Assembly: GCA_963789955.1 (NCBI GenBank)
Contig: CAWBMV010000010.1
Span: forward strand, 1-63,975
Reading direction: 5' to 3'
Length of the DNA stretch: 63,975 nucleotides
Source of the DNA: an uncultured Candidatus Rokubacteria bacterium
Lineage (GTDB): Bacteria; Methylomirabilota; Methylomirabilia; Rokubacteriales; CSP1-6
The notes below the pieces were generated by a model. The model had not been told where the DNA came from and made no database searches. It saw nothing but the letters and a program-made list of their open reading frames with translations. How positions within the stretch are numbered: the first letter of the stretch is position 1; every line of letters begins with the position of its first letter. Made by a program: the position numbers and the translations under genes. Below, in pieces: positions 1 to 63,975 of the stretch.

Positions 1-617
1 CTGACGGTGGTGGCTCGCTCACGAGCCGGGCCGAGGAGGCGCTGCGGCGGGTGAAAGTCGCAGCGCCCGAGCAGCGGATGCGCGCCTACCCGCATCAGTT
101 GAGCGGCGGCATGAAGCAGCGAGTCGTCGGCGCGATCGCGGTGGCCGGCGAGCCGAGCGTGCTGATCGCCGACGAGCCCACGACCGCTCTCGACGTCACG
201 ATCCAGCTGCAGTACCTGGCGCTGCTGAAGGAGATCCAGGCGCGCACCCGCCTCGCCATGCTGTTCATCACGCACGACTTCGGGATCGTCGCGCGCATGT
301 GCGACCGGGTCGCGGTGATGTACGCCGGGCGGATCGTCGAGATAGGGCCGACGCGCGCGCTCTTCCGGGCGCCACGGCATCCCTACACGGAGGCGCTGAT
401 GGCGTCGGTGCCGCGCATGGAGGGCACCGTCGCGCGATTACCCTCGATCGAGGGCCAGCCGCCACCGCTGCACGATCTCCCGGGCGGCTGTCGCTTCGCG
501 GACCGCTGCGCGTACGTGGACGACCGTTGCCGCCGCGAGTACCCTCCAACCATGCTCGTCGGACCGGCGCACGAGGCTGCGTGCTGGAGGATCGAGCCAT
601 CGCCGCCGAGCCGCTGA
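1..617 (+). CDS. Oligopeptide/dipeptide ABC transporter ATP-binding subunit (OppD/DppD-like), 5' partial
   Basis: YPHQLSGGMKQRV signature, LIADEPTTALD Walker B, ITHD, HPYT and C-terminal Cys-rich GCRFADRC motif. Confidence 0.9.
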   Translation, partial: DGGGSLTSRAEEALRRVKVAAPEQRMRAYPHQLSGGMKQRVVGAIAVAGEPSVLIADEPTTALDVTIQLQYLALLKEIQARTRLAMLFITHDFGIVARMCDRVAVMYAGRIVEIGPTRALFRAPRHPYTEALMASVPRMEGTVARLPSIEGQPPPLHDLPGGCRFADRCAYVDDRCRREYPPTMLVGPAHEAACWRIEPSPPSR

Positions 618-1571
618 TCCGCGCCGAGGGCCTCACGAAGCATTTTCCCGTCACCCGCGGGTTGCTCGCCGGACGCACCACGGGGCACGTGAAGGCCGTC
701 GACGGGATCAGCTTCACGATCGGACACCAGGAGACGCTCGGCTTGGTCGGCGAGTCCGGCTGCGGCAAGACGACGACCTCGCGTCTGCTGCTCCGGCTCG
801 AGCAGCCGACCGCCGGCCGCGTCCTTCTCGACGGCCGCGACGTCCACGCGCTTCGCGGCGGGGATCTGAGCCGCTATCACACGCGGGTCCAGGCCGTCTT
901 CCAGGACCCGTGGTCGTCTCTGAATCCGCGGCTTCGCGTCCGCGAGACGATCGCCGAGGCGCTCGTGGTGAATCGCCGCGTCACCCGTCGCGGCAAGCTC
1001 GAGCGCGTCGAGGAGGTCCTGCACCAGGTCGGCCTGCCGCTGAGCGCGGCCGCGCGCTATCCGCACGAGTTCAGCGGCGGCCAGCGACAGCGGATCGCGC
1101 TGGCGAGCGCCCTGGCGGCCTCGCCCGAGCTGATCGTCCTGGACGAGCCGGTGTCGGCTCTGGATGTGTCGATCCGCGCCCAGATCATGAACCTGTTGAA
1201 AGACTTGCAGGCGAGGCAGCAGCTGAGCTTCTTGCTGGTTGCGCACAATCTGGCGACGGTGCGCTACATCGCCCACCGCACGGCCGTGATGTACCTCGGG
1301 CGGATCGTCGAGCACGCCGACACGGAGTCGCTCTACCGGAACCCGCTGCATCCATATACGAAGGCGCTTTTCTCGGCCGCGTTGCCGGCGGACCCCGACG
1401 CGCCCCGCGACGACTTCATCCTGAGCGGCGAGGTGCCGTCGCCGATCGATCCGCCCTCGGGGTGCCACTTCCATCCGCGCTGCCCGTTCGCGATGGAGCA
1501 GTGCTCGCGGATCGAGCCGCGCGCTCAAGACGGTTGCGCCCGGCCACGTCGTCGGCTGCCACTTGTACTGA
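581..1571 (+). CDS. Oligopeptide/dipeptide ABC transporter ATP-binding subunit (OppF/DppF-like); frameshift near 3' end
   Basis: GESGCGKTT Walker A, YPHEFSGGQRQR, LDEPVSALD, GCHFHPRC; canonical CHLY* end at 1571 in another frame; start approximate. Confidence 0.88.
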
Positions 1572-1584
1572 GTGACCCGCGTCT

Positions 1585-2091
1585 CTACTCTGCGCGGCGG
1601 CGCCGACGATGGTCCGGCCGGTTTGACACGAGCGATGCAGGCGCGGGCGGTTGGGTCGTCGCCGCCAACGCCTTGATGAGATCTCCGCGACTCACGATGC
1701 CGACGAGCTGACCGTCGCGCACGACAGGAAGCCGCCGGATCTGGCGATTGTCGAGGATCGCGGCGGCGGTCTCGATCCCGAAAACGGGACTGATGACGAG
1801 GGCGGGCCGCGTCATCACCGCGCCCACAGTCAGCCCCACGCGCTTCTGGTAGTCACGGGCAAGCCGTTCTCCGTTGTCGAAGAACGAGCGCCACCACGGC
1901 CTGAGGCTCGGCCGTTTCTGGCGCAGGATCAGGTCACCATCGCTGATCATCCCGACGACACGGCCGCTCGCGTCGACCACCGGCAACCCACTGATGCGGT
2001 GGACGATCATCAGCCGCGCGGCTTCTTGAACCCGCGTCTCCGGATGCACCGTAACCACGTGGCGGGTCATGACGTCTTCGATGGTCGCCAT
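1585..2091 (-). CDS. CBS domain pair protein
   Basis: IEDVMT..ISGLPVVD..VGMISDGDL and IRRLPVV..VGIVSRGDL. Confidence 0.85.
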   Translation of the reverse strand: MATIEDVMTRHVVTVHPETRVQEAARLMIVHRISGLPVVDASGRVVGMISDGDLILRQKRPSLRPWWRSFFDNGERLARDYQKRVGLTVGAVMTRPALVISPVFGIETAAAILDNRQIRRLPVVRDGQLVGIVSRGDLIKALAATTQPPAPASLVSNRPDHRRRRRAE

Positions 2092-2152
2092 GGCCGAGTT
2101 CGATCGCGGCATCTCCGTTGTCCCTCCGATGAGGTGGCGCACGACCGCCACG

Positions 2153-2168
2153 CGCTCTTCCCGTGCCA
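2153..2168 (-). promoter_or_regulatory. Weak sigma-54-type promoter
   Basis: TGGCACGGGAAGAGCG: strong -24, correct GG-N10-GC spacing, degenerate -12; upstream of CBS gene. Confidence 0.4.
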
Positions 2169-2259
2169 ACCATAGAGTATGCGGTATGACGTGCATGCGG
2201 CACGACGGCGAGTGGCTGTGCGAGCGCGGACTGCTATGCTCGGCGAGGTGGCACCTGCG

Positions 2260-3060
2260 ATGACGCTGGCGAAATGGCTCGGCACGGTCGGAGTGCTGAT
2301 GTCCGGATTGACGACGGCGCCGGCCTGGGCGCAGGGCAATTTCGAGATCCAGGTCTACGGCAGCGAGCTGACCGCTCCCGGTCAGACGACGGTCGAGCTC
2401 CACACGAATTCGGCGATCAAAGGCACCACACACACTGAGGACGGCGTCGTGCGCACCCAGGGCGCGGTGCACGAGACGCTGGAGGTCACGTACGGCTTCA
2501 CGGAGTGGTTCGAGACCGGGTTCTATCTCTTCACGAGCATCCAGCCGGATTCGGGCTGGGAGTGGGTCGGCGATCACATCCGGCCGCGCGCCCGCATCCC
2601 GGAATCATGGCACTGGCCGGTCGGCGTGAGTCTGTCCATGGAGTTCGGCTACCAGCAGCGCGACTTCTCGACGGACACGTGGACGTTGGAGATCAGGCCG
2701 ATCGTCGACCAGAAGATCGGTCGCTGGTACTGGGCCTTCAATCCCGCCGTCGAGACGTCGCTGAAGGGCGAGAACGCCGGGAAGGGCTTCGACTTCACGC
2801 CGGCCGCGAAAGTCAGTTACGACGTCACGTCACGCATCGCCGCGGGCCTCGAGTACTACGGCGACCTCGGCCAGATCTCGCATATCGATCCGCCGAGCAA
2901 GCAGCAGCACATGATCTTCCCGGTGCTCGACATCGATCTGGGACCGCGCTGGGAGCTCAACGTCGGGGTCGGCGTAGGGCTCACGCCCGCCACGGACCGA
3001 CTCATCGTCAAGGTGATCCTGGGCTACCGGTTCGGCCCGATGCCGGAGCCGACCCGGTAG
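2260..3060 (+). CDS. Exported protein, probable outer-membrane beta-barrel
   Basis: Signal peptide ending AWA-Q, alternating amphipathic Trp/Tyr/Gly-rich strands, near-terminal GYRF; GAGGTG RBS. Confidence 0.6.
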   Translation: MTLAKWLGTVGVLMSGLTTAPAWAQGNFEIQVYGSELTAPGQTTVELHTNSAIKGTTHTEDGVVRTQGAVHETLEVTYGFTEWFETGFYLFTSIQPDSGWEWVGDHIRPRARIPESWHWPVGVSLSMEFGYQQRDFSTDTWTLEIRPIVDQKIGRWYWAFNPAVETSLKGENAGKGFDFTPAAKVSYDVTSRIAAGLEYYGDLGQISHIDPPSKQQHMIFPVLDIDLGPRWELNVGVGVGLTPATDRLIVKVILGYRFGPMPEPTR

Positions 3061-3067
3061 CCTCCGC

Positions 3068-4381
3068 CTAGCGCGTCGATCGGTCGATCGGAGCCGCGCA
3101 GGTTCCGCCACTTCCAGGGATGGGGGCGGCACACGTTGCGGCGCCGATCGGGGCCGCGCACGTCCCACCGTCCGAACCCCCGCGGTTGTACGGCAGCTTC
3201 GCCAGCAGCATCGCCATGCCGCATCGATCGGTGACCCCGGCGTAGACGAGGCCGGCGCCCACGAACGCCGGCAGCAGGCCGAACCACGGGCTGAGGGTGA
3301 CCGCCAGCGCGCCGCCGGCACACGCCATCGCGCCCGCCAGGATCCGGACTTGACGCTCGAGGCTCATGTGCGCCTTGCCGATGACGACCGGGTGTCCCGC
3401 CTCTTGCCAGGCGGCGATTCCGCCCTCGAGGACTCGCGCGCGAAGGTCGGTCAGCTGCTCCGCCGCCAGTCGAGCGCGGGCGCCGGTCCGACAGACGAGC
3501 ACCAGATCGCGATCGCGCGGCAGCTCGGCGCGCCGGCGGCCGATCTCGTCCAGCGGCAGCGAGAGGCTCGGATCCAGGTGCACGGAGCGATATTCCGCCG
3601 GCATGCGCACGTCCACCACGAGTGGCGCGTGCGGACCGGCGAGCGCCCGACCGAGCTCCTCGACCGTGATCCGCGGCGACGGCCTGACGCCGTGGACGTT
3701 TGCGGCGACGATCGCGTCCATGTTGGCGGGCTTCGCCTGCCGTCCGGCGCGCAGGGCCGAGACGAATCTCGTTGCGATCAGCGATCTGGAGCAGGGGATT
3801 CGTCTGCCGCTCCTGCGCCAGGGTCGAGTGGGTGCGTCCGGCGTAGTCGTGGCCCGGATAGACGGTGAGATCGCCGGACAGGAGAGCGAAGCGTCTGTGC
3901 AGCGTCTCGTAGAGGGCTTCCGGGACTGCCGTTCTGGAAATCGGTGCGTCCGGCGCCGCCGATGAGCAGCGCGTCGCCGGTGAGGATCGCACCGTTGACG
4001 AGCAGGCTCACGGAATCGTCGGTGTGTCCCGGGCTCGCGATGACCTCGATCGTGTGGCTGCCCAGGGTCAACCGATCGCCGTCCCGCAGCCGTCGCGTCG
4101 CGACGTCGGACTTCGCCCGCTCAGAAAGGAGGATCTCGGCCCCGGTGCGCGCGCGCAGCTCCGCGGCGCCCGACAGGTGGTCGGCATGCGTATGGGTCTC
4201 GATCACGAAACGCAGCCGCAGCCCGCGCTCCTCGAGCTCACGCAGGTACGCGGCCACGCGGTCGGCCCGGGGATCGACCAGCGCGGCCTCGTGCGTGGCC
4301 GTATCCTCGATGAGGTACGCGAAGCAATTCTCGGCGCGCATCTGGTGCACACCGACAGCGACGGTCGTTGATTTCGGTCAT
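3068..4381 (-). CDS. Persulfide dioxygenase (ETHE1-like MBL fold)-rhodanese-DUF2892 fusion; frameshifted
   Basis: HTHADH, PGHT, TGDAL, YPGHDY in MBL part; VCRTGAR rhodanese loop; LERQVR..DRCGMA DUF2892-type membrane part; AGGAGG RBS. Confidence 0.8.
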
Positions 4382-4410
4382 GGTTGCCTCCTTGTTGCTG
4401 TCAGTTGTAG

Positions 4411-4426
4411 AGCAAGCGGCCTGCCA
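4411..4426 (-). promoter_or_regulatory. sigma-54 promoter
   Basis: TGGCAGGCCGCTTGCT, 30 bp upstream of ATG 4381. Confidence 0.75.
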
Positions 4427-4471
4427 TGTCCGCGACGCCTTTCGGATCGCGGGCTTGCGACTACTTCGGGG

Positions 4472-4509
4472 TGGGGTATTGACGCTCTCGGTGAGGCGGC
4501 TTCGCCTCG
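4472..4509. promoter_or_regulatory. Tandem putative enhancer (UAS) sites
   Basis: TGGGGT-N6-GCTCTC and TGAGGC-N6-GCCTCG, 20-bp period. Confidence 0.55.
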
Positions 4510-4533
4510 CTACGCGACCCCAGGACTCGTCGC

Positions 4534-4978
4534 TCACCGCCCGCGCACGGTCAGGACAGGACACGACGCCAGGCTCACGACTCGGGTCGCGACACTTCCC
4601 AGCAGGACGCGTTCGATGCCGCTCCGGCCATGCGTTCCGATGACGATCATCGACGCGCGTCGCGATCGGGCCGCCCGCGTGATCGTCCCGGCCTCCGAGC
4701 CTTCCATGAGGAGGGCGGTCGCCCGGGCGCCCGCGGCCCTGGCCCGGGCCGTCCATCGCGCCAGCTGTTTCAGCGCCGCAGGCTCGCGAGGCTTGTCGCA
4801 GCTGTGCGTAGGTCGGTGGATCGATGGCGCGGTCGCCGATCATCGGGACCATCGGGTTCAGGACGTGCAGCACCAGGAGCTCGCTCCTGCTTCCTTTCGC
4901 CAGCTCGATCGCCTTGGCGAACGCGGGCCGGGACGCGGACGAGAAGTCGGTCGCGTGGAGGATCGGGCGCTTGGCCAT
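4534..4978 (-). CDS. Universal stress protein; frameshifted
   Basis: ILHATDFSSAS N-terminus; C-terminal CPVLTVR in shifted frame. Confidence 0.85.
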
Positions 4979-4991
4979 TGATGAGCTCTCC

Positions 4992-6174
4992 TCAAATCAC
5001 CTTGTGGGCACGGCCGATTCGCACGAACGCGGCGACGGCCTGCTCGAGATGCGCCGGCTCGTGCGCGGCGCTGATCTGCACGCGGATGCGCGCCGCGTCT
5101 TTCGGGACCACTGGAAAGGAAAAGCCGACCACGTAGATCCCCTCCCGCAGGAGGTCGGCCGCCATCTGGTGCGCGAGCCTGGCGTCGCCCAGCATGATCG
5201 GAACGATCGGATGCTCGCCGGCCCTGATGCTGAAGCCGGCCTCGCTCATGGCGCGGCGAAACCACCGGGTATTCTCCGCGAGCCGCTCGCGGAGAGTGGT
5301 GGTTTCGGACAGCGTCTCCAGGCAGGCCAGCGCCGCGGAGACCAGCGCGGGCGGCAGCGAGTTCGAGAAGAGGTAGGGACGCGAGCGCTGGCGCAACAGC
5401 GCCACGACCTCCCGGCGGCTCGCGGTGAAACCCCCGCTGGCCCCGCCCAGCGCCTTGCCGAGCGTCGAGGTGATGATGTCGACTCGACCGGCGACGCCGC
5501 AATACTCGGGTGTGCCGCGGCCGGTCGGTCCGAAGAACCCGGTGGCGTGACTGTCGTCGACGACGACCAGCGCAGCGTGGCGGTCGGCCAGGTCACAGAT
5601 CGCGGCGAAGCGGGGCCACGTCGCCGTCCATCGAGAAGACGCCATCGGTCACGATCAGACGCGTCCGCGCGCTCCGGGTCTCGGCGAGGACGCGCTCCAG
5701 GTCGGCCATGTCCGCGTGCGCGTAGCGCTGCCGCTGCGCCCGGCAGAGGCGGATGCCGTCGATGATCGAGGCGTGGTTGAGCGCGTCGGAGATGACGACG
5801 TCGTCTTCGTCGAGGAGCGTCTCGAAGAGTCCGCCGTTGGCGTCGAAGCACGACGTGTAGAGGATCGCGTCCTCGACGCCCAGGAAGCGGGCGATCGCCG
5901 CCTCGAGCTGCCGGTGGATGCTCTGGGTTCCGCAGATGAACCGTACGCTCGCCATACCGAAGCCCCAGCGCGCGAGACCATCCTGCGCGGCGCGGATCAG
6001 GCGAGGATCGTCGGCCAGACCGAGGTAGTTGTTGGCGCAGAAGTTCAGCACTTCACGGCCGCCCACCGCGATGCGCGCCGATTGAGGGCTCTCGATGACG
6101 CGCTCGTCCTTCCACAGGCCGGCGTTGCGGATCTCGTCGATCTCTGCCTGGAGCCGCTGCGCGATTGCGTACAT
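4992..6174 (-). CDS. kbl: Glycine C-acetyltransferase (2-amino-3-ketobutyrate CoA ligase); frameshift ~5610
   Basis: [60 protein letters not shown]. Confidence 0.92.
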
Positions 6175-6216
6175 GAGCTCTCTCCCGGGGCGGACGGTGT
6201 CGCCCCCGACGCCCGC

Positions 6217-7242
6217 TCAACCTGGCAGGTCGCGGCGCCTCACATTGGGTAACAGGTATTCGTCGAAGGCGCGGCCCAGGTCGTAGGCGGGCGCGAAGCC
6301 CCAGTCGCGTCTGGCGCGCGTGTCGTCGACGTCCTCGGGCCACGAGTCCACGATGGCCTGCCGGCGCCGATCGGGCGCGAACGTGATCGGCACGCCCGGG
6401 AAAGCCTTACGGACGAGATCGGCCAGCTCGCCGGCGGTCGGGCTGAAGGCCGAGACGTTGTAGACCGAGGAGGTCAGCGCGTCGGAGGGCGCGTGCAGCA
6501 GATCGAGGAGCGCGCTGATCGCGTCCGGCATGACCATGAGCGGGATCCGCGTGTCCTCGCGCACGAAGCACGCGTAGGGCCGCTGCCTCGACGCGGCGTG
6601 GAGCATCTCCGGCGCGTAGTCGCTGGTGCCCCCGCTCGGCGTCGTGAACGCCGAGATCAGGCCGGGAAAGCGAATCGCCCGAAAATCGACGCCCGCCGGC
6701 TGGCTCTGCGGGGCGAGCTGCCGGTAGTGACGGGCGAAATAGCGGCCGAGGTGCTCGCAGTAGAGCTTGCCGCAGCCGTACATGGTGATCGGCGCCAGGC
6801 CCACGTCCTCGGCGACCTTGCCCGCCGCGCGCTTCGCCGAAGGACCCGCAAACCCGTAGACCGCGATCGAGCTCGGGAAGAGGAACTTGACGGGACGCCC
6901 GATCGATCGCGCCTCCTCGACCGCCAGATGGAGGAGGTTCAGCGTGCCCTGCACGTTGACCTCGTGGGCCGTCTCGGGGACGAATTCCGCGCGAGTCGAC
7001 AGGATCGCCGCGAGGTGGAAGACGACGGAGATCTCGAATTCGCCCATCACCCGCTCGAGCAGATGGCGGTCGAGCACGTCGCCCACCACGGTCGTCGCGC
7101 AGCGTCGCGCGAGCTCGGGATCGAGCGGCCTGGCGTCGACGGCCAGGACGTCGAAGGTGCCGAGGTCGGCGAGGCGATGGATCAACCCGTGTCCGATCTC
7201 GCCGTTTGCGCCGGTGACGAGGACCACGGGCTTGCGTGCCAT
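6217..7242 (-). CDS. SDR/GalE-like L-threonine 3-dehydrogenase
   Basis: TGANGEIG, HLAAILS, PSSIAVYG, YGCGK, RFPGLIS, GGTSDYA, SWP; directly upstream of kbl. Confidence 0.8.
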   Translation of the reverse strand: MARKPVVLVTGANGEIGHGLIHRLADLGTFDVLAVDARPLDPELARRCATTVVGDVLDRHLLERVMGEFEISVVFHLAAILSTRAEFVPETAHEVNVQGTLNLLHLAVEEARSIGRPVKFLFPSSIAVYGFAGPSAKRAAGKVAEDVGLAPITMYGCGKLYCEHLGRYFARHYRQLAPQSQPAGVDFRAIRFPGLISAFTTPSGGTSDYAPEMLHAASRQRPYACFVREDTRIPLMVMPDAISALLDLLHAPSDALTSSVYNVSAFSPTAGELADLVRKAFPGVPITFAPDRRRQAIVDSWPEDVDDTRARRDWGFAPAYDLGRAFDEYLLPNVRRRDLPG

Positions 7243-7407
7243 CTCAGCCAGCAGCGTAGTACCGGCGAGTACCGGCTGGCAACGAATGCGTGCGGACCCG
7301 CGCTGCGCGTGGAGCTGCGGCAGGTCCTCACGGGTCGAGCACAAGATTCGCGAGTTTCTCGCAGTTTGTCGTATCGTACGGGCGATGCACGATTCCTGAG
7401 TCACACC

Positions 7408-7521
7408 ATGCACGCCCACAAGCTCGGGCTCGTACTGACGGCCTTCATCGGAGGCTGGCACCTCGTCTGGCGTGGCGCGGCGCGGATGACCGTCGGCACG
7501 AACCGAGTCTCGATCCTCTGA
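7408..7521 (+). pseudogene. Short ORF, possible stub of a small membrane protein
   Basis: MHAHKLGLVLTAFIGGWHLVW hydrophobic start; stop overlaps next ATG. Confidence 0.25.
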
Positions 7522-7787
7522 TGGCGAAGACGCGCGGTCTCGCGAGCGAGTTTCGCCGACGGCTCGCCGCGGCTCGGCGATATCTCTTGCGGGCGGTAAC
7601 CACCGGCAGCCGTCCGCAGGGGAAGCGAGCGCTCCGCGAGCTCGCCGCGGCCGAGGCACGGATCGATGCCGGCATCTACGGGTTGTGCGAATCGTGCAGC
7701 CGACCGATCTCGCTCGCGCGACTCCGGGTTTCGCCCACGACGCGACGATGCACGCGGTGCGCCGGCGCCCGGCGGCGGCGCTCGTGA
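7521..7787 (+). CDS. TraR/DksA C4-type zinc-finger protein (short)
   Basis: AEARIDAGIYGLCESCSRPISLARL...CTRC. Confidence 0.75.
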   Translation: MAKTRGLASEFRRRLAAARRYLLRAVTTGSRPQGKRALRELAAAEARIDAGIYGLCESCSRPISLARLRVSPTTRRCTRCAGARRRRS

Positions 7788-8674
7788 ACGTTCCGGTCAG
7801 GGGCGACGACGACAGGAGCTCGTCGCTCGACGCGCTGCTGCCGCCGGCGATGGCGCATCGAGCCGAGCAGATCGGCGTCCGCAAGGTGGCGATGGCGCCG
7901 ATGCGCACGCTGGCGCTGGCCGTCCTCGCCGGCGCGTTCATCGCGCTGGGCGGCGCCTTTGCGACCACTGCGGCGGCCGGCGCCGGGGCCGCGCCATGGG
8001 GACTCGTACGTGTCGTCGTGGGCGTGGTCTTCAGCCTCGGACTGATCCTCGTTCTGGTCGGCGGCGCCGAGCTCTTCACGGGCAACAACCTCATCGTCAT
8101 GGCGTGGGCGAGTGGACGCGTCGGCACCGCCGCCCTCTTGCGCAACTGGACGATCGTGTTCGCCGGTAACGCGCTGGGCGCGATCGCCACGGCGGCCGTG
8201 ATCTGCGTGGCGGGCGTACACCGCTTCGGCGGCGGCGCGTGGGGCTCCACGGCGCTCGCGATCGCGTCGGCGAAGCTCGGGCTGGGGTTCGTCCAGGCCG
8301 TCGCGCTCGGAGTGCTGTGCAACGCCCTGGTGTGCCTGGCCGTCTGGCTGACCTACAGCGCGCGCACCACCACCGATCGCATCCTGGCGATCGTGCCGCC
8401 GATCAGCGCATTCGTCGCGATCGGATTCGAGCACTCGATCGCCAACCTCTACTTCGTGCCGCTGGGAATCTTCGTCGCCGTCTTCGATCCGACGTTCGTC
8501 GCGGCGCGCGGTCTCGCGGGGCAGGCCGATTCACTCACGTGGACGGACTTCGTGCTGCGAAACCTCGTCCCGGTGACGCTCGGCAACATCCTGGGCGGAT
8601 CGTTGCTGGTGGGCGCCGTCTACTGGTTCGTCTACCTCGGCCGAGCCCGAGCGCGAGGGCAGCTCGTAGGCTAG
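7784..8674 (+). CDS. focA: Formate/nitrite transporter (FocA-like)
   Basis: LAGAFIALG, FSLGL, GAELFTGN, GNALG, LCNALVCLAVW, FEHSIAN, VTLGNILGG. Confidence 0.88.
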   Translation: MNVPVRGDDDRSSSLDALLPPAMAHRAEQIGVRKVAMAPMRTLALAVLAGAFIALGGAFATTAAAGAGAAPWGLVRVVVGVVFSLGLILVLVGGAELFTGNNLIVMAWASGRVGTAALLRNWTIVFAGNALGAIATAAVICVAGVHRFGGGAWGSTALAIASAKLGLGFVQAVALGVLCNALVCLAVWLTYSARTTTDRILAIVPPISAFVAIGFEHSIANLYFVPLGIFVAVFDPTFVAARGLAGQADSLTWTDFVLRNLVPVTLGNILGGSLLVGAVYWFVYLGRARARGQLVG

Positions 8675-9114
8675 GCGCGCACCGTCAGCACGGGACACCG
8701 GGCGGCCGCGAGAACTCGCGACGCCACGCTCCCCAGGAGCGCCCTCGTCAGGCCGCTGCGACCGTGGGTGCCGATCACGATCAGGTCGGCCCGTCTCGCG
8801 CGCGCGAACCGCACGATCCGCTCGTGCGTCACCCCGATGTCGAGCACCACGCCCGAGGCGCGCACGCCGGCCGCTTTCGCCGTCGCGACCAGGCGAGCGA
8901 GCTGGCGCCGAGCTGTGATCTGCTGGCCGCGCTCGAGATCGTCCCAGACCGTCGGCGCCACGTAGCTGTCGGGGATCACCGGCAGCATCGACAGGACGTG
9001 AACGACGAAGAGCTGAGCGCGGTGGCTCTTCGCGAGCTCGATAGCCTTCCGGAACGCGGGTCGAGAGGCCGGGGAGAAATCCGAAGGATGGACGATCCGC
9101 CGAAATGTGCGCAT
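8671..9114 (-). CDS. Universal stress protein
   Basis: IVHPSDFS, DLIVIGTHGRSG, LLGSVA, CPVLTV. Confidence 0.92.
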   Translation of the reverse strand: MRTFRRIVHPSDFSPASRPAFRKAIELAKSHRAQLFVVHVLSMLPVIPDSYVAPTVWDDLERGQQITARRQLARLVATAKAAGVRASGVVLDIGVTHERIVRFARARRADLIVIGTHGRSGLTRALLGSVASRVLAAARCPVLTVRA

Positions 9115-9158
9115 GCGCTATAGCTCCCTTTGGTCAAGCGTGCCCCGAGCATACCGCG

Positions 9159-9942
9159 TCACCGCTCGCCGAGATACCAGCGCGGTTTGGCCTGCGGGCC
9201 GTAGGTGAGGCCGAAGCGGCGCATCGCGGTGTCCGCCACGGACCGAGCGACCTCCACGGGCGAGTCGGTGACGACCAGACGCTCGACGTCCTCCGTGCCG
9301 ATCGTTCCGGCCGCGAGCGGGCGTGACCGCAGGAACTCGACGAGCGGCTCCCAGAAGTCGTGGCCGACGAGGACGATCGGGAACTCCCTGATCTTGCCGG
9401 TCTGAACGAGCGTCGCCGTCTCGAAGATCTCGTCGAGCGTGCCGAATCCGCCGGGCAACGCGACGAAGGCATACGAGTACTTGACGAGCATGACCTTGCG
9501 CACGAAGAAGTGATGGAAGGTGATCCAGCGGTCGAGGTAGCTGGTTCGGCTTCTGCTCCTCCGGCAGCTCGATATTGCAACCGACCGAGCGTCCGCCGAC
9601 CTCCTTGGCGCCGCGGTTGGCGGCCTCCATGATCCCGGGGCCGCCGCCGGTCATCACCGTGAAGCCGGCGCGCGCGAGCTCCCGCCCCACCTCGCGGCCG
9701 AGCGCGTAGTACGGGTGATCCTCCTTGAAGCGCGCCGAGCCGAAGACCGTCACGCACGGACCGACGAAGTGAAGGGCGCGGAAGCCGCGAATGAACTCGA
9801 CCATGATGCGCAGGGCTCGGACGAGCTCCGTGCGGCGCGGCTGCGGGCCCTGCAGGAAGCGCCGGACCTCGGGCGAGGCCCCGTGTCCCCAGGTGTCTGG
9901 GGCGGGCGGCGGTGTCTTCACCGGCACGTCGAGCCTCTGCAC
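9159..9942 (-). CDS. LOG-family (TIGR00730) nucleotide phosphoribohydrolase; frameshift ~9540
   Basis: TVFGSAR, TGGGPGIMEAANRGA, RKVMLVKYS, PGGFGTLDE. Confidence 0.88.
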
Positions 9943-9966
9943 ACGGAGAGTTTACGCGAGTCCGCC

Positions 9967-10004
9967 CCGGGAACCTCCGCCTCAAGTGGGACACCCGCGC
10001 CCCA
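9967..10004. promoter_or_regulatory. Tandem putative enhancer (UAS) sites
   Basis: CCGGGA-N6-GCCTCA and TGGGAC-N6-GCCCCA, 20-bp period. Confidence 0.6.
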
Positions 10005-10068
10005 GCGGCGCGCCGCCGCCACGGTTGGAAACCATCGAAAAATCGCGCAGTCCGACGAGGCGCAGGGA

Positions 10069-10084
10069 TGGCACTTCGGTTGCT
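10069..10084 (+). promoter_or_regulatory. sigma-54 promoter of hsp20-CBS-CBS-groEL-ABC unit
   Basis: TGGCACTTCGGTTGCT, consensus match. Confidence 0.8.
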
Positions 10085-10218
10085 CACTCGAGCTGCCGAC
10101 GATCACGCCGGGGGAGGAGGTGTCTGGCGTACGAGGTGTGGCGTTGCCCGGTGGCGACGCGTGATCGCGCGGAGGCTGAGTGACCGAGAGGAAATCACAA
10201 GAATCAGGAGGAAGAATC

Positions 10219-10656
10219 ATGCGAGCGCTGACCCCGTGGAAGGGAATGGATGTGTTGAAGAACGAGATGGACCGGGTGTTCGACCGTTTCTTCGAGCCGC
10301 GCTGGGACGAATTCGAGGCCGCCGGCGAATGGGCGCCCAAGGTCGATATCGCTGAGACCAAGGACGCTGTCGTGGTGAAGGCCGAGATCCCCGGAGTCGA
10401 GCAAAAGGACATCAACGTCTTGCTCCACGATCAGGTGCTCACGATCAAGGGCGAGAAGCACCACGAGAAAGAGGAGAAGGACGAGAAGTACCACCGGGTC
10501 GAACGCTCCTGGGGGGCCTTTACCCGGGCCTTCCGGATGCCGGCCGCGGTGTCCGGCGACAAGGTGACCGCGACGTTCAAGGACGGGACCTTGACGGTCA
10601 TGCTGCCGAAGGCGCCCGAGGCCAAGGGCACCACGATCCCGGTCAAGTCCGCCTAG
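10219..10656 (+). CDS. Small heat-shock protein Hsp20/alpha-crystallin
   Basis: PKVDIAE, AEIPG, LTIKGEK, ERSWGAFTR, ATFKDGTLTV; AGGAGG RBS. Confidence 0.93.
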   Translation: MRALTPWKGMDVLKNEMDRVFDRFFEPRWDEFEAAGEWAPKVDIAETKDAVVVKAEIPGVEQKDINVLLHDQVLTIKGEKHHEKEEKDEKYHRVERSWGAFTRAFRMPAAVSGDKVTATFKDGTLTVMLPKAPEAKGTTIPVKSA

Positions 10657-10754
10657 CGTGCGCGAGAGGCGCGATGGGCGCTGACCTCGACGATCTCGTC
10701 GCGGCGTGTCGCGCTCACCGCGCCAGCACACGGCAGCTCATCAAGGGCGAGGTG

Positions 10755-11244
10755 ATGCACGCGCGGATAACGACCCTGGTGCGGGACGTGATGACCAGGC
10801 GGACGCTCACGATCGAGCCGGAGGCGTCCCTCGCCACCGCGATCGCCGTGATGCGGGACAACGAGATCCGTCACCTGCCGGTCGTCGACAGCACGGGCCG
10901 GCTCGCCGGGATCATCACCGATCGCGACCTCCGATCCGCGGCGCTGGCCCCCGCGCTCTCCGAGTTCCTGCCCGCCGGTCTCAAACGAGCGGTCGAAGCA
11001 GCCACGGATGATGCTCCAGGAGCTCAGGGTGAAGGACGTGATGACGTGGGGGGTCGTCACCACTCGGCCCGACGCCACGGTGGCCGAGGCCGGAGCGGTG
11101 ATGTTCGAGCGCCGCATCGGGAGCCTGCCGGTTCGCGAGGACGGCAAGCTGGTCGGTATCGTCACGGAACGCGACGTCTTCAAGGCGCTCATGATGGCGA
11201 TCAAGCCCGTCAGGGGCGCCGACCCGGACACGTTCTTCTGGTAG
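10755..11244 (+). CDS. CBS domain protein; frameshift ~11005
   Basis: IRHLPVVD..GIITDRDLR; IGSLPV..GIVTERD. Confidence 0.85.
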
Positions 11245-11259
11245 GAGGCGAATGGAGCG

Positions 11260-11823
11260 ATGCGGCACCCGAAACGATCGATCACGCGTGACATTCGGAC
11301 GCGCCGGCCCCTTCATCCCGGTCGCGACGCCGACGAGCACGAGGCACTCCAGTGGCCGGAAGCGGGCATCAGCGTCGCGGACTACATGACTCGCTCGCCC
11401 GCGACCATCCACTCGGACGCGCTCGTCCGCGGCGTCGTCGACATGATGCGCAAGCGGAAGATCCGACACCTGCCGGTGGTCGATCGAGAAGGCCACCTGG
11501 TCGGCATCGTCACGGATCGCAACCTGCGACAGGTGATCTTCGACCCGACCATTCAGGAGCGGCTCGGCGACCTGGCCACCATGCTCAACACGCTCACGGT
11601 GCGCGACGTGATGACCTGGGGGGTCATCACCGTGCGGCCGGAGGCGCAGATCCGGGAGGCCGCCCGCCTCATGCGAGAACGGAAGGTCGGGGCGCTGCCG
11701 GTCGTCGACGGCGAGCGCGTCGTCGGCATGCTCACGGAGACCGACGTGCTCCGGGCGTTTCAGGACGTCTTGGACCGGGGCGTGCTCTCGAAGCCCTACC
11801 GGTGGGCGCTCACGTTTCGCTGA
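11260..11823 (+). CDS. CBS domain protein
   Basis: IRHLPVVD..GIVTDRNL; VGALPVVD..GMLTETD. Confidence 0.88.
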   Translation: MRHPKRSITRDIRTRRPLHPGRDADEHEALQWPEAGISVADYMTRSPATIHSDALVRGVVDMMRKRKIRHLPVVDREGHLVGIVTDRNLRQVIFDPTIQERLGDLATMLNTLTVRDVMTWGVITVRPEAQIREAARLMRERKVGALPVVDGERVVGMLTETDVLRAFQDVLDRGVLSKPYRWALTFR

Positions 11824-11854
11824 GAACGTGCGGACGGGGAACGGGGGAACGGCA

Positions 11855-11974
11855 ATGGTCGAAGCAATTCGTGACCAATGGGTGATCGTCGTCGCGGCGA
11901 TCGGGGTGGTGGTCGTCGTCGCCTGGCTCGTCGTGACCCGTCGATCCGGCGATCGGCGATCGAACGGACGATGA
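11855..11974 (+). CDS. 39-aa single-pass membrane microprotein
   Basis: MVEAIRDQW-VIVVAAIGVVVVVAWLVVT-RRSGDRR; purine-rich RBS; fills operon gap. Confidence 0.5.
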   Translation: MVEAIRDQWVIVVAAIGVVVVVAWLVVTRRSGDRRSNGR

Positions 11975-12016
11975 GGCACCTCGAGCCTTGTAGGGAATGA
12001 AGGGGAGGGCGAAGCC

Positions 12017-13636
<1,620 letters not shown>

Positions 13637-13657
13637 GCAGCGAATCGGAGCAAACGG

Positions 13658-14404
13658 ATGGCTGAGCCCCTCATCGAAACGCGTGACCTGGCCAAGGACT
13701 ACTGGCTGGGCGCCCACGTGGTGCACGCGCTCCGTGGCGTGTCGGTGACGATCGAGGCCGGCGAGCTCGTCGCGATCATGGGGCCATCGGGCTCGGGCAA
13801 GTCGACACTCATGAGCATCCTGGGATGCCTCGACACGCCGACGGCGGGCCGTTATCTCTTGGAGGGACGCGACGTCTCTCAGCTCGACGACGATGCGCTG
13901 GCTCGGGTGCGCAACACCAAGATCGGCTTCGTCTTCCAGCAATTCAACCTGATGTCCCGGATGAGCGCCCTCGCCAACGTGGAGCTGCCGCTCATCTACA
14001 GCGACCGTCCTCCGAAGGAGGCGCGTCGGATGGCCGTTGCGAAGCTGGCGGAAGTCGGGCTGAGCGACCGCGCGCAGCATCGCCCCGCCCAGCTCTCGGG
14101 TGGCCAGCAGCAGCGAGTGGCGATCGCGCGAGCCCTCGTGAACGATCCGGTTCTGTTCCTGGCCGACGAGCCAACCGGAAATCTCGACACCCGCACGAGC
14201 ATCGAGATCATGACGATCCTCCAGACCCTGAATCAGCGTGGGATCACGATCGTGCTCGTCACGCACGAAGAGGACATCGCACGGTGTGCGCGGCGCATCC
14301 TGCACTTCCGCGACGGTGAGCTCGTCGAGGACGAGCCGGTCGTTGCGCCGATCGATGCCCGGACGGCGCTGACCGGTGGGGTTCGAGCTCCGAGACTCTC
14401 ATGA
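13658..14404 (+). CDS. MacB/LolD-type ABC transporter ATP-binding protein
   Basis: [43 protein letters not shown]. Confidence 0.92.
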
Positions 14405-15633
14405 AAGCCCGCGGCACCGCCCAGCTCGCCCTCGTCGCCCTTGCGGCCAACAGGGTCCGCACCGGGCTCACCATGCTGGGCGTCATCATCGGCGTGGCCG
14501 CCGTGGTGACGATGATGGCGGTCGGCGCCGGTGCGCGGTCGCGCGTCGAGGCAGAGATCCAGAGCCTCGGCTCGAACCTGATCATCGTGCTCTCCGGGTC
14601 GATCACGACGAGCGGCGTACGGCTCGGCGCCGGGAGCCAACTCACGGTGACCGAGGAAGACGCCCGGGTGATCGAGCGGGATATCGCCAGCATTCAGGTC
14701 GCGGCTCCGACGGTCCGGGGTGGGGTGCAAGTCGTGGCCGCCAATGGCAACTGGGCGACTGCCCTCTTCGGCGTGACGCCGAGCTTCCTGGAGGCCCGAG
14801 ACTGGGCGACGACGAACGGGCGCACGTTGACGCAGGAAGACGTCGACGGTGCCGCGAAGATCGTGCTGCTCGGCCAGACGGTGGCGCAGAACCTTTTCGG
14901 CGCGGCCGACCCAGTCGGCCAGATCGTCCGAGTCAAGAAGGTCCCGCTCACCGTCGTCGGCGTTCTGGACCGCAAGGGCCAGTCGACGCAGGGGCAAGAT
15001 CAGGACGACGCCGTACTCGTGCCGCTCCCGACGGCGAAGAAGAAGATTCTCGGGATCAGTCAGGCCAACGCCCGAGCGGTCAACGCGATCCTCGTGAAGG
15101 TCCGGGACGCGACCGCGATGAAGACCGCCGAGCAGGAGATCCGCAGCCTGCTGCGGCAGCGGCATCATCTCCAGCCGGATCAGGACGACGACTTCACCCT
15201 CCGGAACCTGGCCGACCTGTTCGAGAGCCAGGAGGCCGCGTCCCGCGTGCTGAGCCTCTTGCTGGCCGCGATCGCCTCGGTCTCGCTCGTCGTCGGCGGC
15301 ATCGGCATCATGAACATCATGCTCGTGTCGGTCACCGAGCGGACGCGAGAGATCGGGCTGCGCCGTGCCGTCGGCGCCCGCCGCCGGGATATCCTTCTGC
15401 AATTTCTCATCGAGGCTGTCGTCGTCTCGCTGACGGGCGGAGTGCTCGGAGTCGCGCTCGGGGCGGCCGGGGCGTGGGCGATCGGATACTTCGCCGGGTG
15501 GCTGGCTCCCATCCAGGCCCGCGCCGTCATCCCAGCATTTCTCTTCGCGGGGGCGGTTGGCGTCTTCTTCGGTTTCTATCCGGCACGCAAGGCCTCGCGC
15601 TTGAACCCGATCGACGCGCTCCGGTACGAATGA
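14401..15633 (+). CDS. MacB-type ABC transporter permease
   Basis: LTMLGVIIG, GGIGIMNIMLVSVTERTREIG, QFLIEA, PARKASRLNPIDALRYE. Confidence 0.92.
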   Translation: MKARGTAQLALVALAANRVRTGLTMLGVIIGVAAVVTMMAVGAGARSRVEAEIQSLGSNLIIVLSGSITTSGVRLGAGSQLTVTEEDARVIERDIASIQVAAPTVRGGVQVVAANGNWATALFGVTPSFLEARDWATTNGRTLTQEDVDGAAKIVLLGQTVAQNLFGAADPVGQIVRVKKVPLTVVGVLDRKGQSTQGQDQDDAVLVPLPTAKKKILGISQANARAVNAILVKVRDATAMKTAEQEIRSLLRQRHHLQPDQDDDFTLRNLADLFESQEAASRVLSLLLAAIASVSLVVGGIGIMNIMLVSVTERTREIGLRRAVGARRRDILLQFLIEAVVVSLTGGVLGVALGAAGAWAIGYFAGWLAPIQARAVIPAFLFAGAVGVFFGFYPARKASRLNPIDALRYE

Positions 15634-15780
15634 CACGCGGCTCGGATCTGTTCACCGGAGAGTTGCGATGACGCTCGCCTCGAGCTTGATCGAGAGGACC
15701 GGAGACGACCTTGGCGCGGGACACGCTCTGAGTCGCCTGGACGAAACGGAGAATCCGCAATCACTCATGCGTGCGCGACC

Positions 15781-16662
15781 GTGACGAAGTCAGCCTCGCA
15801 GAACGAGCGCATCGCCGACAAGCTGCGCGAGGCGGCCGACATACTCGAGACGCAGCGGGCGAACCCGTTCCGCATCCGCGCCTACCGCCAGGCCGCCGAT
15901 CGCGTCGCCGCCCTCGGCGTGGAGGTCGGCGACCTGCTCGCCGCCGGTGGTGTCGCCGGGCTCATGACGCTGCCCGGAATCGGCGCCGGGATCGCGGCGG
16001 CGATCAACGAACTCGTACGCACCGGCCGATGGAGTCAGCTCGAGCGTCTCCACGGCACGCTCGAGCCTGAGCGGCTGTTCCAGTCGATTCCCGGAGTCGG
16101 GCCGACGCTCGCTCGACAGATCCACGAGAGGCTCGAGATCGATACGCTCGAAGCCCTCGAGGCGGCGGCCCACGACGGGCGTCTCGCTGCCGTGCCAGGC
16201 ATGGGTCCGCGTCGGACGGCCATGATCCGCGCGGAGCTCGGCACCTTGCTCGGGCGGCGGCACACCCGTAAGCTCAGCGAGCCGCCGGTCGACGTGCTCT
16301 TGGACGTCGACGCGGAGTATCGCCGGCGCGCGGCGACCGGTCGCTTGTCCCGGATCGCGCCGCGGCGCTTCAATACCGCGGGTACCGCGTGGCTGCCGGT
16401 CCTGCACACGGAGCGCGGTGAATGGCGCTTCACGGTCCTGTTCTCGAACACCGCGCGGGCGCACGAGCTCGGGAGAACACGCGACTGGGTCGTCGTCTAC
16501 TTCCATGGTGACGGCGAGCCCGAAGGGCAGCGGACCGTCGTCACGGACACCCGGGGATCGCTCGTCGGCTGCCGTGTAGTCCGCGGACGCGAGCCAGAAT
16601 GTGAGGCGTACTACGTGTCGCGGGATGCGCGCCCGCGCCGGACGGGGACGAAACTCGGCTGA
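15781..16662 (+). CDS. Helix-hairpin-helix DNA-binding protein with PolX-like N-terminal domain, no polymerase core
   Basis: NPFRIRAYRQAA, LPGIGAGIA, IPGVGP, VPGMGP; C-terminal APRRFN..WLPVLH..FSNTARAH domain. Confidence 0.75.
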   Translation: MTKSASQNERIADKLREAADILETQRANPFRIRAYRQAADRVAALGVEVGDLLAAGGVAGLMTLPGIGAGIAAAINELVRTGRWSQLERLHGTLEPERLFQSIPGVGPTLARQIHERLEIDTLEALEAAAHDGRLAAVPGMGPRRTAMIRAELGTLLGRRHTRKLSEPPVDVLLDVDAEYRRRAATGRLSRIAPRRFNTAGTAWLPVLHTERGEWRFTVLFSNTARAHELGRTRDWVVVYFHGDGEPEGQRTVVTDTRGSLVGCRVVRGREPECEAYYVSRDARPRRTGTKLG

Positions 16663-16702
16663 CTACCGGTCGCGCGTGTCGGCCCGTTCGTGGGCACGGG
16701 CA

Positions 16703-16752
16703 GGGGGGGGAGGGCTGGTGGTGGGGGGGGGGGGGGGGGGGGGGGGAGGGGG
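16703..16752. repeat. Poly-G low-complexity tract
   Basis: Run of about 24 consecutive G with flanking G runs. Confidence 0.9.
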
Positions 16753-16792
16753 TGCCGGCCGAGACGAGAACTTCCGTTGCCCCGGCTCCACG

Positions 16793-17017
16793 TCAAGCTC
16801 TCACGCGATCGACGACGCTCAGGACCCGGGCGAAAAATCGGCCCATCCCGAGCCATTTCGACATCGCCCCCGCACGATGACGAGAGCCCAGGGGACTCGT
16901 ACCCGATGTGCCGTGGGTACGAGGAGAAGACGGCTTCCTCGCGCTCGCGATCAGCTCCTGAGCGGTCAGCGCCTCCAGGCGGGAAATGAGCGCCGCAAGG
17001 GCCCTGTCGCGATCCAT
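16793..17017 (-). CDS. Hypothetical protein (possibly frameshifted)
   Basis: MDRDRALAALISRLEAL.. directly downstream of a sigma-54 promoter; 3' end uncertain. Confidence 0.35.
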   Translation of the reverse strand: MDRDRALAALISRLEALTAQELIASARKPSSPRTHGTSGTSPLGSRHRAGAMSKWLGMGRFFARVLSVVDRVRA

Positions 17018-17034
17018 GACCACGGTGTTTTCAG

Positions 17035-17050
17035 AGCAACCGCGCTGCCA
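17035..17050 (-). promoter_or_regulatory. sigma-54 promoter
   Basis: TGGCAGCGCGGTTGCT. Confidence 0.7.
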
Positions 17051-17112
17051 TCTCTGGGGTCAACTAAAACGGGACCCTCCGCGGACTACCGGCCGGGGCT
17101 ATCCGGGGAAGC

Positions 17113-17149
17113 TGTGGCGGCGACGCCTCACTGAGGCGCCGGCGCTTCA
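17113..17149. promoter_or_regulatory. Tandem putative enhancer (UAS) sites
   Basis: TGTGGC-N6-GCCTCA and TGAGGC-N6-GCTTCA, 19-bp period. Confidence 0.6.
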
Positions 17150-17414
17150 CCTCGCCGGGCGCGCCTCACGGTAGCCGCTCGTAATAGCGGCCACGGTACA
17201 GCGTCCAGTAGGGCTCCAGCGCGTTGGCTGACGCGCGTTCGTTCGCTTCCCGCACCTCGCACGTCCATTCCACCGCGTCGTCGAGGCTCGCCCCGATGAG
17301 GCGTCGCGACGTTTCCGAAGACCCTTCGCGGATCGCCGCGGTCGCACGGTCGACCGTCGCGGCGATCCAGGGGTGACGGATGGTGCCAGAACTTCTTGGC
17401 CGGACCTTGGAGAT

Positions 17415-17430
17415 TGGCAAGATCGGTGCA
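17415..17430 (+). promoter_or_regulatory. sigma-54 promoter
   Basis: TGGCAAGATCGGTGCA upstream of GGAGG RBS of L,D-transpeptidase. Confidence 0.6.
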
Positions 17431-17455
17431 ACGCGATGAGCCGTGGGAGGACTGA

Positions 17456-18265
17456 GTGAGGACAGCGAGTGCTGCGGTGAGTGTTGCCCTGGTGCTGGTG
17501 CTTCTCGCCTGCGCTCCGTTCACGGCGACGTCCGTCGCGGCGACGTCCACCTGTGATGTGCGCTACCCGAGCGACGCACGCGTGCCATGGGTCTGCCGCG
17601 TGCTCGCACCCGGCGAGAACGTCGAGCTTCTCTTCGGCAGGCGGTGGGTGGACGTTCTGCGATTCAACCGCATCGATCGCCGCCACGCCGTCGCCGGCGC
17701 TGCCCTAAAGATTCCGCGGCGGCTCCCCGACGTCAGTAACTTCACGCCGATGCCCGAGACCTATCGGGACGCCGCCGGCGAGGCGAAGTTCGTGCTGATC
17801 GATCTGACCGAGCAGTTCCTCGGCGCCTATGAGCACGGGCGCCTCGCGTTCTCGAGTCCGCTGGCGTCCGGCGATGCGGAGCACCCGACCCCGACGGGCG
17901 ACTTCACGATCACCGCCGCTCACCGTGATCACTCCTCATCGCTGTACGCCATCGAGGCAACAGACATCCCGTATCCGATGACGTGGGCCCTCCGCTTCTA
18001 CACCTCGCGAGAGGGCGTGTCGTCGTGGCTGCATGGGCGAGACGTTCCCGGGTACCCCGGCTCCCACGGCTGCATCGGTCTCTACGACGAGTGGATGCAG
18101 CGGGCTTACTTCACGGTCCCGGCGCGCCCGGTGCTGGACGACGCCAAACGCCTGTACGAGTGGGCCGTGGGCGTGGGCGCCGACGTGCCGCAGATGCGGA
18201 CCATCGCCGGGCCGCGCCTGCGGATCGTAGGCGATGCCTCGGCGACCCGGCGCGCCGGTCGCTGA
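17456..18265 (+). CDS. L,D-transpeptidase (YkuD family)
   Basis: Signal peptide; IDLTEQFLGAYE, TPTGDF, LHG..PGYPGSHGCI catalytic motif. Confidence 0.85.
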   Translation: MRTASAAVSVALVLVLLACAPFTATSVAATSTCDVRYPSDARVPWVCRVLAPGENVELLFGRRWVDVLRFNRIDRRHAVAGAALKIPRRLPDVSNFTPMPETYRDAAGEAKFVLIDLTEQFLGAYEHGRLAFSSPLASGDAEHPTPTGDFTITAAHRDHSSSLYAIEATDIPYPMTWALRFYTSREGVSSWLHGRDVPGYPGSHGCIGLYDEWMQRAYFTVPARPVLDDAKRLYEWAVGVGADVPQMRTIAGPRLRIVGDASATRRAGR

Positions 18266-18292
18266 GCAGCACGCTTACCCGGCGGACCCGGT

Positions 18293-18330
18293 TGGGGATT
18301 TGCCGCCGCACGTGGGGCGGCCACGCCGCC
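18293..18330. promoter_or_regulatory. Tandem putative enhancer (UAS) sites
   Basis: TGGGGA-N6-GCCGCA and TGGGGC-N6-GCCGCC, 20-bp period. Confidence 0.55.
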
Positions 18331-18382
18331 TCGAAGCGCCCGTCACGACTGCAGAGCCCCGCATTCTCGGCCCTTTCCACGT

Positions 18383-18398
18383 TGGCAGCGGCCATGCA
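18383..18398 (+). promoter_or_regulatory. sigma-54 promoter of CBS-dksA-acs-pdh unit
   Basis: TGGCAGCGGCCATGCA. Confidence 0.65.
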
Positions 18399-18438
18399 CT
18401 CGTAAGGTCTGTCCGATTGCCATACGAGGGGGCAGGAG

Positions 18439-18617
18439 ATGCGGGTTCGATGCGGCGGGACGGGAGTGCAGGCCGTCTCGCTCATATGTTCAGCGACCAG
18501 AACGAGTGCATCGCGCAATCCATCGAGGGCTCGGACCACGCGCGCGGCGGACTGCTCACGGTGAACCGCGACTCGTACCGACGGTGCATGGAGCAGCGCA
18601 GATATACGCTCGCGTGA
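18439..18617 (+). CDS. Small hypothetical protein, probably frameshifted
   Basis: AGGAG RBS + ATG after promoter; DQNEC...YRRCMEQRRY in a neighbouring frame. Confidence 0.3.
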
Positions 18618-18664
18618 GATGGGCTGAACGCCCCGGAGTGGGTGGAGGAAGAAACGTGAGGCAT

Positions 18665-19093
18665 ATGCGTATCGATCCGAGCGAAGGGCCGGGTGACGCG
18701 AACGGCGAGCGCGCGAAGCCGATCCCGGTCGGTGATCGGATGTCCCGGCCCGCCGTGACCATCGTGGGCCGCGCATCGCTCAGCGAGGCGCTGACGCTGA
18801 TGGTCGCTCACCGGATTCATTACCTGCCCGTCGTGGACGACGAGGGACGGCTGGTCGGAATCCTCAACGAGGATGATGTGCTCGGCACCCGCCGGGGACC
18901 ACGCCCGGACAGCGATCTCGTGACGACGGTGATGAGCGCGCCGGTGATCTCGGTCGGTCCCGCGGAATCTCTGAAGGCCGCGACGCAGCTGATGGTCGAT
19001 CGCGCCATCGGGGCGCTGCCCGTCGTGGACGACGGACGGGTGGTCGGGATTCTCACCCAGAGCGACGTGGTCACGGCGCTCGCTCGCCGGTGA
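18665..19093 (+). CDS. CBS domain protein
   Basis: IHYLPVVD..GILNEDD; IGALPVVD..GILTQSD. Confidence 0.85.
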   Translation: MRIDPSEGPGDANGERAKPIPVGDRMSRPAVTIVGRASLSEALTLMVAHRIHYLPVVDDEGRLVGILNEDDVLGTRRGPRPDSDLVTTVMSAPVISVGPAESLKAATQLMVDRAIGALPVVDDGRVVGILTQSDVVTALARR

Positions 19094-19127
19094 CGGCGTG
19101 GCGCGCGATCGGACAGGGTAGATCCAG

Positions 19128-19298
19128 ATGATCGTGAACCGTGACGGCAAATACGTCGTCGTTTCGGAGACGACCGCGCGGCGCTTCGGCACCTACGACA
19201 CGCTCGCCGAGGCGAAGCGACGGCTCCGACAGATCGAATTCTTTAAGCACCTCAAGGCCCGGACGACGGCTCGCGGAAGCCGGCGCGCGTCGGCCTGA
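19128..19298 (+). CDS. 56-aa basic small protein (missed by ORF track)
   Basis: MIVNRDGKYVVVSETTARRFGTYDTLAEAKRRLRQIEFFKH...; exactly fills operon gap. Confidence 0.65.
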   Translation: MIVNRDGKYVVVSETTARRFGTYDTLAEAKRRLRQIEFFKHLKARTTARGSRRASA

Positions 19299-19313
19299 GC
19301 GGGAGGAGCCGGG

Positions 19314-19685
19314 ATGAAACCGAGGACTCAGGCAATCACGAAGGAGTTCGAGCGCCGGCTGCGTGAGGCACGCCGAGAGGTCTGGCGCACCGTCGTCGGG
19401 ACGAACGAGGAACTCGCGACCCTCGAGCAACAGGCCAGGGCGTCGAGCGAGGAAGCCGGGACCATGGCCGTGACCGGCGTGCTCTCTCGCCTCGACGGCG
19501 CCGAGCGGCGCCTGCTCGACGAAATCGACGCGGCACAGGCGCGGCTGGCCGCCGGCACGTTCGGCGTCTGCGCGCGGTGCGGGAAGTCGATTCCGCTGGC
19601 GCGGCTGCGTGCGGTGCCGTCCGCGCGCCTGTGCGTCGCCTGCGAGCGCGACGCCGAGCGCGCCAGGCCGGCTAGCGGGCACCGG
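19314..19685 (+). CDS. TraR/DksA C4 zinc-finger domain, read in frame with Acs
   Basis: [31 protein letters not shown]...CVAC; GGAGGAG RBS. Confidence 0.8.
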
Positions 19686-19688
19686 CCG

Positions 19689-21465
19689 GTGCCTCACGCC
19701 ACGATCGTCAAGCAACGGGACGGCGATCGGTTCCCGGCGAACCTGGACGACTACGCTCGCGTCCGGGCGTCGTTCACCTGGGCGGCCGCACGCGGTCAGC
19801 TCGAGGGCCTGCCCGACGGTCGCGGGCTCAACATCGCGCACGAGGCCGTCGACCGTCACGCCGCGGGGTCGCGGCGGGACCGGGTGGCGCTCCGGTGGCT
19901 CGGCAAGACCGGCGCGGTCCGCGACTACACCTACGGCCACCTGCGCGAGCTGACGGATCGATTCGCCAACGCGCTCGAAGGGCTCGGGGTTCGTCGCGGC
20001 GACCGTGTTTTTGCGCTCGCCGGCCGAGTCCCGGAGCTTTACGTCGCGGCGCTCGGCACGCTGAAGCTCGGCACCGTGTTCTGCCCGCTCTTCTCGGCGT
20101 TCGGGCCGGAGCCGATTCGGTCGCGCATGGCGATCGGGGCCGCGCGTGTGCTCGTGACGACGGAGACGCTCTACCATCGCAAGGTCGCGCCGCTGCGGCA
20201 CGAGCTGCCCGACCTTGCCCACGTCATCCTGGTGGGTGAGGCCGGAGCGCGGACCCGCGTGCCCGAGACGCATGATTTGTACGCGCTCCTGGCCGGGGCG
20301 GCCGATCGGTACGTCATTGGGCCCACCGCGCCGGAGGACATGGCGCTCTTGCATTTCACGAGCGGCACCACCGGCACGCCGAAGGGCGCGGTCCACGTCC
20401 ACGACGCGGTGGTCGCCCATCACATCACCGGCAGGTCGCGCTCGACCTCCATCTCGACGACATCTTCTGGTGCACGGCCGATCCGGGTTGGGTGACGGGC
20501 ACGTCGTACGGCATCATCGCGCCGCTCACGAACGGCGTGACGAGCATCGTCGACGAGGCGGAATTCGACGCCGAGCGCTGGTATCGCATCCTTCAAGCGG
20601 AGCAGGTGACCGTCTGGTACACGGCGCCAACGGCGATTCGCATGCTGATGAAAGCTGGAGTCGATCTCGCGCGCAAGTACGATCACGGCGGCGCTTCGCT
20701 TCCTCGCCAGCGTCGGCGAGCCGCTGAATCCCGAGGCCGTCGTGTGGGGCCAGGAAGCGTTCGGCCTGCCGTTCCACGACAACTGGTGGCAGACGGAGAC
20801 GGGCGGCATCATGATCGCCAACTTCGCCGCGATGGACGTCCGCCCGGGCTCCATGGGACGGCCGCTGCCCGGCATCGACGCGGCGATTGTCAAGAAGACC
20901 GACGACGGACCGGGTCGAAGTGCTCGAGGCTCCCGACGCGCAGGGCGAGCTGGCGCTACGGCCGGGCTGGCCCTCGATGTTCCGCGGCTATCTCAACGAG
21001 CCCGCACGCTATCGCAAGTGCTTCGCCGGTGGCTGGTATCTCACCGGCGACCTGGCGCGCCGTGACGCCGACGGCTACTTCTGGTTCGTCGGTCGCACCG
21101 ACGACGTGATCAAGACCTCCGGTCATCTGATCGGCCCGTTCGAGGTCGAGAGCGTGCTCATGGAGCATCCGGCGGTGGCGGAGGCGGGTGTGATCGGCAA
21201 GCCCGACCCGGTCGCGCTGGAGATCGTGAAGGCGTTCGTCTCGCTCAAAGCCGGCCAGACGCCGAGCCCTGCTCTGCGGCGCGAGCTGCTCGCGCACGCG
21301 CGTGCGAGGCTCGGCGCGGTGGTCGCGCCCAAGGAAATCGACTTTCAGGCCTCGCTGCCGAAGACGCGGAGCGGCAAGATCATGCGCCGCCTGCTGAAGG
21401 CACGCGAGCTGGGTCTGCCAGAGGGCGACCTGTCGACGCTCGAGGAGAGCGGCCACAATGATTGA
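19689..21465 (+). CDS. acsA: Acetate--CoA ligase (AMP-forming); frameshifted
   Basis: [56 protein letters not shown]. Confidence 0.88.
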
Positions 21466-22459
21466 ATACGGGCGCCAGTCCGGCGGCCCCGCGACATCGC
21501 GTGAGCATGGTCTGGCGCTCCTGCGCGAGATGCTGCTGATCCGGCGCTTCGAAGAGAAGGCCGCCGAGCTCTACAGCATGGGCAAGATCCGCGGCTTCCT
21601 CCATCTCTATATCGGCGAGGAGGCGGTGGCGGTGGGATCGATGCAGGCCCTCACGCCCGACGACAATGTGGTCGCCACATACCGCGAGCACGGCCAGGCG
21701 CTCGCCCGCGGCGTCCCGGCCGGCGCGATCATGGCCGAGATGTACGGCAAGGCCAACGGCTGCAGCCGCGGCCGTGGCGGCTCGATGCACCTCTTCGACG
21801 TCTCGCGTCGGTTCTATGGCGGTCACGCCATCGTCGGCGGCGGACTGCCGGTGGCGGTAGGGTTGGCGCTGGCGGACGCGCTGCGCGGGCGCTCGGGTAT
21901 CACCATGTGCTTCTTCGGCGACGGTGCGGTGGCCGAGGGCGTGTTTCACGAGTCGCTGAATCTGGCGGCGCTCTGGCGCCTTCCGGTTCTGTTCCTGTGC
22001 GAGAACAATCTTTACGCGATGGGCACTGGACTCGCGCGCTACCAGGCCCAGACCGACATCGTGCGCAAGGCGGACGCGGCCGGCGTACCGGGCCTCGCCG
22101 TGGACGGCATGGATGTCCTCGCGGTCGAGTCGGCGGCGAGCAGGGTCGCGGACGCGGTCCGCACCGGGCAGGGGCCGCGCTTGCTCGAGGCGCGTACGTA
22201 CCGGTTCCGCGCGCATTCGATGTACGACCCCGACCTCTATCGAACCCGGGACGAGATCGAGCAATGGAAGACGCGCGACCCCATCTCGCTCTTCACCGCG
22301 ATCTTGCGCGAGAAGAGTATCCTCGCCGACGCCGACCTCGCGGCGCTCGAGACCTCCGTGAACGCCGACGTCGCCGCGGCCGTCGCCGAAGCCGAAGCCG
22401 GGCCGTGGGAGCCCGTGGAGGATCTGCTCAAGGATGTCCACACGCCGGTGGCGCGATGA
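21458..22459 (+). CDS. pdhA: Pyruvate dehydrogenase E1 alpha
   Basis: [28 protein letters not shown] motif, YRFRAHSM. Confidence 0.9.
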
Positions 22460-23439
22460 CGAAGATGACCTATCGCGAAGCGGCGCGGAGTGCCTTGCGC
22501 CAGGCTCTCCGCGAGGATCCTCGCGTGTTCCTCATGGGTGAAGACGTTGGGCGCTACGGTGGGGCGTTCGCGGTCAGTCACGGCCTGCTCGACGAGTTCG
22601 GTCCCGAGCGCGTCCGCGACACGCCGCTCAGCGAGAACACCTTCCTCGGGGCCGGCATCGGCGCCGCGCTCGGCGGCCTCAGACCGATCGTCGAAGTGAT
22701 GACCGTCAATTTCAGCCTGCTGGCTCTCGACCAGATCGTCAACAACGCGGCGACCCTTCGCCATATGTCGGGAGGGCAGCTCTCCGTCCCGCTCGTCGTG
22801 CGCATGGCGACGGGGGGCGGCCGGCAGCTCGCCGCCCAGCATTCGCACAGCCTCGAGGGATGGTATGCGCACGTTCCCGGTATCACTGTCGTCACGCCGG
22901 GCACCGCTCAGGATGCGCGCGGGCTTCTCCTCGCGGCGCTGCGCGAGCCCGACCCCGTGTTCGTCTTCGAGCACGCGTATCTCTATCCCACCGAGGGTGA
23001 GGTCGACGAGGCGGCGGGCGCGGGCGAGATCGGGCGCGCCCTGGTGCGCCGCGCCGGTCGAGATCTCACGCTCATCACGTACGGCGGCTCGCTACCCAAA
23101 ACCCTGGAGGCGGCCGACGAGCTCGCCATGACGGGCATCGAGGCGGAGGTCGTGGATCTGCGCACCTTGCGGCCGCTCGACACGGCCACCATCCTCGGCT
23201 CCGTTGCAAAGACGCACCGCGCGCTGATCGTCGACGAGGCGTGGCAGACGGGAAGCTTCGCCGCCGAGGTCAGCGCCCGGATCATGGAGCGCGGCTTTTA
23301 TGATCTCGACGCGCCCGTACAGCGCGTGTGCAGCGCCGAGGTGCCCTTGCCTTTCGCGCGGCACCTGGAGGACGCGGCGCTGCCGCAGGCCGCGACCATC
23401 GCCGCCGCGGCGCGGGCGATGCTCCGGCGCGATGGCTGA
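22456..23439 (+). CDS. pdhB: Pyruvate dehydrogenase E1 beta
   Basis: [29 protein letters not shown]. Confidence 0.9.
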
Positions 23440-24619
23440 GTTCGTCATGCCGATCCTCGGCGCCGACATGACGGCGGGCACCTTGGTCGCGTGGCGCAAA
23501 CAGCCAGGCGACCGCGTCAACCGCGGCGACATCATCGCCGAGGTCGAGACCGAGAAGGGCCTGATCGACGTCGAGGTCTTCGCGAGCGGCGTGCTCGAGC
23601 GCATCATCGTGGCGCCTGGAGCCACCGTGCCGACCGGAACGGTTCTGGCGCTCATCCACGAGGACGGGCCGGCCGCCGCCGCCCCAGCGATGGCTGCGCG
23701 ACCGATACTTGCGGCGCCGTCGGCCGCGCGGCCGCCGGTGCCACCGTCCGCTCCGCCGCCGCTCGGTGGTACGCCGGCGCCACGCGTGCGCGTCACGCCG
23801 CTCGCGCGGCAAGCGGCCGCCCGGCTCGGCGTCGACCTGGCCACCGTGACCGGCACGGGCCCGGGCGGTGCGGTGAGGCTCGAGGATGTCGAGGGCGCCG
23901 CGGCCCGCGCCGGGGCTGCGGCCGGGCCTGCAGCGCCGGGGCGGTCCCGCCTCGATTCAAGCCGCATGCGGCAGACCATCGCGGCCGCGATGGCGCGGGC
24001 CAAGCGCGAGATCCCGCACTACTATCTGGCGCATACGATGAACATGCACCGCGCCCTCGATTGGCTCGCCGGCGAGAACGTGCGGCGCCCCGTGACCGAG
24101 CGCCTCCTGCCCAACGTGCTCTTGCTGAAGGCCGTCGCCCTCGCCGTGCGCGAGGTGCCCGAGCTGAACGGGGTGTGGCGCGACGGCCGCATGGAGCCGA
24201 GCGCGCGCGTCCATCTTGGCGTCGCGATCTCGCTCCGCGGCGGGGGACTCGTCGCGCCGGCCATCCACGACGTGGATCGCATGACGATCGGCGAGCTGAT
24301 GCGATCTCTGCGCGACCTCGTCCAGCGTGCGCGCACGGGTGGCCTTCGCAGCTCCGAGCTGTCGGATCCCACGATCACCGTCACCAGTCTTGGCGAACAG
24401 GGGGTCGAGACCGTGTTCGGCATCGTGTACCCGCCGCAAGTCGCGATCGTCGGGTTCGGTCGCATCGGGGAGCGCCCCTGGGTCGTCGACGGCACCGTCG
24501 TCGCCCGGCCGGTCGTGACCGCAGCGCTGTCCGCCGACCACCGCGTCAGCGATGGCCACCGCGGCGGCCTCTTCCTCGTCGCGGTCGAGCGCCTGCTGCA
24601 GGCGCCGGAGCGGCTGTGA
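23432..24619 (+). CDS. pdhC: Dihydrolipoamide acetyltransferase E2
   Basis: Lipoyl VETEKG, peripheral-subunit-binding GTGPGG, catalytic DHRVSDG. Confidence 0.9.
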
Positions 24620-24864
24620 CCGACGACGGCGTGCGAGCGACCGTCCTGAGCGTGCTGGGCGAGATCGCGCCCGAGGCCGACCTCGGCGGGGTGCGAGGCG
24701 ACGTGCCGCTACGCGAGCAGCTCGACCTCGATTCGATGGACCTGCTCAACTTCGTGGTCGGACTGCACACCGCACTCGATGTCGACATTCCCGAGCGGGA
24801 CTACGGAAGGCTCACGACGCTCGACGCGTGCGTCGCCTATCTCGAAGAAAGGAAAAGCCCATGA
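24616..24864 (+). CDS. Acyl carrier protein
   Basis: LDLDSMDL phosphopantetheine motif, DIPE, 82 aa; GTGA overlap with E2. Confidence 0.85.
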
Positions 24865-25292
24865 AGCCACTGCCGCATCGTTACGAGGTCCGGATCTCAG
24901 GAGGTCCTTTGGGCCGCGCGACTCTTGCGAGCCCAGGCGTACCCGATCTCGCGACTGCCGCGCCCGCCGATTTCGGCGGCCCCGGCGACGCGTGGAGCCC
25001 CGAGCAGCTGCTGCTGGCCGCAGTCGAGTCGTGCTTCGTGATGACGTTCCGCGCGATCGCCCAGGCCTCTCGGATCGACTTCACGTCGCTGGCGGTCGAC
25101 GGCCTGGGGATCGTGGACCATGCCGACGGCGGCATGCGCTTCACCGAGATCGTTCTGCGTCCCCGGCTGGCACTGCCCGCCGGCGCCGACCCGACTCGCG
25201 TGCGCCGAGCCCTCGAGAAGGCGGAGAAGACGTGCCTCGTCTCGGCGTCGCTCTCCACGCCGATCCGGCTCGAGCCAGAGATCGCGGTCTGA
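24861..25292 (+). CDS. OsmC/Ohr family protein
   Basis: FGG..WSPEQLLLAAVESC ... CLVSASL two-Cys pattern. Confidence 0.85.
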   Translation: MKPLPHRYEVRISGGPLGRATLASPGVPDLATAAPADFGGPGDAWSPEQLLLAAVESCFVMTFRAIAQASRIDFTSLAVDGLGIVDHADGGMRFTEIVLRPRLALPAGADPTRVRRALEKAEKTCLVSASLSTPIRLEPEIAV

Positions 25293-25381
25293 CGCCGTGG
25301 TCGGCGATGCAGCCGGCGCGGTACGCTGGCGCGGCCTCCGCGAGGAGGCGTATATATTCAGCTCTTACGGAGGCTCACGCC

Positions 25382-25741
25382 ATGACGAGGAATCAGAGCG
25401 CCGCCGACCTTCAGATGAACGCGGCAGGCCTGTATCGCGAGGAAGTTGTTACCGATCGCCGGATCGGCTCGATCCGTATCCTGACACCGGTGACCGCCGA
25501 AGGTCTCACCGATGCGATGCGCAAGGTTCTCTACGTCGGAGAGGCGCAAGTTCTCACACCCGGCGGAGTTCTGCCGCTGGTCTTCGAGATCGACGCCAAT
25601 TCGCTGAGCGAGGCGATTCAAAAGTTCGCGCCCGGGGCCGACGCCGCCGTCGAGCGCGCGCTCAGAGAACTGGAAGCGCTGCGCCGCGAGGCGGCGTCGC
25701 CGATCATCGTCCCGAACAGCGGATTGATTCAGCGGCCCTAG
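25382..25741 (+). CDS. Conserved-looking hypothetical cytoplasmic protein
   Basis: GGAGG RBS, LYREEVVTDRRIGSIRILTPV; coding-like composition. Confidence 0.65.
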   Translation: MTRNQSAADLQMNAAGLYREEVVTDRRIGSIRILTPVTAEGLTDAMRKVLYVGEAQVLTPGGVLPLVFEIDANSLSEAIQKFAPGADAAVERALRELEALRREAASPIIVPNSGLIQRP

Positions 25742-25756
25742 TGGTCCGCGGACCGC

Positions 25757-26434
25757 TCAGACCGGCTCCGTCCGCAGGTGGTCCTCGACGTCTCGAACGC
25801 CGGGCGTGAAGCGGACAGCCGCCAGCACCGATTTCCGCTCGGCCCACGTATGGACGGAGCCGGTGAGGATCGCGCGGCCGTCACGCACCTCGACCTGAAT
25901 TCGCCTCGCCTCGCGCTCGGCGCGGCGCTCCAGCACCTGCTCGATCGCCTTGCGGACGTCCTCCGCCATCGGTTGCGCCGATTTCACCGTGATCTTGTTG
26001 ATCACCGCTCTCACGCCGGTCAGATTGCGAATGGCCCGTTCCGCGTCGGAGCGCTGGCTCCAGCGCTCGACCGTGCCTTCGAGAGTGACCCAGCCGTCCG
26101 ATACCGTGGACGAGATCTTTTCCTCGGGCACGTAGACGTCCCATTCGAGCGCACGGCGGACCGCCTGCGCGATCTCCGTGTCGGTGCGCGCGAGGCCGCC
26201 CGGGACCTTGACCTTGATGTCGTTCGCCACGTCGTGGACGCCGATCACGCGTCGCGCGGCCTCCTGAGCGGCCAGTCGCTTGGCCCAGCTCGTCACCGTG
26301 CCGGTGAGCGTAACGACGCCGGCGTCCACCTCGACGCCGACCTCGGTCTCATCGACCCGGGAATCCCAGCGAAGCTCCTCGAGCACGTCCCGGTGGATCT
26401 GGGTGTCCGTCTTCTTGGCTGTCTGTGTCATCAC
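25757..26434 (-). CDS. BON-domain protein (three BON repeats)
   Basis: Three G-x-V/A-x-L-x-G-x-V motifs with V-x-N-x-I-x-V ends. Confidence 0.9.
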   Translation of the reverse strand: MMTQTAKKTDTQIHRDVLEELRWDSRVDETEVGVEVDAGVVTLTGTVTSWAKRLAAQEAARRVIGVHDVANDIKVKVPGGLARTDTEIAQAVRRALEWDVYVPEEKISSTVSDGWVTLEGTVERWSQRSDAERAIRNLTGVRAVINKITVKSAQPMAEDVRKAIEQVLERRAEREARRIQVEVRDGRAILTGSVHTWAERKSVLAAVRFTPGVRDVEDHLRTEPV

Positions 26435-26474
26435 GGGCTCCTTCTGTCGTTCGGACTGTTGTGTCGTAACGACG

Positions 26475-27627
26475 TCATCGCGCGCCGCTCAACTCCTTGC
26501 GCACGCTGAACTCCGCGTCGAGCGCCGTGAGCGCGTCGACGATGCCGGTGTACGCGAGCTCTGCGTGCGAGGCCATGGTGGGGCCGATGAAGCCCTGGCG
26601 CCGCCACTCGTCGGCCTTCTGCTGCACTTTCAGGCGTGTCGCGTCCCACGCGACGTTTCCGAACATGTCCACGAACTCCCCCGTGAATCGGCCTTCGGCG
26701 TCCATCGAGAATGCCAGGCACGAGACGATCGGCAGGCAGTAGGGACCGGCAACCGTGGTGTTGATGCCGACCGGCATGATCGGCATCACGTGAGAGCCGC
26801 GGCAGTCGCCGGCGACGAAGTGGCCGAGCATGAAGGGCTCGATCACCTCTTCGGGCGCCGGGAAGATTCCCTGCGTGCGGACGATGGCGACGGGGTCGTC
26901 CTTGCCCGTGTACTTACCGGCGATGTTGTGCAGGCGCGTCGCCGACACCGACACAACCTGCTCATCCGGCTTGCAGCGGGAGTGAATGGCTTCGACCGCG
27001 AACCGATCCGGATTCTGCAGCAGGCACGCGACGTCCCAGATGCGCTCGGGAACCTCGAGCGCAATGACCCGGTCGCCACCGTTCCCTTTGTGATCCATGT
27101 CGATGATCGTGAACGTGAAGCCCTTGCGGATCTTCGGGCTCAAGAGCAGCGAGCCGTTGTGCATCGGGTCGCAGAAGACCGAGTACAGCGGATAGTTGTA
27201 GGCACCCGGGGCGCACTTGTCTCCCGCAAAGACCAGGAACGGCTCGGCCGGCCGATCGCGATTGGCCGGGTCGCGCACGAACTGATCTCGGCGACGGCGG
27301 TCCGGCCCCGCGGATGTTGCCAGACGGCGCGTCGACGAGGAGATCCTGTCCCGCGCCATAGAGTCCCGCGGCGCGGGCCTGCTCGGTCGCGGCGAGAAAG
27401 CTGTCCCACGCGAACCGGTGGACCGCGGTGGCACCCGTCCCGTGGGTGTGGCTCATGATGATGGCGATATCGTCGCCGGTGTACGTCACGATACCGTCCA
27501 GGAGCAACCGCCGCCGGATCGCATCGCCGAGGCGAGTGCGCACGATCTCGAGCATGCGCTCCGAGGGCCGGGTGTGTCCGCCGATCGAGCCGACGTCGGC
27601 CTTGATGATCGAAAGTGTGGCCTTCAC
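26475..27627 (-). CDS. Bifunctional fructose-1,6-bisphosphate aldolase/phosphatase (FBPase class V); frameshift ~27290
   Basis: IKADVGSIGGH, TGDD, YGAGQDLL, SGNIRG, RLHNIAGKYTGKDDP, RGSH. Confidence 0.9.
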
Positions 27628-28203
27628 TTCAACAGCCCCATGGCCTCACGGGCCTTGCTCGTCGACAAGGCCATGTCGCCCTTCTTGCACGCCGCCTCCG
27701 AGTCGCTGATCAGCTTCCGGGCGTTGTCCAGGCGCGCCTTGTCATCCGGCCCCCGCGGCACCTGAATGTCCGGGGAGTGTCGCTGCCCTTCGGTGCCTGG
27801 GCTCGAGGCGCCTGGATGTCCTGGGTCCGCGGCGCTTGAATGTCCTGCGCGCGCGGGGCCTGAGTGTCCTGCGCTCTGGGCGCTTGCACGTCCTGGGCTC
27901 GAGGCGCCTGGACGTCCTGGGCTCGCGGCGCTTGAATGTCCTGCGCGCGCGGGGGCTGAGTGTCCTGCGCTCTGGGCGCTTGCACGTCCTGAGCTCGGGG
28001 CGCCTGAATGTCCTGCGCCTTCGCGCCGGCAAGCTGACGCGACGCCTGCGTCGTCGCACCGGTCTTCGAGGACGCAGCAGTCGCCTTGCTGAGCATCGTC
28101 TTCGCTTGCGAGAGCTCCGCCGGGCACTTGTCGGCGGCCGACGCCAGCGGCGGCACGCTCAGGAGTGCTGCGATGATCGCGATCTTGCACTAGTCTCGCG
28201 CAT
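27624..28203 (-). CDS. Secreted protein with tandem 8-aa AQD(I/V/T)QAPR repeats; frameshifted
   Basis: Signal-like KIAIIAALLSVPPLASA-A, nine repeats, one Cys on each side; GAAGGA RBS; GTGA overlap with the FBPase gene. Confidence 0.65.
27803..28018 (-). repeat. 9 x 24-bp coding tandem repeat with higher-order 96-bp duplication
   Basis: Units like GCGCAGGACATTCAAGCGCCGCGA; units 2-5 nearly identical to units 6-9. Confidence 0.9.
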
Positions 28204-28279
28204 GTCCTTCATCCTTTCCGTTCCGTCCGCTTCGAGAGCCAATGTCCTTGGTCGATGGCTCGATCCGGGCAATTGCGAG

Positions 28280-28295
28280 TGCAACGACGCTGCCA
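28280..28295 (-). promoter_or_regulatory. sigma-54 promoter of repeat protein-FBPase-BON unit
   Basis: TGGCAGCGTCGTTGCA. Confidence 0.75.
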
Positions 28296-28395
28296 CGTGC
28301 GTCGCCGCAAGGTGATTCACGGTTTTGTCCTTACGTCATGCGCACCAAGCGCGCAGCCGCCGGGCGTCCGACAAGCGCCCGGTGCGGCCACCGGG

Positions 28396-28433
28396 TGAGG
28401 CGAGAGCGGGACAACAGGGGCGGCGATGCCCCG
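28396..28433. promoter_or_regulatory. Tandem putative enhancer sites between divergent promoters
   Basis: TGAGGC-N6-GGGACA and AGGGGC-N6-GCCCCG, 20-bp period. Confidence 0.55.
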
Positions 28434-28518
28434 GAGAAATCGTGATGGAGGGTCGGGATTGTCACGACATGTTCCGCGAACGTCGCGCCGCGGCTCGCCA
28501 GGTCAGCGTCAGTCGACC

Positions 28519-28534
28519 TGGCACCGACCTCGCA
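28519..28534 (+). promoter_or_regulatory. sigma-54 promoter
   Basis: TGGCACCGACCTCGCA upstream of GGGAGG RBS. Confidence 0.65.
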
Positions 28535-28558
28535 TTCAAGATCGCCGGGAGGGAACGT

Positions 28559-28726
28559 ATGTCGAATCGTTACTCGGTCGTCTGCATGACCTGCCGCTAT
28601 CAGAGCTCTCACTCGTCGCGGTGGGAGGCGAACATCGATGTCGCGGCTCATCTCCGCGACAATCCGACGCACTCAGCGACGGTCGTCGAGGAGGGCCAGG
28701 GCGCCACGAGGCGGAAGGCTAGTTAA
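28559..28726 (+). CDS. 55-aa putative C2H2-type zinc-finger microprotein
   Basis: MSNRYSVVCMTC-x18-H-x6-H; own promoter and RBS. Confidence 0.6.
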   Translation: MSNRYSVVCMTCRYQSSHSSRWEANIDVAAHLRDNPTHSATVVEEGQGATRRKAS

Positions 28727-28931
28727 TCGTCCAGCTGGTCCTCGGAGCGCCCGCACCGATCGCAGCAGGTCGTCGGCTGAACTCGGCCGTCTCCGCGTCT
28801 CCATCGACACCGCCGGCGGCGTGCATCAGACCGCCACACCGGCAGGGCTCCGGGTATTCGTCCAGGCACTCGGGACGCTGCAGGTCGCCGATGTGGTGGT
28901 TGGGCTCATCACCGACCGTGAATAGCGTCAT
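28723..28931 (-). CDS. Small Cys-rich putative metal-binding protein; frameshifted
   Basis: PECLDEYPEPCRCGGLMH and, in shifted frame, TTCCDRCGRSEDQLDD*; GAGGAG RBS. Confidence 0.5.
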
Positions 28932-28981
28932 CGCTTCCGCTCTCCTCGTTCGCGGCAGCTGTCGGCGGCATCGTACCGCAC

Positions 28982-29824
28982 TCATGACCAGCGCCGCCGA
29001 TCGGGATCAGGCCAAGTGAGAGCGGCGGGCCGATACCGCCGCCGCATGGGCGACCGGATTCCCGCGAGGAATGAGACCGGCCCGCCGCGGTAAGCGGCGA
29101 GGTCGAACGGGAAGAGTGGATCGCCGCGAGGGAGTCGGTGATCGCACCGCCGGCTTCCTGCAGAACACACGCACCGCCCGCGAGATCCCAGAGCGCGGCG
29201 CGGTGATCGAGCACCACGTCGATGGCTCCGAGGGCGGCGTAGGCGAGGTGGAGGGCGACCCAGCCGAACGCGCGGAATTTGTATCGCCGGAGCCAGTCGC
29301 TCACGACGGGGATCAGCGACGGATCGAGCGGGACGCGCCGAGACGTTCGAGGCCTCGGTGAGCGGCTGTCCGCGCAGGACCAGCTTGACGGCGCCAAGCC
29401 ATGCCCCCTGATCGCGAACGGCCCAAACCGTGAAGCCCGTGTTCGGATCGTGGACGACGCCGGCATACGGCGTGCCGTGCTGGAAGACGCCGAGCGAGAC
29501 GGCGAAGCACGGCAGGCCCAGCGCGTAGTTGTTCGTGCCGTCGAGCGGATCCACGATCCAGACGAACTCGCGGTCGAGGCCGGCCGCAGCTTCGCCTTCT
29601 TCCGCGAGGATGCCGTCACCCGCGAACCGGATTCGTACCGCGTCGAGAATGCGAGATTGCAGCGTGGTGTCCATCGGGGTCACGCGTTCTCCGGGGCGCT
29701 TCCAGGAAAATTCCACGCGATCCGCCGAGGTCATGGCATGACGCCCGGCCTCGCGCGCGAGCGTCAACGCCAGCGCGACTCGCGGATCGTTCGGCTGTGT
29801 CTTCGGGCGCACGGCGTGCGGCAT
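28982..29824 (-). CDS. Inositol monophosphatase family protein; frameshifted
   Basis: ILAEE, WIVDPLDGTNNY, LWDLAGG. Confidence 0.85.
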   Translation of the reverse strand: MPHAVRPKTQPNDPRVALALTLAREAGRHAMTSADRVEFSWKRPGERVTPMDTTLQSRILDAVRIRFAGDGILAEEGEAAAGLDREFVWIVDPLDGTNNYALGLPCFAVSLGVFQHGTPYAGVVHDPNTGFTVWAVRDQGAWLGAVKLVLRGQPLTEASNVSARPARSVADPRRERLAPAIQIPRVRLGRPPPRLRRPRSHRRGARSPRRALGSRGRCVCSAGSRRCDHRLPRGDPLFPFDLAAYRGGPVSFLAGIRSPMRRRYRPAALTWPDPDRRRWS

Positions 29825-29829
29825 CGTGG

Positions 29830-31026
29830 TCAGCAGACCGGGTACTCGCCGCGTGCGAGCTGCGCCCGGAACTCCGTCAGTCGTCCGAGCTCGCCCTCCA
29901 CGACGTCTCGCACGCTCGTCGCGATGTCCGACAGGATCATGTCCTTGGGCAAGACCATCTGGATGCCCGTCCACGGCTGGTCCACGGGCTCGCCGATCCG
30001 CGCCGCCAGGTGCACGTAGACTTGAGGAAGCTCTGGATGCCGGGTGTGGATCAAGCCGGCGAGACGATGGCTCAACACGCTGTAGATTTTGCCGGCGTGC
30101 GCCACGGCATTTTTCCCGGGTGCTGCCTCGCCCCCCGAGGGACGGGAAAAGGCGATCAGGCCGTTGGCGCCGTTTCCGCGCCCAACCTCGCCCGAGTCGG
30201 CATCCTCGGCCGATGTCCCCGTGATCGTCATGTACACTCCGTCGGCACCCGCGCCCGGCCTGTCGAGGTTGTTCAGCCGGAACGACGAGCTGCAGTGGAG
30301 CGTCGCGGAAGCGCTCGTCGAGTGCCGCCAAGATCTCCTGCTTGCGCCGGAAGTAGACGCCCTCCGACGCGACGGCGCGGCACAGAGCGGCATCGCGACG
30401 GTCACGTCGAGGCGATCGTCCTCGCGGAGCCCGAAGACCTTCACGTCTTGTCCGGTGTCCGGGAACCGGCGCTTGAACTCCGTCCCGTTCAGGAACTGCT
30501 CCACCGCCAGCACGATCTGCTCCGTGGGGCTCAAAGGGGCGTAGCCGGAAGCCCCGGACGTATCGTTGGAGGCGACCGGACCCGACCGCCGGCCCGAAGA
30601 TTCCGCGGAGCTCGGCGGAGCCCGGCGCCAGCGCGATGCGGGTTTCGAGGTCCCGCCCGGCGCGCACGTGGGGCAGGTGGGCGACGGTCCACGCGTCACC
30701 GCCGCGCGCACCGTCTTCTCGACGGGTAGTCGCCGCCCGTCGACCTCGAACGTCGCCCGGTCTCCGAGAATGAGCTCCATCGGACGAGTCACCTCGCCCC
30801 GTCCGAAGCCCGTCACGCACTGGCCGGCAACAAGCATTGCCTTGTCGACGTTGTAGTGCTGGACGCTCCCGACCTCGGCCAGGTACATGCGGTTGAGCGC
30901 GACGGCGACCGCCTCGGCCAGGGAGTCGCAGATGGTGTCGGGATGGCCGAGACCCTTTCGCTCGACCAGCTCGATCCGCCGCTGCGCGACCGGCACTTCG
31001 GCGAGAGCCTCGATCACGGTCTTCAC
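29830..31026 (-). CDS. Archaeal-type S-adenosylmethionine synthetase; compensating frameshifts
   Basis: ELVERKGLGHPDTICD, HYNVDK, NDTS, GQDVKV, GTSAEDADSGEVGRGN, GKNAVAHAGKIY. Confidence 0.88.
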   Translation of the reverse strand: MKTVIEALAEVPVAQRRIELVERKGLGHPDTICDSLAEAVAVALNRMYLAEVGSVQHYNVDKAMLVAGQCVTGFGRGEVTRPMELILGDRATFEVDGRRLPVEKTVRAAVTRGPSPTCPTCAPGGTSKPASRWRRAPPSSAESSGRRSGPVASNDTSGASGYAPLSPTEQIVLAVEQFLNGTEFKRRFPDTGQDVKVFGLREDDRLDVTVAMPLCAAPSRRRASTSGASRRSWRHSTSASATLHCSSSFRLNNLDRPGAGADGVYMTITGTSAEDADSGEVGRGNGANGLIAFSRPSGGEAAPGKNAVAHAGKIYSVLSHRLAGLIHTRHPELPQVYVHLAARIGEPVDQPWTGIQMVLPKDMILSDIATSVRDVVEGELGRLTEFRAQLARGEYPVC

Positions 31027-31704
31027 TCGATCGGTCTCCGGGGGCCAGCCCTCCTTGCCGATGAGCGGAACGAACGCGACATCCTCGAGCTCCTCACGAC
31101 GGTAGTCGTCGGGACGAGTCCGGGTCAGGCGGACCAACCGCTGGCCGAGCCGCCAGTTGCCGACCGGCATCACGAGGCGCCCGCCGACAGCGAGCTGGGC
31201 CATGAGGGACGAGGGCACCTCGGGGCCGCCGGCCGTGACGATGATCACGTCGTAGGGCGCATGCTCGGGCCAGCCCAGGGTCCCGTTGGCTTCACGCACG
31301 TGGACGTTCCGGTAGCCGAGCTTGGCCAACTGCCGGCGCGCGGACTGCGTCAGACTCGGCAGGCGCTCGATCGTGTAGACCTCGGCGACGATCGTCGCGA
31401 GCACCGCCGCGGAGTATCCCGAGCCGGCACCGATCTCGAGGGCGCGATCGCCGGTCTTCGGCTGGACGGCCTCGATCATCGCCGCGACGATGTACGGCTG
31501 CGAGATCGTCTGGCCCTCACCGATCGGGAGCGGTTCGTCGTCGTAGGCCGATCGCGCCTGGCTGGCGGGGACGAAGGCGTGGCGCGGCACCTTCCGCATC
31601 GCCGCCAAAACCGCCGGGTTCCGCACGCCGCGTCGAGCGATTTGAAGTTCCACCATTCCATGACGTTCGCGAACAAAATCCGTCGATGCTGATACCGTTC
31701 GCAT
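31027..31704 (-). CDS. pcm: Protein-L-isoaspartate O-methyltransferase
   Basis: VPRHAF, GQTISQPYIVA, LEIGAGSGY, APYDVIIVTA, FVPL; GGAGG RBS. Confidence 0.9.
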
Positions 31705-32372
31705 CTTCGCTTCCTCCAGGAGGTGCGCGGCGTGATCGCGCGCACGCCGGCTGATCGCCCTCTGCGCGGCCGAACCCACTTCGACCAGCAGCTCGGATCG
31801 GCCTGAGCTCGCCTGCTGCGGCGGCGTGTTGGGCGAGTGAATGAAGCGGCGCTCGACAAGCGCCACGACGGCCTCCGCCGCCCCCGCGATATCCTGGGCG
31901 GTCGTGTCGATGATCAGCTCGGGAGCCAGCGCGACTTCATACTCGACGTTGACCCCGGGCACGCGGGCACCGGCCTGCGTTGCGCCGGCGTAGATGCCGG
32001 GCGGGGCCGCGCCTCGCGGCCGCGCCGCTTCGCGCTCCCGACATACGGCCAGTGGACACACCAGCTGCACCTCAGCAAAGCTCGACAGCGCCGCCCGCGC
32101 GAGATCGCGCCACGCGCGTCGGTGAGCCGTGGCGTCGAAGATCACGGGAATGCCCGAGTCGACCAGCGTCGCGCCGATATAGACCAGCGCGCGGTACACG
32201 GCCTCGCGCTCGGCGTCACAGTACGTGGGCACGGGCGTGATGACCCGGCGGATCTCGTCGAGCTCGAGCACGACCACGTCTCTCCACGCGAGCAGAGCTC
32301 CTTCGCCGCTGCTCGCGCGATAACGGACTTGCCGCTACCGGGCAAACCGGTGATCCAGATCGCCCAGCTCAT
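31705..32372 (-). CDS. Adenylylsulfate-kinase-like P-loop kinase; frameshift ~32285; in frame with pcm
   Basis: WAIWITGLPGSGKS, ELDEIR, FDATAHRR, CPL, VPGVNVEYE. Confidence 0.75.
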
Positions 32373-32474
32373 CGAGTCGACTGATGCCGAGCGGCCACAT
32401 CGGGCGCCGCAGGGCTCGCGGTGTTGCTCAGGAGCATCCCGTAGCGGACGGTGATCCTCACAATGACAAGCGAA

Positions 32475-32490
32475 CGCAAGGTCGATGCCA
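32475..32490 (-). promoter_or_regulatory. sigma-54 promoter of kinase-pcm-MAT-IMPase unit
   Basis: TGGCATCGACCTTGCG. Confidence 0.72.
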
Positions 32491-32542
32491 CCCCACGGAT
32501 TCAATCGGCTCGGCGGTTTAGTTCGAGAGCGCGGCGGACCAA

Positions 32543-32579
32543 TGGGAGATGGCCGCCCACGTGAGGCACCAACGCCGCG
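32543..32579. promoter_or_regulatory. Tandem putative enhancer sites between divergent promoters
   Basis: TGGGAG-N6-GCCCAC and TGAGGC-N6-GCCGCG. Confidence 0.5.
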
Positions 32580-32653
32580 CTCCGTCGCGCACGTGCGCTC
32601 CGTCCTGGTCCCTCGCCCATGGTGGCACGCACCGGAAGAGCCTCCGCTCGCCG

Positions 32654-32669
32654 TGGCATCGACGATGCA
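32654..32669 (+). promoter_or_regulatory. sigma-54 promoter
   Basis: TGGCATCGACGATGCA. Confidence 0.65.
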
Positions 32670-32689
32670 TTCGTTCACGGGCTGGGGGC

Positions 32690-32804
32690 GCCGATCGCCC
32701 GCGCGCCTTTTCTCGAGTACAAGGTCGGCGCGCTCCCGATCGTGACGCCCGTCGGTTACATCGACATCCTCCGGGCGGTGCAGGACATGCTCGAGGAGGG
32801 CTGA
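32690..32804 (+). pseudogene. CBS-domain C-terminal remnant
   Basis: EYKVGALPIV...DILRAV without a recognisable N-terminus. Confidence 0.4.
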
Positions 32805-32807
32805 GAC

Positions 32808-33358
32808 ATGGCCGGGCGCGCGCCGCGCATCGACAAGAACCTGGCGTCCTGGCCGAAGCCGGTGCCGGTGAAAGACTGGATGGGGCGACCCGCCGTCACG
32901 ATTCCTGCCGGCGCCACCTGCCGCGAGGCGATCGACTTGATGAAGGCATCCAAGATTCGACACTTGCCCGTCGTCGACCGAGCCGGCTCGTGGGGATCGT
33001 GTCGGATCGGGATCTGCGGCACGTGCTTTTCAATCCGGCGATCCAGGACAGACTCGAGCAGGCAGTCGAGATCCTGGAGAGTCGGACCGTGCGTGAGGTC
33101 ATGACATGGGCGGTCATCTCCGTCGGCCACCGGACGGGGCTGCGACAGGCCGCTGGGTCTTGGTGCCGAGCAGAAGTCGGCACCCTGCCGGTTGTCCACG
33201 CCGGCCGCGTGGTCGGGGTTTTGACGGAGCGCGACGTGCTGCGCGCGTTCGCGGCGCTGACCCCCGAGGGGGTGACGAGAGTGACGCCGCTCGAGGTGGG
33301 CGTGGGCGAAGACGCCTACGAGTACGGCTTTCCGCGAACCGAAGTCCCCGGTCAGTGA
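32808..33358 (+). CDS. CBS domain protein; frameshifted
   Basis: KIRHLPVVD, VGIVSDRDLR, VGTLPVV..VLTERD; resembles 11260-11823. Confidence 0.8.
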
Positions 33359-34784
33359 GGATACAGCGCGCGCAGGTACGGAATGCCGAGGCCCAGGAGC
33401 GTGACCAGAAAGATCAACCCGAATATCGATCCGAGGCCCCGAGAATTCCTTGCGCGTGATGTACCCGCTCGCGAAGTAGATCGGGGCCGCCCCCGTCGCG
33501 TACGGAGTCAGGACACCCATCAGCCCCAGCCCGTAGCAGAGAAGCAGTGAAGCTTGCTTGATCGGCAGGTCGGGCGTGGCGGCCATCGAGGCCACGAACA
33601 CCGGCAGGAACGCGGTCGTGTGGGCCGTGAGGCTCGCGAACATGTAGTGGCTCACGAAGAACACGACGACGATGACGACCGTCTTCACCACGACCGGCGT
33701 CTGGCCGAGTTGACGCCACGGACTCCCCGGCGAACCATTTCAAGAAGCCCACTCGATTCAACCCGTCTGCGAGCGTGACCAATGTCGCGAACCAGGTCAA
33801 TGCGTTCCAGGCGGGCCCGTGGGCGAGGACATCGTCCCATCGGATGACACGGGCGAGGAGCATCAGGCAAAGGGTGAGGGACGCGGTCGTGACGTTCATC
33901 CATTCGGCGGCAGACACCCAGAGCGACAGCGCGAACAGAGCCAGGAGCGCCATGAGCATCTCGGGGTGCGTCACCCGCCCCCATCCGGTCGAGCTCCTGG
34001 CGTGCCGATTGGAACCTCTGGACTCGTCTTCACCGTGGGAGGATAGAGGGCGTAGACGAGCGCCGGAAGAAGGGTGAAGAGGACGAGCCCTATCGGCAGG
34101 AATCGACGAACCAGTCCGACCACGTGATGGTCACGCCGGCGAGCTCCTGAGCATCGAGCGGGCCAGTAGATTGGGCGTGAATGCCGTGAGGAACATCGAG
34201 CTCGTGGACGCACGTCGTTCCGAAGGCCGTCCACATCAGATAGGCGCCGATGCGCCGCGCGGTCTTGCCCGGCGATGAGCCGTAGAGCGGCGGAATGCTC
34301 TCGATGATCGGGAAAATTATTCCCGCGCTCCGGGCCGTGTTCGACGGCGTGAGAGGTGCCAGGGCGAGATCCGCCAACGCGACGGCATATCCGAGACCGA
34401 GGGTTCGCCCGCCGAGGCGCTGAACCAGCGTCAGAGCGATTCGACGTCCCAGCCCCGTGGCCTGATAGCCGAGCGCGAACATGAAGACGACGAGCATGAG
34501 CCATACCGTGCTGTCGGCGAAGCCGGCGGTGCCCAGCGGATCGATTCGGTCGGTCGGGGCAACCAGGAGAAGCGTCGCCGCCGTCGTGACGGCCACGAGT
34601 CCGACCACCGGGCCCGGGAGTGGCTCGGTGATGAGCGCCGCGACCGCGGCGACGACCAGCCCGAAGTAATACCAGGCGTTCGCCGTCAGCTCCGCCGGAA
34701 CAGGCGCCAGCGCGACGGCCGATCCCCAGCAGCAAAGGCCCCGACCGCTCGCCAGATCTTCTTCATCAAGCGGATTGTGGTCAT
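33352..34784 (-). CDS. DASS-family di/tricarboxylate transporter (CitT-like); many frameshifts
   Basis: TGLGRRIAL, PSNTARSAG, WFATL, HYMFASLTAH, GVLTPYATG. Confidence 0.8.
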
Positions 34785-34955
34785 CGACCAGTTGTCGGCC
34801 ACTCGGCCCTCCCGGCCCGTGGTCCTCGGGTCGCGGTCCCGCGCGAGGCCGGGGAAGCCTAGCAGTCTGGTGCGGCGATCGCACGACAGCGGCGGGCATG
34901 ACTCACTTCGGCGGCGCACCCGGGCTGATCTGCTGAATTCGATCGATCTCGACAT

Positions 34956-34971
34956 TGGCATTGAGATCGCA
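34956..34971 (+). promoter_or_regulatory. sigma-54 promoter
   Basis: TGGCATTGAGATCGCA just upstream of the protease gene. Confidence 0.55.
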
Positions 34972-34985
34972 GCGGGGCAAGGCGC

Positions 34986-37401
34986 ATGCGCAATGTGAAT
35001 GCCAGTCAGCTCCGAGCGGCCTGCGATCCGTCGACCCTGGGGTTTCAGTCCACTGATGATCTGCCGGCCCTGGACGGCATGATCGGCCAGGAGCGGGCCG
35101 TCAGCGCGACGAAGTTCGGTATCGGGGTGAAGCACATCGGCTACAACCTGTTCGTCCTCGGTCCTCCTGCCACCGGAAAGACCTCGACCATGCAGCGGCT
35201 TCTTGCCAAGGCCGCCGAGGGCGAGCCCACCGCCGCCGATTCTGCTACGTGCACAACTTCCGAGATCCCTACCGGCCGACGGCGCTCGAGGTTCCGGCGG
35301 GGCGCGGTCGGGCGCTCCAACGCCAGATGACCGAGCTCGTCGAGGAATGCAAGGTCAAGCTGCCGCGGGCGTTCGAGGGCGAAGAATTCGAGCGTCAGAA
35401 GTCGCAGATCCTCGACGACCTCCGACACCGTCAGGAGGCGGAGATCGGGCGGCTCGAAGACCGGGCTCGCTCCGCGGGGTTCGTCGTCTTGCGGACACCC
35501 GCGGGGCTGGCGGTCGCGCCGGCGCCGAGGGGACGGCCCTGAGCCACGAGGAATTCAGTGCGCTGCCGGCGGCCGCTCAGAAGAGGCTCACGGACGGCGC
35601 CGAGGAGCTCCAGCCGCACGTGGACGTGACGCTCCGACAGCTACGGCAGCTCGAGCGCGATGCGGCCCAGTCGCACGAGAAGCTCGTGCGCGAGATCGCA
35701 GCGGCGGTGACCCGCCACCTGATCGGCGAGCTCCGCGACGAGTTTGCCGGGCTCGACTCCGTCCAGCGGTACCTCGACGAGGTCGAGAACGATTTGATCG
35801 CCCACGCGGAGGAGTTCCGGGGCTCGGCCGAGGGCAAGCCGGTGCTGCCGTTCCTGCCGCCGCCCGGAGCCTTTCTCGACCGTTATCGCGTGAACGTCCT
35901 CCTGGACCGCAGTCAGGATCGGGGCGCCCCGGTCGTGTTCGAATCGAATCCGACGCACGGGAACCTCCTCGGAAAGATCGAGCATCGCGCGCACTTCGGC
36001 ACGCTCGTCACGGACTTCACGCTCATCAGGCCGGGAGCGTTGCATCGCGCCAACGGCGGGTATCTCATTCTCGAAGCGAAGGACGTCCTCCGGAACTTCG
36101 TGGCATGGGAGTCTCTCAAGAAGGCACTGAAGAGTCGCCTCATCCGGATCGAGGAGCCGCTCGAGGAGTTCCGTCTGGTCGCGACGGCGAGCCTGGCGCC
36201 CGAGCCGACCCCGCTCTCGGTCAAGGTCGTGCTCATCGGGAGTCCGCTGTTCTACTATCTGCTCTACAACCTCGACGAGGATTTCGGCGAGCTCTTCAAG
36301 GTCAAGGTCGATTTCGACGATTCGTTCGAGCGTACGCGCGAAACCGAGCGGCTCTACGCGCGTTTCGTCGCCGGCGCGTGCCGCGAGCACGGGCTCAAGC
36401 CCTTCTCGGCGGACGGCATCGCGAAGCTGATCGAGCACGGCTCCCGCATGGTCGCTCATCAGCAGCGGCTCAGCTCCCGGCTTGGAGCGCTGCTCGACGT
36501 CGTTCGCGACGCCGAGTTCTATGCGGGCGAGCGCGGGAACGCCCGGGTCACCGGCGACGATGTCGCGCACGCCATCGCTCAGAAGATCTTCCGGTCGAAC
36601 CTCATCGAGGAGCGTGTCGGGCGGATGATCGCGGAAGGCTCGTTGCTGATCGCGACCGACGGCGAGGTAGTGGGACAGCTGAACGGGATCTCCGTGCTGT
36701 CCACGGGGGACCACGCCTTCGGCCGCCCGTCGCGCATCACGGTGCGCACGTACAGCGGCGAGCCCGGTGTCGTCGACATCGAGCGTGAGTCGAAGCTCGG
36801 CGGTCGCATCCACTCGAAGGGCGTCATGATCCTGACGGGATTTCTCGCCGGGCGCTACGCACGCGAGAAACCCCTGGCGCTGTCGGCGTCGGTCACGTTC
36901 GAGCAGCAGTACGAAGAGGTGGAGGGAGACAGCGCGTCATGCGCCGAGCTGTTGGCGCTGCTGTCGAGTCTCGCCGGGATCCCGCTGTCGCAGTCGATCG
37001 CGGTGACGGGTTCGGTGAACCAGCGCGGCGAGATCCAGCCGGTGGGCGCGGTCAACGAGAAGATCGAAGGCTTCTTCGACGTCTGCCGAGCGCGCGGGCT
37101 CACCGGCCGCCAGGGCATGTTGATCCCGGAGACGAACTTGCGCCATCTGATGCTCCGCGAGGACGTCGTGGACGCCGTTCGGCAGGGGACGTTTCACATC
37201 CATGCGGCCTCTACGGTCGATGAAGGCCTCGAGATCCTCTCGGGGCGTCCGGCCGGCGAGCGGAGCGAGCCCGGCACGCCGTTCCCGCCCGGAAGCTTCA
37301 ACGCAGCGGTCGAGCAGACGCTGGCCGAGAATCTTGACCGCCTGAAGGCGCTCCGGACGAACTCGCACCCGGCCGTGCCCGCGCGAAGTGGTTCGGGCTG
37401 A
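34986..37401 (+). CDS. Lon-like (S16, LonB/LonC-type) AAA protease; frameshifts near 5' end
   Basis: IGQERA, GPPATGKT, PGALHRANGGYL, FKVKVDF, EGDSAS Ser and NEKIEGFF Lys dyad. Confidence 0.88.
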
Positions 37402-37414
37402 CGCTCGGCGGCGA

Positions 37415-37478
37415 GGCGACCAGGTAGCGGGGCCTCGAGCACCCTGAGCGCGTTCGGCGACAGCTGGGTCACCGGCAT
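37415..37478 (-). pseudogene. N-terminal stub of class II (B12) ribonucleotide reductase
   Basis: MPVTQLSPNALRVLEA(R)YL after removing one C; matches the typical LS-NA--VLE-RYL NrdJ start. Confidence 0.5.
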
Positions 37479-37491
37479 CCGCGGGCTTCCC

Positions 37492-40222
37492 TCACGGGCC
37501 GCGCTCCTCGACGCGGCGCTCGCCGGCGGCGCGCGCGACCTCGTCGCGCGCGAGGTCGCGGATCCGTACCATCTCGCGCCAATCGTCCTTTTCGGGCGTG
37601 ATCGGCGTGCCGATCGTCACCGTGATCGGACCGCGTCGCGGGAGCCACCGGTACGCGGGCAAGATGTCGCGAGTGCCGCGAAGACCGACGGGAATGATGG
37701 GACACCGCGCGTCGATGGCGGCCTTGAATGCGCCGAGCCTGAACGGCAAGATCCCCGACGCGCGGACGAACGTCCCCTCCGGGAAGAAGAGGATTGACGT
37801 GCCCGCGCGCAGTACGCCGGTGATGTTCTCCGTGTCGGCGACGCCGCGGGAGAGGTCCACGCGATCGACGGTGAGGTGGTGGGCCTTCCGGATCACCGTG
37901 CCGATCAGCGGCGCCTTCGCGAGCTCGCGCTTGGCCACGAACCGGAATTCGGTGGGGATCGCGGCGAACAGAGCGACGACGTCGAGGTAGCTCGAGTGGT
38001 TGCAGACGAACAGGGCCGAGCCACGCGCGGGCAGCCGGGCAAGTCCTTCGACCCGCAGGCGGCAACCGGCCAGGGCCAGCACGATGCGCGACCAGACTCG
38101 CGTGGCACGGTCCACCGCGCGCCCGCGCGGCAGAAGGAGCACGAGCGCCCAGAGCAGCGGGAACCCGATGGCGAGCACTACGCCGATCCATCCCGCGTAG
38201 GCGAGCGCGCGCGCTCCCTCGGGCACGCGGCGAAGCCTGGCCGCGATGTCCAGCACCATGAGCCGCGCCCACTGCCGGCGTGCCGAGGGGCGGACGCCGA
38301 GCTGCCCGGCGCGGTACGCGTCGCGCGTCGCGCTGCGCCGGATCTTGCCGCTCGGGGTCTTGAGGACGGTCCCCGGCCCGTAGATGGCGACCACGTCGGG
38401 GGGAATGCCGAGCCCGGCGATCACCCGCTCGATGATGTTGGCCCTGAGACGCTCGCGCGCGACGGCCTCCGTCTCGCGGCTCTCCGCGACGACGATCAGT
38501 CGCTCGGTTCCGAGGGCCGCGTCGGGGACGCCGAACACCGCGACGCAGCCTTTTCGGATTCCTGGCACCTCACCGACGAGCTCTTCGACCTGGTGAGGAT
38601 GGAGATTGCGTCCCGCCTTGATGATGATGTCCTTGATGCGGCCGGTGACGAAGAGCTCGCCGTCCGCTCGAAAGCCGAGATCGCCGGAGTCGCACCATCC
38701 GTCGCGAAACGCGGCGTGCGTGGCGGCCGGGTTGCGGAAGTAGCCGCTTGTCACCGAAGGGCCGCGAAACTCGATGCGCCCCTCGACCGCTTCGTCCACG
38801 GCGTTGCCTGCGGCGTCGACGATTCGTACCTCGTGGCCTGGAAGGGGGAGCCCGCACGACACGATGCCGCGCTCCAGTCGCGGGCGCCGGCCGACGGGCG
38901 CGACGGTCAGTCCGACCGACGCCTCGGCGAGCCCGTACGTCGGACACATGGCCTCCGGCCGGAACCCGTAGGGCGCGAACCGGCGGCTGAAGCGTTCGAT
39001 CGTCTCCGCGCTGACCGGCTCGGAGCCGTTGAGCGCCAGTCGCCACGCGCTCAGGTCGAGGCCGCGGATCTCGTCGTCGGTGATCCTCTTGACGCACAGA
39101 TCGAAGGCGAAGTTGGGCGCCGGCGAGATCGTTCCGCGATGGGCGTGCAGTGCCCACAGCCAGCGCGCCGGACGTGCCAGGAAGGAGAGCGGCGACATAA
39201 TCGTGATGGGAATGCCGAAATACAGAGCACCGAGCCAGGCGCCGATCAATCCCATGTCGTGATAGAGCGGCAGCCAGCTCACGCCGACGTCGTCTGGCCC
39301 GATCGCGAGAGCTTCGCCGATCGCACGGATGTTCGCCAAGAGGTTGGCGTTGGTCAGGAGAACACCTTTCGGGTCGCCCGTGCTGCCCGATGTGTACTGA
39401 ATGAGCGCGGGATCGCTCGAGCGCCGGTGCGACGGTCGCGGCCGGTCACCCGCGGCGACCAAATCCGCGACGGTGGTGACCTCGGCGAGCGCTCCGGCGC
39501 GCGAGCGTAGCAACCCGGCGACCCGCTCGGCTTCACCGAAGGTGATGAGGACACGCGCCGCGGCGTTGGTGAGGATCGCGAGCTGCCGGCGCGTGTACTC
39601 TTCGATGCGATCCGCGCGGTACGGCGGATAGATCGGCACCGGCACGGCGCCGGCCAGCAACGTCCCGAAGAACGCGGCGAAGAACGGCTCTTCCGTTCTC
39701 AGCATGAGGGCCACGGAATCGCCCGGGCCGATCTTGCGCTCGCGAAGGCCGGCAGACACGGCGACGGCACGGTCCCACAGCGCGCGATAGGAGATGGCCT
39801 GCTCGCCGCCGTGCTCGTCGCCCAGGAAGACGTGCACGCGCTCAGGACTCCGCTCCACGTGCCATCGGAGCGCGTCGATCAAGGTCCCTGCCGAGGCCGG
39901 AGCGGCGCTCGCGGCACTGAGAGCTCCGACGCGCTCGGGGACCTGCGCAGCGCCGAGCGGCCCAGCCGTCAGCACCGCGCGAGCCAGGTCGCCGGGAGTC
40001 TCGGCTTCCATCATCGCGGCGTCGGAGAGCCGGACGCCGAAGGCCTGCTCGAGACGCAAGAGCAACTCCACGCGCTCCAGGCTGCCGATGGCGAGGTCGC
40101 GCTCCAGCGATTGGTCGAGCGCGATCGTGGCGGGCGCGAGCGCGCCCTGGAGCTCCGCGGTGAGCCCGGTCACGATCTCGAGGACTCGCGCCTCGAGCCG
40201 AGATCTGTCGGCTGCTACGACC
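37492..40222 (-). CDS. ACP-fatty acyl-AMP ligase-lysophospholipid acyltransferase fusion
   Basis: ACP GSLERVEL; QYTSGSTGDPKG, SWLPLYHDMGLIG, YGLAEA, KTPSGKIRR; NHSSYLD, FFPEGT; start approximate. Confidence 0.88.
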
Positions 40223-40294
40223 ACGGACCGTTGTCCGACGGCTTGAAGATCGGCCTCCCTCGATGGTCGGGTCGACACCCGGTCCCACGAGAGA

Positions 40295-40310
40295 GGCAAA
40301 TGCGATGCCC
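40295..40310 (-). promoter_or_regulatory. sigma-54 promoter
   Basis: GGGCATCGCATTTGCC. Confidence 0.6.
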
Positions 40311-40362
40311 GGGTCGGAACAGGCTCAAGTGGTCGAATTCACGCGCGAGCGCCCAGCCGGGA

Positions 40363-40400
40363 TTGGTCGTCCGCGCCTCATGTGGGACACGGGAGCCCCA
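40363..40400. promoter_or_regulatory. Tandem putative enhancer sites between divergent promoters
   Basis: TTGGTC-N6-GCCTCA and TGGGAC-N6-GCCCCA, 20-bp period. Confidence 0.6.
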
Positions 40401-40466
40401 GCGGCCGCTTCCCTGACGGGGTGCCAAGTCGCTGATATGTGGGCCGCCGCTTCGGATCCCCGGGGG

Positions 40467-40482
40467 TGGCATCGCCTTTGCG
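40467..40482 (+). promoter_or_regulatory. sigma-54 promoter
   Basis: TGGCATCGCCTTTGCG. Confidence 0.72.
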
Positions 40483-40497
40483 CTTCGAGCCCTGCCG

Positions 40498-41311
40498 ATG
40501 GCAAGCCTGGCGGTGACAGCGCTCTTCACGGGCGAACCTGCGCTCGTCGGGCCCGAGGGTCTCGACTGTGCCGGCGATTCTCGGAGCACTGAGCCTGGAC
40601 TCTGCGCGGCCGCCGCCGGCATCGATCCCGACAAGCTCAGGACTGCTCGCGAGCTCAAAGCCGCCTATCCCTTCGACTCGTTCCGCAAGCGCATGACCCT
40701 GGTGCGCGGCGCCGACGCCGAGACCGTCGCGTACGTGAAGGGAGCGCCCAGGGAGACCCTGGCACTGTGCGACCAAATCCGCTGGGGCGACCGAACCGTG
40801 GCGCTCACCGACGAGACGCGTCGCAAAGTGCTGGCCGATCACGACCGTCTGGCCGGCGACGGGCTGCGCCTTCTGGCCGTGGCGTCGCGGCCGGTCGGCC
40901 GGGAGCTCGCCGGCGCGCCGCAAGGCACGGTGGAGCGAGACCTGATCTTCCTGGGACTGATCGCGCTCTGGGATCCGCCCCGCGCCGAAGTTGCCGAGGC
41001 GATCGCGTATCGGCGCGCCACCACGGATGACGTTCGCCGCGATCGTCGCCGCACAGGTCGGAAACGTGTTTGCGTGCCGGACCGATCGCCAGTCGGTGTT
41101 CAGCGTCGGCTTGACGGAAAACCGGATGGTGTTCGTCGGCGTGGCGGCCGAGGTCGCCATCCTGCTCGGCTTGATTCTGCTACCACCGCTTCGGCACGTC
41201 TTCGGCCTGGCGCCTCTCTCGTTCTCGGAGTGGGGGATCTTACTGCTGTTCGCGCCGACGATCCTGCTTCTCGACGAGGTTCGGAAGGGCTTGCTCCGTC
41301 GGCTCAGATAG
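40498..41311 (+). pseudogene. Internally deleted cation-transporting P-type ATPase
   Basis: PFDSFRKRM, KGAP, GLRLLAVA, DPPR, then a direct jump to C-terminal QVGNVFACR..DEVRK; no DKTGT or GDGxND. Confidence 0.75.
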
Positions 41312-41345
41312 GGCGGGAGCGCCCCAGTGTCGCGCGTTCGCCGCA
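41309..41345. promoter_or_regulatory. Tandem putative enhancer sites
   Basis: TAGGGC-N6-GCCCCA and TGTCGC-N6-GCCGCA. Confidence 0.45.
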
Positions 41346-41382
41346 GCGTGCGGCGAACGCGGGGTGCCCGAAGCGTTCGCCG
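41333..41382. repeat. Three alternating copies of GCGTTCGCCG (overlapping inverted repeats)
   Basis: 13-bp perfect stem 41333-41345/41349-41361; alternative stem 41351-41360/41373-41382. Confidence 0.7.
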
Positions 41383-41419
41383 ACGCTCGGTTTTCGCCTC
41401 CGTCGTACCGTCAGTCACC

Positions 41420-41435
41420 TGGCAACGACGTTGCA
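41420..41435 (+). promoter_or_regulatory. sigma-54 promoter
   Basis: TGGCAACGACGTTGCA. Confidence 0.75.
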
Positions 41436-41459
41436 GACACCCTGCGCGAGGAGGAAGAC

Positions 41460-41546
41460 ATGAATGCGATGGCGCGCATGCTTTCCGACGACCTGAGCCG
41501 ACTGATCGACAGGCGAGCGGCGTCGATTCCCGAAGGCGCCGCCTGA
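41460..41546 (+). CDS. 28-aa ORF (leader peptide or truncated gene)
   Basis: GAGGAGG RBS right after promoter; MNAMARMLSDDLSRLIDRRAASIPEGAA. Confidence 0.35.
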   Translation: MNAMARMLSDDLSRLIDRRAASIPEGAA

Positions 41547-41565
41547 CCGCACACGGGGGATTCGC

Positions 41566-42042
41566 ATGAACGTCGGCAAGATCCTGATCCCGCTCGACGG
41601 CTCGACTCTGGCCGAGGCTGCAGTCCGGCACGCGATCGAGGTGGCCAATGGCGCGACCTTGAGCCTGCTCCGGGCCGCCGAGACCGACGCACGATCGGCG
41701 AGCGATTCGCCGGTGGCGCAGCTGAAGGCATTGCGCGAAGCGCAGGAATATCTGAGGAGGATCGTCAAGCGACTCGAGCATGCGGGGCAGAGCCGGGTCG
41801 AGGCGAACGTCTGGTACGGGCCGCCCGCGGCGGCGATCGTCGGGGCGGCTCGTGACCAGAAGGTCGATCTCATCGTGATGGCGACCCACGGCCGGAGCGG
41901 GCTCGGGCGCCTCGGGCTCGGCAGCGTGACCGAGGCCGTTTTGCGCGGGACTCGGGTTCCCGTGCTCGTCGTTCGTCCCGACGGCGCACCGGTGGATGTG
42001 CCAATCGGCGGCGGACCGGCCGGCAGAGATTTCCGTGTATAA
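41566..42042 (+). CDS. Universal stress protein
   Basis: ILIPLDGS, DLIVMATHGRSG, GSVTE. Confidence 0.9.
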   Translation: MNVGKILIPLDGSTLAEAAVRHAIEVANGATLSLLRAAETDARSASDSPVAQLKALREAQEYLRRIVKRLEHAGQSRVEANVWYGPPAAAIVGAARDQKVDLIVMATHGRSGLGRLGLGSVTEAVLRGTRVPVLVVRPDGAPVDVPIGGGPAGRDFRV

Positions 42043-42511
42043 GCGCGCGCTCGTCCCGCTCGATGGCTCGATCGTGGCCGAGAGCGTCATCCCGTTCATC
42101 CTGCAGATCGCGGGGCCGCTCGACCTGGATGTGACGTTGCTTAGTGTCGTCGTCCCCAGACCACCGGCGGCGCTGGTAGAGGTGGGGCCGGTCGTCGTCG
42201 ACAACACCGAGAGGCTCGCCGCCGAGGCCGAAGGCTATCTGATACCGCTCGCCCGGGAGCTCCGCGCGAACGGTGTTCGCGTGACGACCGCGGTGCGGCG
42301 CGGCGAGCCCGTTGCCGAGATCCTCGCCGGCGTTGGGGAGGCGCAGGCGGACCTCATCGTCATGACCACGCACGGCCGGACGGGACTCGGCCGGCTGCTG
42401 TTCGGCTCGGTCGCCGAGGGCGTGCTACGTCAGGCCGACGTGCCGGTGTTCCTAATGCGCCAGACGGAAGCTCAGCTCGCCGCACGTAGCATCTGGCAAC
42501 CCGTTCGGTGA
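42035..42511 (+). CDS. Universal stress protein
   Basis: LVPLDGS, DLIVMTTHGRTG, FGSVAE. Confidence 0.9.
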   Translation: MYKRALVPLDGSIVAESVIPFILQIAGPLDLDVTLLSVVVPRPPAALVEVGPVVVDNTERLAAEAEGYLIPLARELRANGVRVTTAVRRGEPVAEILAGVGEAQADLIVMTTHGRTGLGRLLFGSVAEGVLRQADVPVFLMRQTEAQLAARSIWQPVR

Positions 42512-42567
42512 AGCGAGCTGCACCAACGTTCCGGCCAGACCGATCGCCCAGGCGCAGTCCCGGACTC

Positions 42568-42606
42568 TGGGGCGTGGCCGCCGCAACGCGGGGCACTCAG
42601 GCCTCA
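42568..42606. promoter_or_regulatory. Tandem putative enhancer sites
   Basis: TGGGGC-N6-GCCGCA and CGGGGC-N6-GCCTCA, 21-bp period. Confidence 0.6.
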
Positions 42607-42669
42607 GCGACCACCATGCACCCCGCAAAATCGCCGCGATTTGCGCGCGCGCGCATCCGCGTGCGGGCT

Positions 42670-42685
42670 CGGCACTCATCTTGCT
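42670..42685 (+). promoter_or_regulatory. sigma-54 promoter
   Basis: CGGCACTCATCTTGCT. Confidence 0.7.
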
Positions 42686-42710
42686 CATTCGCAAGGGCCG
42701 GGAGGCAATC

Positions 42711-43136
42711 ATGAGACGCCGTGACGAGCCGGGAACGCGGATGCGCTGGATGTGGATGGGGGGTGCTGGATTCACGAGCGCTGTGATCGGTGTCCTGCTC
42801 GCGACCGGGACCGTCTTCGCGCAGACGTTGCCGATCGAGACGTCGCCGGGACCGGCCAGGCCGCTGATTCGTCTCGAGCCGCACAGGCTTCCCGACATCC
42901 CGGCGCGCCTGCCCGAAGCCGCCTTGTATCCACGCGACGTGGGGGTTCGCCTCAATCCGGCGTTCATCGAGCCGCTGGTCTCGCAATACGAGTCGAAGAC
43001 CGCCGGAGTCGTACGCCTCGGACTCGCCGGCTGGACGGCGCCGAACGTACCGGTCGTCGGTGCGCAGAGCGGCGCCGGCGAGGTCAACGGCTGGCTTTCG
43101 CTCGGCTTCTCTTTGACGTGGCGTGATCGGCGCTAA
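42711..43136 (+). CDS. Hypothetical exported protein
   Basis: GGAGG RBS, signal-like segment ending VFA-Q, C-terminal beta-strand LGFSLTW. Confidence 0.55.
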   Translation: MRRRDEPGTRMRWMWMGGAGFTSAVIGVLLATGTVFAQTLPIETSPGPARPLIRLEPHRLPDIPARLPEAALYPRDVGVRLNPAFIEPLVSQYESKTAGVVRLGLAGWTAPNVPVVGAQSGAGEVNGWLSLGFSLTWRDRR

Positions 43137-43151
43137 CGCGCGTTTGAGGAC

Positions 43152-44405
43152 TCAGTTGCGCTCGTTCGACACCGCCGGAAACGCCAGGGCGAACGTGGTT
43201 CCGCGTCCCGGCATGGACTGCACGTCGACGGTGCCACGGTGATCCTGGATGATGCCGTAGCTCACCGACAGGCCGAGCCCGGTGCCCGATCGCTTGGTCG
43301 TGTAGAAGGGGTCGAAGACTTTGGAAAGCTCCTCGGCGGAGATCCCGGGGCCCGTGTCGGCGATGACCATCCGCACCCAGCCGGCGCGCTCCGGGGCCGC
43401 ACCCGTCTCGATGCGGATCTCGCCGCCGCTTCCCATCGCCTCGCGCGCGTTGGTAACCAGGTTCAGCAGCACTTGCTGCAAGGTGCTCGCATCGCCCATG
43501 ATCGGCGGGAGCGCGGGCTCCAGGCTGGTAAGGAGCCTGATGTTATCGATCTCGAGAGGCTTCTGCATCAGCGCGAGCGTCTCCTGGACGACCGCGTTCA
43601 GATCGACCGGCGCGTGCTCGCGAGGCGCCTGACGCGCGAAGGATCGAAGGTTGGTGGCGATTCGCGCGACCCGCTGCGTCGCTCGATGAAGAACCCTGAG
43701 ATCCTCGAGTACCTGCGTGGGCACGTTGAGCTCTTCGGCGTCGAGCAGCATGACCTCGATCCGGGATGTGATGATCCCGAGGGGGTTGTTCATCTCGTGG
43801 GCGATGCCGGCGGACAGCGTGCCGAGCGCCGCGAGCTTTTCCGTCTGATAGAGCGTTTCCCGCTGTTGGCGCAGCTCGGCTTCGACGCGCTTGCGCTCGG
43901 TGATGTCCGTGATGAGGGCCATCGCGGTCATCCCCTCGGGGGCCTGCACGTAGCTGAGGCTGATCTCGACGGGGAACTCCGCGCCGTCCTTCCGGCGTCC
44001 GGCCAGGGCGAGCCCGCTGCCCATGGGCCGGACGCGCGGCCCGGCGAAGTAGCCGGCTCGATGCTCGCGATGCCCCGCGCGAATGCGGTCGGGCAGCAGG
44101 ATCTCGAGCGTCTGGCCCAGGAGCTCGTCGTGGTCATAGCCGAACATGCGCTCGGCGGCCGCGTTGACGAGGATGATCCGCCCGCTCGCGTTGATCAGCA
44201 GAATGCCCTCGGAGGCCGACTCGAGGACGGCCTGAGCCGTGGCTTCGCTCGTTCGCAGCGCCGCGTCAGAGACCAGCACCTCCTTCAGGAGTCGCTGCTC
44301 GGTCCGTCCTTGCTCGATGGCAGCGGTTTCGAGCGCCGCCACCTGCCGGCGCAACGTACTCATTTCCGCCAGGAGCTCTTCACGGGTTTTCCCGGCGTCG
44401 CTCAT
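43152..44405 (-). CDS. Cytoplasmic PAS-domain sensor histidine kinase (FixL/DosP-like PAS)
   Basis: NAAAERMFGY, LPDRIRAGH, GRRKDGAEFPVEISLS; AHEMNNPL H-box; N, G1, F and G2 boxes. Confidence 0.92.
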   Translation of the reverse strand: MSDAGKTREELLAEMSTLRRQVAALETAAIEQGRTEQRLLKEVLVSDAALRTSEATAQAVLESASEGILLINASGRIILVNAAAERMFGYDHDELLGQTLEILLPDRIRAGHREHRAGYFAGPRVRPMGSGLALAGRRKDGAEFPVEISLSYVQAPEGMTAMALITDITERKRVEAELRQQRETLYQTEKLAALGTLSAGIAHEMNNPLGIITSRIEVMLLDAEELNVPTQVLEDLRVLHRATQRVARIATNLRSFARQAPREHAPVDLNAVVQETLALMQKPLEIDNIRLLTSLEPALPPIMGDASTLQQVLLNLVTNAREAMGSGGEIRIETGAAPERAGWVRMVIADTGPGISAEELSKVFDPFYTTKRSGTGLGLSVSYGIIQDHRGTVDVQSMPGRGTTFALAFPAVSNERN

Positions 44406-44704
44406 GTCGAGGTCATCCCAGGGGAAGCATAATGGCGAGCATAATATTGTCAAGACACCAGCGCAGTGATACAGACACTCAGGAGGTGCGCCAATGAGCC
44501 GATCACGTGAGTCGAAGAAGATGTCCTCGCAGGCCCAGCGCCAATCGAAGGTTCCACGGCGGGTGGAGCCCCGGATGGCCCCCCCGAAGTATGCGGAGCG
44601 GCATCACGCCAAACCCGGAGCCGGCATCAAGCGGTCGCGCGCGAGCATGGCGCCCAAGCCGCGCTGACCAGATCGGGCGTCAGGAACTGCCTCCTGTAGG
44701 CGCG

Positions 44705-46351
44705 ATGCGATCGGATCTCCTGCGCGTGATTGCCGACCGGCTCGCCGGTCGAATCGGCGGAGCCTCGACGCTGGCGCTCCCGCTGCTGCGCGCTCTCGCA
44801 ATGATCGCGCTCGTGGTGTGGCTCGGGCTCGCGCCGGATGAATACCGACAAGCGAACGCGCTCGTCCTCACCGTTGTCGGCTTTCTGCTGTACAGCCTCG
44901 CCGTCGAGGCCGCGCTCTGGTGGCGACCGTCGGCCACCCTTCGGCTCAACTTCTACGTGCTCTTGATCGACCAGCTGTTCGCGCTCACGCTCATCTATCT
45001 CACGGGCGGTGCGCGAAACTCCTTCTATCTGGCGCTCCCGTTGATCGCGGGGCTCCAGGCGTACTACTATGGTCTTCGCCGGGGCGTCGCGGTTGCCCTC
45101 GTCTCGGCGGCGGTCTACGTCGTCCTCGTCTGGCCGACGATCGAAACGGTCGACGTGGCCAACCTCTCCACCCGGATCATCGTGCTGCTGGGTGCGGCGA
45201 TCAGCGTCGGGCTCGTGGCGAGCGCCCAGGAGCGTGAGCGCCGGCGTGTGGCGGCGCTCACGAGCGCCGCGGGGGAGCGGGACCGGTACATCCGGAACGT
45301 GATGGAGAGCCTGCGCGAAGGCCTCATCGGGCTCGATCGCGAGGGCCGCATCACGGCCTGGAGCCCCGCGATGGAACGATGGTGTGGAGTCTCGGAGCGC
45401 GACCTGGCCGGCCGGACCCTGTTCGACGTGAACCCGAACCTCAAGCGCGAGACCCTCGCCGAGCCGCTGCAGCGACTGTTGCGCGGCGAGATCGACGGCT
45501 TCAAGCTGGACGCCGTCGAGCACGAAACACTTCGTGGAGACCACGTCGCGTGGAACGTGAGCGCCAGCCTCCTTCGCCAGGCCGGTCTGCCGGCGGGCGC
45601 CGTGCTGCTGATCGAGGACATCACCGAGCGCCGCGGCCTGGAGCGGGCGGCCAAGCAATCGGAGAAGCTCGCCGCCCTCGGTACGCTCGCCGCCGGTCTG
45701 GCGCACGAGCTGAACAATCCGATCGGAATCATCTCGACGCGCGCCGAGCTCATGCTGCTCGATGCGGAGTCCAAGAGCTTGCCGGATGACCTGGCCGAAG
45801 ACCTGCGGGTCATCCACCGGCACTCGCAGCGCGTGGCACGGATCATCCAGGGCCTCTTGTCGTTTGCTCGTTCGCCGTCCGGCCAGGCCGGACGCGTCGA
45901 CTTGAATCGTGTCGTCGACGAGACGCTCTTGCTCGTCGAGAAGACGATCGTCAAGGACGGCGTCCGGGTCCGGCGCGCTCTGACGCCGCGACTTGCCGAT
46001 GATCTGGGGCGACGCCAGCGCCCTGCAGCAGGTCGTGGTGAACCTCCTCACCAACGCGCGCGATGCCGTGCGGACCGGCGGCGAGATCTTCATCGAGACT
46101 CGTGCCGCAGCCGAGCCGCCCGGCAGCGTGCAGCTGGTCGTCCGCGATACGGGATCGGGGATTCCGCCCGAGGTCCTGGCCAAGATCTTTGACCCGTTCT
46201 TCACGACCAAGGCCGAAGGGACCGGGCTCGGGTTGTCGATCACCTACGGTATCGTGCGCGATCATCGAGGCACGGTCGACGTGCGATCAGCGCCGGGCGA
46301 GGGTACGACGTTCGTCCTGACCTTCCGCGGTGCTCGGCCAGGAGATCTGGC

Positions 46352-46355
<4 letters not shown>
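44705..46355 (+). CDS. Membrane-bound PAS sensor histidine kinase; frameshift ~45990
   Basis: N-terminal TM bundle, PAS, AHELNNPI, NLLTNARDA, DTGSG, GTGLGLS. Confidence 0.9.
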
Positions 46356-47755
<1,400 letters not shown>

Positions 47756-47764
47756 CCCGGTTCG

Positions 47765-47802
47765 CGGGGCAGCGATGTCCCACCCGAGGCTCGAGGTCCC
47801 CA
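47765..47802. promoter_or_regulatory. Tandem putative enhancer sites
   Basis: CGGGGC-N6-GTCCCA and CGAGGC-N6-TCCCCA, 20-bp period. Confidence 0.6.
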
Positions 47803-47856
47803 CGCCCTTCTTCGCCGAATGTGAGTTAACAGGCGAATTTCGCTCGCATCGCTCGA

Positions 47857-47872
47857 TGGCATCCGCGTTGCT
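47857..47872 (+). promoter_or_regulatory. sigma-54 promoter
   Basis: TGGCATCCGCGTTGCT. Confidence 0.78.
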
Positions 47873-47920
47873 CCTTGAGAGTGCGCTTGCAGCCAACGAC
47901 CGATCGCGACGGAGGGCACA

Positions 47921-48404
47921 TTGAAGCTCGACAAGATCATGGTTCCGCTGGACGGATCGATGCTTGCGGAGGCGGCGTTGTCGACGGCGTGTGATTTCGC
48001 GGCGAGAGATGGGGCGACGATCAGCCTGCTACGGGCGGCCGAAGCCTATCCCCGGCTGGGCGCCGATGCGGTCGAGGCCCAGGTGACCGCGGTCAGGGAG
48101 GCCGAGGAATATCTTGCGGCCGTCATCAGGCGGCTCGCGGACAAAGGGATCAAGCGTGTCGAGCCGCACGTGTGGTACGGTCCCGCCGCCGCGGCGATCG
48201 TCGAGGCGGCGTCGGCCCAGAAGGCCGACTCTGATCGTGATGTGCACGCACGGCCGCAGCGGTCTCGGGCGCCTCGTGCTCGGGAGCGTGGCCGAGTCGG
48301 TGCTGCGTGGGACCACGACGCCGATCCTGATCGTCCGGGCCGACGGCGCTCCGCTCGATGTTCCGCGCGGAGATGCTCGGGCGGCGGGAGCGGCCCGTGT
48401 ATAG
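47921..48404 (+). CDS. Universal stress protein; frameshift ~48230
   Basis: [19 protein letters not shown]; paralog of 41566. Confidence 0.88.
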
Positions 48405-48873
48405 GCGCGCGCTCGTTCCGCTCGATGGGTCGATGATCGCCGAGGCGATCGTTCCGTTCATCCTGGAAATCGCCGGGCCGCTGGACATGGAAGTGGCGCT
48501 GCTCCGAGTCGTGGTGCCGTCGCCGCCGATGGTGATCGAGGGATCGACTCACGCCGTCGTCGACGACATGCCAAAGCTGCGCGCCGACGCCCAGGCGTAC
48601 CTGGCCTCCATCGCCTCGGCGCTTGGCGCCCGTGGCGTGCGCGTCACCACGCACGTGCGTAGCGGCGAGACGGTCGGCGAGATTCTGGCGGGTGCACGCG
48701 AGTCCGAGGCGGACCTGATCGCCATGACCACGCACGGACGAGGCGGTCTCGGCCGCTTGCTCTTCGGCTCGATCGCCGAGGCCGTGCTGCGCCAGGCCGA
48801 GATTCCAGTCTTCCTGATGCGTCAAACGAAGGCCCAGGTCGCCGCGCGAGCGGCGTGGGAGGTCGTCCGATGA
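48397..48873 (+). CDS. Universal stress protein
   Basis: [19 protein letters not shown]; paralog of 42035. Confidence 0.9.
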
Positions 48874-49314
48874 GCCGTCGCATCCTGCACCCGTCCGACT
48901 TCTCCAGTGCGTCGGGCGCGGCGTTCAAGAAGGCCGTCGAGATGGCGAAGGCCAGCCGCGGCGAGCTGATGCTCGTCCACGTCGTCAGTCCTGTCGTGCC
49001 CGTCGCGGGCGAGGGCTATATCTCTCCGAAGACGTACGAGGACATCGCAGCGTCGAGCCGGGCGTGGGCGCAGAAGCAGCTCGGCAAACTGCTCGCGAAG
49101 GCCAAGACGGCCGGTGTGCGCGCGAAGGGCTCCGTGCTCGAGGGCGGCTCGGCGCACGAGCAGATCGTCCGCTTCGCCCGTTCCAAGCGCGCCGACCTGA
49201 TCGTCATGGGCACGCACGGGCGCTCCGGGCTCGCGAAGCTGTTCCTGGGGAGTGTGGCCGGGACGAGTGGTCGCTGCCGCCTCGTGTCCCGTCTTGACGG
49301 TGCGGGGCAAGTAG
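48870..49314 (+). CDS. Universal stress protein; frameshift near 3' end
   Basis: ILHPSDFS, DLIVMGTHGRSG, CPVLTVR in shifted frame. Confidence 0.88.
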
Positions 49315-49353
49315 GCCGGCGGCAAGGATAGAGAGAGCGAGAGGAGCAGAGCG

Positions 49354-49695
49354 ATGACTATGAAGCTCTCGACGTCGATCTTCGCGCTGATTCTCGTACT
49401 GGGTGTCGTCTTGGCCCCGGCGATCGCGCAAAAGGCGAAGGACGGCGCCGCGCCCGGGTCCGCCGACGATCAGATGACCCGCATGATGACGATGATGGGG
49501 CAGATGCAGGAGCAGATGAAGCGCATGCACGACGACATGGCAGGCATGAAGGGCATGGGGCCGATGCAGGGCCGCATGGATCACATGACGGGCATGATGG
49601 GTCAGCTGAACGGCATGATGCACGAGCACCACGCCCAGATGCAGAAGGGATGTCCCGGCATGCCGTCGGCCGATCGGCCCAAGCCGGGCGGATAG
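49354..49695 (+). CDS. Exported methionine-rich small protein
   Basis: Signal peptide AIA-Q; 20 Met in about 65 residues, HEHH and one Cys. Confidence 0.75.
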   Translation: MTMKLSTSIFALILVLGVVLAPAIAQKAKDGAAPGSADDQMTRMMTMMGQMQEQMKRMHDDMAGMKGMGPMQGRMDHMTGMMGQLNGMMHEHHAQMQKGCPGMPSADRPKPGG

Positions 49696-49706
49696 GGGAG
49701 ACCACC

Positions 49707-50111
49707 ATGAACGTGAGCGAGCTCATGACGGAGCCGCCGATCAGCGTCCGGCCCGATATGCCGGTGTTCGAGGCGCGCCAGCTCATGGTCGACAAGCGCA
49801 TCCGGCATCTGCTCGTGACCGAGGGATCGAGGCTCCTCGGCATCGTGACCGATCGCGACATCCGCCTGAATCTTCCGTCGCCGGCCACGAGCCTTTCGGT
49901 GTGGGAGATCAACTATCTGCTTGCCCGCATGACCGTCGGCTCCGTGATGACGAAGACCGTCGTCACCGTCGAGTCGCGGCGGGATTCGCGCGACGCAGCG
50001 CAGTTGATGCTTCGCCACAAGATCGGCGCGCTGCCGGTCGTCGACGGCGGTACGTTGATCGGCATCATCACGGAGACCGACCTGCTCCGCGCGTTCGTGA
50101 ACGCCTCATAG
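49707..50111 (+). CDS. CBS domain protein
   Basis: IRHLLV..GIVTDRDIR, SPATSLS, IGALPVVD..GIITETD. Confidence 0.9.
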   Translation: MNVSELMTEPPISVRPDMPVFEARQLMVDKRIRHLLVTEGSRLLGIVTDRDIRLNLPSPATSLSVWEINYLLARMTVGSVMTKTVVTVESRRDSRDAAQLMLRHKIGALPVVDGGTLIGIITETDLLRAFVNAS

Positions 50112-50122
50112 CGCGCTCGAAA

Positions 50123-50497
50123 ATGGATCCCATCCTCATCGTCGACGACGAGGCTGACCTCGTCTCGACGTACGAGAGGTTGTTGCGGCGCAGGGGCTAT
50201 CGATTGGTGTCGGCCGGCTCGTGCCGCGAAGGGCTCCTGGCAGTCGAGCGGGAACCCCTGGCGCTGGTGGTCACCGATCTGCGGCTGCCGGACGGGGACG
50301 GCCTCGACATAGTCCGGGCGGCCCGGCGGACCACTCCGAATCCGACGCCTTCGCTCGTCGTCACCGGGTTCGCCTCGGAGGCAAGCCGCACCGCGGCCCT
50401 TGCGGCGGGCGCGTCCGGGTATCTCGCGAAGCCGTTCGGCGCACCAGCGCTCATCGCGCTGGTCGAGGGCACGCTGAGCGCTCGCCCGGGCGGCTGA
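50123..50497 (+). CDS. Stand-alone response regulator receiver protein
   Basis: ILIVDDE, TDLRLP, VTG, YLAKPF. Confidence 0.88.
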   Translation: MDPILIVDDEADLVSTYERLLRRRGYRLVSAGSCREGLLAVEREPLALVVTDLRLPDGDGLDIVRAARRTTPNPTPSLVVTGFASEASRTAALAAGASGYLAKPFGAPALIALVEGTLSARPGG

Positions 50498-50519
50498 TCG
50501 CCGCCCGCGCCGGTAACGA

Positions 50520-51699
50520 TTAGCGACCGACAGTCGCCAGCGTGTGTCGGGCGATCATCAGCTCCTCGTCCGTCGGAATCACCCACGCCGAGACGCGACC
50601 AGCGGGCGTGCTGATGCGCGGGCCCCCGCGGTCGTTCGCGGCCTCGTCAAGGCTGACGCCGAGCCACGCGGCGTCCCGGCAGATGCGGGCGCGGATCGGC
50701 GCGGCATGCTCGCCGATCCCCGCGGTGAACACGAGCGCGTCGAGCCCACCGAGCGCGGCCGCGAGCGAGCCGAGCTCGCGGCCGACCCGGTAGACGAACA
50801 CATCCAGCGCGCGGGCGGCGCGCGGCGAATCGCTCGCCAGGAGCTCCCGCACGTCCGCGCTGAGGCCCGACATGCCCGAGCAGCCCAGATTGCTTGTAGA
50901 GCAGCTCGGTCACGGCGGCGAGGGACATCCCGCGCTCGCTCATGAGATGCAAGATCACGCCCGGGTCGATCGCGCCGGTGCGCGTGCCCATCGGGAGGCC
51001 CTCGAGCGCGGTGAAGCCCATCGTGGTGGCGACACTGCGGCGCCCGCGCATCGCACACATCGAGGCGCCGGCGCCCAGATGGGCGACGACGACGCGGCCG
51101 TCGGCGCCCTCGCCCAGATGATCTCCGAGCACACTCGCGACGTATTCGTACGACAGCCCGTGGAAGCCGTAGCGCTTGATGCCGGTCTCGCTCAGCGCGT
51201 GGGGCAGAGCGTAGGTCTGCGCGACGGCGGACTGCGTCGTATGGAAGGCGGTGTCGAAGCACGCGACCTGGCGCAGCCCGGGCTTGAGCTTGGCGAGCGA
51301 CCGGATCGGGGCCAGGTTGTGCGGCTGGTGCAGGGGAGCCAGCGGGTTGAGCGCCTCGAGCTCGCCGAGAACGTCGGGCGTGAGAACGACGGGCGCCGTG
51401 TAGCGAACGCCGCCATGCACAACCCGGTGACCGGCGGCGGCGATCTCCGTTCCGGACGTCCGAGCCTCGATCCAGTCGAGGATCGTGCGGAGCGCGTCGT
51501 CATGATTCGCGCCCGTCAGAGCTTCGGCCCCGAGCTCCTCGCCGTTCGCCCCGCGGGCGGCGAAGCGCGGGCGCGCGCCCAGACCGTCGACCTCGCCGCG
51601 ATAGCGTAACGCCAGCGGAGCGGACCCGCTCTCGACCGCGTAGACCGAAAACTTGATCGACGAAGAGCCGGCATTGATGACGAGCAGGACCCGAGTCAA
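50520..51699 (-). CDS. ackA: Acetate/propionate kinase; frameshift ~50875
   Basis: [46 protein letters not shown]. Confidence 0.92.
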
Positions 51700-53033
51700 T
51701 ACGTCGGCCCTCGCCGAGCGAACACGAGGGCGACGGCGCACGAGACCATGCGCGTGGCGGGACTGTCGGCGCGGCTGGTGAGCACGATGGGCACGCGCGC
51801 GCCGAGGACGATGCCGGCGGCCTGCGCCTCGCCGAGATATTCGAGCTGCTTGGCGAGCATGTTGCCCGACTCAAGATCGGGCACGACGAGAATGTCGGCT
51901 CGCCCCGCGACCGCCGACTCGATGCCCTTGAGCTTGGCCGCTTCCTCGGAGATCGCGTTGTCGAACGCCAGCGGCCCGTCCAGGAGGCCGCCGGTGATCA
52001 TCTTTCGATCGGCCATCTTGCAGAGCGCGGCGGCGTCGATCGTCGACATGATCTCGGGCGTGGGTGTCTCGACCGCGGAGAGGATCGCGACCTTCGGGAC
52101 GGCGACGCCGAGGACCTGGGCGAGGTCGATGGCGTTCTGCACGATGTCTCGCTTGGTCAGAAGGTCGGGGGCGATGTTGATCGCGGCGTCGGTGATGAAC
52201 AGCGGCCTCGGACACGTCGACACGTCCATCACGAACACATGGGTGATGCGCCGTGCGGTTCGCAGTCCGGTCTCCTTGGCGACGACCTCGTGCATCAGCT
52301 CGTCCGTGTGGAGACTGCCCTTCATCAACGCTTCCACCTCGCCGGCTCGCGCCAGCGCGACCGCGCGCTCGGCAGCCTCGTGACTGTGGCGCGTGGGGAC
52401 TAGCCGATAAGGTTCGAGATCGACGGCCTCCGCCGCCGCGACCGCTCGAATCTTCGGTTCGGGGCCAACGAGCACGGGGACGATGAACCCGGCGCGCGCC
52501 GCCTCGATCGCGCCGAGGAGTGAGTTCCGGTCGACCGGATGAACGACCGCGGTTCGGAGCGGTACCAGGCCCCGGGTCAGCGAGAGCAGGTGGCGGTGTC
52601 GCGCTTCGCCCACCGAGGCCATGCGAAGCCCGCCGCCGCGCGGCCGTCGCACCTTTGTGGAACCAGCGAGCATCTCCGCGCTCCCGTCCACGACGACCTC
52701 ACCGGCCTGATTCACACAGCGACAGTCGAAGCTCACCCGGCGGGTCGCGGGATCCTTCGCGGTCGCGGTGACCGACGCGGTGACCGTGTCGCCGAGCGCG
52801 ATCGGCAGCCGGAATTGAAGATGCTGCGACAGAGAGATCGCGCCGGGGCCGGGGAGCTTGGTCGCGAGCACGGTCGAAATCAGGGTCGCGCCCCAGACCT
52901 CGACGTGAGCCGGATCGACGTCGCCCGAGACGGCCGCAACGAGCTGAAGATCCTCGGCCGTGAGCGTACGGGTGAGGCTCGCGCCCTCGCCCACCCGGAT
53001 CTCGTCGAATGTCCGGTTCTCGATCTCGTCCAT
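51696..53033 (-). CDS. MaoC-like dehydratase-phosphate acetyl/butyryltransferase fusion
   Basis: SGDVDPAH, LPGPG hot-dog domain; MKGSLHTD, TDAAINI, DGPLAFDNA, SGNMLAK, LTSRAD. Confidence 0.88.
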   Translation of the reverse strand: MDEIENRTFDEIRVGEGASLTRTLTAEDLQLVAAVSGDVDPAHVEVWGATLISTVLATKLPGPGAISLSQHLQFRLPIALGDTVTASVTATAKDPATRRVSFDCRCVNQAGEVVVDGSAEMLAGSTKVRRPRGGGLRMASVGEARHRHLLSLTRGLVPLRTAVVHPVDRNSLLGAIEAARAGFIVPVLVGPEPKIRAVAAAEAVDLEPYRLVPTRHSHEAAERAVALARAGEVEALMKGSLHTDELMHEVVAKETGLRTARRITHVFVMDVSTCPRPLFITDAAINIAPDLLTKRDIVQNAIDLAQVLGVAVPKVAILSAVETPTPEIMSTIDAAALCKMADRKMITGGLLDGPLAFDNAISEEAAKLKGIESAVAGRADILVVPDLESGNMLAKQLEYLGEAQAAGIVLGARVPIVLTSRADSPATRMVSCAVALVFARRGPTY

Positions 53034-53050
53034 CGATCTATAGATGATAG

Positions 53051-53066
53051 TGCAACGGCTATGCCT
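53051..53066 (-). promoter_or_regulatory. sigma-54 promoter
   Basis: AGGCATAGCCGTTGCA. Confidence 0.65.
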
Positions 53067-53141
53067 TCGATCAGGCTCGAGGGCAGTCCCTGCTGATTCA
53101 CGCGGTTGAGCGGCTCGGCGGTCCCGGGGTTTATCTGAGCA

Positions 53142-53180
53142 TGGGGCACCGCCGCCCGCGGGCGGGACGTCGATGCCTCA
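53142..53180. promoter_or_regulatory. Tandem putative enhancer sites between divergent promoters
   Basis: TGGGGC-N6-GCCCGC and CGGGAC-N6-GCCTCA. Confidence 0.55.
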
Positions 53181-53232
53181 CCCGTTGGTCCGCCGCTGCC
53201 CGCCAAGCCCGTGACTTCTCATCGCTCTCTTG

Positions 53233-53248
53233 TGGCAGCCACATTGCA
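53233..53248 (+). promoter_or_regulatory. sigma-54 promoter
   Basis: TGGCAGCCACATTGCA. Confidence 0.75.
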
Positions 53249-53308
53249 CCCACGTGGAGCATGGCCACACAGGACACGCGGCACTCAAGGAATCGGGGAG
53301 GACACGCG

Positions 53309-53683
53309 ATGCCACGAAAGAAAAGGCCGACGCCGACGCTGCCCAGTACCGACGCGCAGCCAGACAATCGCGAAGAGCTCGTCGGGCTCGGGCGCGACGT
53401 CGCCGCACACGCCGAGTCGGGCCCACGCCTGACCGGCGGCGACGTCGACGCCGACTGGCAGACGGCATACTCGTCCGGCGAGGAGTCGATCGGCGGTAGC
53501 GTCTCCACACCCGATCAGGACGTGGTCGACGAGATCGGCCGGGCGCTCGGTGTGGAGCAGGACGCCGATGCTCCGGTACGCGCCTCCGATGAGATCCTTC
53601 GTGCGCGCGACCGGCTGCGCTGGCACCTCGAGCGTGACGCCGCCGATGCCGAGGAGGGGCGGATCCGGAGGACAAAGAAATGA
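53309..53683 (+). CDS. DUF6335-like acidic protein
   Basis: LTGGDVDADW..GEESIGGS..TPDQDVVDEIGRALG. Confidence 0.7.
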   Translation: MPRKKRPTPTLPSTDAQPDNREELVGLGRDVAAHAESGPRLTGGDVDADWQTAYSSGEESIGGSVSTPDQDVVDEIGRALGVEQDADAPVRASDEILRARDRLRWHLERDAADAEEGRIRRTKK

Positions 53684-54129
53684 AGATCCTGCACCCGACC
53701 GATTTTTCCGAGTGCGCGGCGTACGCCCAGGCGACGGCGGTCGATCTCGCCGGGAAACTCGGCAGCGAAATCGTGTTGCTCCAGGTACTCGTCGAGACGG
53801 CGCTCTACGGCGAGACCGTCCTGAATATGCCGAAGGTGCAGAGTGTTTACGATGCCCAGCGCAAGTGGGCCGAAGAGACGCTGGAGGCACGAGTCGTCGA
53901 CCTTCGCCAGCGCGGAATCAAGGCGAGCTGGCGGGTGCAGGTCGGGGTGCCGGTCGCGGAGATCGTGAGAATTGCCGAGGAGGAGCGCATGGACATGATC
54001 GTAATGGGGACGCATGGCCGGACCGGGCTGAACCGCGCACTGCTGGGGTCGGTCGCCGAGCGGGTCATTCGCCTGGCGCCGTGCCCGGTGCTGACGGTGC
54101 GGCAGACGAAGTCCGAGGCCGTCCGATGA
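53680..54129 (+). CDS. Universal stress protein
   Basis: ILHPTDFS, MGTHGRTG, LGSVAE, CPVLTV. Confidence 0.92.
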   Translation: MKILHPTDFSECAAYAQATAVDLAGKLGSEIVLLQVLVETALYGETVLNMPKVQSVYDAQRKWAEETLEARVVDLRQRGIKASWRVQVGVPVAEIVRIAEEERMDMIVMGTHGRTGLNRALLGSVAERVIRLAPCPVLTVRQTKSEAVR

Positions 54130-54443
54130 GCCGCGCGGCGCTCACGCTCGCGCTGGCGATCGCCCTCGCGGCTCTCACGGCGCCGGCTCGCGCCCAGGAC
54201 ACCGCCGATCCGGGGAAGGGCTATTTCATGAGCAATGGCTGCTACGGGTGTCACACCGTCGGCAAGATGGGGACGCCAATCGGCCCCGACCTCTCCAAGG
54301 TCGGCGCGAAGTATTCGCGGCAGTACCTGGAGCGCTGGCTCCGAGATCCGTCCGCCCAGCGCCCCAACGCGCACATGCCGACGCTCGAGCTGAGCGAGCA
54401 ACAGGTGAAGGACTTGGCCACGTTCCTGTCGTCGCTTCGCTGA
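54126..54443 (+). CDS. Monoheme c-type cytochrome
   Basis: Signal peptide, CYGCH, GPDL, HMP distal Met. Confidence 0.88.
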   Translation: MSRAALTLALAIALAALTAPARAQDTADPGKGYFMSNGCYGCHTVGKMGTPIGPDLSKVGAKYSRQYLERWLRDPSAQRPNAHMPTLELSEQQVKDLATFLSSLR

Positions 54444-54447
54444 GGCG

Positions 54448-55044
54448 ATGGAGACGGCGATGATTTCTATTCCGTCGATCCGGCGCGACCTGACGAGTGA
54501 CCTCCTGGGCCGCCACATCTATCTGTTCGGCCCCGGATCCGTCACCTCCGAGATCCTCCGGCGCCTCGCGGAGGCGGGAGCGCAGGAGGGGACCGTCGTG
54601 CTGTCCGCCACCGAGGGAACGCGGGTCAGCGCGTCGGCGCTCTTCCGCCCGCATCTGGCCGTCGGCGCCGTACCTCTGTTCTCGGCCGTCGCGACCCTGG
54701 CGCTCGTCGACGCGATCGGGCACGACGATCTCGCGGTGACGCCGAAATGGCCGGATCAGGTGATCGTCGACGGCGTGCTTGCGGCACACAGCGTGGTGCA
54801 AACCGCGCCGGCCGGCGGGCGCACGAGCTACGTCATTCTCGGGGCTGATATCGACGTCCGGGCGCTGGAGGCCATGGCGTCCGGACCGATCGACTGGAAC
54901 ATCGTCATCGCGGCGTTCTTGAACGCCCTCGACAAGTGGGCCACGGCATATGCCGCACGGGGTCCGGCCGCCGTGCGGGGGGCTATCCGGTTCCTTCCAC
55001 GGGCGCCGGTCGCGAGAAATCTGGAGGCAAGAAATGCGGGTTAG
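54448..55044 (+). CDS. Degenerate BirA/BPL-like ligase paralog
   Basis: GAQEGTVV, KWPDQ, YVILGADI; lacks the Q-x-x-G-x-G-R loop, catalytic K and C-terminal domain. Confidence 0.6.
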   Translation: METAMISIPSIRRDLTSDLLGRHIYLFGPGSVTSEILRRLAEAGAQEGTVVLSATEGTRVSASALFRPHLAVGAVPLFSAVATLALVDAIGHDDLAVTPKWPDQVIVDGVLAAHSVVQTAPAGGRTSYVILGADIDVRALEAMASGPIDWNIVIAAFLNALDKWATAYAARGPAAVRGAIRFLPRAPVARNLEARNAG

Positions 55045-55489
55045 GGAGGCGATGAGCGGAAACGTCACGACGATCGACGCCTCGGAGTCGGCTCACTCGG
55101 CGATCGGTCGGATGCTCGCGCGGCGGGTCAGACATCTGCCGGTGGTGGACGCGCAGGGAGCGCTGGTGGGCATCGTCACGGACCGCGATCTGCGCCACTA
55201 CCTGTTCTCGCCGGGCGTGTTCGATCGCATCGGACAGGTGGCCGCCGATCAGCTCCTTAAAGCCGTGACCGTGAAGCAGGTCATGACGTCGCCGGCCCTC
55301 AGCGTCCACGCCGACGAAGATCTCGAGACGGCTGCGCGGATCATGGCAGGACGCCGGATCGGCTCGCTGCCGGTCGTCGAGAAGGGGCGCGTGATCGGGA
55401 TCATCACGGAGACCGATCTGCTCCGGCAGATCGTGTTGACCGAGGCGGACACGCCGGAGTGCGAGGCGATCGTCGTCTCGTTCCCGTGA
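55034..55489 (+). CDS. CBS domain protein
   Basis: VRHLPVVD..GIVTDRDLR; IGSLPVV..GIITETD. Confidence 0.9.
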   Translation: MRVREAMSGNVTTIDASESAHSAIGRMLARRVRHLPVVDAQGALVGIVTDRDLRHYLFSPGVFDRIGQVAADQLLKAVTVKQVMTSPALSVHADEDLETAARIMAGRRIGSLPVVEKGRVIGIITETDLLRQIVLTEADTPECEAIVVSFP

Positions 55490-55495
55490 GGCGCG

Positions 55496-56053
55496 CTACC
55501 TTCCAGCGCCGGTCCGTCCGGGAACGAGGCTGAAGACCAGCTCCGTCACACTCTGCTCGGTCTTGCGCGACTCGACCATGGTGAATCGGGTGATGAGATC
55601 GAGCATGCGCCGGTTGTCGGCGAGCACGTAGGCGCGAAACCGCCGGTAGGACCGCGCGGCGGCGGCACAGAGTATCGCATCGAAGAGCAGTGTTCCGAGG
55701 CCTCGATTCTGCCAGCTGTCCTCCACCACGAATGCCACCTCGACGGTGTCGGCCTCGTCGAGGGCGTCGTAGCGACCTACGGCGATGAGCTCGGGATCGT
55801 CGCCCGACGGGGCTTCAACGACCAGCGCGAGGCGTCGGCGATAGTCGACGGTGGCGAGCACCCGCGCCCAGTCGGGGGGCAAGCGTTTCACGATCGCGAA
55901 GAACCGATGATAGGCGCTGTCGCGGCTCAAGCGGCCGTGAAGCGCCTGCAGTCGCGGCGCGTCGTCCGGGCGGATCGGACGGAGTCGGACGACCGTGCCC
56001 TCTCTGAGCGCGAGCTCGCGCTCGAGCTCGGCGGGATAGCCGGGTGGCGTCAC
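55496..56053 (-). CDS. Stand-alone GNAT acetyltransferase (Pat-type GNAT domain)
   Basis: LRPIRPDD, YHRFF, VDY, EVAFVVEDSWQNRGLG, VLADNRRM. Confidence 0.85.
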   Translation of the reverse strand: MTPPGYPAELERELALREGTVVRLRPIRPDDAPRLQALHGRLSRDSAYHRFFAIVKRLPPDWARVLATVDYRRRLALVVEAPSGDDPELIAVGRYDALDEADTVEVAFVVEDSWQNRGLGTLLFDAILCAAAARSYRRFRAYVLADNRRMLDLITRFTMVESRKTEQSVTELVFSLVPGRTGAGR

Positions 56054-56082
56054 GGCGTCATTGTAGTTGACCGGGGCGCCAC

Positions 56083-56119
56083 TGGGACCGCTGCGCACCG
56101 CTGGGGCGGCAATGCCACA
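56083..56119. promoter_or_regulatory. Tandem putative enhancer sites
   Basis: TGGGAC-N6-GCACCG and TGGGGC-N6-GCCACA, 19-bp period. Confidence 0.6.
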
Positions 56120-56182
56120 GCTCGCCGGCCTGAACGCTGCCGTCCAACGCGGCAACCGCGTGAAAACCTTGGGATTGGATCC

Positions 56183-56198
56183 TGGCACCACGGTTGCC
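56183..56198 (+). promoter_or_regulatory. sigma-54 promoter
   Basis: TGGCACCACGGTTGCC. Confidence 0.75.
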
Positions 56199-56211
56199 TA
56201 TCAACACGACC

Positions 56212-57007
56212 ATGAACCTGGACATTCAGATCATCCAGAAGCACATCGCCAGCCCGGCCGCCGCGCGCGAGATCCGGCTCTTCGGGAGTCGTCGCGTCCA
56301 CCAATGGTGTCTTGCGCGACCTTGCGATGAAGGCCGCGCCCGAGGGGACCGTCGTCGTTGCCGACGAGCAGACCGCCGGCCACGGGCGCTTCGGCAAGCC
56401 CTGGTTCTCACCGCCGGCCGTCAACCTCTATCTCTCGACGCTCTTGCGGCCGACCGTCGCACCGCGCGACGTGGGCGCGCTCACGTTCGTCGGGTCCCTC
56501 GCCGTGTGCGACGCGATCAGGGCGGAGGGTATGGACGCCACGATCAAGTGGCCGAACGACGTCCTCGTCGAGCGCAAGAAGGTGGCGGGCATCCTCGTGG
56601 AGTGCGCGACGGTCGAGAACCGCGTCGACTACGTGATCGTGGGCTTCGGCGTGAATTTGAACGTCACGCATGAGGCGCTCATGGCCGCGCTCGGACATTC
56701 GGGCCACGCGGCGGGCTCGCTCGCGGAGTTCGCGGACCGTGAGATCGATCGTAACGCGTTCGCGGCTCGCTCCTGAATCATCTCTTCCGATGGGTCGAGA
56801 CCTACCGCGGCGTCCGGCCCCGCTCCGCTGCTGGACGCGTGGCGCGATCGGGACATCTTGACCGGACGGCGGGTCGAGGTGCGAGGCGAGGGCCCGTCCT
56901 ACGACGGACGGGTGCTGGGCGTCGATGCCGAGGGCCATCTCGTGCTTCGCGATTCGCTCGGCGACCTGCACCGAGTTCTGGCCGGAGAAATCCGGCTGTC
57001 CGACTGA
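56212..57007 (+). CDS. birA: Biotin-protein ligase (class I, no HTH); frameshifted
   Basis: ADEQTAGHGRFGKPWFSP, KWPND, KVAGILVE, GFGVNLN. Confidence 0.85.
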
Positions 57008-57026
57008 GGACGCGGGCGGATCAATC

Positions 57027-57476
57027 ATGGCAAAGCGCATTCTGGTTCCCCTTGACGAAGCGGTGCAGGCCGAGAGCATGATCGACGCGGTCGGCGCGAC
57101 TGGCGCGCACCGCGGGCGCGACCGTTCGCCTCTTGCACGTGGCGCCGATCCCGGAGAGTGTCACGGACGACTACGGGCACGTGGTCGTCTATGCCGATCA
57201 GGAGACGGCGCGCCTCGAGGCCGAGGGGCTGGACTATCTGCACGCGGCCTCGATGCGTCTCGATGGCGTCTCGCTCGAGTGCGCGGTGCGATACGGCGAT
57301 CCGGTCGAGCAGATCCTGGACGAGGCCAGTCCTGGAGCGCCGATCTGATCGCGATGACGACGCGGGGACGCGGCGCCATCGAGCGTGCGTTGCTGGGAAG
57401 CGTCGCCGAGCAGGTGTTCCGCAAGGCCCCCATGGCGGTTACGCTCTACCGTGCCCCGCGAGATCCGCGGGCATGA
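57027..57476 (+). CDS. Universal stress protein; frameshifted
   Basis: ILVPLD, RYGDP, DLIAMTTRG, LGSVAEQV. Confidence 0.85.
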   Translation: MAKRILVPLDEAVQAESMIDAVGATGAHRGRDRSPLARGADPGECHGRLRARGRLCRSGDGAPRGRGAGLSARGLDASRWRLARVRGAIRRSGRADPGRGQSWSADLIAMTTRGRGAIERALLGSVAEQVFRKAPMAVTLYRAPRDPRA

Positions 57477-57525
57477 CGGATTCCGGGCGCAGCGCGCGCC
57501 GCGTCGCTCGGACAGGAGGCAGACG

Positions 57526-58165
57526 ATGCTCGTCGCGGACGTGATGCAGGCGGCGGTGGTCACGATCACGCCGAAAACGTCGCTGCCGGAGGCCGTGCGG
57601 CTCGCGCAGCACCGCGGCATCCGTCATCTCCCGGTCGTCGAGCACGACCAGCTCGTCGGCATCGTCTCCGATCGCGACCTCAAGCGCGCGATGGCCTCGC
57701 CCGCGACGAGCCTCGAGGTCCACGAGCTCCGCTATCTTCTCGACGCGGTCACCGTCGACGAGATCATGACGCGCGCCGTCATCACCGTCGGCCGTACGTT
57801 CGCGATCGAGGAAGCGGCGAGGCTGATGCTGAGGGAGAAGGTAAGCGCGCTTGCCCGTCACCGAGCAGGGGCGCCTTATCGGCATCGTCACGGAGACCGA
57901 CGTCCTGGAGCTTTTCGTGAGAGGCATGGGCGCGGGGCAGCCATCGAGCCGGATCGACGTCCGACTTCCCGAGGACACCGCGACCCTGGCCGATCTCGTT
58001 CACACGGTCGAGGAGGCTTCGGTCGCAATCTCGAGTATCATGACCCTCGCCGATCGCGCTGGGCACAAGGACGTGGTGATCCGTGTGCGGTCGATCGACC
58101 CGAGAGCGGCGGTCGCGAATCTCGAAACTCGCGGATACGCGGTTCGTGACCCGAGGAACGGCTGA
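57526..58165 (+). CDS. AcuB-like CBS-CBS-ACT protein; frameshift ~57850
   Basis: IRHLPVV..SDRDLK..SPATSL; C-terminal SSRIDVRLPE ACT-like domain. Confidence 0.82.
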
Positions 58166-58168
58166 GCC

Positions 58169-59053
58169 ATGCGCGTCCTGCTGGCCACGGATGGCTCCAA
58201 GAACTCCCAGGCGGCGGCCGCGTTCCTGAAGGCGCTTCCGCTCCCGGCGTCCACGACGGTCCGGATCATCGCCGTGGTGTCGCTGCCCGGTTTTGCTCTC
58301 GAAGCGACGTCGGCCCCCGCGGTCCAGCGCGCGGTGTTCGACGAGGCGGAAGACGTTGCCAGCCAGGCTCGGGACATGCTGGCGCCGCGCGGCTTCACGA
58401 TCGAGACCGACGTCGCCGAGGGCGATCCGCGGGTGGAGATTGTTCGGCAGGCGGACGAGTGGAAAGCCGATCTCATCGTGCTCGGCGCCCGGGGCCTCGG
58501 CGGGGTCAAGCGGTTCCTGCTGGGAAGCGTCTCGGACGCGGTGGCCCGTCACGCCCGATGCCCCGTGCTGGTCGTCAAAGGCCAGCGTCCCAAGCTCGGC
58601 AGCGTGCTCGTCGCGACGGACGGCTCCGAGGACTCCTTCCAGGCCGTTCGATTCTTGCAGTCGCTCGACCTGCCCCGGCAGACCAGGCTCCGCTTGCTCA
58701 GCGTGGTCGAGCGACTTCGCTATCCAACCACCGCGCCGCAATCGGTGCGCGGTCAGCTCGTCAGAATGCTCAAGGAGCTCGAGGCCGAGCGCCGCGGCAA
58801 GCTCGACAAGGTGCTCGAGCGGGCGGCCGGCCAGCTCGACGACAAGATCACGCGCGTGACACGATACACGCCCACCGGTGACCCCGCCGAGGAGATCGTC
58901 AAGACCACGCAGGACTTCGACACCGATCTCGTCGTCGTGGGAGCCCGTGGCCTGGGGGGCGTGACGCGGGTCCTGCTCGGCTCGGTATCCGAGAAGGTGC
59001 TCCATCACGCGCGATGCCCGGTCCTGATCGTCAAGGCAGGCCAGAAGGCCTGA
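58169..59053 (+). CDS. Tandem-domain universal stress protein
   Basis: Two ATDGS..DLxVxGARG..LLGSVS..CPVL units. Confidence 0.92.
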   Translation: MRVLLATDGSKNSQAAAAFLKALPLPASTTVRIIAVVSLPGFALEATSAPAVQRAVFDEAEDVASQARDMLAPRGFTIETDVAEGDPRVEIVRQADEWKADLIVLGARGLGGVKRFLLGSVSDAVARHARCPVLVVKGQRPKLGSVLVATDGSEDSFQAVRFLQSLDLPRQTRLRLLSVVERLRYPTTAPQSVRGQLVRMLKELEAERRGKLDKVLERAAGQLDDKITRVTRYTPTGDPAEEIVKTTQDFDTDLVVVGARGLGGVTRVLLGSVSEKVLHHARCPVLIVKAGQKA

Positions 59054-61473
59054 CGTCGGCCGACGCGGCCGACCGTCTCCGGCGCTGGGGACCGAACGAG
59101 CTCGCAGCCGCGCGCCGGTTCCAGGCGGCGCGCCAGATCGCCGGGTGGCTGGCCAGCCCGCTCATCATCATCCTGCTCCTGGCGAGCGTCGCATCCGCCG
59201 TCCTGGGGCAGGTCGTGAGCTCCATCGTGATCGCGCTGATGGTCGTGCTCGGTGTGGGCCTGAACTTCGTGCAGGCGTACCGGTCACAGGTCGCGGCTCG
59301 GCGACTCCGCGAGCGTGTCAGCCAGCGTGCAACGGTCGTGCGCGACGGTGCGGTGAGCGAGATCCCGGTGGCCGGTGTGGTCCCGGGCGACGTGATTCAC
59401 CTGGCGGCCGGGGATCTGGTGCCGGCGGACGGGGCTCTGGCGTTCGCCAAGGATCTCTTCCTGAACGAGGCGGCGCTCACCGGCGAGTCGCTGCCGGCCG
59501 AGAAGCACGCGGCGGCGCGCGTCTTTCGCGGCACGTCGGTCGTCAGCGGCGTCGGCGTCGCGCTGATCGACGCCACGGGCGCGGCGACGCAGTTCGGACG
59601 CATCGCGGCGCATCTGACGGGACGCGCCCCCGAGACCGAGTTCGAGCGCGGCACCCGCCGCTTCGGTTTCCTGATCCTCCAGGTCGTGATCTTCCTCGTG
59701 CTCTTCGTGTTCCTCGTCAACGCTCTGCTCCGCCGCGATCTGCTGGAGTCGTTCCTGTTCTCGGTAGCGCTCGCGGTCGGGCTGACGCCCGAGCTCCTGC
59801 CGATGATCGTCTCGGTCACCCTGGCCAGCGGCGCCGTGCGCATGGCGAAGAAGAAGGTGATCGTCAAGCGGCTCGCGGCGATCGAGAACTTCGGCAGCAT
59901 GGACGTGCTCTGCAGCGACAAGACCGGCACGTTGACGGTGGGGGAGATCGTCCGTCGACCGCCACGTCGATCTGCCGGGCGAGACCGACGAGGCCGTGAT
60001 GCGTCTGGCCGCGCTCAACAGCGCGTACCAGACCGGGCTGCGGAGCCCGATGGACGAGGCGATCCTGCGACAGCAGCATCCCGACGATCGCTCGCTACTC
60101 CCGTAGTCGACGAAGTCCCGTTCGACTTCAGCCGGCGGCGCGTGTCGGTGGTCGTCGAGGACGGCGGTGAGCGCCTCGTCATCGTCAAAGGCGCGCCCGA
60201 GAGCGTCCTGGCGGTCTGCACGCACGTGCGAGCTCGACGGCGCGCCCCAGGGCGCTGGATACCGAGACGACTGCGCAGGCCGACGCGCTGTTCCGCCGCC
60301 TCAGCGAGGAGGGCTACCGGGTGCTCGCGGTCGCCGTACCGCAAGGTCGATCGTCGGGAGGCGTACACGGTGGCGCGACGAGTGCGACGCTGACCCTGGC
60401 CGGATTCGCGGCGTTCCTCGATCCGGCGCGCGACGATGTTCCCGCGACACTCGCCGCGCTGCGCGAGGACGGCGTCGTCGTCAAGATCCTGACCGGCGAC
60501 AACGAGCTGGTCGACGGCGACGATCTGCGCGCAGGTCGGCCTGCCGGCCGACACGATCGTCCTGGGCGCCGAGATCGAGCGGCATGACCGACGCCGGCGC
60601 TGGCGGCGGTCGCGGAGCGGACCGACGTCTTCGCGCGGGTGTCCCCCGCGCAGAAGAACCGGATCATCCTGGCGCTGCGCTCCGCGGCCACGTCGTCGGC
60701 TACCTCGGCGACGGCATCAACGACGCGCCGTCGCTGCGACCGCCGACGTCGGCATCTCGGTCGACAACGCCGTCGACGTGGCGCGCGACGCGGCCGACAT
60801 CATCCTGCTCGAACAGCGGCCTGAGCGTCCTGCACGACGGCGTCATCGAGGGGCGACGGAGCTTCGGCAACATCATGAAGTACGTGCTCATGGGGACGAG
60901 CTCGAACTTCGGCAACATGCTCAGCATGGCGGGCGCGGTCGCTCGTTCCTGCCGTTCCTGCCGATGCTGCCCGCTCCAGATCCTCCTCAACAACTTCCTC
61001 TACGACTTCTCGCAGCTGACGATCCCGACCGACCACGTCGACCGCGCGTACCTGCGCAAGCCGCGCCGCTGGAACATCGCGCTTGATCCGGCGCTTCATG
61101 CTGGTGCTCGGCCCGATCAGCTCGCTCTACGACTTCCTGACGTTCGCGGTGATGCTCGGCGTCTTCCACGCCGGCGCGGCGCTGTTCCGCACGGGCTGGT
61201 TCGTCGAGTCGCTCGCCACCCAGACGCTGGTGATCTTCGTCATCCGCACGGCGCGGCAACCCGTGGCGCAGCCGGCCGAGCCGCGCGCTGGCCGGGGCGT
61301 CGGCACGGCCGTGGCCGTCGGGATCGCGCTGCCGTTCACGCCGCTCGGCCGGCTGGCTCGGCTTCACGCCGCTGCCGCCGCTGTTCTTCGCGGCGCTGCT
61401 GACGATGATCGTGGCGTACCTCGCGCTCGTCGAGGTCGTCAAGCGCTGGTTCTACCGCCGCTATCCCATGTAG
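59014..61473 (+). CDS. mgtA: Magnesium-translocating P-type ATPase (MgtA-like); many frameshifts
   Basis: TGES, PELLP, MDVLCSDKTGTLT, KILTGDN, GDGIND, SSNFGN, LYD, WFVESL. Confidence 0.85.
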
Positions 61474-61489
61474 GAGGAGACGCTACGTC

Positions 61490-62056
61490 ATGACGACCCC
61501 ATTGACCGTTCGTGACGTTCTCTTCGCGACCGATTTCTCGGAGGCCTCGCGTCTCGCCGGGCAGACGGCGGCCGAGCTCGCGCGCCACTTCGGCGCGCGG
61601 CTGCACGTGCTGCACGTGGTACCGCCGGTCACCGATCCGGCGCCCGCCCCGGATGCGCTCCGCGCCGCCGCGGCCGAGCTCGGCGCGGGCCTACGGGTTG
61701 TCACCGCGACGGCTTCGGGTCGGGCGGCCTCGCAGATCGTCGACTACGCTCGTGGCAACGCGATCGATCTGATCGTGGTGGGCACATACGGACGCACGGG
61801 CGTGTCGCACGCGATCCTCGGTAGCGTGGCCGAAGCCGTCGTGCGCAGGGCGGGCTGTCGCGTCCTGACGGTTCCGGCCGTCGCGGCCGGCGCTCCGAGA
61901 TCTCCGGTCGTGGCCGACGAGGTCGTGGAAACGACGTCCTGCGCAGTGTGCGGCGGCCCGAGCCAGGACGACCTCATTTGCGAGGCGTGCCGGGCGCGAA
62001 TCCGCGGCGAAGCGCTCGAGCGCAAGCGGGGCGAAGAGCGCCCCGGCCGCCGTTAG
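61490..62056 (+). CDS. Universal stress protein with C-terminal C4 zinc ribbon
   Basis: ATDFS, DLIVVGTYGRTG, GSVAE; tail CAVC..CEAC. Confidence 0.85.
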   Translation: MTTPLTVRDVLFATDFSEASRLAGQTAAELARHFGARLHVLHVVPPVTDPAPAPDALRAAAAELGAGLRVVTATASGRAASQIVDYARGNAIDLIVVGTYGRTGVSHAILGSVAEAVVRRAGCRVLTVPAVAAGAPRSPVVADEVVETTSCAVCGGPSQDDLICEACRARIRGEALERKRGEERPGRR

Positions 62057-62059
62057 CTG

Positions 62060-63397
62060 CTAGCGGGGCCGAGCGGGAAGGCGCTCCAGCCACTCGTCGA
62101 CGCAGCCGCCGAGGCCCGGGCTGGCGGTCTCCGCGAACTCGTATCTGGCCCGGACGACCGGCTTGTCGATCGCGATCAGGCGGGCGAGATCGACCGGCGT
62201 GGCAGCGACGACGACGTCGACGTCCACGCGCGCGATCGTCGTCTGGAGGGCGTCGAGCTGCTCACGGCTGTAGCCGACGGCGGGCAGGACCGGTCCGATA
62301 TGCGGATACCGCGAAAACACGGCCTCGAGGGCGGGCGCCGACGCCGATCGCGGGTCGACCACGATCGCGCCGATCGCGGTTGCCGCGACGAATCCGGCAC
62401 CGTGGGGCATCTGCCCGTGCGTGATGGTCGGGCCGTCCTCGATGACGAGCGCGCGTCGTCCTCGGACCGCGGCCGGATCATCGAGGCGGACCGGTGAAGC
62501 CGCCTGCACGAGTCGGCGCCGCGGTCATTCACCGCGCGGGCCGAGGCGATCGCGCGCTCCACCTGCTCGCCGGAGGCGGTGTCGACCTTGTTGACCACGA
62601 TGACGTCGGCCGTGCGGAGGACGGCCTCGCCCGGATGATAGCCGCGCGCGTCGTCCGGACGGAGCGCGTCCACGACGACGATGTGCAGATCGGGTCGCAG
62701 GAACGGGAAGTCGTTGTTGCCGCCGTCCCAGACGATCACGTCGGCTTCCGACGCCGCGCTGGCCGGCGATGCGGGCGTAGTCGACGCCGGCGAACACGAG
62801 GTTGCCGGCCGCGAGGTGCGGCTCGTACTCCTCTCGCTCCTCGATCGTGCATGCGGCGGCATCGAGGTCGGCCAGCGTCTCGAAGCGCTGCACCCGCTGA
62901 CGCTCGAGATCCGCGTACGGCATCGGGTGGCGCAGCACCGCGACCCGAAGGCCACGCGCCCGCAGTTTCGCGCCCAGCCATCGGGCGATCGCCGATTTGC
63001 CGCAACCGGTTCGCACGGCCGAGACCGCGACGACCGGCACCGCGGCCTGGAGCATCGTCCGCTCGGGACCCAGCAGCACGAAGTCGGCGCCGGCGGCGAG
63101 AGCGCGCGAGGCGATACGCATCACGTGGGCGTGGGAGACGTCGCTGTAGGCGAAGACCACCTGCGTCACCTGGTGGCGGCGGCAGAGGATTTCGAGCTCC
63201 GACTCGTCCTCGATCGGGATACCGGCCGGATACCGGGGGCCTGCGAGGGCGGCGGGGTACCGGCGTCCCGCGATACCGGGGATCTGCGTCGCCGTGAACG
63301 CGACGACCGTGACCGCGGGCTCATCGCGATACACGACGTTGAAGTTGTGGAAGTCGCGCCCGGCGGCACCGAGGATCACGACTCGTTCGTGCGTCAT
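62060..63397 (-). CDS. COG2403 P-loop protein (cyclic 2,3-diphosphoglycerate synthetase-like family); frameshifted
   Basis: GAAGRDFHNFN, FAYSD, AVRTGCGKS, RHPMPY, TIEEREEYEPH, WDGGNND, EDGPTITHG. Confidence 0.82.
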
Positions 63398-63799
63398 CTT
63401 GTCTCTCCCATCCGGCGGCGGAGCGTCTTGCGCATCGCGCCGGCCGACGTCGTCACGAGCATCGCGAGGCCGAGACCGAGCGCGGCGACGATGCTCGTCA
63501 CGCCGGCGTGCAACAGGAGCCACGCGCAGAGCAGGAAGGCGACCGACGGGATCAGGATCTCCGCCACGCGTGTCCCGCCGCTTGCCGCCGTGCGCTGCCG
63601 CGCGGCGAGCCAGGGGAGACGGCCGTTCACGAACAGGAACGAGACGAGCACGACGGCGTCAGTCATCGCCGCGACCTGTCGAAGGGTCCCGAGCATGACG
63701 AGCACGGCGAGTGTAGACTCCGGCTCCGAGGATGAGCCCGACGCCTGACAGCGAGACCTGCCAGAGAGCGAGCGATCGACGAAGTGAAGTGGAGGCCAC
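63394..63799 (-). pseudogene. Internally deleted APC-family amino acid permease
   Basis: N-terminus MASTSLRRSLALWQVSLSGVGLILGAGVY (TM1) joined near 63712 to C-terminal helices; GGAGG RBS. Confidence 0.65.
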
Positions 63800-63827
63800 G
63801 TCGCTCTAAATCCTCCCGTTCGGGTTC

Positions 63828-63843
63828 AGCAACGGCAATGCCA
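63828..63843 (-). promoter_or_regulatory. sigma-54 promoter
   Basis: TGGCATTGCCGTTGCT. Confidence 0.75.
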
Positions 63844-63917
63844 GTGCTCAGCGCGATCCCAACCGCACAATATTCGCTCGTGATCTGAGAACGGGCCGAG
63901 CCGAGGGCCGCGTTGGG

Positions 63918-63954
63918 CGGGGCAGACGCGTCCCACAGGGGTACCGTCGCCTCA
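63918..63954. promoter_or_regulatory. Tandem putative enhancer sites
   Basis: CGGGGC-N6-GTCCCA and AGGGGT-N6-GCCTCA, 19-bp period. Confidence 0.6.
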
Positions 63955-63975
63955 CCCGTCGCTGCAGGGCCATGT

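What the first reader, a model, noticed from the sequence alone, without database searches (positions are those of the whole stretch)
4411..63843. A ~60-kb physically clustered sigma-54 regulon: 19 -24/-12 promoters plus its own enhancer-binding protein
Seen: 16-bp motifs of the form (T)GGCA-N8-GC occur at 4411, 10069, 17035, 17415, 18383, 28280, 28519, 32475, 32654, 34956, 40295, 40467, 41420, 42670, 47857, 53051, 53233, 56183 and 63828. Each is intergenic and points towards a nearby start codon, and five form divergent pairs. Established: GG-N10-GC is the RpoN promoter signature, and such promoters need a GAFTGA-containing AAA+ activator; one is encoded at 46352-47755 with two PAS kinases. 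Inference: the island is one co-activated regulon controlled from inside. This many sigma-54 promoters in one locus is far more than I would expect, and I am not aware of a description of it.
Basis: partly seen in the sequence, partly recalled or inferred. Interest (0 to 1): 0.88.

Follow-up and report, generated by a model that had tools for sequence, protein, structure and literature searches.

The report
Sigma-54-wired low-oxygen dormancy island
An uncultured Rokubacteria-type bacterium keeps about 60 kb of stress and dormancy-type genes behind 19 sigma-54 promoter motifs, most of which share one upstream palindrome, so a single neighbouring activator fed by a predicted haem-sensor kinase likely switches the block on when oxygen runs low: a likely sigma-54 counterpart of the tuberculosis DosR programme.

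Summary
The window has 19 sigma-54 sites of 12 bits or more against 2.4 expected, the densest of 321 genome windows; rpoN is present. It is strong at 15 of 19 promoters. It recurs beside orthologues of the window's activator (84 of 119 sites in 48 Rokubacteria loci, against 1 of 40 beside this genome's other activators) and tracks the activator across 40 relatives. The genes are 11 USPs, 8 CBS proteins, Hsp20, GroEL, BON and Pta-AckA. One kinase has a FixL/FG214-like PAS domain with the proximal His. In relatives the module also heads NirK, Nar-like, oxidase and ribosome-hibernation genes. Corrections: about 11 further members and a third kinase lie on other contigs; the contig belongs to a sibling strain; the activator has three frameshifts, likely sequencing errors. 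Binding, start sites and signal are untested. Closest known: Myxococcus NmpR, Burkholderia lxa, DosR. Not found in print, but this scan reported the same system on other Rokubacteria DNA (e1-6450354, e1-4460393, e1-4507635). New variant of a known kind.

The parts
4411..4509 (-). sigma-54 box 4411-4426 plus enhancer 4492-4509 (weak-to-moderate); heads MBL-fold protein and rhodanese (3068-4381)
9987..10084 (+). enhancer 9987-10004 plus sigma-54 box 10069-10084
10219..15633 (+). Hsp20, two CBS proteins, GroEL (frameshifted, no groES beside it), MacB-type ABC pair
   Evidence: Pfam; gene calls
17035..17149 (-). sigma-54 box 17035-17050 plus tandem enhancers 17113-17130 and 17132-17149; faces a small unannotated ORF from 17017
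17415..18265 (+). sigma-54 box 17415-17430 (no enhancer within 260 bp; the G011 orthologue has one at 81 bp) and YkuD-family gene
18293..18398 (+). tandem enhancers 18293-18330 plus sigma-54 box 18383-18398
18486..25741 (+). CBS protein, DksA/TraR finger, acetyl-CoA-synthetase-like gene (frameshifted), PDH E1a/E1b/E2, ACP, OsmC, small proteins
25757..28212 (-). hypothetical repeat protein, FBPase (PF01950), triple-BON protein
28280..28534 (.). divergent sigma-54 pair 28280-28295 (-) / 28519-28534 (+) sharing enhancer 28416-28433 (128 and 93 bp away)
28909..32381 (-). small kinase / PCMT / archaeal-type SAM synthetase run and inositol monophosphatase (frameshifted)
32475..32669 (.). divergent sigma-54 pair 32475-32490 (-) / 32654-32669 (+) sharing enhancer 32562-32579 (79 and 82 bp); the + arm heads a CBS gene (32808-33358)
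34888..35004 (.). weak enhancer 34888-34905, sigma-54 box 34956-34971 (+), and an extra box 34989-35004 (-) inside the LonB start, facing an SLC13 symporter gene
34986..37401 (+). LonB-like AAA protease (frameshifted)
37492..40299 (-). ACP / AMP-binding / acyltransferase fusion
40295..40482 (.). divergent sigma-54 pair 40295-40310 (-, weak box) / 40467-40482 (+) sharing tandem enhancers 40363-40400; the + arm heads a P-type ATPase remnant
41309..42511 (+). enhancer 41309-41326, sigma-54 box 41420-41435, small ORF and two USPs
42568..43136 (+). tandem enhancers 42568-42606, sigma-54 box 42670-42685, hypothetical protein
43152..44405 (-). soluble histidine kinase with a FixL/DosP/FG214-like PAS domain (His112, His115, Met128); predicted haem sensor
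44705..46355 (+). membrane histidine kinase (PilS-like 6TM, PAS, HisKA, HATPase; one frameshift near 46000), co-operonic with the activator
46352..47755 (+). NtrC-type enhancer-binding protein (REC, AAA+ with GAFTGA, Fis-HTH) in four frames; intact in short-read relatives
47765..50497 (+). enhancer 47765-47782, sigma-54 box 47857-47872, three USPs, small protein, CBS protein, single-domain receiver (50123-50497)
50647..53033 (-). enoyl-CoA hydratase/phosphate acetyltransferase and acetate kinase
53051..53248 (.). divergent sigma-54 pair 53051-53066 (-) / 53233-53248 (+) sharing tandem enhancers 53142-53180
53309..55489 (+). DUF6335, USP, mono-haem cytochrome c, BirA-like protein, CBS protein
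56102..62056 (+). enhancer 56102-56119, sigma-54 box 56183-56198, BirA-like, USP, CBS protein, tandem USP, P-type ATPase (frameshifted), USP
62060..63954 (-). tandem enhancers 63918-63954 (21 bp from the contig end), sigma-54 box 63828-63843, permease fragment and a gene with no family hit (cPGS-like by recall only)
1585..9503 (.). left block: CBS, USP x2, aminotransferase and NAD epimerase (kbl/tdh-like by recall), FNT channel, LOG-family gene; recurs in relatives' clusters but has no strong sigma-54 site here apart from 4411
1..1571 (+). oppD/oppF flank, 96% identical to C37:495639-494072; marks the left edge of the island

Best explanation
The window holds 19 sigma-54 promoter motifs, most with the same upstream palindrome, in front of USP, CBS, chaperone and acetate-metabolism genes, and these likely form one low-oxygen or energy-limitation dormancy regulon switched on by the NtrC-type activator encoded at 46352-47755. 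Shown: the motifs, their phased spacing, the gene families, GAFTGA in the activator, rpoN in the assembly, and co-occurrence of enhancer and activator across relatives. Inferred chain: (1) the soluble PAS kinase binds haem through His112 and becomes active as O2 falls, with the membrane kinase and a third kinase on C7 as further inputs; (2) they phosphorylate the activator's receiver, with the lone receiver at 50123 as a possible sink; (3) the activator binds one or two TG(G/A)GGC-N6-GCC(C/T)CA sites centred near -87, -98, -107, -119 or -128, loops to sigma-54 holoenzyme (perhaps with an IHF-type bend at the A/T-rich patch between) and opens about 17 promoters here and about 11 elsewhere; (4) divergent pairs share one central enhancer. 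The wiring is about 0.9 likely, and the low-oxygen/redox signal about 0.65 given the wiring.
For: Density of sigma-54 sites and four controls. De novo palindrome scores 115-125 against 36-41 in 3 shuffles. Enhancer pair of 14 bits or more at 17 of 19 window sites against 16 of 251 elsewhere (circular for the window); the best outside hits precede Hsp20 and other members of USP-containing blocks. Around activator orthologues, 84 of 119 sigma-54 sites carry it in 48 Rokubacteria-labelled loci, 33 of 84 in 32 other loci, and 1 of 40 around 28 other activators of this genome; spacing peaks at about 60, 71, 80, 91 and 101 bp. Composite pattern: 4 or more hits in 20 of 23 relatives with the activator against 1 of 17 without; reversed-pattern control totals 40 and 28. 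The recognition-helix stretch DRKTxH is invariant in 17 orthologues. The PAS domain's best solved matches are FG214, FixL and DosP; His112 aligns with the FG214 proximal His156 and is kept in 30 of 31 homologues. Three kinases share a DHp signature (81-96 bits against 54 or less for others). In relatives the module heads NirK (over cut-off), a Nar-like type II DMSO-reductase subunit, cytochrome oxidase subunit II, S30AE and Rv2629-like hibernation factors. Rv2629 is hypoxia-induced (PMC10901736, passages). The content overlaps lxa: USPs, alpha-crystallin, AckA, Pta, cytochrome c, cation ATPase (PMC3721108, passages).
Against: No transcript, start-site, binding or haem data exist here. The activator and many island genes are frameshifted in this contig. 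The haem-type PAS was found in only 31 of 80 orthologue loci and in 13 of 23 activator-bearing genomes, plus 2 of 17 without (incomplete MAGs). The FG214 distal His175 and the FixL distal Arg (recalled) are not kept, so the ligand could be redox, NO or CO rather than O2. One promoter lacks a near enhancer, one has it only at 128 bp, two are weak. The window itself has no terminal oxidase or reductase. Three genomes were moved into the 'with activator' group after a follow-up search (before that: 17 of 20 against 4 of 20), and kin are not independent. The rebuilt matrices were seeded with the window's own. In 18 Binatia/delta-type loci de novo search did not recover the motif, and only 9 loci had a strong site. 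The contig is from a sibling strain, so rpoN on C17 may belong to the other strain.
Confidence: 0.6

Rival explanations
1. Same wiring, other signal: the activator runs a general energy-stress or stationary-phase programme, reading mainly the membrane PilS-like kinase or a non-O2 haem ligand (redox, NO, CO).
For: The membrane kinase, not the haem-type one, is co-operonic with the activator here and in G002, G020 and G047. The haem-type PAS was not found in 10 of 23 activator-bearing relatives. USP, CBS, Hsp20, Lon and PCMT are general stress genes. FG214, the closest solved PAS, is described as a redox switch (bioRxiv 10.64898/2026.03.15.711900, section 7 and passages). The module persists in a pmoA-bearing relative.
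Against: Relatives' targets include NirK, a Nar-like subunit, oxidase subunit II and an Rv2629-like factor. The haem-type PAS recurs beside the activator in another phylum's loci.
Confidence: 0.24
2. The regulon is real in the lineage but dead or decaying in this strain: the frameshifts in the activator and targets are true mutations.
For: Three frameshifts in the activator and one in the membrane kinase. Truncated P-type ATPase at 40498. The sibling strain on C37 has only one USP at this site. The activator was not found in 13 of 16 same-genus genomes.
Against: Frameshift-like overlaps occur genome-wide at similar rates (C10 7.8, C37 6.0, C1 and C34 5.1 per 100 kb), as expected for a long-read assembly. 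The pieces are 82-90% identical to an intact homologue throughout. Boxes and enhancers are near consensus.
Confidence: 0.08
3. The palindrome is bound by another protein (one of about 30 other activators, or a non-sigma-54 factor) and the local activator is a passenger.
For: The genome has 38 PF00158 matches, about 30 genes. No binding was tested. G047 has the activator with no enhancer nearby.
Against: 1 of 40 sigma-54 sites beside 28 other activators has the enhancer. The enhancer tracks this activator within one genus (7, 13, 9 hits against 0-4). G047's enhancer was found at its distant stress operon.
Confidence: 0.06
4. Chance, base composition or copied promoter cassettes without joint regulation.
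For: G+C-rich palindromes are common at 69% GC, and the window was chosen after the fact.
Against: Markov, non-coding-only, reversed and spacer controls. Window self-matches of 150 bp or more fall only in coding paralogues or one internal repeat. Motif and phasing are conserved across families.
Confidence: 0.02

Closest known systems
NmpRSTU / NmpR regulon of Myxococcus xanthus (PMC11841059; read: first part, passages, section 22)
   Same: NtrC-type activator, sigma-54 promoters with tandem palindromic enhancers, haem-sensor kinase, extra receiver protein, USP and CBS targets, low-oxygen role.
   Different: NmpR binds GCGCA-N5-TGCGC (0 hits in the window). Its sensor is a protoglobin, not a PAS domain. 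It has seven bound promoters at several loci, against about 17 in one 60-kb block plus about 11 elsewhere. Orthology was not tested by sequence.
lxa locus of Burkholderia cenocepacia (PMC3721108; read: passages)
   Same: About 50 kb, 50 genes, 17 motif sites in the locus plus co-regulated loci outside; six USPs, alpha-crystallin, AckA, Pta, cytochrome c, cation ATPase; strain-variable with ordinary GC.
   Different: lxa carries an Anr/Fnr-like TGA-N6-TCA motif and CRP-family candidates. The window has 0 TTGA-N6-TCAA sites and uses sigma-54 boxes.
DosRST regulon of mycobacteria (PMC12071387 and PMC10901736, passages; rest recalled)
   Same: USPs, heat-shock proteins, ribosome-hibernation factors (S30AE and Rv2629-like in relatives), more than one kinase feeding one regulator.
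   Different: DosR is not a sigma-54 activator (recalled) and its kinases use GAF domains.
Bacterial enhancer-binding-protein regulons in general, e.g. the Desulfovibrio vulgaris regulome (PMC4641369; read: passages)
   Same: Activator gene co-localised with its promoters; palindromic upstream sites; GAFTGA.
   Different: There most regulons have 1-4 operons and the largest 6, 9 and 12; here about 28 modules are predicted for one activator.
FixL, DosP and FG214 haem-PAS sensors (FG214 preprint section 7)
   Same: Ungapped PAS alignment with the proximal His; His159 and Met172 of FG214 also kept.
   Different: Distal His175 of FG214 is Gly here; below the NCBIfam FixL cut-off (185 against 850 bits); output is a sigma-54 activator, not FixJ.

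Membership tests
sigma-54-dependent regulon under an enhancer-binding protein | -24 GG / -12 GC boxes with fixed spacing upstream of genes | tested here: met
sigma-54-dependent regulon under an enhancer-binding protein | rpoN in the genome | tested here: met
   (C17; may belong to the sibling strain)
sigma-54-dependent regulon under an enhancer-binding protein | activator with AAA+ GAFTGA and HTH | tested here: met
   frameshifted in this contig, intact in relatives
sigma-54-dependent regulon under an enhancer-binding protein | shared upstream activator sites about 80-150 bp from the start | tested here: met
sigma-54-dependent regulon under an enhancer-binding protein | transcription needs RpoN and activator; start 11-13 nt past GC | not testable with these tools
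   needs reporters or 5'-end sequencing
NmpR regulon (Myxococcus) | GCGCA-N5-TGCGC binding site | tested here: not met
   0 in window, 0.42 expected
NmpR regulon (Myxococcus) | protoglobin sensor kinase NmpU and hybrid kinase NmpS | tested here: not met
   window kinases are PAS-type; no globin family hit among 97 ORFs
NmpR regulon (Myxococcus) | orthology of the activator to NmpR | not tested
   no NmpR sequence was obtained
lxa / Anr-Fnr-FixK regulons | FNR-type box at promoters | tested here: not met
   0 TTGA-N6-TCAA in window; no CRP/FNR hit among 97 ORFs
lxa / DosR-like low-oxygen islands (works-like) | cluster of USPs with alpha-crystallin, Pta/Ack, cation ATPase | tested here: met
   15 of 33 genome USP matches (11 genes) in 0.94% of the genome
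lxa / DosR-like low-oxygen islands (works-like) | induction by low oxygen | not testable with these tools
   needs oxic/anoxic expression data for the organism
haem-PAS sensor kinases (FixL type) | proximal His on the F-alpha helix | tested here: met
   His112, 30 of 31 homologues
haem-PAS sensor kinases (FixL type) | FixL family score; distal ligand residue | tested here: not met
   185 against 850 bits; FG214 distal His not kept
haem-PAS sensor kinases (FixL type) | haem binding and gas-dependent kinase activity | not testable with these tools
   needs purified protein
NtrC, AtoC, ZraR, PrsR, GlrR equivalogs | NCBIfam cut-off | tested here: not met
   intact orthologue scores below all (e.g. 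AtoC 454/714, PrsR 423/503)
RegB/PrrB quinone-sensing kinases | GGxxNPF motif in the membrane domain | tested here: not met
   GG kept, but N is S in 21 of 22 orthologues and P is rare; domain is PilS-like

The most novel reading that the evidence does not exclude
Methylomirabilota have their own master dormancy switch: one unnamed sigma-54 activator, fed by up to three kinases with haem-PAS and PilS-like sensors, drives 25 or more promoters covering USPs, chaperones, ribosome hibernation, substrate-level ATP synthesis and low-oxygen respiration. It would be a convergent, ATP-gated equivalent of DosR, FixK and Anr, kept as a strain-variable 25-160 kb island in soil Rokubacteria and condensed into one 21-kb operon in methanotrophic relatives.
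Probability: 0.45. Interest if true: 0.7.

Novelty: new variant of a known kind. Interest (0 to 1): 0.55.

Why it matters
Rokubacteria are uncultured (PMC5712423, listing), and none of my searches found a described regulon for them. This gives a named activator, its predicted 18-bp site, its candidate sensors and a target list, so low-oxygen survival in this phylum can be tested in E. coli with synthetic parts and used as a metatranscriptome marker. It would be among the larger single-activator sigma-54 regulons (about 28 modules against at most 12 operons in D. vulgaris). It would also show that the USP/CBS/hibernation gene kit has been wired independently to DosR, FNR-type factors and sigma-54. 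The activator was found in 79 of 150 genomes of the phylum, including pmoA-bearing methanotroph relatives, for which enrichment cultures exist (recalled).

Tried and rejected
RegB-type quinone sensing by the membrane kinase: the window has GGARNSF, but orthologues have GGAxS(T/A)L, so rejected (PMC3000548 seen as listing only). FNR, NmpR, NtrC and strict IHF consensus sites: 0 each in the window. RNA families and tRNAs: none. The 'heme' flag (49 of 80 loci) was inflated by kinase-domain similarity and is replaced by the direct PAS search (31 of 80). Expression: no RNA holder listed (says nothing either way). Contigs of four DNA runs laid on 42001-52000 show a base left out near 47102 in a few contigs, but mostly come from other organisms, so they do not settle the frameshifts; habitat labels of these small-share runs were not used. 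De novo motif search in 18 Binatia/delta-type loci gave no clear motif. The composite pattern found nothing in G047, G042 or G043 because their enhancer is about 190 bp away. No contig continuing the right end was found. The protein search gave 773 hits; the 120 listed bore only generic names and no cultured organism. No structure or complex prediction was run. Literature searches returned no paper on this system in Rokubacteria or Methylomirabilota; the library lacks most subscription journals, and no supplements were read (those of PMC12316311 list predicted sigma-54 regulons and could bear on novelty).

Full report
Setting. The window is the whole of contig C10 of a 6.77-Mb, 38-contig assembly (87% complete, 5% contaminated). 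Titles of the nearest loci name Ca. Rokubacteria / Methylomirabilota. No gene finder was installed, so I built a dicodon gene caller and scanned 97 ORFs with Pfam. GC is flat at 0.66-0.72. There are no RNA-family or tRNA hits.

Observation. With a hand-made matrix from the recalled RpoN consensus, the window has 19 sites of 12 bits or more against 2.39 expected, first among 321 overlapping 64-kb windows; 30 Markov copies gave at most 5. Restricting to DNA outside confident genes gives 19 against 2.27. The reversed matrix gives 1 site, and spacers of -1 and +1 give 1 and 0. rpoN is present, as are about 30 enhancer-binding proteins (38 matches) and five HU/IHF-family genes. The local activator has REC, GAFTGA and a Fis-HTH but lies in four frames, each 82-90% identical to an intact homologue.

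What the genes are. Eleven USP genes (15 of the genome's 33 Pfam matches in 0.94% of its length), eight CBS genes, Hsp20, GroEL, triple BON, OsmC, DksA-type finger, PDH, an Acs-like gene, Pta and AckA, FBPase, LonB-like protease, PCMT with an archaeal-type SAM synthetase, two P-type ATPase genes (one a remnant), FNT, rhodanese, cytochrome c and two BirA-like genes. This is the gene kit of low-oxygen survival loci. Burkholderia lxa has six USPs, alpha-crystallin, AckA, Pta, cytochrome c and a cation ATPase in 50.7 kb with 17 motif sites (PMC3721108, passages). A review notes that lxa, Anr and DosR regulons share such proteins (PMC12071387, passages).

The shared enhancer. Expectation-maximisation on the 19 upstream regions gave TGgGGCg.CG.cGCCcCA, scoring 115-125 at widths 18-22 against 36-41 in three shuffles. 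Seventeen of 19 window sites have an enhancer pair of 14 bits or more against 16 of 251 elsewhere (circular for the window). At 28280 the site is 128 bp off, beyond the scored range, and 17415 has none. The same scan finds 15 sites of 16 bits or more outside the window, 11 with a positive enhancer term: six on C7 (10-30 kb, a second block with Hsp20 and USPs), two on C34 (USP/Hsp20 block) and one each on C2, C6 and C37. Distances from enhancer centre to box peak at about 60, 71, 80, 91 and 101 bp, one helical turn apart. An A/T-rich patch lies between enhancer and box (0.56-0.58 against 0.2-0.3), as an IHF-type bend would need; strict IHF sites are absent.

Which activator. Around 80 HTH-matched orthologues (best 80 of 518 confirmed), 84 of 119 sigma-54 sites carry the enhancer in 48 Rokubacteria-labelled loci (41 of 48 loci have one, 43 of 48 have a USP). 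In 32 other loci 33 of 84 do, and around 28 other activators of this genome 1 of 40. Across 40 relatives a composite pattern gave 4 or more hits in 17 of 20 genomes with an N-terminal orthologue match and 4 of 20 without. A follow-up with the HTH on five of the 'without' genomes found the activator in the three highest (G004, G032, G038), giving 20 of 23 against 1 of 17, medians 6 and 1, with reversed-pattern totals of 40 and 28. That regrouping is post hoc and kin are not independent, but the split also holds within the genus (7, 13, 9 against 0-4). The HTH was found in 79 of 150 phylum genomes. It falls below the cut-offs of NtrC, AtoC, ZraR, GlrR and PrsR.

Clustering. Contiguous relatives have similar blocks: G011 8, G040 12, G137 9 and G139 10 enhancer-bearing sites in 80 kb, and G002 6 in 35 kb. 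USP matches near the activator are 16 of 24 in G137, 12 of 20 in G034 and 10 of 12 in G063. Gene order is shuffled between families. Against generality: G153 has 3 in 80 kb, G020 has 1 in 28 kb, and G047 has none near the activator. G047 carries a pmoA-family gene. There a strong box with an enhancer 189 bp upstream heads a same-strand run of about 21 kb (CBS, USP, Hsp20, SAM synthetase, P-type ATPase, LonB) 780 kb away; G042 has a like module at 192 bp. In 18 Binatia/delta-type loci nine have one strong site, but USPs are rare and de novo search failed.

The signal. The soluble kinase's PAS domain matches FG214 (E 2e-19), FixL and DosP best. His112, His115 and Met128 align with FG214 His156 (proximal haem ligand), His159 and Met172; the distal His175 is Gly (preprint section 7). 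They are kept in 30, 26 and 29 of 31 homologues. This PAS type was found in 13 of 23 activator-bearing relatives and 2 of 17 others, so it is not universal. The membrane kinase has a PilS-like domain, and a RegB motif was rejected. Both kinases and a third haem-type kinase on C7 share a DHp signature that no other kinase of the genome approaches. Of 56 first genes listed behind the module in long-contig relatives (some duplicates), most are USP, CBS, Hsp20, receiver or DksA-type by eye. I scanned 22 of them plus one gene from L180: hits include NirK over its cut-off, a Nar-like type II DMSO-reductase subunit (two genomes), cytochrome oxidase subunit II (three genomes), S30AE factors (two genomes) and an Rv2629-like factor below cut-off. 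Rv2629 is hypoxia-induced and inhibits translation (PMC10901736, passages). Low oxygen is thus the best guess, inferred from targets and sensor type only.

Status of this contig. Window 1-1571 is 96% identical to C37, with 46 of 62 substitutions at third codon positions, so C10 comes from a sibling strain. On C37 the same site holds one USP and a small membrane gene before a VIT-family gene (recalled label), whereas G011 has a 26-kb version of the island between the same flanks. The island is thus strain-variable. Its right end is cut by the contig end; in G011 the matching enhancer pair serves a second, divergent promoter. Frameshift-like overlaps are about as frequent on large contigs as here, so sequencing error is the likelier cause, unproven.

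Comparison with what is known. The nearest system is NmpRSTU of Myxococcus xanthus: a sigma-54 activator under a haem kinase, with USP and CBS targets (PMC11841059). It differs in site, sensor fold, size and layout, and orthology was not tested. In D. vulgaris most activator regulons have 1-4 operons and the largest 12 (PMC4641369, passages). A survey of sigma-54 regulons mentions USP enrichment in Planctomycetia and names neither Rokubacteria nor Methylomirabilis in its main text (PMC12316311, passages). Seven searches found no description of this system. This scan's own notes report the same kind of island on other Rokubacteria DNA; they are unchecked repeats, not support, and I had the enhancer and the NmpR paper before reading them.

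Verdict. The feature is real and conserved; the mechanism class is ordinary, while the regulator, its site, the regulon's size and its DosR-like content under sigma-54 appear undescribed. New variant of a known kind, interest 0.55.

Noticed in passing
window 1-1571 and G000:C37:492555-495639: The window's left flank duplicates C37 at 96% with mostly third-position changes, so the assembly holds two strains; C37 has only one USP where the island starts.
   Followed up: yes
G000:C7:8000-34000: Second block of the same regulon: 6-7 promoter-plus-enhancer modules, USPs, Hsp20, RtcB-like and HlyD/ABC genes (by eye), and a third kinase with the haem-type PAS and the same DHp signature.
   Followed up: partly
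G000:C4:23896-29711: Five strong sigma-54 boxes without this enhancer in front of small proteins including a CsbD-like one (recognised by eye): probably a second, general-stress sigma-54 regulon under another activator.
   Followed up: no
window 17035, 34956, 40467, 53051, 56183: The first start codon lies only 15-19 nt past the -12 C, which would give 5' leaders of about 3-7 nt (near-leaderless mRNAs); the G011 orthologue of 56183 has the same spacing.
   Followed up: partly
window 34956-35004: Two strong sigma-54 boxes face each other with overlapping predicted starts; one lies in the LonB-like coding sequence.
   Followed up: no
window 29830-32381: Small kinase, PCMT and an archaeal-type SAM synthetase (PF01941) read as one 815-aa frame; separate genes or a fusion is not resolved.
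   Followed up: no
window 12017-13636: GroEL paralogue without groES beside it, downstream of Hsp20 and CBS genes.
   Followed up: no
G047:C1:826851-848426 (L172, L173): In a pmoA-bearing relative one sigma-54 box with an enhancer 189 bp upstream heads a same-strand run of about 21 kb of the same gene kit, far from the activator.
   Followed up: partly
L180:2-1303 and L037:2-2908: The module precedes a type II DMSO-reductase (Nar/Nxr-like) alpha subunit in two families; in L180 the protein begins with a twin-arginine-like leader.
   Followed up: partly
window 27710-28212: Signal-peptide-like protein with an internal repeat (27793-28018) and no family hit; a paralogue on C30 also has a sigma-54 box but no enhancer.
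   Followed up: no
L062, L073, L074, L082, L083: Loci labelled Binatia, Nitrosotalea, Deferrimicrobiaceae, Verrucomicrobiia and Acidoferrum have GC 0.67-0.73 and Rokubacteria-like activators: mis-binning or transfer, not resolved.
   Followed up: no

Follow-up and report, generated by a model that had tools for sequence, protein, structure and literature searches.

Tandem 18-bp palindromes recur upstream of sigma-54-type promoter sites in a 63,975-nucleotide stretch of a Rokubacteria genome (hereafter the window), an island of USP, CBS, Hsp20 and acetate-kinase genes. They are most probably upstream activator sequences (UAS) for the activator encoded at 46352-47755, which would switch on the stress-gene island, probably under low oxygen. 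The predicted output includes USPs, CBS proteins, Hsp20, GroEL, acetate kinase/phosphate acyltransferase, 2-oxoacid dehydrogenase, P-type ATPases, RtcB and RbbA. Searches for Rfam families and tRNA genes returned none.

Table 1. Putative UAS loci, sigma-54 sites and regulatory genes of the window
Feature	Position	Strand	Remarks
Putative UAS	4472..4509		strong copy 4492-4509, decayed partner 4472; 66 bp from - strand promoter 4426 (MBL-fold, rhodanese genes)
Putative UAS triple (9967, 9987, 10006)	9967..10023		before promoter 10069 (Hsp20, CBS, GroEL genes)
Putative UAS pair	17113..17149		period 19; 63 bp from - strand promoter 17050
Putative UAS pair	18293..18330		period 20; 53 bp before promoter 18383 (CBS, DksA-like, AMP-binding enzyme, 2-oxoacid dehydrogenase E1/E2, ACP, OsmC genes)
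Putative UAS pair	28396..28433		between divergent promoters 28295(-), 28519(+)
Putative UAS	32543..32579		strong 32562, weak 32543; between divergent promoters 32490(-), 32654(+)
Putative UAS pair	40363..40400		between divergent promoters 40310(-), 40467(+)
Putative UAS pair	41309..41345		75 bp before promoter 41420 (two USP genes)
Putative UAS pair	42568..42606		period 21; 64 bp before promoter 42670
Putative UAS pair	47765..47802		directly 3' of regulator; 55 bp before promoter 47857 (USP, CBS, REC genes)
Putative UAS pair	53142..53180		between divergent promoters 53066(-) (phosphate acyltransferase, acetate kinase) and 53233(+) (DUF6335, USP, cytochrome c)
Putative UAS pair	56083..56119		64 bp before promoter 56183 (biotin ligase-like, USP, CBS, P-type ATPase)
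Putative UAS pair	63918..63954		75 bp from - strand promoter 63843
Sigma-54 -24/-12 site	4412..4426	-	
Sigma-54 -24/-12 site	10069..10083	+	
Sigma-54 -24/-12 site	17036..17050	-	
Sigma-54 -24/-12 site	18383..18397	+	weak score
Sigma-54 -24/-12 site	28281..28295	-	IHF-like element upstream, 2 mismatches
Sigma-54 -24/-12 site	28519..28533	+	weak score
Sigma-54 -24/-12 site	32476..32490	-	
Sigma-54 -24/-12 site	32654..32668	+	
Sigma-54 -24/-12 site	40296..40310	-	
Sigma-54 -24/-12 site	40467..40481	+	IHF-like element 42 bp upstream, 1 mismatch
Sigma-54 -24/-12 site	41420..41434	+	
Sigma-54 -24/-12 site	42670..42684	+	
Sigma-54 -24/-12 site	47857..47871	+	
Sigma-54 -24/-12 site	53052..53066	-	IHF-like element 42 bp upstream, 2 mismatches
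Sigma-54 -24/-12 site	53233..53247	+	IHF-like element 29 bp upstream, 2 mismatches
Sigma-54 -24/-12 site	56183..56197	+	IHF-like element 30 bp upstream, 2 mismatches
Sigma-54 -24/-12 site	63829..63843	-	
Soluble PAS histidine kinase	43152..44405	-	divergent; PAS closest to FG214, FixL, DosP heme-PAS domains
Membrane PAS histidine kinase	44705..46355	+	3' end overlaps bEBP start; frameshifted in assembly
NtrC-family bEBP	46352..47755	+	REC, AAA+ with GAFTGA, Fis-type HTH with DRKTFH recognition helix; several frames here, intact in relatives

Paired palindromes and promoter geometry

The sequence-only reading had listed 13 loci of tandem palindromes, and the four sequences it quoted (9987, 40383, 47765 and 63918) are all in place. 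A pair, meaning that each of two palindromes scores 5 bits or more under a matrix learned on relatives' promoters, is present at 11 of the 13, while the loci at 4472 and 32543 each have a single strong copy with a decayed partner. The relatives-trained matrix, which is partly circular because its promoters were chosen using the window matrix, reaches 4 bits at 0.15% of positions; all 14 window pairs scoring at least 12 fall at listed loci. The sigma-54 site at 35004 has no palindrome pair nearby. Of the proposed consensus, YGRGRC-N6-GYCYCA, the palindrome and its N6 spacer are real, but the literal version ending in A fits only seven sites, so that the consensus is looser than first written and is better given as YGRGGC-N6-GCCYCR. 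The form YGRGRC-N6-GYCYCR has eight matches in the window against 1.43 expected, a number reached in none of 100 shuffles; its match at 23937, inside the PDH E2 gene, is without a partner and is probably due to chance.

The motif also stands out against background, as de novo palindromic EM on 14 merged promoter-upstream regions recovers it at 18 bp with a log-likelihood of 87 (32-59 in 12 Markov controls), odd widths scoring lower. A genome-wide scan finds the pair at 21 of 535 sigma-54 candidates, 14 in the window and four in a second island on contig C7, against none with the reversed matrix and 0-2 with five permuted ones; the predicted regulon comprises at least 21 promoters. At 68% GC, the genome also yields weaker pairs by chance, which would suit chance hairpins or terminator-like repeats without a protein partner. 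This origin is very improbable given that the shuffle and permuted-matrix controls contradict it, that N6 is fixed in length and free in sequence, that the sites are helically phased, and that half-sites are kept in relatives while flanks diverge. As dyad sites that are usually paired, the palindromes have the form of bEBP upstream activator sequences.

The placement of the palindromes upstream of the sigma-54 sites is borne out, with a positional bias and a helical phase to the -24 box, the distances being about 53, 64, 75 or 86 bp (a 10.5-bp phase). Phasing over 24 promoters of the source genome gives R=0.70 (p about 8e-6); the mean phase falls at 9.8-0.7 bp modulo 10.5 in all eight genomes tested, with individual significance in only four of them, and the pooled value over 129 promoters is R=0.53. 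Among the 96 of 137 promoters with a partner, the suggested period of 19-21 bp is found (19 bp at 40 promoters, 20 at 38, 21 at seven) but 22 bp also occurs (three). This period is slightly under two helical turns, and the idea of two dimers on the same DNA face therefore holds only approximately. A location midway between divergent promoters does not survive: only four of the 13 loci are divergent, at distances of 101/86, 53/75, 53/67 and 76/53 bp.

An IHF-like element often lies between the palindromes and the -24 box, on the same strand in most matches. With at most two mismatches it accompanies 35 of 137 UAS promoters against five of 105 others (6.3 on average in shuffles, 13 at most), at -29/-30 in 18 of the 35 cases, and only five of 18 window promoters. 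The consensus is enriched, positioned and matched by ihfAB genes in the genome, whose products IhfA and IhfB pass NCBIfam cut-offs, yet it is degenerate, its central TT being poorly kept. The A/T peaks at -29..-27 and -20..-17 are one turn apart, and two A/T patches spaced by 10 bp could constitute an intrinsic bend instead of an IHF site, which we consider rather unlikely in view of the fixed position, the single strand in most matches and the presence of ihfA and ihfB.

The candidate activator and its link to the palindromes

The NtrC-family bEBP is the sole DNA-binding regulator among 95 window ORFs scanned and has the GAFTGA loop and HTH of a cognate activator, in a gene that is frameshifted in the assembly and intact in relatives. 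Related-strain contigs (low depth, other strains) lack single bases at 46454, 47102-47108 and 47514, and because of these single-base differences and the intact orthologues, assembly errors appear likelier than pseudogene decay, which is disfavoured. The protein falls below the NCBIfam equivalog cut-offs of NtrC, AtoC, GlrR, NtrX and ZraR (best AtoC, 460 against 714; NtrC, 424 against 559).

Helical phase, regulator co-occurrence and recognition-helix tracking all agree with paired predicted UAS for this bEBP, the assignment made by the sequence-only reading, which is well supported but unproven. A loose junction pattern lacked discriminating power, matching 37 of 41 genomes, and a composite of motif and promoter took its place. 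Regulator and composite agree in 38 of 40 relatives (both in 22, neither in 16, discordant in one and one), counted over relatives that are not independent and with a regulator inseparable from an island gained or lost as a block; the control bEBP, the one rival profiled of about 30 bEBPs in the genome, agrees in 13 of 40 (both 11, neither 2, discordant 15 and 12). Loci with a DRKT(F/L/I)H helix, a set overlapping the relatives' genomes (locus L063 is genome G002, for example), have UAS and promoter in 21 of 32 cases, and those with other helices in none of 48. In non-Rokubacteria members of the clade (Binatota and others) the pair is present at 7 of 38 sigma-54 sites, against 0 of 68 near other bEBPs, and of the ten non-Rokubacteria genomes in which the clade occurs, only three match the strict composite pattern. 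In a quick tree the 38 DRKT proteins group together as a single clade (SH-aLRT 100), and several orthologous loci have a palindrome and a -24/-12 box at the place equivalent to 47765..47802.

The sites could be genuine UAS read by one of the many bEBPs encoded elsewhere, the local regulator merely travelling with the island; consistent with this, no UAS pair precedes the kinase-regulator operon within the window and a composite site occurs in one relative (G019, 79% complete) in which no regulator was detected. Such a distant reader is nevertheless improbable, as the bEBP encoded closest to the C7 island shows the reverse presence profile, all 16 relatives without regulator and motif have zero composite sites, the motif accompanies the DRKT helix into other phyla amid different neighbouring genes, and the genome holds no close HTH paralogue of the 46352 regulator.

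With the 46352 activator as the preferred reader, established bEBP biology suggests that two dimers would bind the palindrome pair, be phosphorylated on the receiver Asp and then oligomerise, reaching the sigma-54 polymerase over a short loop. Some 55-43 bp upstream of the start, the IHF-like element probably introduces a bend into this loop, and such a bend would account for the phase constraint. Activation of this kind is textbook.

Kinases and the candidate signal

The soluble kinase at 43152-44405 has a PAS domain in which the equivalent of FG214 His156, aligning with the matching FixL His, would provide the proximal His of a heme-PAS sensor. The best PDB and structural-library matches of this domain are FG214, FixL and DosP (EcDosP), and the equivalents of His156, His159 and Met172 are conserved, with FG214 distal His175 replaced (10.64898/2026.03.15.711900). 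The position of the FixL distal Arg is not conserved. The same signature is found at 15 places in 14 of the sequences compared (window and loci), Binatota-type loci included. A single-sequence AlphaFold model of the domain (pLDDT 54) was set aside. In several relatives (e.g., G002, G020, G027) no close heme-PAS kinase turned up next to the regulator, the best match there at E<=1e-30 being a kinase of the membrane type.

Because this FixL/FG214-like PAS is predicted to bind heme, low oxygen or redox is the likely signal to the island. O2 or redox would thus be read by the 43152-44405 kinase, a weaker proposal than the UAS assignment, and the membrane kinase at 44705 may supply a second input in the activator family. 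The regulator assignment could be correct and the signal instead be general energy, envelope or stationary-phase stress, read by the membrane kinase: the kinase overlapping the regulator gene in this family is a membrane PAS kinase without heme signature, the only protoglobin of the genome (87% complete) is a stand-alone protein of 193 aa on another contig, off the island, and USP/CBS/Hsp20 genes answer many stresses. NmpR and TTGA-N6-TCAA boxes are also absent from the window. A signal other than oxygen is possible but doubtful, given that the His-x2-His...Arg-x-Met-Gly PAS kinase is again a neighbour of the regulator in Binatota-type loci and in a second Rokubacteria family, and that the island gene content overlaps the lxa and DosR sets experimentally induced by low oxygen (PMC3721108).

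Relation to known regulatory systems

The NmpRSTU system of Myxococcus xanthus, with NtrC-like NmpR, hypoxic induction and a heme-containing kinase, is a precedent for a sigma-54 hypoxia regulon and resembles the window in its two dyad sites per promoter and its CBS, USP and P-type ATPase targets (PMC11841059). It differs in its 15-bp site (GCGCA-N5-TGCGC, preferred gap 14-15 bp; no such box in the window), in the protoglobin kinase NmpU phosphorelay, which is absent from the island, and in regulon size, with seven promoters for 23 genes compared with 21 or more promoters here (PMC11841059). Eighteen bEBPs beside protoglobin kinases of Myxococcota, standing in for M. xanthus NmpR and compared with an orthologue of the frameshifted window protein, fall outside the DRKT clade. 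Identity with NmpR is rejected on box, phosphorelay and clade.

The EMSA-validated sites of the D. vulgaris bEBPs DVU0539/DVU0946 and DVU1419, which have small regulons, are likewise 18-bp palindromes with TG start, CA end and N6 (TGCAAA-N6-TTTGCA and TGTGCA-N6-TGCACA), repeated at about 19-29 bp, but the half-site core here is TGRGGC and the window has no exact match to either consensus (PMC3333781); DVU0539/0946 was rejected as motif source on this difference. GlrR (QseF) activates an IHF-dependent sigma-54 promoter at glmY/glmZ from 18-bp TGTC-N10-GACA sites; unlike those of the window, these are over 100 bp upstream, and the genes they control encode sRNAs (PMC3045617). The window regulator's orthologue scores 381 on the GlrR model (cut-off 763), and GlrR, FNR-type, DVU1419 and NmpR boxes have no exact matches within the window. 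The 43152 kinase scores 185 on the FixL model (cut-off 850), and its predicted partner is a bEBP, not FixJ.

DosR of M. tuberculosis is a LuxR-type regulator. The predicted output would be a stress and survival set resembling the low-oxygen sets of DosR and of Burkholderia cenocepacia lxa, which cluster USPs, alpha-crystallin, a cation ATPase and related genes for anoxic survival, lxa having one Anr/Fnr-like motif, TGA-N6-TCA, at 17 intergenic points (PMC3721108). An lxa or Anr/Fnr regulon is rejected, with no TTGA-N6-TCAA-type box in the window and no CRP-family ORF among the 95 scanned. The literature searched (titles and abstract openings, few subscription papers) holds no description of the motif or of a Rokubacteria/Binatota sigma-54 regulon, nor did a term search of PMC12316311 find one. 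For an abundant, uncultured lineage of soil bacteria, the analysis supplies a precise candidate binding site, regulator, sensor and target list, a sequence marker, carried by three of 16 same-genus relatives, for genomes with a predicted anoxia-survival programme, and more than 130 natural promoters sharing one geometry as a resource on sigma-54 enhancer spacing rules. Tentatively, at slightly less than an even chance, a bEBP clade shared by Rokubacteria and Binatota runs a low-oxygen dormancy programme of DosR/lxa scale, with 20 or more promoters, on an island many genus members lack. Through a His/Met heme-PAS kinase and fixed short-loop UAS-IHF-promoter geometry, this programme would be wired wholly by sigma-54 and its bEBP, unlike lxa and DosR, and would have arisen independently of NmpR, Fnr/Anr and DosR.

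Palindrome pairs and their sigma-54 promoters

The window, contig C10, belongs to a 6.8-Mb genome of 68% GC. The main line of the sequence-only reading, which took tandem 18-bp palindromes upstream of sigma-54 sites for an enhancer motif, was correct; the feature is real. A sequence check found the palindromes it quoted at their coordinates, and the pattern ending in R (YGRGRC-N6-GYCYCR) matches eight times in the window against 1.43 expected. De novo EM on promoter-upstream DNA recovered an 18-bp palindrome, tGgGGC-N6-GCCcCa, that clearly outscored 12 controls, and EM on the promoters of relatives gave the identical motif. A matrix trained on relatives shows clear pairs, mostly of 19-20 bp period, at 11 of the 13 loci originally listed and one strong site with a decayed partner at the other two; elsewhere in the window no pair scores 12 or more. 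Many pairs have a recurrent variant half-site, TGTCCC/GGGACA, in place of TGGGGC in their weaker copy (L042-L058 of the related genomes G040 and G034; 28396 in the window).

A sigma-54 matrix derived from 63 strict intergenic sites, all outside the window, places 23 sites within it, 17 of which flank the 13 loci. Genome-wide, a pair lies within 150 bp of 21 of 535 sigma-54 candidates, namely 14 in the window, four in an island on contig C7 and single cases on C15, C34 and C37, and the same count is 0 with a reversed matrix and 0-2 with five permuted ones. Distances from the last base of the palindrome to the T of the promoter TGG cluster at about 53, 64, 75 and 86 bp, in 10.5-bp phase (R=0.70, p ~8e-6; 24 promoters of the source genome). 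All eight genomes tested have a mean phase of 9.8-0.7 bp, with phasing individually significant in only four, and pooling 129 promoters gives R=0.53, orthologous promoters not being independent. By convention the T of TGG is taken as -26, which in the commonest layout puts the middle of the near palindrome at about -87. Divergent promoters share one pair, which does not sit midway between them as had been proposed; instead, most distances on either side are near phase, the clearest off-phase case being 101 bp at promoter 28295. Separately, a strong sigma-54 site (score 19) ahead of a sodium:sulfate-symporter-like gene has no pair and may be driven by another activator, and downstream of promoter 40467 lie only pieces of a cation P-type ATPase, seemingly left by a deletion that spared the promoter.

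Activation by bEBPs commonly uses IHF-assisted looping, as passages of two sources describe (PMC7175178; PMC3045617). At pair-bearing promoters, A/T content peaks at -29 to -27 and -20 to -17 relative to the T of TGG, and the IHF consensus is matched with at most two mismatches at 35 of 137 of them versus 5 of 105 other sigma-54 sites (mean 6.3 in 200 shuffles), the match starting at -29 or -30 in 18 of the 35. The genome encodes both IhfA and IhfB. Since the match is degenerate, being reached at 5 of the 18 window promoters at the same threshold, the element may possibly be an intrinsic bend rather than an IHF site.

Coordinates of the pairs, genes and loci discussed
Feature	Contig	Position
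Soluble PAS kinase (-)	C10	43152..44405
Membrane PAS kinase (+)	C10	44705..46355
Regulator (+)	C10	46352..47755
Sigma-54 site ahead of symporter-like gene	C10	34990-35004
P-type ATPase fragments	C10	40498-41311
Open frame with three domain types	C10	29830-32277
Second island (L001, L002)	C7	7900-37200
Second-island pairs	C7	10145, 12053, 21583, 22820, 29441, 37132
Heme-signature PAS protein	C7	31589
Satellite cluster (L009)	C34	1116900-1121300
UAS-like pair (L010)	C34	1220151
Duplicated pair and promoter	C37	34501; 47689
Promoter, AAA_33 gene and regulator in G040	L043	8832-11850

Probable assignment to the regulator

The REC, sigma-54 activator, AAA-lid and HTH_8 domains of the regulator fall in separate reading frames of its gene, which has GAFTGA in its sequence; its orthologues (L063:8777-10174 is one) are intact, and related contigs are without single bases at its frame breaks. 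Between 4238 and 63705 single-base frameshifts break up many window genes (GroEL, an AMP-binding enzyme, FBPase, the membrane kinase and the bEBP included), called ORFs have a median length of 185 aa versus about 250 on most contigs, and the frameshifts are probably assembly error. Behind promoter 32490, one open frame carries APS-kinase-like, protein-L-isoaspartate methyltransferase and archaeal-type SAM synthetase domains, either a fusion or a frameshift artefact.

As the genome holds about 30 bEBPs, the proximity of the regulator alone proves little. The palindrome pairs are very probably its sites. An HTH search divides 40 relatives into 23 with an orthologue (at least 53 bits) and the rest (at most 35). 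The strict motif-N40-66-promoter pattern occurs in 23 of the 40, regulator and pattern being both present in 22 and both absent in 16, and a control bEBP, the one nearest the C7 island, agrees with the pattern in only 13. Of 80 homologous loci from several phyla, 32 have a DRKT(F/L/I)H helix, and pair and promoter occur at 21 of these, versus none of the 48 with other helices. Outside Rokubacteria the association is weaker, with a pair at 7 of 38 sigma-54 sites versus 0 of 68, a count in which two of 15 loci had themselves been found by the pattern; the strict pattern occurs in three of ten whole genomes versus none of five negatives. The closest named homologues of the window's regulator are from Rokubacteria/Methylomirabilota, which is taken as the lineage of the window. 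In a quick tree the 38 DRKT proteins group as a single clade, which includes neither 18 other bEBPs of the source genome nor 18 bEBPs encoded beside protoglobin kinases. In G040, of another Rokubacteria family, a pair-bearing promoter is followed by an AAA_33 gene and then the regulator, which suggests positive autoregulation, not evident in the window.

Predicted targets and candidate signal

The predicted targets, a set that recurs in relatives, comprise USPs, CBS proteins, Hsp20, GroEL, acetate kinase, phosphate acyltransferase, 2-oxoacid dehydrogenase subunits, FBPase, a Lon-like protease and P-type ATPases. The second island of the regulon, on C7, encodes RtcB, Hsp20, USP, RbbA, NAD synthetase, a further heme-signature PAS protein and a PRK00407-like protein, which we take to be archease. 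The satellite cluster on C34 has a strong pair and promoter with USPs and Hsp20, and adjoins a dihydroorotate-dehydrogenase-like gene. Elsewhere on C34 a UAS-like pair, with no detectable sigma-54 site, lies beside LuxR-type and CRP-type HTH genes, and on C37 an identical pair with a weak promoter occurs twice, 13 kb apart, in a duplicated segment.

Two kinases precede the regulator in the window. The best PDB hits of the soluble kinase PAS domain are FG214 (10JX), FixL and DosP, and on FG214 numbering His156, His159 and Met172 are kept and His175 is absent, so that heme b with His/Met ligation is predicted. Kinases close to the regulator in Binatota-type loci and in a second Rokubacteria family carry this signature as well, but in some relatives no such kinase turned up next to the regulator; low oxygen or redox is therefore a likely signal of the predicted regulon.

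Relation to known systems

Literature searches found no description of the motif or regulon. In Myxococcota, ten bEBPs adjoining protoglobin kinases (L205-L214) share the helix IS(V/Q)RK(V/I)QY, with GCGCA-N5-TGCGC boxes in seven of the ten regions, and a second clade of seven bEBPs has a different helix. The closest system is M. xanthus NmpR (PMC11841059); membership of its regulon was rejected, as site, sensor and phylogeny all fail. The low-oxygen lxa and DosR gene sets (PMC3721108) overlap with the predicted target set, and the D. vulgaris DVU0539/0946 sites (PMC3333781) already have the 18-bp TG..N6..CA layout and repeats of about 20 bp. The pairs would work like any bEBP enhancer.
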